NCBI GenBank assembly: GCA_964632315.1 | Contig: CAZWEM010000041.1 | Location: 2,714 to 44,905, forward strand | Length of the DNA stretch: 42,192 nucleotides | From: an uncultured archaeon | GTDB taxonomy: Archaea; Asgardarchaeota; Lokiarchaeia; Sigyniarchaeales; SOKP01 | Direction of reading: 5' to 3' | Part shown: positions 1 through 42,192 of the stretch, piece after piece | Numbering within the stretch: position 1 is the first letter of the stretch | Layout: the number at the start of each line of letters is the position of its first letter | Position numbers and translations under genes: made by a program | The notes under the pieces: model-generated | Told to the model about the DNA's origin: nothing | Database searches by the model: none | What the model saw: only the letters and a program-made list of their open reading frames with translations

Positions 1-1394
1 GGAGGATGAGAATTAACCATATTACTGAGAAGAGAAAAACGTGAGGGTTTTATCATTGAATCATGTAGGTAACGTGCTGTTTCAAAGTAATCCATAATTT
101 TATTATTTTGATTTATTTTTTCATCACATAGCAACATTGTATTCAATCCTATTTCTCTACCAGAAGCATAGAAGCTTTCTAGAGTATATAAGGCTTTTGT
201 TAGTTCAAAAGCATATCCTGCTTCTTTTGCCTTGAGATCTGCTCTACCTTCTAGGATTCTTACAAAGATATAAAGAAAAATATAAATTCCAAAATTTAAT
301 AGAATAAAAGCTAAAAGTGGCATGCGAGGATTTCCGAAAGTATAATCATAAAATGTTGCTGGTATGCCTATAAACATTCGTATTAAAAGATCTAATGAAG
401 TAATGAGAGCTAGAATAAGAGTGTGCTTCCCTTTTGTATGAGCTAATTCATGTGAAACAATTCCCTTCATTTCATCTTTTGGAATTTGCTTGTAATCTTC
501 TGCTATCAGAGCGATTCTTTTATCGAATACGGAACCATATGCCATTGCATTTAAGATCGGATATTTTCCAAAACCTACTTTGACATTTCCCTTAATTTTT
601 AGGTTAGTCTTGACATTAGAAACTAATTCAATTAAATTTTTATCTTTAACTCGTTTGATGCCTAATAGAAAGTCCAAAATAGGTCCGGAAATAAAATATA
701 CTAACCAATTAACTGCGATTAAAATAATGTAAATGTTAAAAACGAAATCGAGAAACTGGAAGTTGTTAAGAAATACTGGCTCATATAAGATGAATTTAAA
801 AGGAGTATATTGATCAATAAACACCACTACTAACCAAGCTATTATATATAAGAACAGGGTTAGATATTCTGGAGACATAAATCTCCAAATAACAATGTAT
901 TTTCTCCCAAATAGTAGAAAACCTAATATTAATATGATCCAAAATGAAAATGCGAATGTCGTATTCAATAGAAAAGGATTTCCGATATAGCTTGAAATAA
1001 TTCCTGCTATAAATATAATATTGTAGGTAACTAATGAAATCATCAGGACCTTGTTTAAAACCGGATAATCCTTCAATTCATAGATACCAAACCAGAGATA
1101 GATTGCAAATGCGCCCATTATAGAAGTAAGCAAATCTTTTGTGAAAAACATAATCAAGAAAAAGAAAAAGAATATTACTACAATATCACTTAATTCACTT
1201 CTTTTTCCATTTCTCGCCCAACGAGTTAACTCTTCAAGTATTAAAACATAACTGAGAATGGTGACTAAAAAAGTCCAATCTAAGAACAGATCTTCTATCC
1301 TCAATTGAAGTAGCATAAAAATGCTGTAAAATAGCAAACTAAAAGAAATTATTACGATTGAAATGAAAATTAAATATCTAGTAAATAATTTCAC
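1..1394 (-). CDS. M48 (HtpX-like) zinc metalloprotease with N-terminal multi-TM region; 3' end runs off the window
   Basis: Not in the ORF track. Manual translation from GTG at 1394 gives hydrophobic helices, then ILNAMAYG, VSHELAHTKGKH (HExxH, His codon 450-452), EGRADL and SHPP at the window edge, all in one frame. Confidence 0.85.
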   Translation of the reverse strand, partial: MKLFTRYLIFISIVIISFSLLFYSIFMLLQLRIEDLFLDWTFLVTILSYVLILEELTRWARNGKRSELSDIVVIFFFFFLIMFFTKDLLTSIMGAFAIYLWFGIYELKDYPVLNKVLMISLVTYNIIFIAGIISSYIGNPFLLNTTFAFSFWIILILGFLLFGRKYIVIWRFMSPEYLTLFLYIIAWLVVVFIDQYTPFKFILYEPVFLNNFQFLDFVFNIYIILIAVNWLVYFISGPILDFLLGIKRVKDKNLIELVSNVKTNLKIKGNVKVGFGKYPILNAMAYGSVFDKRIALIAEDYKQIPKDEMKGIVSHELAHTKGKHTLILALITSLDLLIRMFIGIPATFYDYTFGNPRMPLLAFILLNFGIYIFLYIFVRILEGRADLKAKEAGYAFELTKALYTLESFYASGREIGLNTMLLCDEKINQNNKIMDYFETARYLHDSMIKPSRFSLLSNMVNSHP

Positions 1395-1464
1395 AGTAAT
1401 TTATCATATTATTAATAATTTAAAGATATATATGGAAGGAGCTATTAATACTTGTTTTAAATTT

Positions 1465-2835
1465 TTAAACTGTATCTATCGATTTTAATTTCATTTTATC
1501 TATGGCATACCAAAAGTAACGGATCGAAATAAAGTACCAGACTAATAGACATGGTATCACGATGATTAATGAGATTATGATGTTTGTGGGAATTGCTATT
1601 CCAAAAACGGTAAAATTTACGAACTCAACAGGCATTATGAATGTTTCTATTAACATCAATAATATATATCCAGCTACCATTAATAAAAGCATTAAAGCAA
1701 TAATTCCTCGGATTTTTGGAAAGAATATTAACATTACGATTAAAATGGCGAGAAGTATAAGTGTCACTACTAGTAATGGTACAAATTGAATTTGATTTAT
1801 TGTCCAAGCCATCATTAACGTAGTAAAAATTGCGAAAAGCCCACATATAACAGAAATAGCATAGAGATTTTTAACCAAACCGTGCTCCTTAAGGTTACCG
1901 TGGGCTAAAATTAATCTTGGTAATGTTAAGGCCGCATCTTTCTGATCTGATGCCATAAGCTCATCATTTTTTAATAAAATCACATCAGTTTTGCTTTCTT
2001 GTATCTCTGAGCTTTCAAAGAAACCTTTAACCGAATATAATACATAAAAACTATTGAAAACATGAATGAAAAGCGCACAAAAAACAGCGGCTTCTAATGA
2101 AGCAAATAATGCAATTCCTGCAAAAATTGCTCCAATACTTAAGGTTCCTACATCTCCAGGAAAGATTTTAGCGGGATATTTATTAAAAATATAGAATGGT
2201 ATGATGACTGCTAAACTAATGGATGTATATAAAATTCCCATTGTGGAATTCCATAAAATAGCACAAATTAATATAAATATTAATGTAATTATTGAAACTC
2301 CTGATCCTTCTCCATTATATCCCTCTAACATATTGACAGTATTAGTAAATACAGCAACAACAATAGGTACTACAAAAGGGTAGATTAATGTCAGCCTTAA
2401 TTTTCCTAAAAATGGAATTGTAGGAGATTGAATATTGATAAAACCAATAAAATTTGCAATAAAAATAATCACTCCAGTTAGAAGAGTCAAAATTAGTTTA
2501 TATCTTGATTTTAATTTGATACGATCGTCAATATATCCTATTAAACCTGAAAAGATAACTGTTAAAGCAAAAATAAGAGTTTCATTTGCAAATTCTGGAA
2601 AAAACATCATTAAAAGAACTGAAGTAATAGTGAAACCAATTACAATGCTAATTCCTCCTGATTCTGCTACTTTAGGTCGACTGTTTTTATGTATATCGAT
2701 TCCTACATAATCTTTACTTACCATTAATTTGATAATTTTAGGAATAATAAAATATGTAGCGAAAAATCCAATGATAAAAGTGAGGATTAATAAGAGTATT
2801 TCAATGAAATCCCAATTCATTTCTGTTAATAGCAT
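1465..2835 (-). CDS. aglH: UDP-GlcNAc:dolichol-phosphate GlcNAc-1-phosphate transferase (GPT/DPAGT1/AglH; glycosyltransferase family 4, MraY-like)
   Basis: Polytopic membrane protein with GIDIHK..PKVAESGG, GYIDD, NTVNMLEGYNG and FNKYPAKIFPGDVG motifs. Confidence 0.85.
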   Translation of the reverse strand: MLLTEMNWDFIEILLLILTFIIGFFATYFIIPKIIKLMVSKDYVGIDIHKNSRPKVAESGGISIVIGFTITSVLLMMFFPEFANETLIFALTVIFSGLIGYIDDRIKLKSRYKLILTLLTGVIIFIANFIGFINIQSPTIPFLGKLRLTLIYPFVVPIVVAVFTNTVNMLEGYNGEGSGVSIITLIFILICAILWNSTMGILYTSISLAVIIPFYIFNKYPAKIFPGDVGTLSIGAIFAGIALFASLEAAVFCALFIHVFNSFYVLYSVKGFFESSEIQESKTDVILLKNDELMASDQKDAALTLPRLILAHGNLKEHGLVKNLYAISVICGLFAIFTTLMMAWTINQIQFVPLLVVTLILLAILIVMLIFFPKIRGIIALMLLLMVAGYILLMLIETFIMPVEFVNFTVFGIAIPTNIIISLIIVIPCLLVWYFISIRYFWYAIDKMKLKSIDTV

Positions 2836-2875
2836 CTATTTTCACTTGGCGTTTTACAAGAATAAGGTAAATTAA

Positions 2876-2977
2876 TAGCCCGGCACGGAATTTCGACTGA
2901 CGAGTATGTTCATCAATTTTCGAACCGTGGTCACGGGGTTCAAGGCCCCAGATGCTTGGCCGCTACACCACCGGGCT
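2876..2977 (-). tRNA. tRNA-Gln (anticodon TTG) with a 29-nt intron in the T-loop (position 59/60); CCA not encoded
   Basis: Reverse complement: AGCCCGG TG GTGTAGCGGCCAAGCAT C TGGGG CCTTGAA CCCCG TGAC CACGG TTCGAA[intron]T CCGTG CCGGGCT A. It has a 7-bp acceptor stem with A1-U72, typical of archaeal tRNA-Gln, and is 73 nt after splicing. Confidence 0.92.
2890..2918 (-). other. BHB intron of tRNA-Gln, 29 nt
   Basis: Outer helix CACGG/CCGTG, central helix TTCG/CGAA, bulges AAA and ATT, inner helix ATTGATGA/TCGTCAGT. Cutting after the 2nd nt of each bulge regenerates the T-loop TTCGAAT. Confidence 0.92.
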
Positions 2978-2999
2978 AAATATTCTCTTATTAAGTCTT

Positions 3000-3623
3000 T
3001 TAAAGATTAAAAGGTTTTAAATTTTGTTGAAAAAATTCTGGATCACATAAATTTTTATGGTTTTTAAGAAAATCTAAATCATTATCCTTGTTTCTATATT
3101 CATCTGGGAGCATTTGAGGAATGGTATCAATGATCGGAAACCATCTATAACAATGTTCACAAAATAACAATCCTGTTTCGATTTCAACGTCCAATTTGAT
3201 TTTATTTATAAAATATAACTCTGGAAGTATATCATCTAAATCAGGAATCTCTTCTTTTTCTGAGAATTTTATAATTTTCTCTTTAACTTCTGAAGTAAGT
3301 AAGTCAAAACATTTAGAACTAAGTGAAAGATCAGATTTATCATAGATATTATCTAATTCATCGATACTTTGAATGATAAGAGTTAAATAATCTTCTAAAG
3401 GAGTATTTTTTAGGGCAATTCCATCTTTTATTAAATCACCATCAGGAGTTTCGTCGATTTCTATAATGCGTTCCCTCTTAATTTGATCAATATCTCTATC
3501 GTTATATATTCTTAAGAATGATTCGAATTGTACAAGAGGAGTTTCGTATTTAAAGATGTATAATTTTAGGGGGTAACTTTTATCTATTGGGCATGCAAGG
3601 ATGTCAAATAACCAAGGTTTCAT
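3000..3623 (-). CDS. trm112: Trm112-family methyltransferase activator with a long central insertion
   Basis: MKPWLFDILACPIDK N-terminus and EIETGLLFCEHCYRWFPIIDTIPQML C-terminal half of the Trm112 Zn-binding domain. Confidence 0.8.
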   Translation of the reverse strand: MKPWLFDILACPIDKSYPLKLYIFKYETPLVQFESFLRIYNDRDIDQIKRERIIEIDETPDGDLIKDGIALKNTPLEDYLTLIIQSIDELDNIYDKSDLSLSSKCFDLLTSEVKEKIIKFSEKEEIPDLDDILPELYFINKIKLDVEIETGLLFCEHCYRWFPIIDTIPQMLPDEYRNKDNDLDFLKNHKNLCDPEFFQQNLKPFNL

Positions 3624-3645
3624 ATTAATCTCGATTAAATAAGAA

Positions 3646-5502
3646 TTATAATAAATAATTCCTTAATTGTTGGATATATTTATCTATGGTTCGATCTATT
3701 TTCTTTCTCCTCTTGAGAAAATCATCAGACAATTTTTGATAAGCTTGTCTAGAGGGTAATTTTCCTCTTTTGTATCGATTATTTAATAGATTAATGCTAT
3801 CATCTACACTAATTCGTTCAGCGTCAAGGACATCTAATTTTTTTACAATACTTTCGAAAATCTCTCCGGATTCAATTAAGTTCTTCTTAAATGGTTGAAT
3901 TTCACTTTTGATTTGTTCGATTTTATTGGTATTTTTACTAACTAGGTTTTTAAAAGATTTTTTAGCCAACTTTTTTCTTCTTGCTTCTTCCTCAGCTGTT
4001 CTCATCTCTAATATCAAAGCATTTTTCTCTTCATATAAGGAACAGAATTCACGAATTTCATTTATGGGTATTAATTCTGATTTTAAAGCGATAACTGTTT
4101 CCTCTTTCTTTCTCGTCTTTATTAATAAGACAAAACTTGATAAGATACCCATAATAAGCAGGATGATAATTATTGGTCTAAACATCAAATCAATTAAGTT
4201 TATTGAAAATGTTACAAGGATTTCTTTACTCTCAAGAGGACTGACTTGTTCGGAATTATAGATAAGGATCTTTGATTCACTATCTTGATTAATGGCGTCT
4301 GGAGGGATTGATATATAATCAATATTACTACATCCTTCTAAAACCAATTTAACTTCTTGTTGTACACCTAAAAATTCAAATTTAGTTGATATTAAATCTA
4401 ATTTTATCGATTCTTCAAACCAATTTACTGAAAAAAGATTCTGTATGGGAATATTATACTGAATAGTGTAAGATAATTTAGAATCTGGCTTAATTGCCGC
4501 TCTATTGTTTAACAAATTAATAGACACTTCTTTAAAATTAGTAGAGGATTCACCTATGCTCACACCTAATAATTCACCAAGTTCGTCAAATACAACTAAA
4601 TTTATAGCATTTTGAGGAATTTTAAAACTAAGAGAATAAAGATCAATCTTACCAATATTATGGATTAAATGCTCTTCTTCTACTTTAATAATTCCCCAAG
4701 GGGATATATCTATCTCACGTTTTATATCTTCTAATTGCATGTTTGTACGAGTATTATCTTCAATACTTACGGTAATTTCCTTTTCTACTCCCATATTTTC
4801 AAGAAATGGATCTAAATAATTTAACTCAAATGAAACACCTAAATCATAAATTATAACTCCAGATTCTGATGTTCCCATCCCAAATGGTTGATCATAACTT
4901 AAAGTATTTGCACCATCAGGTAATCTTATTGCGGTTTTAATATTTCCTTCAGCTTTATAGGGTAAAATTGGGAATATTAATCCTGTAAAATTAATGATTT
5001 GTTCAAGATTTTGAACATTATACTCCAATTGATTCTTTAGCGTCTCAATAATATTTACTGAAATTGAATTTTGTGGTAAAAGTGGACTATCTAAATATAT
5101 ACTAATAACCTCAAAATCATCAAAAATTAAATAGTTTCTTTCTATTGTTAACTCATTTTGTCTTATTCCTTCTGATTTTAAATAAATTAAATCATCTGAA
5201 AGATTTAAAGGAATGCCTAGCAGTATAGAATTTAAGGGATTAGAATTTTGATTGAGAATAGTGATTCTATCTGAAATATCAATTAGTCCATAGGTGCTAA
5301 TATTAATATTTCGAATGATTTCAGTCACTTTTATTTTATCGAAACCTTCGATTGTTGTTGACGATTTGACATCATTTGTATTACCTTTAATGATCTGATC
5401 TTGACGACATAAAAATCCAAAAATTGAAAAGACCATTAATAAGATGATTAAACTTGATAAAATTATACTTATTTTCTTTTTTCTTAACATTTGCATAATC
5501 AA
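3646..5502 (-). CDS. Ribophorin I / Ost1-like oligosaccharyltransferase subunit
   Basis: N-terminal signal/TM, two beta-rich repeats (IRNINISTYGLIDISDRITILN; KREIDISPWGIIKVEEEHLIHNIG, resembling the ribophorin I R.IE.SHWG motif), a single TM and a cytoplasmic coiled-coil tail. Confidence 0.75.
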   Translation of the reverse strand: MIMQMLRKKKISIILSSLIILLMVFSIFGFLCRQDQIIKGNTNDVKSSTTIEGFDKIKVTEIIRNINISTYGLIDISDRITILNQNSNPLNSILLGIPLNLSDDLIYLKSEGIRQNELTIERNYLIFDDFEVISIYLDSPLLPQNSISVNIIETLKNQLEYNVQNLEQIINFTGLIFPILPYKAEGNIKTAIRLPDGANTLSYDQPFGMGTSESGVIIYDLGVSFELNYLDPFLENMGVEKEITVSIEDNTRTNMQLEDIKREIDISPWGIIKVEEEHLIHNIGKIDLYSLSFKIPQNAINLVVFDELGELLGVSIGESSTNFKEVSINLLNNRAAIKPDSKLSYTIQYNIPIQNLFSVNWFEESIKLDLISTKFEFLGVQQEVKLVLEGCSNIDYISIPPDAINQDSESKILIYNSEQVSPLESKEILVTFSINLIDLMFRPIIIILLIMGILSSFVLLIKTRKKEETVIALKSELIPINEIREFCSLYEEKNALILEMRTAEEEARRKKLAKKSFKNLVSKNTNKIEQIKSEIQPFKKNLIESGEIFESIVKKLDVLDAERISVDDSINLLNNRYKRGKLPSRQAYQKLSDDFLKRRKKIDRTIDKYIQQLRNYLL

Positions 5503-5636
5503 TTCTTCCTTAGATTATCTGAAGATAATTAAGATTAATAATAAAATTTTTCATATTTTTTTCTATATATCAAAATAAAACTTATTATTGGTGGAAATTT
5601 ATTTTTAATTAAAAATATTATACTTCAGAATAGATT

Positions 5637-5852
5637 ATGTCGTCACGATCTCAATCCAGAAGGAGAAAAAGAAGAGCTGGAAATGCCCCAATGCCCATGG
5701 GTGGTGCGGGTTTAATGCGCTTTTTTGAAGATAGCTCAATCGGGGTTAAAATTGGCCCAGTTACTACTGTGATAATTTCATTTAGTCTTATTTTAGTGGT
5801 CATTTTCGCAAAGCTTGGAATTTTCAATTGGTTTTTCACCCCCGGAGGATAA
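5637..5852 (+). CDS. Preprotein translocase subunit Sec61beta
   Basis: Basic N-terminus, GAGLMRFFED...VKIGP followed by a C-terminal TM; 71 aa. Confidence 0.9.
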   Translation: MSSRSQSRRRKRRAGNAPMPMGGAGLMRFFEDSSIGVKIGPVTTVIISFSLILVVIFAKLGIFNWFFTPGG

Positions 5853-5880
5853 TTTGATTGTAATTTTTTAAAAAAGGCTT

Positions 5881-6183
5881 ATGAGAATTTCAGATTTTCA
5901 AGAGAAAATTCGTTATTTATATTTAGAAAATGACAAAAGAAGGGGCATTAAAAGCACTTTCATTTGGCTAGTTGAAGAAGTAGGAGAATTAGCGACTCTG
6001 TTGAATAATGAAACTCTTGAAATTCCAAAAATATCAGAGGAATTATCAGATATAATTGCTTGGACATTATCCATAGCAAATTTGCTAAACATTGAAATGG
6101 AGTCTGCTTTAAGCTTAAAATATCCTAATAAGTGTGTTAAATGTGGTGCAGCTCCATGCCAATGCAATAATAAACCTAAATAA
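5881..6183 (+). CDS. MazG-like nucleotide pyrophosphohydrolase
   Basis: WLVEEVGELA...EELSDIIAW motif; C-terminal CxxC...CxC. Confidence 0.85.
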   Translation: MRISDFQEKIRYLYLENDKRRGIKSTFIWLVEEVGELATLLNNETLEIPKISEELSDIIAWTLSIANLLNIEMESALSLKYPNKCVKCGAAPCQCNNKPK

Positions 6184-6201
6184 TTTAAAAGTGAAATTTT
6201 A

Positions 6202-6927
6202 ATGAATTATATACATCCTGAAGCAAAACTTAATAATAATGCTCATATTAGTGATTTAGTGTCTATTGGAAAAGGGGTAACGATTGAAAAGGATGTTTTC
6301 ATCTCGAGGGGGGTAATTATTTATGGAAATGCCTTAATTGAAGAAGGGACATTCATAGGTGAAAATTGTATTATCGGACATCCCCAAAGAAATGAATTAA
6401 AAAAACTAATCAAGAAAAAAGATTCTGCTTTAAATTTGAGAAATCCCTTGGTTGAGATCAAGCAGAATTGTACTATTAGATCTGGAAGCATTATATATTC
6501 AGAAGTAAAGATGGGAGCTAATTGTCAGACGGGTCATCACGTAATGATTAGAGAAAAAACGACCATAGGAAATAATACTTTGGTAGGAACTAATACTGTA
6601 ATTGATGGAAATGTGATTATTGGAGAAAATGTAAGCATTCAAACGGGGGTTTACATACCATTGTATTCTAAGATTGGAAATCATGTATTTATGGGACCCT
6701 TCTGTAAATTAACTAATGATAAATATATGATGCGCAAAAAATTTGATTTGATCGGACCAACTTTGGAGGATTACGTGTCAGTTGGTGCAAATTCTGTCAT
6801 TCTTCCAGGAATTAAATTGAAAAAGAACTCTATAATAGGGGCTGGATCGGTAGTAACGAAAGATGCAGAAGAAAATCAAGTTTTAATAGGAAATCCAGCT
6901 AAACCCATCAAAAGATTTTTAGAATAA
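6202..6927 (+). CDS. Hexapeptide-repeat (left-handed beta-helix) acyltransferase, probably a nucleotide-sugar N-acetyltransferase
   Basis: Many [IV]GxxxxIG repeats, GPFCKLTNDKY, IGAGSVVTKD...GNPAK. Confidence 0.85.
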   Translation: MNYIHPEAKLNNNAHISDLVSIGKGVTIEKDVFISRGVIIYGNALIEEGTFIGENCIIGHPQRNELKKLIKKKDSALNLRNPLVEIKQNCTIRSGSIIYSEVKMGANCQTGHHVMIREKTTIGNNTLVGTNTVIDGNVIIGENVSIQTGVYIPLYSKIGNHVFMGPFCKLTNDKYMMRKKFDLIGPTLEDYVSVGANSVILPGIKLKKNSIIGAGSVVTKDAEENQVLIGNPAKPIKRFLE

Positions 6928-6953
6928 ATTAAAATTAATGAATTGTTCTTTGT

Positions 6954-8054
6954 ATGGGAGTCAAAAGAAGAATTTGGATTGATATTGAGGAACCCAAAAC
7001 AGGAATTATGTTTAAATCTCTTATTGAAAGATTCTATCAAAATAATTATGAAATTCTTCTGACTGCCAGAGATTATGATTCTACTTTTCAGATTTTAGAC
7101 GAATTTGGATTTGAATATTATAAGGTGGGTCATCATGGTGGAGAAAGCTTGGAAGGTAAATTAAAATGCTATATTGAACGATTAAGTGATCTATTTCAAC
7201 AAGTAGTAAAATTTAATCCCGATTATTTTGTCACATTCTCTTCTGTTGAGGGAGCAAGGATCTCTTATGGATTAAAAATTCCTTCAATAGGCTATAATGA
7301 TGAACCACGTAATGTGCCTGTTTGTAAGTTGATCTTTCCTTTTTTGGATAAAATAATTATTCCTCAATGTGTTCCAAAAGAGTGGTATTTAAAACTTCAT
7401 GCTGATCCAGAAAAACTGATTTCTTATAATGGAATCGATGAAATTGCATGGTTAAGCAAATACAATCCAAATCCTAAAATCCTTGATCAATTTGATTTAA
7501 AGAAAGGAGAGTATGTACTTTTAAGGACTGAACCTTCTTTTGCGAGCTACTTCATTGATAAATTAGACCCCTCTCATAGTATAATTAATAAATTCTTACC
7601 AGATCTTATTAAAGAGTTTCCAAACTTCAAGTATATAATAATTGCAAGAACAGAAAAGCAGGAATTATATTTCAAGCAAAAACTTAAGGAATATAAAAAT
7701 AAAAACATCATTCTGACAAGATTCATGCCAAATATGGTTGATCTATGCTTTTATGCTTCCATAGTTATAAGTGGGGGGGGAACGATAGTTCGAGAAGCAA
7801 GTCTTTTAGGAGTACCTAGTATCGAATTTTTTCCAGGTCAAACCGCTCCGCAAGAACATTTCCTAATGGAAAATGGTTTCCCCTTAGAACATGTTAAAGA
7901 GAAAGAAAAAATATTAGAAGAATCTTTAAAGATTTTAAAAAGGGGTCCTTCTTCAGATCGATTCAGCCTTTCATTCAAAGAGAAAATAAAATTATATGAT
8001 GATCCAAATAATATTTGCTTCAAGATTGTCAATGGAGAATTATTAGATTTTTAA
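6954..8054 (+). CDS. DUF354-family GT-B-fold protein (putative glycosyltransferase/epimerase)
   Basis: IWIDI..PK, LLTARDY, VGHHGG and SGGGTIVREASLLGVPSI motifs. Confidence 0.75.
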   Translation: MGVKRRIWIDIEEPKTGIMFKSLIERFYQNNYEILLTARDYDSTFQILDEFGFEYYKVGHHGGESLEGKLKCYIERLSDLFQQVVKFNPDYFVTFSSVEGARISYGLKIPSIGYNDEPRNVPVCKLIFPFLDKIIIPQCVPKEWYLKLHADPEKLISYNGIDEIAWLSKYNPNPKILDQFDLKKGEYVLLRTEPSFASYFIDKLDPSHSIINKFLPDLIKEFPNFKYIIIARTEKQELYFKQKLKEYKNKNIILTRFMPNMVDLCFYASIVISGGGTIVREASLLGVPSIEFFPGQTAPQEHFLMENGFPLEHVKEKEKILEESLKILKRGPSSDRFSLSFKEKIKLYDDPNNICFKIVNGELLDF

Positions 8055-9152
8055 AATTTTTTTATATATTTCTTCCATTTTATGACCAACACTATTCCAA
8101 GAAAATCTTTTAATATATTCTTGACCTTTTTCAATTAGCTTAATCTTTTCATTCTCATTTTTTAATAGCCTATAAATAGCTTCAGAAAGTAATTTTGGAC
8201 TTTTTGGTTTAACAAAAATAGCATTATCTTGCAGAACTTCTCTAAAAACTTTAATATTAGAACATATTACAGGTGTTCCGCATGCTATTGCTTCTATAGG
8301 TGTCAACCCAAAGCCTTCAGATGCATAAGAATAAGTAATAAAAACATCTGCCATAGTATAATAAATTGCTATTTGATTTGTTGGAATAAAACCCATAAAA
8401 TGAATATCTGGATATCTATTTTTCCACACCTGATATGTATCTCTCATCGAAAAATCAGGAGTCCCACCTATCAAGAGTTCTAAGTCTTTTATTTGGTTTT
8501 TTACCATATTATATGCTTTGATGATGTCTGGGACACCTTTATAATTAGCAATACGCCCAATATAAAGCAAAATTGGCCCATTGAGCCCTAATTTCCCTTT
8601 TAAACTTTTTGATTCTGAGACATAAGGCTTAAATTTTGATTCAATAGCCGAGTAAAGATTGAAAATCTTCTGTGAGGGAACATTTTGAAATAGAGATAAT
8701 ATTTGCTGCTTAATAGATTCTGAACAAGTGGTGATAATTTTAGCCCTTTTTATTGTTTTTTCAATTAAGAATCTTTCAAACGGAATTCTTGAAAATTTGG
8801 TTTCAATTGGTCCTAGATCATGTATTGTTGAAATAAAATCTAAATTCCTCAATAAAAGTAAAGGCATGCTCCCCTTCGGTCCGTTGCCATGAATTATGTC
8901 GAACTTATTTTTTTTCAAATATTTAATTACAAAAAATATAAATTGGGGAACCCAAAGATAACTCTTTTTTATCAATTTCACTTGGATAATATCTGGATTG
9001 TTAAGTTTTTGATTCCAAAGCCCTGTTATTACTTTAACTTCATGGCCCTGTGATTTAAGGTAATTATAAACTCCTGTTATAAATTTTGCACTTCCATCTT
9101 GACTATCCGGAGCAAATGTTAATGAAACCAAACAAATCTTTAACTTTTTCAT
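8043..9152 (-). CDS. Glycosyltransferase family 4 (GT-B, retaining)
   Basis: LYIGRIANYKG and EGFGLTPIEAIACGTPVICS motifs. Confidence 0.9.
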   Translation of the reverse strand: MKKLKICLVSLTFAPDSQDGSAKFITGVYNYLKSQGHEVKVITGLWNQKLNNPDIIQVKLIKKSYLWVPQFIFFVIKYLKKNKFDIIHGNGPKGSMPLLLLRNLDFISTIHDLGPIETKFSRIPFERFLIEKTIKRAKIITTCSESIKQQILSLFQNVPSQKIFNLYSAIESKFKPYVSESKSLKGKLGLNGPILLYIGRIANYKGVPDIIKAYNMVKNQIKDLELLIGGTPDFSMRDTYQVWKNRYPDIHFMGFIPTNQIAIYYTMADVFITYSYASEGFGLTPIEAIACGTPVICSNIKVFREVLQDNAIFVKPKSPKLLSEAIYRLLKNENEKIKLIEKGQEYIKRFSWNSVGHKMEEIYKKILKI

Positions 9153-9176
9153 GTATTACTCAAATTTTTTAAGAAT

Positions 9177-10139
9177 TCAGGTTAGTTGTTCAAATCCGTT
9201 TTCAGTGATCATAATAGTTTCTTCAGATTGGGATACATTTGCACCTTTTTGTTCAGATAATACATAATGAACCTTTAATTTACCTTGCTGAATCAATTCT
9301 TGAAGTCCAAACGCAACTCCAATCCTAAACTCTTTAGCCAACCATCTTTCTGCAAACGGTAAAGTTTTATAATTTTTATTGATATGTCCTAATATTTGTT
9401 TGGATGTTTTTCTTCTTAGTGGTACCCTTCCGGCATAGGGATTAACTTCATAAATATAAGAGGAATTTGTATTATGAATTGTTCCTTCACCAGTTGAAGC
9501 AAAAATCTCTACTGCAAATACATCACCTTCTTGCATTGTATCCCCTCCTTGAGATCCTAATTCAGGAAGTTGTTTTTTACCATGTACGGTCCATCTTTCG
9601 ATTTGATGACCTCCTAACTCTTTAATGGGATTATAACCAAAGCCTTTCACAATACTTTCAATTTTTTTCCCAATTACCCTTGTATTTACTTCAGGTTTAG
9701 CCATATTTTTTGCTGCTTCTAGTGCAACTTCCGTAGCTTGGATAATATTTTCTAATAAAGGATCATCGCTAAAACTTACAGAAAAAGCAGTGTCTACTAT
9801 GAAACCATCAATGTGAACCCCTAAATCCACTTTCACAATGTCTCCTTCATTAATTGTTAAACCGTCGTCTTTAATAGGAGAGGTATAGTGAGCAGCGATG
9901 TTATTTATGCTAACATTAACTGGAAATGCCCAATGTCCCTCTAATTCAATGATTTTTGATTCAGCAGCTTCAATCAATCTTGAGACATTGGTTCCAATTT
10001 TTATTTTTGGTTTTAGGAATTTTTTTACTTCATTGGCAATATTTCCCGCTTGTTTCAATGATGTTATCTCTAATTCTTTGTCTTCGTCCGTTTTTTCTGT
10101 GTTCTTATCTTTTAATTTTTGATTCTCATTCATTGACAT
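9177..10139 (-). CDS. map: Methionine aminopeptidase type II
   Basis: AFPVNVSINNIAAHYT, KVDLGVHIDGFIVDTA, LGGHQI, FAVEIFAS, and the type-II helical insert (TLPFAERWL). Confidence 0.95.
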   Translation of the reverse strand: MSMNENQKLKDKNTEKTDEDKELEITSLKQAGNIANEVKKFLKPKIKIGTNVSRLIEAAESKIIELEGHWAFPVNVSINNIAAHYTSPIKDDGLTINEGDIVKVDLGVHIDGFIVDTAFSVSFSDDPLLENIIQATEVALEAAKNMAKPEVNTRVIGKKIESIVKGFGYNPIKELGGHQIERWTVHGKKQLPELGSQGGDTMQEGDVFAVEIFASTGEGTIHNTNSSYIYEVNPYAGRVPLRRKTSKQILGHINKNYKTLPFAERWLAKEFRIGVAFGLQELIQQGKLKVHYVLSEQKGANVSQSEETIMITENGFEQLT

Positions 10140-10330
10140 ATTAAATGTTAAAATTGATAAAAATATTTTTTAAAAAAGCAATATCAAAATAAATAGTTAA
10201 AAAATATATAAAAAAAAGATTAATAAATAAATAAGAGAAAGTTTACTAGATCATATAATTTAATTATCAATTACTCATTTAAGATGTATGATTTCATCTT
10301 ATGAGATAACATATTCTGTTCTAAAAAATT

Positions 10331-10336
10331 AGGAGG
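10331..10336 (+). promoter_or_regulatory. Shine-Dalgarno site (AGGAGG) of the roadblock gene
   Basis: AGGAGG 9 nt upstream of the TTG start at 10346. Confidence 0.7.
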
Positions 10337-10345
10337 AATTTAATA

Positions 10346-10717
10346 TTGTCCGAAAACATCAGCGAACTCACCGATTTACTAAGAAAATTGTCTGCTGTAA
10401 ACTCTGATATAGAAGGTTCTGCAATTGTTAGTGTTCAAGGATTACCTATTTGTTCGGTTTTAAGTCGAGATGTGAATGATGGAATCGTTTCTGCTATGTC
10501 CGCAGCTATTCAAAGCGTTTCTGAACGTGCAGTAGAAGAATTAGATCGAGGGGAATTAAAACGTATTCTTATTGAAGGCGTTAACGGGATAATTATTCTT
10601 TCCAGAGCAGGTGATAACGCAATACTATGTACTCTATGCAATGCGAATGCAAGTTTAGGAATGGTCTTTCTTAATATTCAAAGTGTTTCTAACAGAATTG
10701 CGGCATTATTAGATTAA
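10346..10717 (+). CDS. Roadblock/LC7 (MglB-like) domain protein
   Basis: DIEGSAIVSVQGLPICS, SAMSAAI, ELDRGELKRILIEG..G, ASLGMVFL; TTG start with a strong SD. Confidence 0.9.
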   Translation: MSENISELTDLLRKLSAVNSDIEGSAIVSVQGLPICSVLSRDVNDGIVSAMSAAIQSVSERAVEELDRGELKRILIEGVNGIIILSRAGDNAILCTLCNANASLGMVFLNIQSVSNRIAALLD

Positions 10718-10752
10718 TCTGTTTTCTTATCGTCTTTAAATTTAGAAAAAAA

Positions 10753-12042
10753 TTGTATTTTGATATGGTTCTCAACCAGAATTTTGAATCAATATTAGAA
10801 AATATTCAAACAGGAAAATCGAGTAAAGAGAAAGAAGATTTATACTATAATAACATTTCTCGGTTTTTAAATGAAGGAAATCTGGAACTTGTTAAACAGT
10901 TATTTAATGGGTCAGTTCAATTAGATATTCACGTAATTCCTTCAAAGATCCCAAATTTAGTTGAAATTTTATCTAACCTCCTAATAAATTGTATCCATGA
11001 TCTAAACTTTGGCCAGATATTTCTAATTTTAAGATTTTGTAATGAACATGATTTACTAGCAAAAAACTTGAACCTGAAAGAATCCCGGTTAATTCGAAGT
11101 TGTTACGAAGATGAAATACTGATGAAAAACCTAATGGATCTATTTGGAAACATAACACCATACTTTTTAAGGTATATTAGAATAGAAATGCCAAAAAATT
11201 TGTATAAGTACTATAAGGAAAGCCCTTACTTCGTTTCGGAAGATGAAGACGGAATTGGTGTCATAAAGAATTTCTTAGACAGATACGTAATGTACGGCTT
11301 AAGTGTGCAAAATTTAGGTGGTGTTCGCAATTTTTTTAGAAGAGTTCAGGATCGTTATTCAAATTCTAATTCCAGATTTGAGAAATTCATATTTCATAAT
11401 AAGACTCATTTAATATGTCCAGAAGTATTGCTTGAAATGAAAGAGAAAATTTTATCTAAAAAATACAACTTTTTCAATCTTTCTATGATAATATCTCACG
11501 GTATAGGTCCCCAAGGATTGGGATTTACTTATTCAACACCTAAAGGGGAAATTATAGAGATTTGTTCAGATCGAAAAGAAAATGCAGCCATTATCATCAA
11601 ATTTAAACAATTTTTAAATACAAAATTTATTAAAGAATTAAAATCTGAATTAGCTAAGTATTCGGTGAATGAGAACATAATCCAGAAAATTTCTAAGCAT
11701 CTCACCAATATTCTTACTGATGATAAGTTAGTGAGTTATTTTATAAAGGACGAACTTTTTTCAGAAATCAAGAAATTTTTCACTCTATCGGGTATTCAAT
11801 CGGATGATTTTAGCGCAATCTGGAATAAAGTAGACTCTTCTCTTTCTAATGTCTTAAGACCCATAGAAATTGTTGATCAATTCAAAACACGAATGAATTT
11901 AGTTGCTAAAAAAAAATTGAGGTTACAAGACGTTCCAAAATTGACCAGTTTAAGAGAAAAATCACATTACGATATTCTAAGAGAACGTTTATTTTTTCAA
12001 TATATAACTGAATGGTTTTATGAAACGTATTTTGAAAAATAA
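10753..12042 (+). CDS. Hypothetical protein
   Basis: 429-aa ORF filling the gap between genes; conserved-looking core HGIGPQGLGFTYSTPKGEIIEICSD; no family recognised. Confidence 0.7.
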   Translation: MYFDMVLNQNFESILENIQTGKSSKEKEDLYYNNISRFLNEGNLELVKQLFNGSVQLDIHVIPSKIPNLVEILSNLLINCIHDLNFGQIFLILRFCNEHDLLAKNLNLKESRLIRSCYEDEILMKNLMDLFGNITPYFLRYIRIEMPKNLYKYYKESPYFVSEDEDGIGVIKNFLDRYVMYGLSVQNLGGVRNFFRRVQDRYSNSNSRFEKFIFHNKTHLICPEVLLEMKEKILSKKYNFFNLSMIISHGIGPQGLGFTYSTPKGEIIEICSDRKENAAIIIKFKQFLNTKFIKELKSELAKYSVNENIIQKISKHLTNILTDDKLVSYFIKDELFSEIKKFFTLSGIQSDDFSAIWNKVDSSLSNVLRPIEIVDQFKTRMNLVAKKKLRLQDVPKLTSLREKSHYDILRERLFFQYITEWFYETYFEK

Positions 12043-12057
12043 AAAAATTTGATATAT

Positions 12058-12507
12058 TTAATTAGTTGAATTATCTGTTTTTCTAATTCTTTGCTCTAAG
12101 TAAGGTGTGAGAAGGATTGAAATAGAATAACCAATTCCTCCACCAAGTGCACCCATTAGAAGTCCTATAATTAAGATCAAAAGGAAAATTAACCATCCAA
12201 AACCGCTTCCTACCATTAATTCTCCAATTTGTTCAAGAATCGTGTAGGTGTTTCTCAATGCAAGTGAAGAAATCATATAAATCAACCAAGAAATGGTAAC
12301 CCCAGTTAAGCCACTTAAAACCGCATAACGTAATCGTTTATTAAAGAATCCTGCAACAATGCCAGGAATCACGATCAATTGCCAAACCGGAATCAACGTT
12401 AAGAGCATGGTTAAGCACAGGGCACCAATAGTGGTATAAATAAAGTACTTGTATGTTTTTTCTATTTTAAACACCTCATCTTGGTAAAAAATATATTGTA
12501 GATTCAA
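12058..12507 (-). CDS. Small multi-TM membrane protein (start uncertain, possibly 12474 or downstream)
   Basis: About 4 hydrophobic Gly-rich helices; overlaps the end of the acylase gene. Confidence 0.7.
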   Translation of the reverse strand: MNLQYIFYQDEVFKIEKTYKYFIYTTIGALCLTMLLTLIPVWQLIVIPGIVAGFFNKRLRYAVLSGLTGVTISWLIYMISSLALRNTYTILEQIGELMVGSGFGWLIFLLILIIGLLMGALGGGIGYSISILLTPYLEQRIRKTDNSTN

Positions 12508-15037
12508 TAGAATTCGTGGGAAAGTTCACTGGAGTATTAGAATAATACTGGAAATGATATTTTCCTTGTAAGAAAAGTTGTTCCAATTGATCAGAATAAT
12601 GTTTAGAATTGCTTAATCCTCGTTCTCCAGAAGGAATTACGCTTAATGACCTATTTAAATTGCTGAAATCCAGAATCATTCGCTCTGAGGCCCCATGTTG
12701 CGCGTATCTTATATGTTGCGCGTCCCTTATATTTGCTCCAGCGGGATTGATAGTAAACCCCTCTCCATTTCCGGGATATGGTCCTTTACTTAGAGGAGCT
12801 AGTCCAGTTAAATGTGGAAAGTAGATTTTATGTATGATTCCCCATTTCCAAGATGAAGGATCACCAGAGTGATAAAATCCTGTTAACCAGTTTATAGTTG
12901 CATTCAGTGCCAATAACATGGTCTCATTCCGAGTTTCGATTCCTACTGTAGATACATTGTCGAACCAATGCGAACCTTCGTCCTCTTTCATTAATTTTTC
13001 CAGCACAACAACCTGTGGTGCTCCAGTAGCATTATATTTCGTAAATTCATCATTAAACGTAAATTCCATGAAATAATCTCTCCATTTACGATATATTGTA
13101 GGGGCTACTAAGTCTTTTGACATGATGTACCCCCAGTCTTCTAATTCGCTTAAAACATCTGCAATTTCAGGAGGGGGAGACGTCCCGTATTCATACTTTA
13201 TAACATCAATAAGAGTTGGAATAAATGCTCGTGCTGCAGTAGAATTTATATCTGTTTGTATGAGCTTCATATCTTCAACACTGATATTTGTTGACTCATT
13301 AAGCAACTCATTAATTCTTCTCGCACGATAACCATCTGCATACTCACTTTGTAAATGATATTTTGTATAACCTGGTCCAGCTACAACTTGGTTTGCAGAC
13401 GCTAAATAATGTTGACTCGGATTTAATGTACTTGGAAGCCCTGTCAAGATGTCAATATACCCAATCCATTCTCCCTCCGCACTAGAACCATTAAATGGAA
13501 GCGTTCCATTTCCTGGTGAATTTAAGGCCCGAATAGGTACTTTTCCGGTTGGTCTAATTGCTATGTTATTATCAGTATCGCCATAAACGATATTTTGTGC
13601 TAGGGTTGTCCAATATTGGGACGCATTATCAAAATCAGCTCTATTTTCGGCTCGACAAAATCCATTAGCTGCAAGCAGGGTATAGAAGTAATTATTCGCT
13701 GTCCATTTTGAAGATATTATAATGTCTCCAAGAGTATCAGACAGTCCAAAATCTCCGATGACATCACTCATAACGGGTCCTTGAACTGTTTGACGAACCG
13801 TGAAGTCGAGAGTTCCTTGACCTTTCACATTGATTTTATAGGTTCTATAGGTAAAATCCGTGGGGGTATTATTGTAAATATATTTATTATCACCGTCAGT
13901 ATTGAAGTAATACCAATCTAGAACGTCATACCCTGTATTTGTAAATCCCCATCCTACAAACTGGTTATGTCCGACAGCAATAAGGGGTAAACCTGGTATT
14001 TGAAAACCATAAACATTAAATCCCGTGTCTTCAGCTACAAGCTGTTGCTCATACCAAATTCCAGGCATAGTCCAGCTTAAATGCATATCATTACATAGAA
14101 TTGGGTATCCCGTACTGCTCTTTGCACCATCAATTACCCAATTATTCGACCCCTGTAATTCTCTTTCTTCTGTAAATTGTCGTTGATAATCTATTTTTTC
14201 GATAGCGTGAAGAAAGGAGGAAATTGCATTTGTGATTTCCGATTTTGAACTATCTTTTAATCCTGAACCCATAGGAATTTCTCCAAATGATCCATAATTA
14301 GGACAAATTGGAATTTGATAAGGAAGCGGTAATCCAAATGTTTCATTATAGTATGTTGGACCGAGTGCTTCTAAATTTATATATCGATACAAATCATTAT
14401 AATTCCATGTTAGATCCATTGCCATTAACTGAACGATGCACATGGAATCTATAGTTGTCCATTCAGTAGGTTTAAATCCAATGAGATAATATTCCAAGGG
14501 CAATTGGTTTTGGTGAGTATCGATATAGTAATTTATACCGTCAACGTATCGTTCGATTTTAGGAATTAAATTAATACTTCCATTAGATTGCATCTCCTGT
14601 AGTATATTAACGGTATTTATCGCCCAAGTTTCCATTCCAGTTGCTAGCATGAATTTATCAGTGGAAAGAAGATCTTTTCCTAAAATTTCAGATAACTTAC
14701 CTCTTACTTGTCGTCTCAGCATATCCATTTGAAAGAGTCTATCTTGGGCATGACAATATCCTTGTGCAAAAAACATATCATCTTCATAATTTGCATAAAT
14801 GTGTGGAACACCCCACTCATCCCTAATAACACTTACTTCATCTCGTAATCCTTCGATTTTAAGACGCTCAGCAGAAGGAACCTCTCCCGGAACATTCCAA
14901 ACGCCATTTCCAGGCATTAAAAGATTTCCAAGAGAAGGAAGGCCTAAGAAAGGAACTGAAAATATTGTTAGTATTAAAACAGTTATTACAACAAATAATG
15001 ATAAATCGATTAACCCTCTTTTATTTTCAGATTTCAT
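12476..15037 (-). CDS. Penicillin acylase family protein (peptidase S45, Ntn hydrolase), N-terminally membrane anchored
   Basis: RDEWGVPHIYA, AQGYCHAQDRLFQMD, catalytic GSNNW, NDMHL, HYSDQ. Confidence 0.93.
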   Translation of the reverse strand: MKSENKRGLIDLSLFVVITVLILTIFSVPFLGLPSLGNLLMPGNGVWNVPGEVPSAERLKIEGLRDEVSVIRDEWGVPHIYANYEDDMFFAQGYCHAQDRLFQMDMLRRQVRGKLSEILGKDLLSTDKFMLATGMETWAINTVNILQEMQSNGSINLIPKIERYVDGINYYIDTHQNQLPLEYYLIGFKPTEWTTIDSMCIVQLMAMDLTWNYNDLYRYINLEALGPTYYNETFGLPLPYQIPICPNYGSFGEIPMGSGLKDSSKSEITNAISSFLHAIEKIDYQRQFTEERELQGSNNWVIDGAKSSTGYPILCNDMHLSWTMPGIWYEQQLVAEDTGFNVYGFQIPGLPLIAVGHNQFVGWGFTNTGYDVLDWYYFNTDGDNKYIYNNTPTDFTYRTYKINVKGQGTLDFTVRQTVQGPVMSDVIGDFGLSDTLGDIIISSKWTANNYFYTLLAANGFCRAENRADFDNASQYWTTLAQNIVYGDTDNNIAIRPTGKVPIRALNSPGNGTLPFNGSSAEGEWIGYIDILTGLPSTLNPSQHYLASANQVVAGPGYTKYHLQSEYADGYRARRINELLNESTNISVEDMKLIQTDINSTAARAFIPTLIDVIKYEYGTSPPPEIADVLSELEDWGYIMSKDLVAPTIYRKWRDYFMEFTFNDEFTKYNATGAPQVVVLEKLMKEDEGSHWFDNVSTVGIETRNETMLLALNATINWLTGFYHSGDPSSWKWGIIHKIYFPHLTGLAPLSKGPYPGNGEGFTINPAGANIRDAQHIRYAQHGASERMILDFSNLNRSLSVIPSGERGLSNSKHYSDQLEQLFLQGKYHFQYYSNTPVNFPTNSIESTIYFLPR

Positions 15038-15217
15038 AATTATGAAGCCTATTTTTATAAAATTAAGTTAATATTAAATTGGTTAGTCATAATATATAAA
15101 CTAATCATTTAAAAAAGTAAAAATAAGGTAATTTTAAAAGAATCTTACCCAACAAAATAATTATAAATACTTTGAGAAGAATATATTTACATTAGTTATT
15201 ATCAAAGGTGAATAATA

Positions 15218-15940
15218 TTGTTAAGTCTAATTGGTTGGTTAGATGGTATATCTGCTACAGGTGTACTAACTACAAATCTCATTATTGGGATATACTCACT
15301 GTATAAATCAAGGAAATTAAAAGCTAAGCTACTTACTGTAACTTCTTTAACAATATTCTTTATTGGATTGCTTTGGTTAGGTCCAACAACTGATTTTTTA
15401 AAAATCCTCATTACAGGAACAAATATTGAGTCTGTATGGTTTTATCCTGTAAGCGTACCTGTAATATATCCGATTTTGAGCTATATGTGGGCTGCTCCAG
15501 GTATATTTTTTGGAATGTATATTGGAGGAGAATTAATTATGCCTAGGAAAAAATGGTATCTTCTAACTGTTTTTCTTATTATCTGCATTGCATACGAATT
15601 TTTCCTTTTCATAAATCCACAGGGTTCCTTTACATATACTGTTCCTCCTCCTGGTTCAGACATAATTGATACATCTAGTGATTATTCCTACTATACTGCA
15701 TTCTTTTTAATCGGATTTATTTTATCTATCATTTTATTCAATGGTATTGGTTTTTTAGTTAAAGCTTTCAAAGCAACAGGAGTAATAAAGAAGAAGTTTT
15801 TTGCTCTCGCTTTTGGTTTCATCTTATTTGCTATTATTGTAACTTTTGATGCATTAATACCTCCAGGTATTTTTTTATCAATTGTTAGATTTGGAATAAT
15901 ATTGAGTAGCATCCTATTATATATAGGAATTAAAACCTAA
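15218..15940 (+). CDS. Uncharacterised ~7-TM membrane protein
   Basis: About seven hydrophobic segments; AGGTGA SD before the TTG start. Confidence 0.7.
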   Translation: MLSLIGWLDGISATGVLTTNLIIGIYSLYKSRKLKAKLLTVTSLTIFFIGLLWLGPTTDFLKILITGTNIESVWFYPVSVPVIYPILSYMWAAPGIFFGMYIGGELIMPRKKWYLLTVFLIICIAYEFFLFINPQGSFTYTVPPPGSDIIDTSSDYSYYTAFFLIGFILSIILFNGIGFLVKAFKATGVIKKKFFALAFGFILFAIIVTFDALIPPGIFLSIVRFGIILSSILLYIGIKT

Positions 15941-15971
15941 GAAGAATTTTTAAAAAAATATTTTATTTTTA

Positions 15972-17444
15972 TTATATTCTTAACTCTTGAATGTAATCAA
16001 AAATCGTATCAATTCTATTTTTAATTTGCCCAAATAAACCCTCTTCCTCAGATATTACCGAGTTAATTGCGGTTTTTAATCCATAATGACCCTCTGATAC
16101 TAAAACTCTAATAGGCAAGGTTAATATCTCACTTAGTAACATTAACATTTCTTGTATAATTTTGATGATTTTTGGTATCTGTTCCTCTGTTTGATCTCTC
16201 ATTGTTTGATCTGACGATATCAAACCATTCTCCCGTTCCTTCCTTAGCTCTTCCCAGACATTTTCTTTAAGAGAAGCAAAATCTATACCCAAATTTTCTA
16301 ACGCTAATTGAGCTCCTTCGAATAAGAATTCAATATCTTGCTTTCCAGAAAATGCTTTTATGTTTTCAATCATCTCCGAAGGAGCTAATCCTTCAAGAAA
16401 CGCTACTAATAGATTATGATAGTCATTTATAACATCAATGGGGATGAAAAGAAAAGTAAACTCTTTGAATTGCTTAAATAAATATCCTGCAATTTTAGCG
16501 AATGTCTCATTTTCAAATATTTTTTCAACAAATCCTCCGTATTCATTTAAGAGATGTATGAATAGGAATCCAATAATTCTAATCATATCGTCTTCGTAGT
16601 TTTTAAAATAATCGAAGAATCTTTCTGGTTCCATATTAAGTTTTTCCCTAATGAGCTCTGCTGTCTTTTGTTTAACTCCCTCGAGTGGTTCATCTAAAAG
16701 TTCTTCAATTTTATCCAAAGAGAGAATTTCTTGAATTTTTTCAATAAAATCAGATTCTGTTTCGATCTCTACATCTTCATCAACTTCATCAATAACAACA
16801 TTAGAATTCAATTTATCCTGTAATTTTTCGGAAGTTAATTCTCTCCATTCTATCTTATCATAGATCTTACACGTCAATTGTAAGCATTCCTCTCCTCTCG
16901 CCATACACTTTTGCTCTATAATACGAATCCTATATTCATTTTTCTTCACTTTTAAAATATAATTTGCCACACTTTCAAGCATACCAGCTAGTCCACATGC
17001 CAAGCCCTCTGTTTCTTTATTCACGATTTTGTCGAATCCAAATGTATCCATCTCATCATTTCCATAATCAGCACAAATGGGACATCTTTTAATTTTTAAA
17101 AGATAATCATTATACTTCGAATCTTTTTTTTCAATTATTTCATAGCTTAGATCCTCTTCTGAGAGTTCTTTCCCAAATACCACAACCCATAATAATTCAA
17201 AGTATTCAAGAACTTTTTTCGGGTTTCCTGGCATAAATCGAAAAATTGTGGTGTGTCGATCACATGACTCAAAAGTAGCACGTTTTCCTATCTCCCTTAA
17301 AATTAGTAGGGAGTCTTCTTCATTTTCTGTAATCTCATGTATTTCTTTCAAGATTTCACGATAGAGGAGGGTATAGAATAATGAATTGGTGCTCCTTCCA
17401 AAAATTTTAGTTATTTTTTTTAGTAACCATTGGACGGTTCCCAT
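15972..17444 (-). CDS. V4R/Bet3(TRAPP)-like N-terminal domain fused to an acidic helical C-terminal region
   Basis: LREIGKRA, FELLWVVVFGK, IKRCPIC, CGLAGMLESV and EQKCMARGEECLQL fit the V4R pattern. Start moved to ATG 17444, which has GGAGG upstream and follows the upstream stop codon. Confidence 0.65.
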   Translation of the reverse strand: MGTVQWLLKKITKIFGRSTNSLFYTLLYREILKEIHEITENEEDSLLILREIGKRATFESCDRHTTIFRFMPGNPKKVLEYFELLWVVVFGKELSEEDLSYEIIEKKDSKYNDYLLKIKRCPICADYGNDEMDTFGFDKIVNKETEGLACGLAGMLESVANYILKVKKNEYRIRIIEQKCMARGEECLQLTCKIYDKIEWRELTSEKLQDKLNSNVVIDEVDEDVEIETESDFIEKIQEILSLDKIEELLDEPLEGVKQKTAELIREKLNMEPERFFDYFKNYEDDMIRIIGFLFIHLLNEYGGFVEKIFENETFAKIAGYLFKQFKEFTFLFIPIDVINDYHNLLVAFLEGLAPSEMIENIKAFSGKQDIEFLFEGAQLALENLGIDFASLKENVWEELRKERENGLISSDQTMRDQTEEQIPKIIKIIQEMLMLLSEILTLPIRVLVSEGHYGLKTAINSVISEEEGLFGQIKNRIDTIFDYIQELRI

Positions 17445-17445
17445 A

Positions 17446-17943
17446 TTATTTTCCTCCTGTATAAATGTATACATGTCTACAAGAATTATGACCAAAGACT
17501 TTTGATTCATTGATATCTTGCATTTCAATCTTAAATCCATTTTGTCTTGAATTAATTATGTTTATAAATTCAACTACCATACTACCAATTATCTCACAAC
17601 CAGCAACATTTATATCTGAAAAATGGTATTTACATAGCGCACAATCATTATCTTGAATAGATATCCTTTTGTTTACTTCGTCAACTTCAATTGAAATATT
17701 GCTATTTAATACGTTTCTATAAATCGTTGCCAAGACGTCCTTAATATTGGTAAAAGTAACTTTTTCGATTGGCCTCCAAGTATTTAGGTATGTATGAGCA
17801 ATGTTTTTCCCCATTCTTCTAAGTCTACTTCTCACTTCGGTGATGTTGTTCCTTTTCATAAATCGTTGGAGATGATAAATTGCATTTCTCAACTGATTCA
17901 TAGTCGCATTCGTTTGCACCAAATCAGCTCTTGAATAATTCAT
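17446..17943 (-). CDS. Stand-alone V4R/Bet3(TRAPP)-like protein
   Basis: LRRMGKNIA, IQDNDCALC, GCEIIGSMVVEFI, ESKVFGHNSCRHVY. Confidence 0.6.
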   Translation of the reverse strand: MNYSRADLVQTNATMNQLRNAIYHLQRFMKRNNITEVRSRLRRMGKNIAHTYLNTWRPIEKVTFTNIKDVLATIYRNVLNSNISIEVDEVNKRISIQDNDCALCKYHFSDINVAGCEIIGSMVVEFINIINSRQNGFKIEMQDINESKVFGHNSCRHVYIYTGGK

Positions 17944-18219
17944 ATCTTATCCGGCTAGAAAATTGATTAATTATTTTTGATAAATTTTTGAATAATATTA
18001 AAGTTTTTAATCCAATTAATGGATGATAAGTATGAATTTCAAGGTACTTTTAAATTATTATATCAAATTTATACCTTAAACGACTGGTCCAAATAAATTA
18101 TTTAAAATAAAAATTTCTAGAAGATTTTGAATAATTTTTAATAATTGAAACTAATATAAATAAAAAAATATTAATCTCTTCATTAATTTTAAGCAATATA
18201 AGATTTAATGGTAATTTAA

Positions 18220-18576
18220 ATGATAAATATCGAAGAATTAAAAGATTATGGTTTAGAAATAACCGATGAAATGAAGAAGGGAAAGGTCATTATAGATGTA
18301 TATACCACCTGGTGCGGTCCTTGCAAATGGCTTAGTCCAATCCTCGAAAAATTGGAGAAAGAAGGATTATTTAAATTGTTAAAAGTTGATTTAGATCAAA
18401 ATCGCCCGTTAGGAAGTAGATTTGGCATAACAGCAATTCCAACTCTGTTATTTTTTAATGAAGGACATCTTTTAGAAAATACAATTGAAGTTCAGGGACA
18501 ACCATTTGTTCGAAATGGTTTAATGGTGGGAGCTGCTGGAGAGCCTGTTCTCAAAGAGATTGTTTCGAAGATGTAG
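18220..18576 (+). CDS. trxA: Thioredoxin
   Basis: WCGPC active site; FGITAIPTLLFF. Confidence 0.92.
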   Translation: MINIEELKDYGLEITDEMKKGKVIIDVYTTWCGPCKWLSPILEKLEKEGLFKLLKVDLDQNRPLGSRFGITAIPTLLFFNEGHLLENTIEVQGQPFVRNGLMVGAAGEPVLKEIVSKM

Positions 18577-18668
18577 TATTTTTTCTTCTTAATTTATATA
18601 TCTTTATTAAATATCATTGAAAAGAAATAATTTTAAAATTTAATGAAAGTTATATTAATATAATTTTA

Positions 18669-19193
18669 ATGCTAAAGGATAATATACAAATGGCAACAAT
18701 AGATTTTGATTTTAGAAACCAAATTATCCAATCAGATATCGGTAGTACATTAGCTTATTGTTACCAATGTGCTACATGTAGTGGAGCTTGTCCCGTTGCA
18801 CAAGTCACCAATGGGCGTTATAATCCAAGAAGATTAATATTGGATGCCTTACTCGGGTTAAAAGAAAAGATTTTTGGTATAGAAAATTCATTTTCAATAT
18901 GGGGTTGCACTGTTTGTGATACTTGCGATGAAGTTTGCCCACAGAAAGTAGAACTGACAGAAATATTCACCATTTTAAAGAATTTAAGTGTAGAAAAAGG
19001 TGAAGCTCCCGACTATTATACCACCCAAGCATCCACAATTCTCGAAAATGCAAAAGCTATTCCAATGCAACCTGCAATAGAGAGACGTCGGGAACAATTA
19101 GGATTACCCAAGGTATTATCTCCAAATGTAAATGAAGTGAAGAAATTACTAGAGATAACTAAATTACCAGAAAAATTAGTTAAAGAAGAATAG
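18669..19193 (+). CDS. hdrC: Heterodisulfide reductase subunit C-like 2x[4Fe-4S] protein (start may be 18690)
   Basis: CYQCATCSGACP, YNPRRLI, IWGCTVCDTCDEVCP, RREQLGLP. Confidence 0.85.
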   Translation: MLKDNIQMATIDFDFRNQIIQSDIGSTLAYCYQCATCSGACPVAQVTNGRYNPRRLILDALLGLKEKIFGIENSFSIWGCTVCDTCDEVCPQKVELTEIFTILKNLSVEKGEAPDYYTTQASTILENAKAIPMQPAIERRREQLGLPKVLSPNVNEVKKLLEITKLPEKLVKEE

Positions 19194-19264
19194 TTCTTTT
19201 TATTATTCTTTTAAACCGTATCGTACATAAATTGAATACTTATTCTAAATCGGAGTGAAAAATT

Positions 19265-20032
19265 GTGAGAAAACCTATTATTGGAGGGAACTGGAAAATG
19301 CATCTAGGAACTCCTAATGAAGCAATATCTCTTATAAAAAGCCTAAAATCTTTAATAAAAGGGATTAAAAATGTTGATATTGTAATTGCGCCACCTTTCA
19401 CTGTTTTGGAGTCTGTTGTGAGAGAATTAAAGAAAACTGACATAAGCGTTTCAGCTCAAAATATGTATTTTGAGGATAAAGGCGCTTTTACAGGTGAAAT
19501 TTCGCCATTATTTCTAAAAAGTATGGGTGTAAAATATGTTATATTGGGGCATAGTGAAAGGAGGCAGATTTTTGGTGAAACTGATGATCTAATTAATAAA
19601 AAAATTAAAAAAGCCTTAAAGGAAAGTTTAATTCCCATAGTTTGCATTGGAGAGAATTTAAATGCTAGGGAGGCGGGAAAAACAAAAGAGATTATTCGAA
19701 ACCAAATGAATTTTACTTTTCAAGATTTAATTGGTCAAGATATGATCAAAATCATCATCGCATATGAGCCAATATGGGCAATCGGTACTGGAAAAACAGC
19801 TACACCAAAACAAGCTGAGGAAATTCACATCTTTATTCGTGATATTCTAAAGGAAAAATATGGAGAAAATGTTGCTGATGAAATTCGAATACAATATGGG
19901 GGATCTATTAAACCAAATAATGCAAAATCGTTATTTTCAAGAGAGAACATTGATGGAGGATTGGTAGGAGGAGCATCTTTAAACTCAGAATCATTTTATG
20001 AAATTATCGAAGCTGCAGAAAAAAATACGTGA
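19265..20032 (+). CDS. tpiA: Triosephosphate isomerase (bacterial/eukaryal-type length and motifs)
   Basis: GGNWKM, GAFTGEIS, LGHSERR, AYEPIWAIGTG, YGGS, DGGLVGGASL. Confidence 0.97.
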   Translation: MRKPIIGGNWKMHLGTPNEAISLIKSLKSLIKGIKNVDIVIAPPFTVLESVVRELKKTDISVSAQNMYFEDKGAFTGEISPLFLKSMGVKYVILGHSERRQIFGETDDLINKKIKKALKESLIPIVCIGENLNAREAGKTKEIIRNQMNFTFQDLIGQDMIKIIIAYEPIWAIGTGKTATPKQAEEIHIFIRDILKEKYGENVADEIRIQYGGSIKPNNAKSLFSRENIDGGLVGGASLNSESFYEIIEAAEKNT

Positions 20033-20033
20033 T

Positions 20034-20885
20034 TTAACCTAATACTTGATTGAATTGAAGAGTTAATTTTCCTGGAAATTCACCTAAATAGGATTGAGGT
20101 TCTGCAATCAGAAGATAGAAATATGGCTGAAGTAAACCATCTATATTTGGCCCTATTCCCGATTTTATGATATAAACCCAAATTGTCTCATTTCTAATAT
20201 ATGATTGTCGATAAATCCATTCAAGTGGTTTTATTTCAGGAAAAATTCCAATGTTTCTTAATATGATATTTATTTCCTTCATAGTATATTTTTCGCTAAT
20301 TAAAATTAGGGGAGAGAGATCAAAAGAACATATACAAATCGAATTTAAGCCATAATTCTTCATATCATTTAATAATGATTTAGCTAATGTTTCTAGCTTT
20401 TTTTTATTTATATTTATTCTCGATCTTGCTTCAGAATCTATTAGATAATTAATAATTTGGTCTTCTTCATTTTGCAGTACTTCTTGTGCTGTTGCTAACG
20501 GTATTTTATGTTTAATTATGTTGTCATAAATTAACTTTATTTTTTCCGAAATAGATTTATGTAAGAGAAATCCTTCAGTTTGGGCCGTTATTAAAACATC
20601 GCCCTTATATAAAGATTTTTTGCTAACCTCCTCTTTTTTCGAAATAAATTCAAGAATTTCGATCTCTTTATTAATACTTCGAGCAAATTCATATAGCGCA
20701 GACACAAGCCCTGCATCTAAATCAAAACTATCCTTAGAATCTAATTCAATCTCATTTCTCGAATAATACTTCGAAAAATCGAAAAATCTTAGATATAATC
20801 TTACTCCTTTAGGAGGTTTTTGCAATTTTAAATGATAGTAAGGAAATCCAGAATTTGTTATTACTGAAAGTTCATAAATCGTCAT
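20034..20885 (-). CDS. Hypothetical protein, possible longin-like N-terminal domain
   Basis: MTIYELSVITNSGFPYY and AGLVSALYEFARSI resemble the longin beta1-beta2/alpha1 pattern; the fold call is tentative. Confidence 0.5.
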   Translation of the reverse strand: MTIYELSVITNSGFPYYHLKLQKPPKGVRLYLRFFDFSKYYSRNEIELDSKDSFDLDAGLVSALYEFARSINKEIEILEFISKKEEVSKKSLYKGDVLITAQTEGFLLHKSISEKIKLIYDNIIKHKIPLATAQEVLQNEEDQIINYLIDSEARSRININKKKLETLAKSLLNDMKNYGLNSICICSFDLSPLILISEKYTMKEINIILRNIGIFPEIKPLEWIYRQSYIRNETIWVYIIKSGIGPNIDGLLQPYFYLLIAEPQSYLGEFPGKLTLQFNQVLG

Positions 20886-20996
20886 AGAATCTTTTTATAG
20901 CTAAAACGCTTTTTTAATACTTTTTTAATTAATGATTTTAATACTCCTATTTAAATTAATTTGGTTTAAAAATAGAAAATTAAATATCGATATCAC

Positions 20997-23807
20997 TTAT
21001 TTAATAATTATTGTTGGTCTTCCCGGTAGAGATTTAAGAGCCTTTGGATCTTTTGAATCGATTTCTTTTAATACATTTACATTAGCATCGTATTTTGTCT
21101 CTAACATGCTAGAGATTTCATTAAAAAATAAGAATTCTTCACTTGCTTTGATTGGAGAGGGCTGAAATTTACCTAGATTTTTAAGTACGGAGGACACAAT
21201 TTGATTTATAAGTTTACCATGTTTTTTAAAATGCTCTTTTTTCATAAGAACCTTTAATATTTCACCTTGATCCTTGGATTGTTTAACTTGTTGGAGCAGC
21301 TCTTCGAAAAGATTAAATTTCCAATCATTAGCTATGATTATATCGATCTTGTCGATTTTTTCTTTTTTAATTATATGAATTATGTGGTTTATCGATTCCA
21401 ATGTATCATTCATTAGTTTCCATTTATATTCATTAACGGGATTTAAAATACCATTATCATATTCTGGCCAAGAAGATACACTTAAAAAATCTTCATTGCC
21501 AAACAAGTTCCAAATTTCTTCAGTTACGTGTGGAATAAATGGATGTAATAGTTTAACAAGTCTTTGAGAACAGTAAGAATAGACACTTTTATTAACTTTT
21601 TCAAGTTTATATTTATTAAATTCATTTGTAAATTGGATTAAATCATTAATGGCATCCCTTATATCAATTTGTTCCATATGCTTTGTCACATTCTTAATAG
21701 TTTTGTTTAGAAGATATTTGATCAAAGTATCATGAATAACTTCATTATTTCTAATAGAATCTGGTTTCTCAATCAAAAGTGCAAAACTATTCCGAATAAA
21801 TTTATGCGCAAATTGAATACCTTCATTTGACCATTCTAACCCCGATTTTGGACTAGCCCCAAATAGAATGAAAAATCTAGCTGCATCAGCACCAAATTTA
21901 TTCATTATTCCAATCGGATCTACTGTATTTCCTAAACTTTTGCTCATTTTAACACTTTTGAATATGTATTTTGTTCCACATCTTTTACAATTTTCATCAT
22001 TCATCTCGGATTTCATTGCAAATACTTCGCAATTAGGACAATACGGATGTATTTTATTAATCATTCCTTGGGTAAGTAATCTTTGAAATGGCTCACTGTT
22101 TGAATGTAATCCTAAATCTCTTGCAACTTTGGTAAAAAATCTTGCGTATAGCAAATGAAGAATAGCATGTTCAATGCCTCCAATATAGAGATCAACATTC
22201 ATCCAATAATCTACTCTTTTCTTGGAATATGGAAGATTTGATGATTTAGGATCACAATATCTATAGAAATACCATGAACTATCAACAAATGTATCCATTG
22301 TATCTGTTTCTCTTATTGCTTTTTTATTGCATTTAGGGCACTTTACATTAAGAAAAGATTCACTAGTCAATAATGGATTTCCTTTACCAGTGAATTGAAC
22401 ATCTTTTGGTAGCTTTATTGGGAGCTGATCGATGGGAGCGGGAATAACACCACAATCCTCGCAATATATAATTGGAATAGGACATCCCCAGTATCTCTGC
22501 CTTGAAATTAACCAATCTCTTAACTTATAATTAACAGTCGCATACCCACTGTTTAATTCTTCAAGTTTTTTAGTGATTGCATTTATCGCGCTTTTGTTAT
22601 CAATACCATCGAATTCTCCAGAATTGACTAAAATTCCCTCTCCCTCAAACGCACGTGACATCTTTTTGGAATCTAATTCATAATCATAAGGTTGGATTAC
22701 GACTCTTATTGGAATATCATATTTTTTGGCAAATTCAAAATCTCGTTGGTCATGTCCTGGAACGGCCATTACTGCTCCGGCACCATATTCATATACAACA
22801 AAATTCCCAACATAAATAGGGATTTGTTGCTTTGTCATTGGATTTAATGCTTTTTTCCCGATAAGCATCCCTTTCTTTTTCACCTCTATATCTGTGCGTT
22901 CAAACTTATCCTGCTGCATAACCTCTTTATAAAATTTTTTGTATTTTTCCTCATAATCTGTTTTTTCCACCCATTCTTTTATCCATGGGTGCTCAGGGGC
23001 AAAAACCATAAATGTTACTCCATATAAAGTATCAGGTCTAGTAGTAAAAATATCAATCGTTCGTTCTTCTCCAACAATTTGAAATTTAATGATAGTCCCT
23101 TGTGATCTCCCAATCCAATTCCGTTGCATAGTTTTTACTTTTTCTGGCCAATCTAACTGATCTAAACCCTCTAATAATTCTTCCGCGTAATCTCTTATTT
23201 TTAAAAACCATTGCGTCAGGAATTTTTGTTCTACATTGCTGTTGCATCTCCAACATTTTCCATTTAAGACTTGCTCATTAGCTAAAACTGTAGAGCAATT
23301 GGGACACCAATTTACATAAGATTCTTGTCTATAAGCTAAACCCTTCTCAAACATCTTAATAAAGAACCATTGGTCCCATTTATAGTAGTTAGGATCGTGA
23401 CTAAATATAGTCCGAGTCCAATCGTAAGACAAACCAATTCTTTTTTGTTGCTTTTTCATTAACTCGATATTTGAATTTGTCCATTCCTCGGGATTAGCGC
23501 CGTGATCAATCGCCGCATTCTCAGCAGGGAGTCCAAAACTTTTATGGTATTTCACTTATTGAGAAATACTATCATAGCCCATAGGGTACAATACATTGAA
23601 CCCCTGCATTCGTTTGAATCGAGCTACAGAATCTCCTATTGTATAATTACGGAGATGTCCCATATGAAGGCTTCCAGAGGGATAAGGGTACATTTCTAAT
23701 ACGTAATATTTATTTTTGTTTTTATCTTGTTTTACTTCAAAAATTTTCTCGCTGTCCCATTTGTCTTGCCATTTTTTTTCTATCTTTCCAAAATTATAAT
23801 CTTCCAC
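20997..23807 (-). CDS. leuS: Leucyl-tRNA synthetase, interrupted by a 30-nt putative BHB intron (exon 1 23807-23571, exon 2 23540-20997; 926 aa spliced)
   Basis: GTG start at 23807, [12 protein letters not shown] (HIGH), PMGYDS|[10 protein letters not shown] joined across the insert, FTTRPDT and [15 protein letters not shown] editing domain, [16 protein letters not shown]. Confidence 0.95.
23541..23570 (-). other. Putative bulge-helix-bulge mRNA intron in leuS, 30 nt, containing an in-frame TAA
   Basis: GGGC TATG AT^A GTATTTC TCAATAAGT GAAATAC CATA AA^A GTTT: 4-bp central helix, two 3-nt bulges, 7-bp inner stem. Confidence 0.85.
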
Positions 23808-23922
23808 AGTGATTATAACCACCAAAATATCTAAAATTATTATTAAAATATGATTTGAAATCAATAATTCAATAAATTTTTTTTGAAAAAAGCTTATCTT
23901 TTTGTTTGTATTATGAAAAGTA

Positions 23923-24924
23923 ATGACTGTGGATAAAATTAGAGTGTCAATTGGAAGTGCTTCAGTTCTGGGATTATATAATAGCACTCGGTTTAAAGTT
24001 CCTCCAACTACCTGCTATATTATGACATTTAACTCAAATCAATGTTCTGCTAATTGTGCATTTTGTCCTCAAGGAAGAGAATCTAAAGGCTCAGATGAGC
24101 TATTATCTCGTGTAAATTGGCCAGTTTTTAAGCTTAAAGAATTCTTAACTAAATTTAGTTATCTAAGTCCTTCAAAGCGTTTTAAACGTCTGTGTCTTCA
24201 AACCCTAAATTATCCAAATAATGTTCAAGATGTTATCGAGATCATCAGCAAAGTACGAGAAAAGTCAGACATTCCAATCTCAATTGCGATCCCACCAATC
24301 ACGAGAAAAAATCTAAAAGAAATTAAGAATCTTGGAGTCGAAAGAATTGGGATTGCTTTAGATGCATCTACTCCTGAAATTTTTGAGAATATCAAGGGTA
24401 AAGGAGTTAATGGTCCATATACTTGGGACTCTCACTTCAAAGCCTTGAAAGACGCGTTAAATATATTTTCAGAGGGATTTGTAACTACCCATTTAATAGT
24501 CGGTTTAGGAGAATCAGCTAAAGATATTCTTAGTCTGATATATAATTTGAAAAATTTAAGAATTAAAGTTGGGCTTTTTGCATTTACATCTATTAAGGGT
24601 ACGAAATTAGAATTGCATAGCCCTCCAGATCTACTCTATTTTAGAAAAATACAATTAGGAAGATATTTAATCCTGGAAGAAAATAAGAATTTAAACGATT
24701 TCATATTTAACAGTAAGAATGAAGTTGTCAAATTTGATATAAATAAGAGAGATTTAGAAAGGTTAATCACTCAAACTGATGCATTTCTGACATCTGGATG
24801 TCCTGGATGTAATCGACCTTATTACACGTCTCGACCAACAGGTCCTATATACAATTATCCTAGAAAATTAAATGAAATGGAAAAAAAAGAGATATTTAAT
24901 ACCCTTTTGGAATATATTAAATAA
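23923..24924 (+). CDS. lipS2: Radical SAM lipoyl synthase component LipS2-like
   Basis: CSANCAFC radical SAM motif plus C-terminal [10 protein letters not shown] (TxGCPxCNRP signature); adjacent to a lipoate ligase. Confidence 0.8.
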
Positions 24925-24940
24925 TTAGTTAAGAAATGAC

Positions 24941-25720
24941 ATGAATAGCTGGAGATTCATAACTTTAGAAACTCATGATGGTTATTGGAATATGGCATTA
25001 GATGAAGCCATACTTCAATCAGTCATCGAAAATAAATCCCCTAATACTATTAGACTTTATAAGTGGAGTCCTTCAACTGTATCTATTGGTAGAAATCAAA
25101 GCTTACTAAGTGAGGTGGATTTAAATTTTATTAAAAAAAATGGATTCAATGTTGTGAGAAGAATTACAGGTGGTGGAGCCGTATTTCATGATGAGTATAG
25201 AGAGATCACTTATTCTATAGTTTGTCGTTTAGAGTTTTTAGAAAAGTTGAATGCTAAAAGCGTAATGGAACAATTTGAAATAATTGAAATGGGGATTATC
25301 TCTGGTTTGCAATTTTATGGTTTAAAACCAGAAAAAGGAATCATCCATTGTCCAGCAATCTTTTTAGAAGATAAAAAATTTTCAGGAAACGCTCAACTAA
25401 GAAGAAAAAGGCATATTTTGCAGCACGGAACTATTCTTTTAGAATTAGATCCTGAACTAATGTATTCTGCTTTAAAAGCCCCCTATAATGTCTCTAAATC
25501 AAGAATGGTGAGATCAGTTTATTCCAAATGTACAGGAATTAAGGAGCATTTAGAATCATACAATGAACAGGATTTTCAATCATCTCTAAAAAAAGGTTTC
25601 GAAACTACTCTAAAAATTACTTCTATGGAGAATTATTTTACTGAACATGAGTTGCGATTAGCAAAAAAGTTAGTATATACAAAATATAGAGATAAAAATT
25701 GGTTAAGAAAATATGAATGA
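24941..25720 (+). CDS. lplA: Lipoate/octanoate-protein ligase, catalytic domain only
   Basis: NMALDEA, VSIGRNQ, RRITGGGAVFHD, KKFSGNAQ, LQHGT. Confidence 0.9.
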   Translation: MNSWRFITLETHDGYWNMALDEAILQSVIENKSPNTIRLYKWSPSTVSIGRNQSLLSEVDLNFIKKNGFNVVRRITGGGAVFHDEYREITYSIVCRLEFLEKLNAKSVMEQFEIIEMGIISGLQFYGLKPEKGIIHCPAIFLEDKKFSGNAQLRRKRHILQHGTILLELDPELMYSALKAPYNVSKSRMVRSVYSKCTGIKEHLESYNEQDFQSSLKKGFETTLKITSMENYFTEHELRLAKKLVYTKYRDKNWLRKYE

Positions 25721-26762
25721 AATCAAGGAAATTGTCTCGAAGATTAAAAAAGGAACTATATCATGGTTGGATCTAAAGAATTTAACTCAAAATCAACATA
25801 AAGAGTTTCTCAGATACGCTTACAACTTGAAAAAGCGCTTTTTTGGAAATAAATTAAAAATTTATATACCAAATCAACAATTTCCTGCCATCAGTATAAC
25901 GGGGAGTGAATGCGCCTTAAATTGCGAACACTGCAATAAAAAGTATTTAGAAAGCATGAGGGATATTACTAATCCAAATGATTTAAAAAATTTTTTAAAC
26001 AATTTATATGAAAATAATGGGATTGGCGCATTAATTTCAGGTGGATGCGATCCCGATGGTGCGGTTCCATTGGATGGCTATCTTGATGTTATAAAAGAGA
26101 TTAAACAACATACAAACCTCATAATCAATACTCATACGGGTTTAATAAATAAAAGTACCGCTGAAATGCTAGCACTATCTAAAATTGATATTGTTTCATT
26201 CGATGTGAATGTGGATGAAGATATAATAAGAGATATTTATCATTTAAAAAAAGAAGTAAAAGATTATAAGATCGCAATAGAATTATTGAAAAATCATAAC
26301 TTAAATATAGTTCCACATATTTGCATCGGCTTGTATTATGGAAGGGTCAAAAAGGAATTAGAAACAATCAATTTTATCAAAGAAATCTTCAATGAGCCTA
26401 ATTTAATTGTAATTATTGCACTTATCCCTCCTAAAACATCCATTCATCAATTTGAAATGCCTTCACCAGAAAGTATTTCTAAATTGATCGCGGTAACTAG
26501 AATCCAATTTCCCAAAACTGAAATATCACTTGGATGCATGAGACCTCGTGGAAATATGAAAGTAAAATTGGAAAAATACGCTATGAAGGCAGGAATTAAC
26601 CGAATTGAGATTCCGTCAAGAAAATCATTAAATTGGATAATGGAATATGATCCTAAAATCAATTTTCAATTTTTTTCGGCTTGTTGTGCGATTCCTCCAA
26701 AGTATGAGGAACTAGCTAGAAGTAAAGTGAGTGATTTGAAAGTATATCAAAATTATATATAG
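25713..26762 (+). CDS. lipS1: Radical SAM lipoyl synthase component LipS1-like
   Basis: AISITGSECALNCEHC, LISGG, LGCMRP and C-terminal CC motif. Confidence 0.8.
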   Translation: MNEIKEIVSKIKKGTISWLDLKNLTQNQHKEFLRYAYNLKKRFFGNKLKIYIPNQQFPAISITGSECALNCEHCNKKYLESMRDITNPNDLKNFLNNLYENNGIGALISGGCDPDGAVPLDGYLDVIKEIKQHTNLIINTHTGLINKSTAEMLALSKIDIVSFDVNVDEDIIRDIYHLKKEVKDYKIAIELLKNHNLNIVPHICIGLYYGRVKKELETINFIKEIFNEPNLIVIIALIPPKTSIHQFEMPSPESISKLIAVTRIQFPKTEISLGCMRPRGNMKVKLEKYAMKAGINRIEIPSRKSLNWIMEYDPKINFQFFSACCAIPPKYEELARSKVSDLKVYQNYI

Positions 26763-26772
26763 TGAACTGATT

Positions 26773-28197
26773 ATGGTAAAATCTGAAATTTTAATGGTTG
26801 GCCTTCCAAATATCCCGAAAATAATTCCCGGTGATAATCTTGCACAAATTATTAGGGATTCCTTAAAACAGAAAAAATTAACGTTAGAGAATGGAGATAT
26901 CCTGGTAATTGCACAAAGCATCGTATCAAAAAGTATCGGAAGTATTATTAATTTAAATGATGTCAAAGTTGGAGAGCGAGCCATGGATATTTACAGAAAT
27001 ATGGAACCCTTAATTTTAAGAGAAGGAATAACAAAAAAAACTCCACAATTAGTCCAATTAATCCTAGACGAATCTAAAGAAATTTTAAAAGCAGAACATG
27101 TTCTTATTGTTGAAACCAATTATGGATTTATTTGTGCAAATGCTGGAATTGACAAATCAAATGTCGAAGGAAGTGAAAATGTAACATTATTACCGAAATA
27201 TCCAGATGAGGAAGCTAAAAAAATAAGAAATGAATTAAAGAAGCTAACAGGAAAAAATGTAGCGGTTATTATTTCTGATTCATTTGGAAGACCTTTTCGA
27301 AGAGGAGCTGTAGGAGTTGCAGTTGGCATTTCTGGAATATCTGCTCTCTTAGATAAGAGAGGTGAAAAAGACTTGTATGGAAAGATGCTTCAGAGTACTA
27401 TAGTTGGACAAGTTGATAATCTAACTTCTGCAGCACAATTAATAATGGGTGAGGCGAACGAAGGACTTCCCGTCATATTGATCAGAGGATACAAATTCGA
27501 TTTTGATGAGAAAGCTTCAATTAAAGAAATTTTTAGACCCGAAGAAACTGACTTATTTAGGATGATTTCTGAAAAAGATTTATTTTTTAAAGTACTAAAA
27601 TCTCGAAGAAGTTATAAACTTCGATTCTCTTCAAAAATACCTGAAAGAGAGATTATAAGGGATTGTATAGCATTAGCTCAATGGGCACCCAGCGCACATA
27701 ATGCTCAACATTGGCGATATGTTATATTAGATAAAAGTTCAATTCGCGAGAGGTTAATTTTGGAAATGAATTCGAAACTGAGAGAAGATTTATCTCGAGA
27801 TGGAAGATCAGAAGAATTTATAGCAGAAAAAATTAGAAAAACAAAAAGAAATTTTCTCGAAGCACCCTATTTGGTTATTTTATGTTTGGATGAAACAGAA
27901 TTAGAATCATATTCTGACAGGGAGAGGACAAAAAACGAATTAATCTTAGGAATTCAGAGTATCGGAGCATCGGCTAGTTATTTCTTGTTAGCGCTTGAAA
28001 TAAATTCACTTGCTGCATGTTGGTATTCTGCTCCGTTATTTGCACAAGAAGTTGTAAAGAAAAACTTAAACTTGCCAAAATCATTTAATCCGATGGCTTT
28101 TTTCACAGTGGGATATGCACTAGAAAAAGCAAAGCCAACTACTAGAAAAAGCATAGAGGAGGTTATTTATAAAACAGGTGAAGAGGATATTGAATGA
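26773..28197 (+). CDS. cofE: F420-0:gamma-glutamyl ligase fused to a C-terminal nitroreductase domain (FbiB architecture)
   Basis: CANAGIDKSN, DSFGRPFRRG and GEANEGLP (CofE); then SRRSYK, WAPSAHNAQHWRYV and LAACWY (nitroreductase). Confidence 0.9.
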   Translation: MVKSEILMVGLPNIPKIIPGDNLAQIIRDSLKQKKLTLENGDILVIAQSIVSKSIGSIINLNDVKVGERAMDIYRNMEPLILREGITKKTPQLVQLILDESKEILKAEHVLIVETNYGFICANAGIDKSNVEGSENVTLLPKYPDEEAKKIRNELKKLTGKNVAVIISDSFGRPFRRGAVGVAVGISGISALLDKRGEKDLYGKMLQSTIVGQVDNLTSAAQLIMGEANEGLPVILIRGYKFDFDEKASIKEIFRPEETDLFRMISEKDLFFKVLKSRRSYKLRFSSKIPEREIIRDCIALAQWAPSAHNAQHWRYVILDKSSIRERLILEMNSKLREDLSRDGRSEEFIAEKIRKTKRNFLEAPYLVILCLDETELESYSDRERTKNELILGIQSIGASASYFLLALEINSLAACWYSAPLFAQEVVKKNLNLPKSFNPMAFFTVGYALEKAKPTTRKSIEEVIYKTGEEDIE

Positions 28198-29119
28198 GAA
28201 TAGGATCGTTGTATTAGCGGGTGGCGTCGGAGCAGCAAAATTTATTGATGGTTTAATCAGAGTAATTGATCCAGAGAGGTTAGTGATAATAGTAAACACT
28301 GGAGACGATCTCGATCTCTTTGGTCTAAAAATTTGTCCTGACATTGATATTATTACATACACGCTTGCGAATGTAATTGATCGAGATAAAGGTTGGGGAT
28401 TTAGTAATGAAACCTTTAATTCTTTAAAATTATTACAAAAATATTATGACATTGGATGGTTTAATCTTGGTGATAAGGATTTAGCAACTCATATCTTCCG
28501 AACTGATCTCTTTAATCAAGGATTAAGTAAATCTGAAATTACATCTATAATTTGTAGGAAATTAGGAATAAAAGCTCGAGTAATACCTATGTGCAACGAA
28601 TCAGTTATTACTAAAATTAAAACATCTTCAGAAGAAATGCATTTTGAAGAGTATTACATAAAGTATCGGTGTGAACCGACTATTCTAGATTTCTTTTTTG
28701 ATGGTATAGATAAGGCAAATCCAGTTAAAGGTGTGATTACCGAATTAAAAGAAGCAGAAAAAATCATTATTAGCCCATCTAATCCATTTGTATCAATTGG
28801 AACCATCCTTGGGGTACAAGGAATAAAAGATGTTTTAAAACAAAAAAGGAAAAATGTTTATGGAATTAGCCCGATCGTAGAGGGGAAAGCTATAAAGGGA
28901 CCAGCCGATAAGTTAATGCAATGTTTGGGATATGAAGTATCTTGTAAAACTGTAGCCGAAATCTATAGAGAAATTTTGGCCAATTTCATAATCGATAAGA
29001 GAGATTCTTTTTTAAAACCTGACATTGAACAATTAGGTTTGAATTGCTATTGTTTTGATACAATAATGGATAATTTAGAAAAAAAAAAAGCTCTAGCAGA
29101 ATTTGTGATGAATCTTTAA
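28178..29119 (+). CDS. cofD: 2-phospho-L-lactate/PEP transferase (CofD/FbiA)
   Basis: LAGGVGAAKF, VNTGDD, ICPDID, WFNLGDKDLATH, PSNPFVSIG, IKGPADKLM. Confidence 0.95.
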   Translation: MKRILNENRIVVLAGGVGAAKFIDGLIRVIDPERLVIIVNTGDDLDLFGLKICPDIDIITYTLANVIDRDKGWGFSNETFNSLKLLQKYYDIGWFNLGDKDLATHIFRTDLFNQGLSKSEITSIICRKLGIKARVIPMCNESVITKIKTSSEEMHFEEYYIKYRCEPTILDFFFDGIDKANPVKGVITELKEAEKIIISPSNPFVSIGTILGVQGIKDVLKQKRKNVYGISPIVEGKAIKGPADKLMQCLGYEVSCKTVAEIYREILANFIIDKRDSFLKPDIEQLGLNCYCFDTIMDNLEKKKALAEFVMNL

Positions 29120-30552
29120 GTTTCCATCGTTTGAGTTTCCACAGTAATCTCTTGTTCTAACGGTTCATCCTTTTTAACATAATCTCCCACAGATGCTAAT
29201 ATCTCTTTAATCCTACCCTCTTGTTGTAATCTAATGATAAGACTACGATGCTTAATATATGAAATAATTTTAGATATCACAGGGAAAACCAACATTATAG
29301 GAATTAATAATATTATTACTACTTCTGGCGAGTACATAGCCACACTTTCTGAAATTGCTGGAGGCATGTTGAAAACATACACAAAAAACCAATGTGGATG
29401 GATTATCACAAAACTTATTAAAATTAAAATTACTAATCGAGAAATAAAATTGACTATAGTTGATAACGCAAGGACTTTTGCTTTTGGGGTAGAAGATCTC
29501 GCAGTTAAGGTGTCACGAGCTTCCGGATCTTCCCTAAACAGTCTTTCTATATATTTTCCAAGTCTCCTTGTCTTTGATGCTGCTGTGACTAATTTCTTTT
29601 CTTCCTCTTCAAGCTTTCTCTTTTCAATCATTTCTTTTACATATGAAAATCTTTCTTCGAGTTTTAAAAGAAATTTATTCACACTTGTTTTTTCTTCAAT
29701 TTGAAGTTCTTCTTTTCTTTTTTTAGCTTCTTCCCTTATTTTATCAATATTAGCTACAACAAAGTGAGATTCACTTTCTAAAATCCCGAGTTGTGCTTCC
29801 AATCGATCGCTCCTCTGTAAAGAGGGCTTTGTCACTGTATATGTATAATTTATTTGAAATGATAATTCTAAATAAACGTAAGAGATGATTGCAAGAAGAA
29901 TAACGGGACTTGCTAAAAATTGAAAAAAATCATCAATGGGTATATAAGAAAAGGCTGGATCTAATGGGTTAGGGATGTTATCTAAGTATGCGTGGGGAAT
30001 ATATAAAAGATCCATCATATTTCTAAATCCAAAGACCATTAAAGGTACAACTATCATCGCTATTAAAGATCCAATAGCTATCATATCATATTTTGGATTA
30101 TTTTGTAAAAATGATCGAATTAGATATATAACTGATACAATAATTAAAATTTGAAAAGAAAACAAATATAAATCGCCCGTGAAAACCGATATTTCAGCCA
30201 TTATTAGATCAGGTATCTCTGTTAATAAAGGAACATTCCCATTCGGAAAAGTAAACCATAACCTAACGAAATTTCTAATTAATTGGTCTAAAAAATTGAA
30301 CATAAAATCGGGATTGATAAAAAACATAAATGAAGTAAGTTGAATGAAAGCAATCGCAATCAAGTAAATTATTCCAAAGAAAGCATAGGTGAGAATGTTT
30401 CTCACTCCTTCAAAAAATGCTATAATTACCAAATCTCCTTCAGAGGTTGTCATAACTTGATCAATGTGAAAAACTGAAAAAAATAGGAATAAAATCCACA
30501 CATACACAAGAATTTTTATGATTTTTAGACCATAAAAATAATATCTTACCAT
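29116..30552 (-). CDS. Multi-TM membrane protein with a central charged coiled coil; last gene of the MoxR operon
   Basis: Hydrophobic N-terminal half, E/K-rich linker, two further TMs; 2 nt downstream of the DUF58 gene. Confidence 0.7.
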   Translation of the reverse strand: MVRYYFYGLKIIKILVYVWILFLFFSVFHIDQVMTTSEGDLVIIAFFEGVRNILTYAFFGIIYLIAIAFIQLTSFMFFINPDFMFNFLDQLIRNFVRLWFTFPNGNVPLLTEIPDLIMAEISVFTGDLYLFSFQILIIVSVIYLIRSFLQNNPKYDMIAIGSLIAMIVVPLMVFGFRNMMDLLYIPHAYLDNIPNPLDPAFSYIPIDDFFQFLASPVILLAIISYVYLELSFQINYTYTVTKPSLQRSDRLEAQLGILESESHFVVANIDKIREEAKKRKEELQIEEKTSVNKFLLKLEERFSYVKEMIEKRKLEEEEKKLVTAASKTRRLGKYIERLFREDPEARDTLTARSSTPKAKVLALSTIVNFISRLVILILISFVIIHPHWFFVYVFNMPPAISESVAMYSPEVVIILLIPIMLVFPVISKIISYIKHRSLIIRLQQEGRIKEILASVGDYVKKDEPLEQEITVETQTMET

Positions 30553-30554
30553 TT

Positions 30555-31895
30555 TTAATAAGCACTTCCCTTTTTTTTAGCTTCTACATAGGTTTTTAAT
30601 ACACTTGACATCATATCGTCAGGACCAACAGTAATTAAATTTATTCCAAGATTTCGGAGCTCTCGGCGAATTTTGATAATATGTTCCATCATTTCTTCAC
30701 TTATTGCTTCCGCTAATGCTTTATCTGTCGTAGATAAGTCGATTTCATGAATTTCAAACCAAGGACTAAATGGATTTATGATTATAATAGAATGATTGAA
30801 AGGAACTAGTTTTTTAACTGCTTGGGCTATCTCTTTAACATTTCCCTCCAAATCAGAGATTATGAAAATTAAACTGCGCTTTTGAAAGCGCCTATTAAAA
30901 TGATCTATTGCCTCAACCATTCTGTTTTTTCCCTGAGGTTTAATTCTGGCAACAAAATCTAATACTCGGTAGAAATGATCCTCTCCTTTACCTGGCTTCA
31001 AAAAATTAAAATTTTTTCTATCTGAAAATGTAAACACTCCGACATTATCTCTTCGAGTGAGTGCTACCTTTGTAAGCAACATACAAGCTCGAATTGCATA
31101 TTCAAATTTTGTGTTTTCAATCGCACCCCCTGCCATACTATTTGAGGAATCAACTAAAATCATTATGGAAATGTCTCTTTCACTTTCAAATTCCCTAACA
31201 ATTAGTTGTTGTGAACGAGCACTAGCTTTCCAATCAATTAATCTGAATTGATCTCCAAATACATATTTTCTCATCCCATAAAATTCGGATCCTAATCCTT
31301 TTTGTTTGGATCTTTCCAAACCATAGTTTAACTGGAGTGATCTTTTAGAACCCAAAATCTCAATTCTTTTAATATCTTCATAAGGAGGATATATTAAGAT
31401 ATCAGAGACACTATCAGGAATGATCCTTTCCACGGAGTTAAATCCGAGCCGATCTTTTATAGTAACTGATATTGGGCCCAATGGATATTCACCTCTAACT
31501 TTTGGTTCTAAAATGTAAGAGAATTTAACTATTGCTTTGGGGCCAATTCTGGTTGAAATAAAATTTTCACCGAGCACTAGTTTAAATAATTGTGGATTAA
31601 AGTAGTCTCTGATTTCTAGGAATTCAAAACTTTTTTTACCAGTGTTTTCAATTATCACTTTAATGTGAACAAAATCATCCTTGAAAACTTTGTTCTTTTC
31701 CAACTCTCTATGAACTCTGAGTTCTTCTACATTCATTTGCCAATAAAAAATCGGTAAACTAATAATTGTGCTGAATAAAAATAATACTGCGATGTAAATA
31801 AAAAAATAATTCACAAACGCAAATCCTGCAGTTAGAAAGAAAACTGAAAATAATATTAGTGTACGTCCTTTTCCACCTAACACTTTATTCACCAC
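30555..31895 (-). CDS. DUF58 / vWA-domain protein, MoxR partner
   Basis: RGEYPLGP, GSEFYGMRKYVFGDQFRLIDWKASAR, LIVREFESE, MIDAS-like VDSSNSM, ISD. Confidence 0.9.
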   Translation of the reverse strand: MVNKVLGGKGRTLILFSVFFLTAGFAFVNYFFIYIAVLFLFSTIISLPIFYWQMNVEELRVHRELEKNKVFKDDFVHIKVIIENTGKKSFEFLEIRDYFNPQLFKLVLGENFISTRIGPKAIVKFSYILEPKVRGEYPLGPISVTIKDRLGFNSVERIIPDSVSDILIYPPYEDIKRIEILGSKRSLQLNYGLERSKQKGLGSEFYGMRKYVFGDQFRLIDWKASARSQQLIVREFESERDISIMILVDSSNSMAGGAIENTKFEYAIRACMLLTKVALTRRDNVGVFTFSDRKNFNFLKPGKGEDHFYRVLDFVARIKPQGKNRMVEAIDHFNRRFQKRSLIFIISDLEGNVKEIAQAVKKLVPFNHSIIIINPFSPWFEIHEIDLSTTDKALAEAISEEMMEHIIKIRRELRNLGINLITVGPDDMMSSVLKTYVEAKKKGSAY

Positions 31896-31923
31896 TTTTT
31901 ATTTCTTTTTTTAAAAAAATTGG

Positions 31924-32904
31924 TTATATTGGTACGGGTATTTCTTCTACTATCGATTTAAGAACTGATTTTGTATCTAACCCTTCAAGCTCACTTTCAG
32001 CTTTCAACATTATTCTATGATTCAATGCGGGTATTATTAGTGCTCTTACATCATCAGGGGTCACGTATGTACGTCCTAATATTGCAGCCCTTGCTTTAGC
32101 ACACTTCATCAGAGTAAGTGAGGCTCTTGGGCCGCATCCTAATGCGATTTGAGGGTGATTTCGGGTTTTTATGATGATATCTCTGACATATTTAAGAATT
32201 CTTTCATCAATATATACCATATTCATTACTTTTTGAGCAGCCAAAAGTTCTTCTGCGCTAGTAATTACATCAACTGAAGGAGCTTCTCCAGAGATCTGTC
32301 TTCTCATTATCTCAACCTCTTCATCCTGTTCTGGATAGTCTAACCATAACTTAAATAAGAACCTGTCAACTTGGGCCTCTGGTAATGGATACGTTCCTTC
32401 CATTTCGACTGGATTTTCTGTGGCGATGACAATAAATGGTTTTTCCAACGCTAAAGTTTGGCCCTCGATCGTTACCTGTCTTTCCGCCATTGCTTCAAGT
32501 AAAGCTGCTTGAGTTTTAGGTGCACTCCTATTGATTTCATCTGCTAACACTACATTAGCAAAAATTGGACCTTTCTGGAGGACAAATTGACCTTCGTTTT
32601 GATCAAAGATCTTTGTACCAGTTATATCGGCTGGTAATAAATCAGGAGTAAACTGAACTCGTCTAAATGAGATGCCAAGCGTTTTAGCAAAAGTCTTTGC
32701 CATAACAGTCTTGCCAAGGCCCGGCACTCCTTCCAAAAGCACGTGGCCATTAACTAAAAGCGCTATAAATAATTGTTGTAACGTTTCTCCATACCCAACG
32801 ATGACCCTACTCACTTCACTGAGAACCTCCTGAGCAATTTCACGAATAGGGGACACATCCAATTCTTCACGATCATAATATTTTGCTTTATTTGGGGCTT
32901 CCAT
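31924..32904 (-). CDS. moxR: MoxR-family AAA+ ATPase
   Basis: LEGVPGLGKT, RVQFTPDLLPADITG, LADEINR, ENPVEMEGTYPLPEAQVDRF. Confidence 0.95.
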   Translation of the reverse strand: MEAPNKAKYYDREELDVSPIREIAQEVLSEVSRVIVGYGETLQQLFIALLVNGHVLLEGVPGLGKTVMAKTFAKTLGISFRRVQFTPDLLPADITGTKIFDQNEGQFVLQKGPIFANVVLADEINRSAPKTQAALLEAMAERQVTIEGQTLALEKPFIVIATENPVEMEGTYPLPEAQVDRFLFKLWLDYPEQDEEVEIMRRQISGEAPSVDVITSAEELLAAQKVMNMVYIDERILKYVRDIIIKTRNHPQIALGCGPRASLTLMKCAKARAAILGRTYVTPDDVRALIIPALNHRIMLKAESELEGLDTKSVLKSIVEEIPVPI

Positions 32905-32969
32905 TTTTTTTTCACATCTTTATTTGTAATTTTTGTTATTTTTATTGATTTTATAATTATATTTGGTTA

Positions 32970-34706
32970 TCATAAATTATTAACAACCCATTCCATCTCA
33001 AAGAATAGGCTTTCAAAATCTTCTTCATTTTTTACCTTACTCTTTCCTTCTTTTATTGAAATCATCCTATCCATAAATTTAGAGATTCTCTTCATCTTTA
33101 ATTTATTGATTCTCGTCTCTTTTGAAATAACCATATCAATTACATTCTTTGTGGTTATTTTTTTACCTCTAAGTAAAGTATTTAATTTTCTCTCCAATCT
33201 TCTATATAACAGAAGCAAGGCTTTTCCATACTTTGCTTTCTCCCTATACCATCCTATTTTTTCTGCGAAGAAAGATGATGTTCTAAACTTTTCTTTTTCT
33301 TCTATTATTTCTTGTTTGGCTGCTTTCTTCTTTTCTTTTTTGCCTCCTTTTTTAGGAAGATACTTTCTCAAGGTATAAATTGCTATAACAGGATAAATCC
33401 AAGCTGTTATCGGATTAGTGGAAAGATGTATGATATATTGAATAAAGAAACCATAAATTCCAGCAGACGTCAAATCTCTTGAATATTCGGGTCGAATATG
33501 AGCTTCATCAAATGCAATAATCCAATTGTCCTTAGGCTCTCCATATGTTAGCCAATCCACTATATTAATTGCAAATTGTTTATTATCATACCCAGGCCAT
33601 TCTATTAATTCATTATCAAACAAGCTAGCATCAGCAGAAACAAACACTCTTCCATTTCCTGTATCTTTTGCCATAAAAACCGCCTGAGAATAAATACCTA
33701 AAGGCCATTTAGTTGGAAATCCTGGTAGAGATGCCGCTATCATGCTGATATCTACATTATCATCCTCATATCGATAAACATGATCATCATTTTTATCAAC
33801 ATAACTATATTCTGAGGAAGTTCCTACGACATCCCATCCAAAATAAGATAAAAACGGCCCTCCAACAACAGCAGAAGATTGTGATAAGATTAAATTGCTA
33901 ATCCCAGTAGTTGTTGGATGACCTGGAAATGAATTAATTATTGGAAAATCTGTTCTGGTGTCATAAGAAAGATTATCTCTTAAAATTCCATTTGGAAAAA
34001 TAGTGACTGGGATTTTTCCTCTGATATCAGGGTCCAAAGCACCAGCTAAGAATATTTCCCATAACAACCAACTTGAACTGCCGTGATCGTGACATATTAA
34101 AATCGAATTTTTACTCTCATTGCTAAAAAAGTCGATAAAATAAGGGATTTCAAAGACAGGATTATAGAATTGATTTGGTCCAAAAAGAATTAATAAAATA
34201 GATTTATCCAATCTTTCAGTAGCACTAAGACTAGATTGTATTGACATAACTTCATATCCTTGGGAGGTGAGCGTATCACGGAATTTTGATCCTCCATTCC
34301 AATCAGAATTGTAAATAGAAAAGTTTTGATCATTAAGTCCCTGATCAAAAATAGGTCCGAATAAGGGGATAAAAGCAAATACAAAAATTACTAAGAAAAG
34401 AGCTTCTTTGTATATAGAGCCAATTTTAACTTTTTTTCTTGATTGAATCTCTCTTGATTTTTGAACTGTGATTTTCCTTATGAATATAATTAATCCTAAA
34501 CCCAAAAATATTGCTGAAATATAACAAACAAATGGTAAATATGTAATGTATATCGGGAGAAATGAGCCTGGATTATCTTTTTGAAAGATATCTATAAAAT
34601 TAGTTAGAAATACACCATAAAAAATGAAAAATATTGTCAAGAAGGAAATAATGATTCCTTTTGACAAATTCACATTTTTTCCGGAAGATAATCCTAAATT
34701 TGACAT
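32970..34706 (-). CDS. DUF4350-like membrane-anchored protein
   Basis: Three N-terminal TMs, FSIYNSDWNGGSKF, GRVFVSADASLFDNE, IAFDEAH, then a TM and a basic helical tail. Confidence 0.65.
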   Translation of the reverse strand: MSNLGLSSGKNVNLSKGIIISFLTIFFIFYGVFLTNFIDIFQKDNPGSFLPIYITYLPFVCYISAIFLGLGLIIFIRKITVQKSREIQSRKKVKIGSIYKEALFLVIFVFAFIPLFGPIFDQGLNDQNFSIYNSDWNGGSKFRDTLTSQGYEVMSIQSSLSATERLDKSILLILFGPNQFYNPVFEIPYFIDFFSNESKNSILICHDHGSSSWLLWEIFLAGALDPDIRGKIPVTIFPNGILRDNLSYDTRTDFPIINSFPGHPTTTGISNLILSQSSAVVGGPFLSYFGWDVVGTSSEYSYVDKNDDHVYRYEDDNVDISMIAASLPGFPTKWPLGIYSQAVFMAKDTGNGRVFVSADASLFDNELIEWPGYDNKQFAINIVDWLTYGEPKDNWIIAFDEAHIRPEYSRDLTSAGIYGFFIQYIIHLSTNPITAWIYPVIAIYTLRKYLPKKGGKKEKKKAAKQEIIEEKEKFRTSSFFAEKIGWYREKAKYGKALLLLYRRLERKLNTLLRGKKITTKNVIDMVISKETRINKLKMKRISKFMDRMISIKEGKSKVKNEEDFESLFFEMEWVVNNL

Positions 34707-34743
34707 TATTCCTCAATAATTTACATATATTCTTTATTTTACT

Positions 34744-35121
34744 TTAAAAACTAACTGTTGGAATAGATTTTCCAGTTACCTCATTGTATAATGTAGAAAA
34801 TAATTGAACTGTGTAATTAATTTCTTTACTAGTTGGTTCAATACCTCCATAAATTATATCTTCGATCTTCTTTATAAACGGGTAGACGGACTCTGGTTTC
34901 TGATCCAATTCATTCACGCATGTTATAGCATATTCCCGTATCGTTTGATATGCCAAGCGTGGTTTTTTGAATTTCAATGTGATTATATCGTTGTAGACCA
35001 AATATATGTAAGCTATTGCCTCTTTAGCTCTATTAGATTCTACTAAAACCTTCACATTGTCAAATTTCTGTCGTATATCTACTTCTGGTTCAATTACTTT
35101 TTTCTTTCTTGCCATATTCAT
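34744..35121 (-). CDS. Small helical DUF4129-like protein
   Basis: PRLAYQTIREYA...IEDIIYG motif, paralogous to the tail of the upstream gene. Confidence 0.65.
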   Translation of the reverse strand: MNMARKKKVIEPEVDIRQKFDNVKVLVESNRAKEAIAYIYLVYNDIITLKFKKPRLAYQTIREYAITCVNELDQKPESVYPFIKKIEDIIYGGIEPTSKEINYTVQLFSTLYNEVTGKSIPTVSF

Positions 35122-35192
35122 TACCTTTTATCTATTTTTTAACTCTTTATTTATTAATTTTTTTTGACTTTAAATTTGTTTTTACATTTTGA

Positions 35193-36686
35193 TTAAAAAT
35201 TTACCACAAAATTGTAACCAGTCAATTCATGATATATTGGTGAAAATAATTCAATTGTATTGTAAAATTCTTTATCGGTGATTTGAAATGGTTTAGCATA
35301 AATTATTTCCTCAACTTTTTGTATGAAAGGATATATTGAAGTTGGAGTTAAATTGAGTTGAGTAACCGAAATTATCGCAAAATCACGAATGGTTTCGGTG
35401 TCTTTTCTTATTCGACCATATTTTGCTTGTATTAAATCCATATAAATTGCATTAAATAAATATGATAAAGATTCTTCCAATCGGCCAGAATCCTTCAGAA
35501 TTTTTAAGTTTAAGATTCTATCCTCTAATGGCAGGTGGACGACTCTAGATTCTTTTTCACTCTTCTTATATCGATAAAATCCATATATAGCTAATCCAAC
35601 AATACTCCCAACTATAATTGGGATAAATATGGTGAAAAAATCCATAAAAGGAACCTCAGTAGGAGTAGGAGGTGGCGCAGATTCTACCATTATCGAATGA
35701 CTTGTCGAAAGAACTCCTAAAGGGCCATCCATTTCAATTCGTAATTGGAAATTCCCAGTACCTCCAGTAAGCTGATATATAAAATCGAAATATCCTCCAG
35801 CATCAGTTGCTAGATTAGCAATCACACTTGAATTGTACAAAATCCGAATATTACGATTGTTAATTGGAAGGTTGGGATCGTTTAAAGATAAAATTTGACC
35901 TCTAATCCTTAAACTACGGTTTTCTATTATCTGATCAGGAAGGTTCCAGTCGCAGGAGATGTCCGAGAAAATTTTAGGATTTGCCATTGTACTATCGGTA
36001 TAGGCAACATACGGTATATTGCTATAGCTAAATAATAATGTGAGATCATCACCTGCTGAATCAGGAATATATATATCATTAATTTCTCCCCCAATATTAG
36101 TAAAAACGATGTCAGAATATACTAAAGTAGGTCCTTCATACCAATAGTAATTTAGTGGTTCAAATGAAATTCCTAATCCATTCTCATATCTCAAGTATCC
36201 TTCGAATTCTAGATTTTCACCCAACATTTTTGCTTCAGTAGGATCGTTTAATTCAATATTAGACGTGGTATTAATATCAATATTTAAATAAGAAGTATAA
36301 TCTACATTTCCAGGGGGAGTAGGACTCTCCACAATAACTTCTAAAGTATGAGAGATAAACACGTTAAGAGAGTCATCAATAGTGTAAGCAATGGAAAAAT
36401 TGCCACCCGCGTCCGTAATATCATTGAAGTTGCTATAAGGAGTTCCATCCACGTATATTATTACGGTATAGTCTGATTTTCCTAACCCATCAAATAAATT
36501 ATATAATCTTCCCTGAATGTTAATAATACTATTGGTTTGGTGTCTTGTGTTATTAATTCCAGAATCATATACGTCCAATGTAGCCCAAAATCCCGATGAG
36601 TTAAGATCTTCTGGATAATTTTTGATGCTAATTGATTTATTATTAGCTTGAAATATGAGGATATTAGAAAACAAGAAGAGCAACAT
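35193..36686 (-). CDS. Single-pass surface protein: Ig-like beta domains, TM, cytoplasmic DUF4129-like tail
   Basis: TDAGGNFSI / TDAGGYFDF repeats, PPPTPT linker, TM, ETIRDFA...VEEIIYA. Confidence 0.7.
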   Translation of the reverse strand: MLLFLFSNILIFQANNKSISIKNYPEDLNSSGFWATLDVYDSGINNTRHQTNSIINIQGRLYNLFDGLGKSDYTVIIYVDGTPYSNFNDITDAGGNFSIAYTIDDSLNVFISHTLEVIVESPTPPGNVDYTSYLNIDINTTSNIELNDPTEAKMLGENLEFEGYLRYENGLGISFEPLNYYWYEGPTLVYSDIVFTNIGGEINDIYIPDSAGDDLTLLFSYSNIPYVAYTDSTMANPKIFSDISCDWNLPDQIIENRSLRIRGQILSLNDPNLPINNRNIRILYNSSVIANLATDAGGYFDFIYQLTGGTGNFQLRIEMDGPLGVLSTSHSIMVESAPPPTPTEVPFMDFFTIFIPIIVGSIVGLAIYGFYRYKKSEKESRVVHLPLEDRILNLKILKDSGRLEESLSYLFNAIYMDLIQAKYGRIRKDTETIRDFAIISVTQLNLTPTSIYPFIQKVEEIIYAKPFQITDKEFYNTIELFSPIYHELTGYNFVVNF

Positions 36687-36729
36687 TAGAATTATTTTTT
36701 TATTAAGATTCAGGATACTAACACCTCCA

Positions 36730-39700
36730 TTATGCTCTAAATAATTCTATAATTGTAGATTCGATATAATAATGGTCTGGCGCTATAAAGCTGTCTACTG
36801 GATCAAAAGTAGCCCAAACCTCAGCTTGATCGGGCCAATCCGGTGAATCAACAGTAATGGTAATATTGAACCATCCACTACCATCAGTAGTACCGATTTC
36901 AGTTTTAATAACTCCTCCTAAACCATCCTCAATATTTATGGTAATTGATCTACTCCCCGTGATAAGAGATCCATTATCCCAATATAAATACCCATAAGCA
37001 TGTATCTCATCACCTTCGTAAAATCCACCTTCAAAAGTAGTATCATAATTCCCAACTATGTAAGTTCCAGCAGTGACGTTCAGGGATATAAGTAGACTAC
37101 TACTATGAATCATATAGTCGGATAATGATATACCTAATTCACTTATACTTCCATTAAAATCAATTCTGAAGTAATATTTTCCTTGAGGACAACTTAGATC
37201 AATTGAATTAATATCAAATTGATAACTTCCATCAATAAGGTTGAATATTTGACTTCCCGCTAAATTGAGGTATACTGAAACATCATTTAGAGATGAATCA
37301 AGTAAATGTATTCCTATGTTTAAGCCTCGTAGGTTTACAGAACCATCTTGAACAGTTCCAAAAACATTGAAACTATCAAGACTTCTTTGAATTGCTTGTT
37401 GGGAACTCGATGCTGATATACTAATTGCATCATTGATTATGATATAGGTTGTATTAACAGTTGGAGCAGATGCCCATTGAACTCTAATTCTATGCAAACC
37501 TGCGTGCCAAGAGATCGAATTAACATTAAAATCCCATCTTCCATTGTCTGATGAATTAAACAGATGGGATCCGATCTCGGAATTTAAATATACATCAGTG
37601 AGGACAAGAGTCCCATCAGATACCGGGGTTCCACTCTGGGTGACATATATTGAAAAATTAATAATATCTCCTTTATTATACCTTTCTGGTAAATTGAAAT
37701 CATCATAGAATGAAAGTGCTGGACTTCCGTCAATCAAAAATTGGATAGCAATATCATTTGGATCAATTACTTTCAAATCATAATTTGCATCGTCACTACT
37801 TGTAAAATTACTATATGTTAAAATATCAAAATTAAAATCAAATTGATTAAACTGATTATTAGGAAGAGAATAAATAAATTCTCCATAAAATCCTACATTT
37901 AGCGTATAATTTGCTGCTGGAGTGGCAATATCTACTGACAAGGAAAGATCAAATGTTCCACTATCGTCCAATTGAAAGAGATTTGATGATAAGTAATAAG
38001 AAACATCAGTCATGGTACTATCAAGTAGTGCAATATAGATTTCTGTAAACTTAATGGGAGCTCCATTTAAACTATCGGTTATAGTACCTTGAATCGTAAA
38101 TATTTCTCCTCCTCTAAAAATTTGATTTGGATTAGGTCCAGTTTGTACGTCTAGAACAATGTTATCGTTTAAGGTAAAATAGGAATAATTATAATTCGAA
38201 CCCCATTTTGCATATATCAAATGTGGTCCAGCACACGCTAAAATATTTGTGTAATAAATAAATGAAGCTCTCCCATTAATCGTTTGAGTCCATCCAATGT
38301 ATAGATCTTGAGTAAGATCATAGAATTCAATGACTTCGTTATCAAGTGGATTAAGCAGTTCCAAATAAACTGATAAATTGACTTGTCCATTACGATTAAT
38401 AACTGGATTATAATAGTCATAAGAATCATAACCATCAATATAAAAATCAAACTTTAAAGTTGGCGGAGTATTTATTTCTAATTCATAATCCAAGTATGTA
38501 GAGTTGCTTAATATAGGTAGATTAAACAAATAAGGATATGGATTACCTATTTGAAACAAGTTAATCGTTCCATTAAAATCTAATCTTAAAGTGTAATTTC
38601 CCGTTGGAGTATTAGGAGCAACTCCAAAATTTAAGTTAAAATAACCATTACTACTTGTTTGGAATGGATAACTGTCAAATGGGATTAAAAATGATGAGTA
38701 ATTTACACCCCCTCTTAAAAGTGTAAGTTTTATATCCGAAAATCCTAGCTTTTTGGACCTATCATTTGTATCAGTTATTTCTCCTACTACATTAAAGGCG
38801 GTTTGGCCACCTCCAGTCCGATTAATAGTTCGGGGTGTAGGACCTGAAATTAGATGAATTGTAGGAGCATCGTTTAAGATATAATAAGAATAATTTTCTT
38901 GAAAGCCAAGTCTAGCATATAATAAATTAGGTCCTGATATAACCTGAGCGCCAATAAAGTAATCAATCGTAGTAAAACCCTCAGAATTGGTATAATTTCC
39001 ATTAAGAAAATTGTTACCATCTGTGTAATCATAAAATTCAACGTATTCATTCGCAAGTGGTCCAAGAGTATCATGGTACACGTAAGCCTTCAGACGAATG
39101 GTGGAATATCTACTTACAAGAGGCGAGTTTGGAATATTTGAAGGAACATTATCAATATAAAATAATAGGTTTTTAGTTCCCTTTGTTATATTAAAATCTA
39201 ATTGATTACTTGAATAGCTGTTCACAAGGAATAAGTTGAAAGGGGTTAAATCTAGAGGATCGATAAAAGTGCCATTAAAATCAACTCGAACCACATAATT
39301 TCCTGGAATCAAAGATGAATCAGCATCAACACTCATATCAAAATCACCATTCATTCTCGTGATTCCAAAGTTAGGAAAAAAGGGAGAGGCTCTTATATTA
39401 GTTCCTTTATACAAAAGCACGAATTCGACTTGAGCATTCCTCACTCTCAAGCCATTCAATGGATCTGCTAAATAACCCTGGATATTTGTTGATGTGCTAA
39501 GTGAAAGATTGACACTTGGAGGATTGATGCTATTTAATTGTACTTGAATATCCCCATATATATCAAATCGTGTGTAGTTGATAGTTTGAGGATTATATGT
39601 AGCTGTGATATAATGAGGCCCAACAACTTGAGTGCTATCAATAGGGATCATTATCGAGGCATTTCCGTAGATATCAGTAACTGCAGATCCTAAAAAGTCA

Positions 39701-41166
39701 TCTGTGGCAAGATCAATAAAAGAAATTGTTTCTCCTTGTAATGGAGATCCATATTGTGATAATGTAGCAGTAATCAAAGCATCTTGATTATTACGAAAGC
39801 CTGCAGTGAAATTAGTATCAACAAATAATGAATAATTTTCAGGACTCCAAGGGTTTCCTCCTACACCGAAACTATCATAAAGCACGTCCATTTGTACCCA
39901 TCTACCTCCTCCACTAGATGGAACGTACACTTCTGCCCAGTTGTATATATTTCGATACTTTATTGCAAAGGTATTTTGGTATTCTTGTTTATCCCACATT
40001 TCTTCTATACCTATACTATTAAAACCATCAATAAACCGGCTTGCAACACCAAAAATCCGGGTGAATACACAAAATGCTGTAGCAAAATCTGACCACAATC
40101 CTTCTCGAGTCTCACAAAAATAGTCAACTACATCTCTTCCTGAAGGTGCAGCAGTGTAACTGTTGGGATCGGAAGGTAATGAAAATTGATATTGCAGGTA
40201 ATTACGAATTTTATTTGCGACTATAAAAGCATTATCGCTTGGAGATATTATATTATTTAGATTAATATAATCATCATAAACATAAGGATTATTGGCAAGA
40301 TAAGCTAAAACGGTTCCTGGTAATTGAAGAAATCTATTTTGAATGGATAATGGAGTATAACTGGCAGATAATGCACTCGAATTAATTTCAAAATTTGAGG
40401 GTAAATTTAGTCCAAATAATTCATAACTCATATTAACTTCGGCGCTATCGTAGAAATTAAGCTCAGCTGTTGTAGAATTAAAATCATTTTTATATAATTC
40501 TACAGAATTATTATCCAGATTTTTTGCTTTCAAGCTTCCTTCCATGATAAATGGAGTTGGGAATAAGCTTGGAATTACAATTGAATTGATGCCCGTGGTT
40601 GGATTTAAAGGCACTTTTAATCTTATTAAATCTTTATCGGAATGATAAGAATTATAATCACTAAAAGAATAAAATGATGTCAAATTAGAAGTAGAAGTTG
40701 ATTGCCAACTATCCCCCGTATATTTATCAAAAGATTCATATTTCCATAATTTATTTGACATACTATTAAAATCGGTATAATCATAAACTCTAAAAACTTC
40801 AATTTCAGAAGCTAGTAAAGCTAATAAACCTTGAGAATAATTTCCCAAGTCTAAATCATCAATATCTCCATCAAACATGTTTTGCAACATATCAAGAAGA
40901 TCACTGATTTGATCTTGAGTTAGATTCAAATCTTGGAAATCAGAGAAGTTAAAGGGAAATGGTGTAGTTATAAGTTGTATTCCCTCCTCTTCCCTTGCTT
41001 TGGATAATTCATCACTTGGGGAAGGTCTTTGAGTGTTAAAAATTAAGCTTGATAATAAAATTGAGAAAGCAAAAGCAGCAATTAATAGAGCAGTTACTAA
41101 TGCTATTCCTATGATTCTTTTTTTGTTAATTTTGGTTACTAACAGATCTTCACGGAATTCTGACAT
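36730..41166 (-). CDS. Large membrane-anchored transglutaminase-like protein with Ig-like repeats; catalytic Cys and His appear substituted
   Basis: N-terminal TM, LWKYESFDKYTGDSW, GRDVVDYF..TREGLWSDFATA..FTRIFGVASRFIDGF, NWAEVYVP...WVQMD; many NxS/T sequons. Confidence 0.8.
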   Translation of the reverse strand: MSEFREDLLVTKINKKRIIGIALVTALLIAAFAFSILLSSLIFNTQRPSPSDELSKAREEEGIQLITTPFPFNFSDFQDLNLTQDQISDLLDMLQNMFDGDIDDLDLGNYSQGLLALLASEIEVFRVYDYTDFNSMSNKLWKYESFDKYTGDSWQSTSTSNLTSFYSFSDYNSYHSDKDLIRLKVPLNPTTGINSIVIPSLFPTPFIMEGSLKAKNLDNNSVELYKNDFNSTTAELNFYDSAEVNMSYELFGLNLPSNFEINSSALSASYTPLSIQNRFLQLPGTVLAYLANNPYVYDDYINLNNIISPSDNAFIVANKIRNYLQYQFSLPSDPNSYTAAPSGRDVVDYFCETREGLWSDFATAFCVFTRIFGVASRFIDGFNSIGIEEMWDKQEYQNTFAIKYRNIYNWAEVYVPSSGGGRWVQMDVLYDSFGVGGNPWSPENYSLFVDTNFTAGFRNNQDALITATLSQYGSPLQGETISFIDLATDDFLGSAVTDIYGNASIMIPIDSTQVVGPHYITATYNPQTINYTRFDIYGDIQVQLNSINPPSVNLSLSTSTNIQGYLADPLNGLRVRNAQVEFVLLYKGTNIRASPFFPNFGITRMNGDFDMSVDADSSLIPGNYVVRVDFNGTFIDPLDLTPFNLFLVNSYSSNQLDFNITKGTKNLLFYIDNVPSNIPNSPLVSRYSTIRLKAYVYHDTLGPLANEYVEFYDYTDGNNFLNGNYTNSEGFTTIDYFIGAQVISGPNLLYARLGFQENYSYYILNDAPTIHLISGPTPRTINRTGGGQTAFNVVGEITDTNDRSKKLGFSDIKLTLLRGGVNYSSFLIPFDSYPFQTSSNGYFNLNFGVAPNTPTGNYTLRLDFNGTINLFQIGNPYPYLFNLPILSNSTYLDYELEINTPPTLKFDFYIDGYDSYDYYNPVINRNGQVNLSVYLELLNPLDNEVIEFYDLTQDLYIGWTQTINGRASFIYYTNILACAGPHLIYAKWGSNYNYSYFTLNDNIVLDVQTGPNPNQIFRGGEIFTIQGTITDSLNGAPIKFTEIYIALLDSTMTDVSYYLSSNLFQLDDSGTFDLSLSVDIATPAANYTLNVGFYGEFIYSLPNNQFNQFDFNFDILTYSNFTSSDDANYDLKVIDPNDIAIQFLIDGSPALSFYDDFNLPERYNKGDIINFSIYVTQSGTPVSDGTLVLTDVYLNSEIGSHLFNSSDNGRWDFNVNSISWHAGLHRIRVQWASAPTVNTTYIIINDAISISASSSQQAIQRSLDSFNVFGTVQDGSVNLRGLNIGIHLLDSSLNDVSVYLNLAGSQIFNLIDGSYQFDINSIDLSCPQGKYYFRIDFNGSISELGISLSDYMIHSSSLLISLNVTAGTYIVGNYDTTFEGGFYEGDEIHAYGYLYWDNGSLITGSRSITINIEDGLGGVIKTEIGTTDGSGWFNITITVDSPDWPDQAEVWATFDPVDSFIAPDHYYIESTIIELFRA

Positions 41167-41344
41167 ATGAGATCAACAATCCACTCTGCTTATACCTTGA
41201 TCAATTTGCAATATTAATTAAAATTATGATATAAATAATTTTCCTACTAATTGTTCAATCCATGAAATATTCATAAAATAAGTGAATATTTTTGTTTGAA
41301 AATTTTGAAAGAAGTTTCAAAAAATTAGAAAAAATATTTTTAAA

Positions 41345-42190
41345 TTAAAATTCAAAACCGCATTTAGTGCACACACTTTTTTTAGCATACTGAGGCTTGG
41401 GGATATAACTAATTATTTTGGTTTTATCTTCAACCTCTTTTATAGCAAAACCCGAAGCACCACAATTCGGGCAAACTCTTCTTCCTGAAAGGCCAACACC
41501 CTCTGAGACCGGTTTAGGGGAAAAAGATTGAGTAGGGGATCCAAATTGAGAACCACTTCCAACACCTTGTTCCTGAGAAGTTATACCTTGAGCCAAGCTT
41601 GAAGGCATGACTGCCTTTGGTTCCTTTAGTTCTTGTATTCTTCTTTCTTTATAAGATACTTCTTCCTGTAATTTATTTACTTGTGATTGTAATGGCCCAA
41701 TCTGTTGTTGAAGGCTCATATTCTCTTGTTGCAGTTGTTGTAGCTGTGATTGTAATTCGGGAATCATTGATTGAAACTGTGCTTTTTCATTGTTCAATTG
41801 GTTAATTTGATTTTGATAGCTTTCTAAAGTCGCTCGACTATTTTGTAACTGGCCATTTAATTGAGAAACAGACCTTTCTTTTTCTGTAAGTTTAGCATTT
41901 AAACTTGCGACCTGTGAATTAAGTTGATTAAGTTGATTTTGAAGTTGGTTAATAGTTGTATCTTTTTGTTGCATTTGTCCATAAACAGCATCATATTCTC
42001 CTTGACTTGGACCAGTAGATGTAATAGGTTCTCGTGAGAATTGAGGTTCGGGTTGATATTGGGGTGGTGGACTTGGGGGTTGTGATGGGGGCGTAATTGA
42101 TGGGGGAGAAACTGAGGGGGGTGGCATTGAAGGGGGTTTTATCGGGGGTTTAGATTCCTCGTCGTCATCACGTTCATATTCGTCCGACAT
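41345..42190 (-). CDS. Pro-rich N-terminus, Gln-rich coiled coil and C-terminal Zn ribbon protein
   Basis: PPS repeats, heptad Q/L-rich segment, CPNC...CTKC. Confidence 0.75.
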   Translation of the reverse strand: MSDEYERDDDEESKPPIKPPSMPPPSVSPPSITPPSQPPSPPPQYQPEPQFSREPITSTGPSQGEYDAVYGQMQQKDTTINQLQNQLNQLNSQVASLNAKLTEKERSVSQLNGQLQNSRATLESYQNQINQLNNEKAQFQSMIPELQSQLQQLQQENMSLQQQIGPLQSQVNKLQEEVSYKERRIQELKEPKAVMPSSLAQGITSQEQGVGSGSQFGSPTQSFSPKPVSEGVGLSGRRVCPNCGASGFAIKEVEDKTKIISYIPKPQYAKKSVCTKCGFEF

Positions 42191-42192
42191 AA

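Follow-up and report, generated by a model that had tools for sequence, protein, structure and literature searches.

The window analysed here, a whole stretch of 42,192 nucleotides from an uncultured archaeon of the Lokiarchaeia, carries two short inserts, one in a tRNA-Gln(UUG) gene and one in leuS, which we read as archaeal BHB introns excised by EndA and RtcB. According to this reading, to which we assign a probability of roughly 0.8, the leuS intron is one of a population of introns of about 30 nt that are tolerated passengers and not regulators of LeuRS. Splicing of messenger RNAs by the tRNA machinery is thus very probable in this lineage.

The proposed mechanism is as follows. In the transcript, four nucleotides of the upstream exon would pair with four nucleotides from the 3'-terminal part of the insert. 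This short helix would be flanked at one end by a stacked 7- to 8-bp hairpin and at the other by an exon-exon helix, and each strand would carry one 3-nt bulge. In each bulge, a heteromeric EndA would then cut between the second and third bases, with RtcB ligating the exons. The products would be a tRNA-Gln with a normal T-loop and a bacterial-type LeuRS free of interruption. Within this Promethearchaeota genus, BHB introns of about 30 nt would populate tRNA genes as well as several protein genes and be gained or lost between close species; they would persist as passengers because the tRNA-splicing machinery removes them.

The tRNA-Gln and leuS inserts

The features of the window are, in order of position:

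2876..2977, minus strand: tRNA-Gln(UUG) gene, 102 nt long with its intron and 73 nt after splicing; called by ARAGORN only after removal of 29 nt
2890..2918, minus strand: BHB intron of tRNA-Gln, 29 nt, at T-loop position 59/60; supported by intron-less congeners and a covarying inner helix
20997..23540, minus strand: leuS exon 2, 847 codons plus stop; TIGR00396 profile positions 77-779, 856 bits
23536..23580, minus strand: full hBHBh' motif of the leuS intron, with outer helix GGGC/GUUU, H4 UAUG/CAUA, two 3-nt bulges and a 7-bp inner helix, as read from sequence
23541..23570, minus strand: BHB intron of leuS, 30 nt, whose hairpin loop holds an in-frame TAA; site shared by 8 congeneric species
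23571..23807, minus strand: exon 1 of leuS (bacterial type), opening with a probable GTG start and running to ...PMGYD; matches positions 1-72 of NCBIfam profile TIGR00396

With its intron in place, the intact tRNA-Gln gene was missed by both ARAGORN and Rfam; once the 29 nt are taken out, ARAGORN returns a tRNA-Gln(UUG) with a normal cloverleaf. The site reads, in order, T-stem CACGG, H4 strand TTCG, bulge AA|A, 8-bp hairpin, H4' strand CGAA, bulge AT|T and CCGTG: the exon-exon helix is the T-stem itself (CACGG/CCGTG), and the hairpin forms the flanking helix on the intron side. Orthologues are present in all 24 genus genomes searched. In seven congeners without the intron, the tRNA-Gln sequence is identical to the predicted spliced form and the junction, TTCGAA|TCCGTG, matches the predicted one exactly; a cut after the second nucleotide of each bulge is the sole register that gives this intron-less sequence. 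Across 16 intron-bearing species, the core TTCG/CGAA and the bulges AAA and ATT are kept, while five of the eight pairs of the inner helix show compensatory changes. By itself, this intron is ordinary for the lineage.

The two leuS exons match adjacent stretches of a single TIGR00396 profile (1-72 and 77-779), and the insert interrupts the conserved motif PMGYD|SFGLPAEN, an invariant part of the catalytic core. Its elements follow one another as GGGC, TATG, AT|A, GTATTTC-9 nt loop-GAAATAC, CATA, AA|A and GTTT, with the TAA in the loop; the flanking helices are thus a weak, G-U rich GGGC/GUUU and the 7-bp intron hairpin. This leuS was found in 37 of the 42 genus genomes searched, and eight of the 37 carry an insert at the identical site. 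The core TATG/CATA and the bulges ATA and AAA are kept in these eight species, and cuts at the standard bulge positions restore YDSF in every copy, matching the intron-less relatives. All eight intron-bearers use TAT for the Tyr codon from which H4 is built, whereas relatives without the intron have TAT or TAC. Over the eight species, 99.2% of cells in the motif are paired, versus 40-55% when the partners are slid; changes in the motif are all one-sided (G-U), with zero compensatory pairs. An MFE fold of a 62-nt leuS fragment forms the hairpin and lacks the 4-bp central helix (z = -1.5).

A sequence-only reading of this DNA had described both inserts as minimal BHB introns, almost equal in length and alike in layout, with no obvious shared sequence. 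The structural reading and the orthologue junctions bear this out: both inserts are canonical and fall into a single size class, and the primary sequences of the two introns have nothing in common. Because intron-less orthologues show exactly the predicted junctions, the inserts exceed what chance would produce.

State of the interrupted leuS gene

The interrupted gene is a second, bacterial-type LeuRS: an intact archaeal-type LeuRS is encoded on another contig, so that the interrupted copy is perhaps dispensable. One might therefore suspect a pseudogene, redundant and decaying, in which the insert is a mere lesion; seven of the eight copies of the insert do contain an in-frame stop. This is very unlikely given how the gene is maintained. 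Bacterial-type leuS is retained in 41 of 41 genomes of the order searched, and between two intron-bearing genomes (G023 and G006) dN/dS is about 0.03 for exon 1 and about 0.11 for exon 2: strong purifying selection acts on both exons. A single identical lesion in eight species, shaped as a precise BHB, would also be odd in a decaying gene; outside the BHB inserts there is no stop or frameshift, and comparison of exon 2 with congeners revealed no additional stops and no 10-aa inserts.

Alternatively, the insert could stay in the mRNA and be dealt with during translation, through read-through with a 10-residue insertion, bypassing of the T4 gene 60 type, or synthesis of two polypeptides that assemble. 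A length divisible by three in seven of the eight copies would suit such handling, as would the stop-free insert of genome G057 and the GTG that follows the insert stop in G000, G023 and G009. However, the insert of G056 is 29 nt long and shifts the frame, and in four copies the stop is followed by GGG or GAG, so that no start codon is conserved there. Bypassing would call for matched take-off and landing codons; G000 alone has them (AGT/AGT), six copies having TGT/AGC and G057 having AGT/AGC. The position of the insert, within an invariant motif of the catalytic core, also argues against its retention, and we regard translational handling as extremely unlikely.

Excision as a BHB intron thus remains our preferred account of the leuS insert. 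On the gene tree, its distribution requires at least three gain or loss events; since leuS is a bacterial-type gene, the intron was probably gained after transfer. The leuS genes of G009 and G057 bear an additional 30-nt insert at a second site.

Further hosts and the splicing machinery

Our own checks within this one Asgard genus give at least five protein genes as hosts of BHB inserts of about 30 nt. In aEF-2, a 30-nt insert separates matches to positions 3-37 and 49-187 of the GTP_EFTU profile, and intron-less congeners read MTDSD|DEEQ. Removal of a 30-nt insert from TBP gives the reading IQNI|VASGDL; a 24-nt solution for TBP was discarded and the 30-nt register adopted. A uvrA-like gene has a BHB insert of about 30 nt, and acetyl-CoA synthetase (acs) has about six inserts, with in-frame, stop-free cases among them. 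At least 11 tRNA genes have introns of 25-33 nt: 11 are recovered once canonical BHB hits are excised, whereas the mirror-motif control recovers 0. Matches of 30 nt that fuse ORFs number 12, versus 2 in the mirror control. Two more candidates are partial: one (C32) has an AIRS_C match in exon 2 and none in exon 1, and the other (C9), an M42 peptidase, matches profile positions 172-292 only. Candidate boundaries in a TldD/PmbA gene (C10) and a thiolase gene (C1), and a candidate at the start of an epimerase gene (C27), were false positives.

The sequence-only reading had proposed a possible genome-wide micro-intron system and noted that both hosts are translation components. Several further BHB-bounded insertions in protein genes of this and related genomes (aEF-2, TBP, the uvrA-like gene, acs and the second leuS site in two congeners) support such a system in kind. 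The remark on hosts applies to leuS and tRNA-Gln and does not extend to a rule, because TBP, the uvrA-like gene and acs bear such inserts too.

Could these inserts be palindromic mobile elements at the DNA level, MITE- or RPE-like, that landed in genes and undergo no RNA processing? Their short hairpin shape, their frequent in-frame, stop-free state (as in acs) and their patchy presence between species are reminiscent of such elements. Yet no sequence is common to the copies, and at every site the four nucleotides behind the hairpin complement the local upstream exon (CATA/TATG, CGAA/TTCG, CTGA/TCAG), which is not expected of a transposed element. Function of the tRNA, moreover, demands removal of the tRNA copy, and the leuS copies include stops and a frameshift. 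We consider an origin of this kind, like translational handling, to have only a minimal chance of being correct.

A machinery suited to BHB introns is encoded in the genome. PF01974 matches above cut-off identify EndA on two contigs (C28 and C8), and RtcB is found on a third (C26, 568 bits). One EndA paralogue, of 207 aa, has its nearest counterpart in A. pernix chain 3P1Z_B, the catalytic subunit, and retains Tyr/His/Lys, which we take to be the catalytic residues of EndA; its alignment with A. pernix alpha is gap-free from residue 33. The other, of 205 aa, aligns to M. jannaschii EndA with His replaced by Ser. Typing of the EndA subunits, which the sequence-only reading had suggested, thus gives a catalytic-like and a His-lacking paralogue, a pair whose sequences fit the broad-specificity (alpha-beta)2 type. 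Asgard EndA has been described as an (alpha-beta)2 enzyme with the broad-specificity, Crenarchaea-specific L1 loop (PMC5829648).

The same reading had suggested that splicing capacity couples LeuRS synthesis to tRNA maturation. LeuRS output would then depend on EndA and RtcB through regulated unconventional splicing, as in the action of IRE1 and RtcB on HAC1/XBP1. Several features would fit: tRNAs and leuS mRNA would share one machinery, an in-frame loop stop would keep unspliced leuS mRNA silent, and an intron of this kind also sits in aEF-2, a further gene of translation. The distribution of the intron, in 8 of 37 genus genomes scattered over the gene tree, tells against such a role, as do the bacterial type of the interrupted paralogue beside an intact archaeal-type LeuRS and the hosts beyond translation; neither a sensor nor a condition-dependent element was seen. 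The coupling is therefore not upheld by these data, and we judge it very unlikely. Tolerated passengers remain the better description of the leuS intron and its counterparts.

Motif scans of the whole genome have a limited reach. A strict canonical BHB scan (all 4 H4 pairs, stem of at least 5-6 bp, with an ORF-fusion criterion) yielded no excess over random positions (898 vs 773) or over the mirror-image motif (53 vs 44). In this AT-rich genome, the total count of canonical BHB motifs equals that of the mirror-image control, so a bulk count of mRNA introns by motif scan is impossible. Many real introns escape the strict scan, having only three H4 pairs, lying in frame without stops (as in acs) or sitting between short exons. 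A coding score based on codon usage was dropped, as it discriminated poorly and placed leuS exon 1 itself below threshold.

More broadly, and somewhat more tentatively, we favor the view that Loki-type Asgard archaea maintain a population of BHB introns of about 30 nt that turns over and invades tRNA and protein genes, sometimes with several introns to a gene and with bacterial acquisitions among the genes invaded. Splicing of mRNA by tRNA endonuclease and RtcB would be routine, and many introns, in frame and stop-free, would be invisible to gene callers. If this is true, such splicing belongs to ordinary gene expression among the prokaryotes most closely related to eukaryotes. Should RNA confirm it, Asgard archaea would possess protein genes that are split and mRNAs that must be spliced, by a non-spliceosomal route, with a bearing on the origin of intron-tolerant gene expression before eukaryotes. 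Unspliced messages would then pose a problem for transcription-coupled translation, and gene callers would mis-annotate the genes as truncated ORFs, false pseudogenes or proteins with spurious 10-residue insertions.

Comparison with known systems

Non-canonical tRNA introns were reportedly described in Thermoproteales by Sugahara in 2007 and 2008. Beside the introns known from Thermoproteales and from Asgard archaea, that of tRNA-Gln is unremarkable: it has an hBHBh' motif in the T-arm and belongs to a lineage with introns in the majority of its tRNA genes; we see no essential difference. As for the origin of such introns, the sequence-only reading had named reverse ligation and retro-integration as a possible route of gain. 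A preprint on Asgard tRNA introns found no general route for their arrival and leaves protein genes untreated (bioRxiv 10.64898/2026.10.13.758758).

The splicing of HAC1/XBP1 by IRE1 and RtcB in eukaryotes resembles the present case in that a non-spliceosomal endonuclease and RtcB remove a small mRNA intron, altering frame or product. It differs in that IRE1 is a stress-activated kinase-RNase that reads twin stem-loops and not a BHB; nothing in the present data points to an IRE1-like sensor or to regulation. In Haloferax volcanii, HVO_1309 provides another mRNA that is a substrate of an archaeal splicing endonuclease; its BHB site lies in the 5' UTR and is a single case, in an organism with alpha'2-type EndA (PMC7714728).

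The closest parallel is the pre-mRNA of the pseudouridine synthase gene cbf5 in Crenarchaeota (Watanabe 2002; Yoshinari 2006; Yokobori 2009, PMC2738675). In the literature searched, cbf5 is the only report of a BHB intron within an archaeal coding sequence, and a 2020 study likewise gives it as the only mRNA case reported apart from that paper's own 5'-UTR site (PMC7714728). Both systems involve a tRNA-type BHB intron in coding sequence, a lineage with heteromeric EndA, and patchy gain and loss. The inserts described here differ from that of cbf5 in occurring in Promethearchaeota (Asgard), in several host genes including a bacterial-type leuS, with several introns per gene and a uniform length of about 30 nt. 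What is new against the literature searched is the presence, in at least five protein genes of one Asgard genus, of BHB inserts that share the architecture of tRNA introns, are uniform in size, and are gained and lost at the level of species.

The leuS insert and its history

In the source genome (G000; G, C and L numbers denote genomes, contigs and loci), the insert that interrupts a bacterial-type leuS is very probably a bulge-helix-bulge (BHB) intron spliced from the mRNA, like several others of this genome, as judged from sequence comparison. On the minus strand its motif reads GGGC, TATG, AT/A, GTATTTC-TCAATAAGT-GAAATAC, CATA, AA/A, GTTT (slashes mark predicted cuts), that is, exon-exon helix h, a bulge and a 4-bp central helix (H4/H4') on either side of the intron hairpin h'. 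On the bacterial-type LeuRS model TIGR00396, exon 1 falls at positions 1-72 and exon 2 follows at 77-779. This leuS is found in 37 of 42 genomes of the genus, eight of which (G000, G005, G006, G009, G023, G050, G056 and G057) share the insertion site; the remaining genus members, and every member read from other families of the order, have uninterrupted PMGYDSFGLPAE or near variants. Cutting after the second bulge base restores Y-D-S-F in all eight copies.

An in-frame stop lies in the hairpin loop of every copy except that of G057 (7/8), and the insert of G056, at 29 nt, would shift the frame. The stop is followed by GTG, GGG or GAG, so that translation restart is not conserved. Between the intron-bearing genes of G023 and G006, dN/dS is about 0.03 in exon 1 and about 0.11 in exon 2, indicating that both exons are translated in the frames joined by the splice. 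Pairing of the motif across the eight species reaches 99.2%; all changes are one-sided, and no compensatory pair was observed. The minimum free energy fold of a 62-nt fragment forms the hairpin and not the 4-bp helix, as expected of a protein-stabilised motif, and so weighs neither for nor against the BHB reading. Another BHB insert of 30 nt lies some 165 nt further downstream, at YYK/WDQWFF, in leuS of G009 (L019; two TAG stops) and G057 (L065; one TAG stop); the gene of G000 is free of it.

An intact archaeal-type LeuRS (G000:C37:1420-4314, L067; 964 aa, TIGR00395, 931 bits) is encoded on another contig than the interrupted one, and both types are present across the order. Outside the phylum, the closest relatives of the bacterial type are DPANN and Clostridia sequences (52-59% identity); this leuS probably entered by transfer before the intron was gained. 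On the LeuRS tree, intron-bearing genes are spread over three well-supported positions, requiring at least three changes, and their intron sequences are clearly homologous: together, these observations point to precise loss, recombinational exchange or both. G005 (L017) and G050 (L066) share 1183 nt of exon 2 without a difference, whereas the 45 nt just upstream of the intron show eight differences, a mismatch that may stem from a chimeric MAG or from recombination with its joint at the intron. G005 also carries a second, intron-less leuS fragment (C30).

The tRNA-Gln(UUG) intron

No tRNA was detected by ARAGORN or Rfam in the unedited window. Removal of 29 nt gives the following features:

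window 2977-2876, minus strand: tRNA-Gln(UUG), ARAGORN call after removal of 29 nt
window 2890-2918, minus strand: tRNA-Gln intron, 29 nt, in the T-loop at position 59/60

The precursor adopts the hBHBh' form: T-stem CACGG, H4 TTCG, bulge AA/A, an 8-bp hairpin (loop of 6 nt), H4' CGAA, bulge AT/T and CCGTG. Seven congeners have an intron-less gene of sequence CACGGTTCGAATCCGTG, which results only if both bulges are cut after their second base. In 16 intron-bearing orthologues, exons are invariant, five of the eight hairpin pairs show both-sided changes, and 97.7% of motif cells are paired, versus 27-46% with partners slid. The insert is thus a genuine non-canonical tRNA intron at 59/60, of an ordinary kind.

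The anticodon loop, CCUUGAA, has C33 (window ~2944, minus strand) in place of the near-universal U33. C33 is shared by all tRNA-Gln(UUG) orthologues read in the genus except that of G018 (L057), and by the single tRNA-Gln(CUG) gene read (G012, L047). The tRNA-Gln of G018 and of two genomes from other families (G031, G027) has U33, and T stands at this position in the 26 ARAGORN calls of G000, which include no tRNA-Gln. C33 is possibly edited or tolerated. Adjoining the gene on the minus strand are a Trm112-like protein (window 3000-3623) and a homologue of ribophorin I, a eukaryote-type oligosaccharyltransferase subunit (window 3646-5502).

BHB inserts across the genome

The window (G000:C41:2714-44905) belongs to an assembly of 4.45 Mb in 119 contigs at 31% G+C; the nearest records are Promethearchaeota (Loki-type Asgard) MAGs. 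In G000, the descriptor search proposed in the sequence-only reading, with a strict canonical BHB combined with ORF fusion, shows no enrichment over random positions or a mirror-image control motif, so that few canonical introns break ORFs between long exons; ORF logic misses in-frame, stop-free introns, so that hit numbers are not a total of mRNA introns. In several of the protein-gene introns, H4 is limited to three pairs. Once H4 is relaxed accordingly, there are 61 ORF-fusing hits versus 39 for the mirror control and, at exactly 30 nt, 12 versus 2. When one or two canonical BHB hits are deleted, 11 tRNA genes become recognisable (mirror control, 0), with introns of 25-33 nt, mostly 28-30 nt. 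The genome-wide system proposed in the sequence-only reading finds support in kind from further real BHB inserts in protein genes, but not from bulk enrichment. Both inserts of that reading are confirmed, and their near-equal sizes do reflect a common size class (1 + ~23-nt hairpin + 4 + 2). In each resolved case the hairpin is followed by four bases that can pair (4/4 or 3/4) with the local upstream exon, which argues against a transposed element and for selection on the BHB.

Other protein-gene hosts in G000 are:

G000:C25:29359-29388 (L072:2360-2389), minus strand: aEF-2 (one of two paralogues), 30-nt BHB insert with in-frame TAA
G000:C18:19083-19112 (L073:684-713): TBP, 30-nt BHB insert in the second repeat, 9-bp hairpin, 3-bp H4
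G000:C12:88274-88303 (L186:575-604): uvrA-like gene, 30-nt BHB insert at FSFNEPSG/MCLNCKGRG, confirmed from profile coordinates
G000:C25:3-1663, minus strand: acs (acetyl-CoA synthetase), about six inserts, at the end of C25 and continuing on C79

The aEF-2 insert, present only in G000, G015 and G016 among 41 genomes searched, splits the GTP_EFTU domain at profile positions 3-37 and 49-187; intron-less congeners read MTDSD/DEEQ, exactly the predicted junction. Predicted splicing of TBP gives IQNI/VASGDL. The acs inserts measure 32, about 48 and, in four cases, exactly 30 nt. The majority keep the frame and contain no stop, so that gene callers would read them as insertions of 10 residues. The uvrA-like protein seemingly lacks profile positions ~142-276, the UvrB-binding region. 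An M42 peptidase ORF (G000:C9:10508-11003) lies behind a BHB-like 22-nt match and spans no more than profile positions 172-292; as no upstream part of the gene was located, more than one interruption is probable.

A coupling of LeuRS synthesis to tRNA maturation had also been suggested. A regulatory role of the leuS intron is unsupported: the intron is unevenly distributed, the genome has another LeuRS, and hosts include transcription, repair and metabolic genes.

Splicing machinery and known BHB introns

G000 encodes two paralogues of the tRNA-splicing endonuclease EndA and one RtcB ligase. The paralogue on C28 (207 aa) is closest to the A. pernix EndA catalytic subunit (3P1Z_B, E 8e-34) and retains Tyr, His and Lys, which we take to be the catalytic triad; that on C8 (205 aa) aligns to M. 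jannaschii EndA, with His replaced by Ser. By its sequences, the pair fits the (alpha-beta)2 type described for Asgard EndA, in which an L1 loop confers broad specificity (PMC5829648). Genome-wide, ARAGORN recovers just 26 tRNA genes, 12 of them intron-less and 14 with an intron in the anticodon loop, a low count in line with the heavy interruption of Asgard tRNA genes (bioRxiv 10.64898/2026.10.13.758758). No report of BHB introns in protein genes of Asgard archaea came up in our literature search; according to PMC7714728 (2020), cbf5 holds the only BHB intron described for archaeal mRNA apart from the HVO_1309 5' UTR case.

Follow-up and report, generated by a model that had tools for sequence, protein, structure and literature searches.

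A probable tRNA-type intron within the leucyl-tRNA synthetase coding sequence of an Asgard archaeon

The leucyl-tRNA synthetase gene (leuS) on the minus strand of the window, a stretch of 42,192 nucleotides from an uncultured archaeon, is interrupted in a conserved motif. After M-G-Y-D the reading frame enters 30 nt (23570–23541) containing an in-frame TAA, and it resumes with S-F-G-L-P-A-E. How can such a gene specify an enzyme? The first-pass annotation had proposed an mRNA intron of the tRNA type, a bulge–helix–bulge (BHB) structure cut by the splicing endonuclease EndA and sealed by RtcB. We examined this proposal by comparison of alleles, structure prediction, phylogeny and selection analysis.

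The insert and its predicted structure

Excision of positions 23541–23570 yields a single leuS frame of 926 codons. The features of the locus are the following.

23571–23807, minus strand: leuS exon 1, 79 codons, with a predicted GTG start, the HIGH-type motif HMGH and its end at G-Y-D
23541–23570, minus strand: putative BHB intron, 30 nt, phase 0, with an in-frame TAA in its loop
20997–23540, minus strand: leuS exon 2, from S-F-G-L-P-A-E on, with a bacterial-type editing domain, KMSKS and an archaeal-type C-terminal domain
23577–23580, minus strand: outer helix, 5' strand, in exon 1
23573–23576, minus strand: central 4-bp helix, exon strand, consisting of the Tyr codon TAT plus G; invariant in intron-bearing alleles
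23570–23572, minus strand: 5' bulge, predicted cut 23571/23570
23547–23569, minus strand: intron hairpin with a 7-bp stem and a 9-nt loop (23554–23562)
23543–23546, minus strand: central helix, intron strand; invariant across all alleles
23540–23542, minus strand: 3' bulge, predicted cut 23541/23540
23536–23539, minus strand: outer helix, 3' strand, in exon 2; requires an AGY Ser codon plus TTY

The GTG start of exon 1 was assigned from the N-termini of relatives and an upstream GGTGG element. Gene callers predict two ORFs at the intron-bearing leuS, and the two exons stand as separate proteins in public collections, the split-gene annotation that had been foreseen. When the read-through protein is compared with LeuRS of Thermus thermophilus (1h3n), exactly 10 residues are added after the Asp of the G-W/Y-D motif, which is residue 80 of 1h3n. 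We take Asp80 to be the residue that binds the amino group of leucine; a literature search on its role found no paper.

The insert is present in two independent sequencing runs. Run X2 crosses it with no differences, and run X19, which is approximately 91% identical and gap-free, has a single difference within the insert, at one loop base. Neither run contained an insert-free joint, which answers the concern of misassembly raised in the first-pass annotation.

Rereading of the sequence agreed with the insert, coordinates and BHB geometry first described. There are four Watson–Crick pairs in the central helix and two 3-nt bulges on opposite strands, flanked by an inner stem of 7 bp, with a pair probability of 0.99, and by an outer helix of 4 bp that is weak in the genome studied here (G000). 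The TAA stop (23556–23558) lies inside the 9-nt hairpin loop. Cuts after the second nucleotide of each bulge, following the rule that BHB bulges are cut between nucleotides 2 and 3 (PMC2738675), restore G-Y-D-S-F-G-L-P, in agreement with the G-Y-D-S-F first claimed, and the 926-codon frame. Every feature by which a BHB intron is recognized at the sequence level is found in the leuS insert. The weakness of the outer helix, an early caveat, is partly local to G000; other alleles have G-C at one position where G000 has G-U.

A 30-nt BHB of equal quality (four Watson–Crick central pairs, 7/7 inner pairs and at least four outer pairs) occurs at 3 of 8,878,192 genome positions, a frequency of 3.4e-7. 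In G000 the insert is bordered by a 3-nt direct repeat, AGT...AGT, and the chance of a match is about 1.4e-6 once the four registers of this repeat are allowed. Folding was less distinctive: the full BHB lies 2 kcal/mol above the ViennaRNA minimum with a central-helix pair probability of about 0.1, the 65-nt fold of the leuS insert gave z = 0, and loose BHB shapes turn up across the genome about as often (830) as in a mirror-geometry control (816). Since the central helix is not what ViennaRNA prefers and chance alone yields many loose BHB shapes, folding energy is not the evidence. The case rests on the agreement of the predicted BHB cut sites with the boundaries defined by homology.

Alleles of the genus and the history of the insert

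The insert was found in G000, G023, G006, G057, G016, G056, G050, G005, G009 (two copies) and the metagenome lineages L299–L302 and L303, giving 12 distinct intron alleles from nine species genomes and two metagenome lineages; 29 alleles of the genus are without it. The relatives that bear it are labelled Promethearchaeota, in line with the Asgard host suspected at the outset. All species genomes were scanned by pattern for inserts of 12–42 nt, and outside the genus none was found at the same site; the other matches were chance or intronless leuS.

All 15 BHB pairs are kept in each of the 11 ungapped alleles. Stem changes among these are confined to G-C/G-U or A-U/G-U wobbles, and the remaining changes are in the loop and bulges. 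The alignment of leuS had been proposed as a check for patchy occurrence and for compensatory stem changes. Presence and absence are indeed patchy, but no two-sided compensatory change was found in the main 15 pairs among the ungapped alleles compared; the one case, C-G to U-A, is in a loop-extension pair of L303, which has a new loop. Covariation therefore supports the predicted BHB, but weakly when taken alone, since the main helices show no true compensation.

The content of the insert is variable. Some alleles have TAA as the stop codon, some TGA and some no stop, and in G056 the insert is 29 nt long and shifts the frame. Only three alleles have GTG as the codon after the stop; the rest have GGG or GAG there. 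The first insert codon is TGT in most alleles, with AGC as the landing codon, and AGT in others, and the AGT direct repeat is missing from most alleles. A single predicted BHB cut resolves the TAA, TGA, stop-free and 29-nt alleles alike.

The exons differ between the two classes of alleles. Tyr TAT together with Gly GGY is present in 8/8 intron alleles and 5/28 intronless alleles (Fisher p 4e-5, the related alleles not being independent). All intron alleles have AGY-TTY after the junction. This is found in no intronless allele of the genus, those having TCN-TTY or AGY-TAY. Synonymous sites of the exons are constrained as the predicted BHB requires, and this is more telling than the covariation. 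The intronless alleles with S-Y (AGY-TAY) are those of G044, G014, G015, G042, G002, G017, G049, G051, G008, G021, G011, G048, G024 and G005b. They adjoin intron alleles in three clades, and replacement of F by Y would disrupt the last pair of the outer helix.

In the LeuRS tree, intron-bearing copies fall into four separate supported clades. A topology uniting the intron alleles in one local clade was acceptable at first (p-AU 0.29) and was rejected when more taxa were included (p-AU 0.03); a simple homing sweep is therefore not claimed. A single intron clade was also rejected on the middle part of leuS and with an independent marker of the EF-2 family. The 5' part of leuS has a grouping unlike that of the remainder, and between L303 and G006 dS is 4.1 for exon 1 as against 0.8 for exon 2. 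With its clade split, the deviant grouping of its 5' part and discordant exon distances, leuS is a recombination mosaic in which the putative intron requires at least four changes. Mixing within metagenome-assembled genomes adds noise to this history, two copies being present in G005 and in G009. Precise loss via cDNA is unsupported, as the AGY-TTY junction it should leave is found in no intronless allele of the genus. No homing endonuclease ORF was found in the intron: all alleles are 29–30 nt long, and 80 metagenome loci contained no long form.

That some alleles are stop-free and the distribution is patchy suggests a tolerated intron. Most likely it is a near-neutral passenger, one of several in this genome, which would be kept only where the exon supplies half of the motif and would move or vanish as the 5' part of leuS recombines between lineages. 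A regulatory role is conceivable.

Probable splicing and its alternatives

The genome encodes two EndA paralogues, on contigs C28 and C8, one with the catalytic Tyr/His/Lys pattern, and also RtcB, on C26. We consider it highly probable that the insert is a tRNA-type (BHB) mRNA intron spliced by EndA and RtcB, a reading that agreed with every comparative test we ran. The pre-mRNA would fold into the hairpin, and a two-subunit EndA would dock on the BHB and cut each bulge behind its second base. The exons would be ligated by RtcB, which would probably circularize the intron as well. The spliced mRNA would encode a chimeric LeuRS of 926 amino acids; an unspliced message would halt at codon 84, giving a stub of 84 residues and no enzyme. 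For cleavage, ligation and expression we draw on the precedent of cbf5 (PMC2738675). Only without the 30 nt can leuS be read as a conserved gene. A near-identical spliced product was not found in the protein collection searched. The closest intact proteins (80–82%) come from contigs with several genes; they are genuine intronless alleles and have a TCT codon. In a close relative, L299–L302, three small uncharacterized ORFs (120, 160 and 82 amino acids) lie between a radical-SAM gene and leuS.

Translational recoding, that is readthrough of the stop or ribosome hopping between two AGT codons in the style of T4 gene 60, might also bring the ribosome past the insert. G000 alone would invite this reading, with its in-frame insert, AGT...AGT borders and a stop placed in a hairpin loop. 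Across the alleles it fails: most begin with TGT and land on AGC, so that the matched take-off and landing codons of gene 60 type bypassing are not conserved, the stop varies or is absent, and the G056 form shifts the frame. Readthrough would set 10 residues beside the conserved Asp, and extra residues at this position occur in only 1 of about 195 homologous proteins, which is the stop-free intron allele L303. We regard recoding as very unlikely.

The insert might instead have killed a redundant gene. The intron-bearing gene encodes a bacterial-type LeuRS (TIGR00396; 979 bits read through, and 856 for exon 2 alone against a cut-off of 548) with HIGH, KMSKS and the bacterial position of the editing domain. 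It is chimeric, a bacterial-type core being joined to an archaeal-type C-terminal domain. An intact archaeal-type LeuRS is encoded elsewhere in the genome (G000:C37:1435-4299, L057; TIGR00395, 930 bits, above cut-off), on a contig whose GC content matches the genome. In this second enzyme HIGH and the editing motif are present, and KMSKS is replaced by KMGKS, a variant found genus-wide and kept in ten relatives. The interrupted gene had been called essential; it is not the only LeuRS of the cell, and that part of the first claim was not upheld. The second LeuRS could in principle compensate for poor splicing.

If the gene were a pseudogene, the archaeal-type enzyme would do the work, and the stop of the insert does fall in the catalytic core. 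The exons, however, show constraint. For G000 and L299, the intron-bearing relative closest to it, dN/dS is 0.049 and 0.050 for the two exons. The range is 0.02–0.10 for intron pairs and 0.03–0.18 for intronless pairs, and the values of about 0.05 between two intron-bearing copies span a dS near 1.8. These substitution patterns show strong purifying selection on exon 1 and exon 2 alike. The first-pass annotation had named a second intact LeuRS with relaxed selection on this copy as evidence against splicing: the second enzyme exists, but relaxed selection is absent. Full-length intron-bearing copies have no further lesions except a second BHB insert, and the structure of the insert is conserved in 12 alleles. 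Bacterial-type LeuRS exceeds the cut-off in 36/42 genomes of the genus and archaeal-type in 28/42, with co-occurrence of the types, so retention of the bacterial type is no less frequent. In G009 (85% complete) and G050 (88% complete) the only copies found were intron-bearing and of the bacterial type, with no archaeal-type LeuRS. The pseudogene is largely refuted by the selection data and is, in our estimate, slightly less probable still than recoding.

A split enzyme, in which an 84-residue N-terminal piece pairs with a C-terminal piece restarted at GTG, is suggested by the GTG directly after the TAA and by the two predicted ORFs. The restart codon is conserved in just the three alleles mentioned, the break would be inside the active-site motif of the Rossmann fold, and such an enzyme could not account for the stop-free and frameshifted alleles, leaving a minimal probability. 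Equally negligible is an assembly artefact or a removal from the DNA itself, by reversible excision or phase variation, since the 3-nt repeat flanking the insert in G000, the one point in favour, is lacking in most alleles, both sequencing runs contain the insert with no joint, and the different junction codons show that intronless alleles are not excision products.

Other inserts, related systems and significance

The putative BHB splicing reading gains company from further inserts. A second 30-nt BHB intron is predicted at leuS codon ~133 of relatives (L082, L093, L303, L312 and L313). It lies approximately 53 codons downstream of the first site and is unrelated to it; its cut restores Y-Y-K-W-D-Q, and its stems show wobble and compensating changes. 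Some alleles have introns at both sites, some at neither and others at just one of the two, site 1 or site 2, and the sites thus assort separately. In G000 the HRG-bearing EF-2 (L231) contains a 30-nt BHB insert with an in-frame TAA just before E-Q-E-R-G-I-T (G000:C25:29359-29388, minus strand), and a conserved motif is restored when it is removed. It is common to G015, G046 and G016 and is missing from 18 other sequences of the genus examined. BHB-shaped inserts in acs (L292; G000:C25:135-164, 434-461 and 788-819) and gyrB (L294; G000:C6:101550-101582) restore conserved motifs on removal; further stops remain in gyrB.

With strict settings, an ab initio census of the genome yielded leuS and EF-2 and otherwise noise. 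Neither the gap intron nor an insert in the EF-2 P-loop of G016 came out as a BHB in the strict scan, and no convincing strict BHB was found among the ARAGORN tRNA intron calls. Relaxed motifs or multiple introns are probably the reason for the misses.

Several observations were made in passing. The EF-2 of G016 (L274) has a second, frame-shifting insert of approximately 31 nt in its P-loop codons (H-I-D-H-G-K-T), which is hairpin-like. ARAGORN found only 30 tRNAs; it called a tRNA-Sec at G000:C35:2538-2630, and most other calls bear introns. Contigs C74, C80, C90, C98, C103, C106, C112 and C113 have a high GC content in a genome of 33% GC and are probably bin contamination, which is reported as 8.6%. 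C113 contains a second gyrB fragment.

As of 2020, archaeal mRNA splicing within coding sequence rested on cbf5 alone (PMC7714728). The literature searched to late 2026, with few subscription journals covered, contained no Asgard mRNA case; the introns it described were those of cbf5 and of one 5' UTR in Haloferax. The cbf5 intron of Desulfurococcales and Sulfolobales was proven by cDNA and in vitro (PMC2738675). The putative leuS intron resembles it in being a short BHB intron of a coding sequence in the region of a catalytic Asp codon (PMC2738675), in the cuts between bulge nucleotides 2 and 3, in gain and loss between lineages and in a host with a hetero-oligomeric EndA. It differs in that it belongs to Promethearchaeota and to another gene, has a strict instead of a relaxed BHB and is known here from sequence. 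Several such introns per genome, two sites in leuS and a patchy, recombination-linked distribution are likewise unlike cbf5. The intron of HVO_1309 in Haloferax volcanii is also short (46 nt) and an mRNA substrate of the tRNA splicing endonuclease; unlike that of leuS, it is in an untranslated region and breaks no reading frame (PMC7714728).

Most Asgard genomes have two EndA paralogues and a two-subunit EndA, and short BHB introns of tRNA genes were repeatedly gained in the same phylum-level group (bioRxiv 10.64898/2026.10.13.758758). That preprint treats tRNA genes only, with no occurrence of 'mRNA' or 'cbf5', and does not show splicing in Asgard cells. As to the enzyme, NmLeuRS1/2 of Natrialba magadii are chimeric LeuRSs with a bacterial-type N-terminal core and an archaeal-type C-terminal tRNA-binding domain, also two per cell (PMC4005665). 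G000 differs from this in that its other LeuRS is of archaeal type throughout and the chimeric gene carries putative introns.

The mechanism is already known from cbf5; leuS would be the case of an Asgard aminoacyl-tRNA synthetase, with candidate siblings in EF-2, acs and gyrB. We lean towards the view that endonuclease-dependent mRNA splicing is routine in this genus, with BHB introns of about 30 nt in many core genes, fast turnover and travel on recombining segments. The splitting or truncation of such genes by gene callers biases the gene inventories of Asgard archaea. The leuS BHB supplies a 52-nt substrate, positions 23531–23582 of the minus strand, for an EndA assay. If the view is true, the output of translation enzymes is possibly coupled to EndA/RtcB capacity, and the closest prokaryotic relatives of eukaryotes would have an intron–exon gene structure independent of the spliceosome. 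Whether the archaeal ancestors of eukaryotes already had introns in protein genes becomes a testable question.
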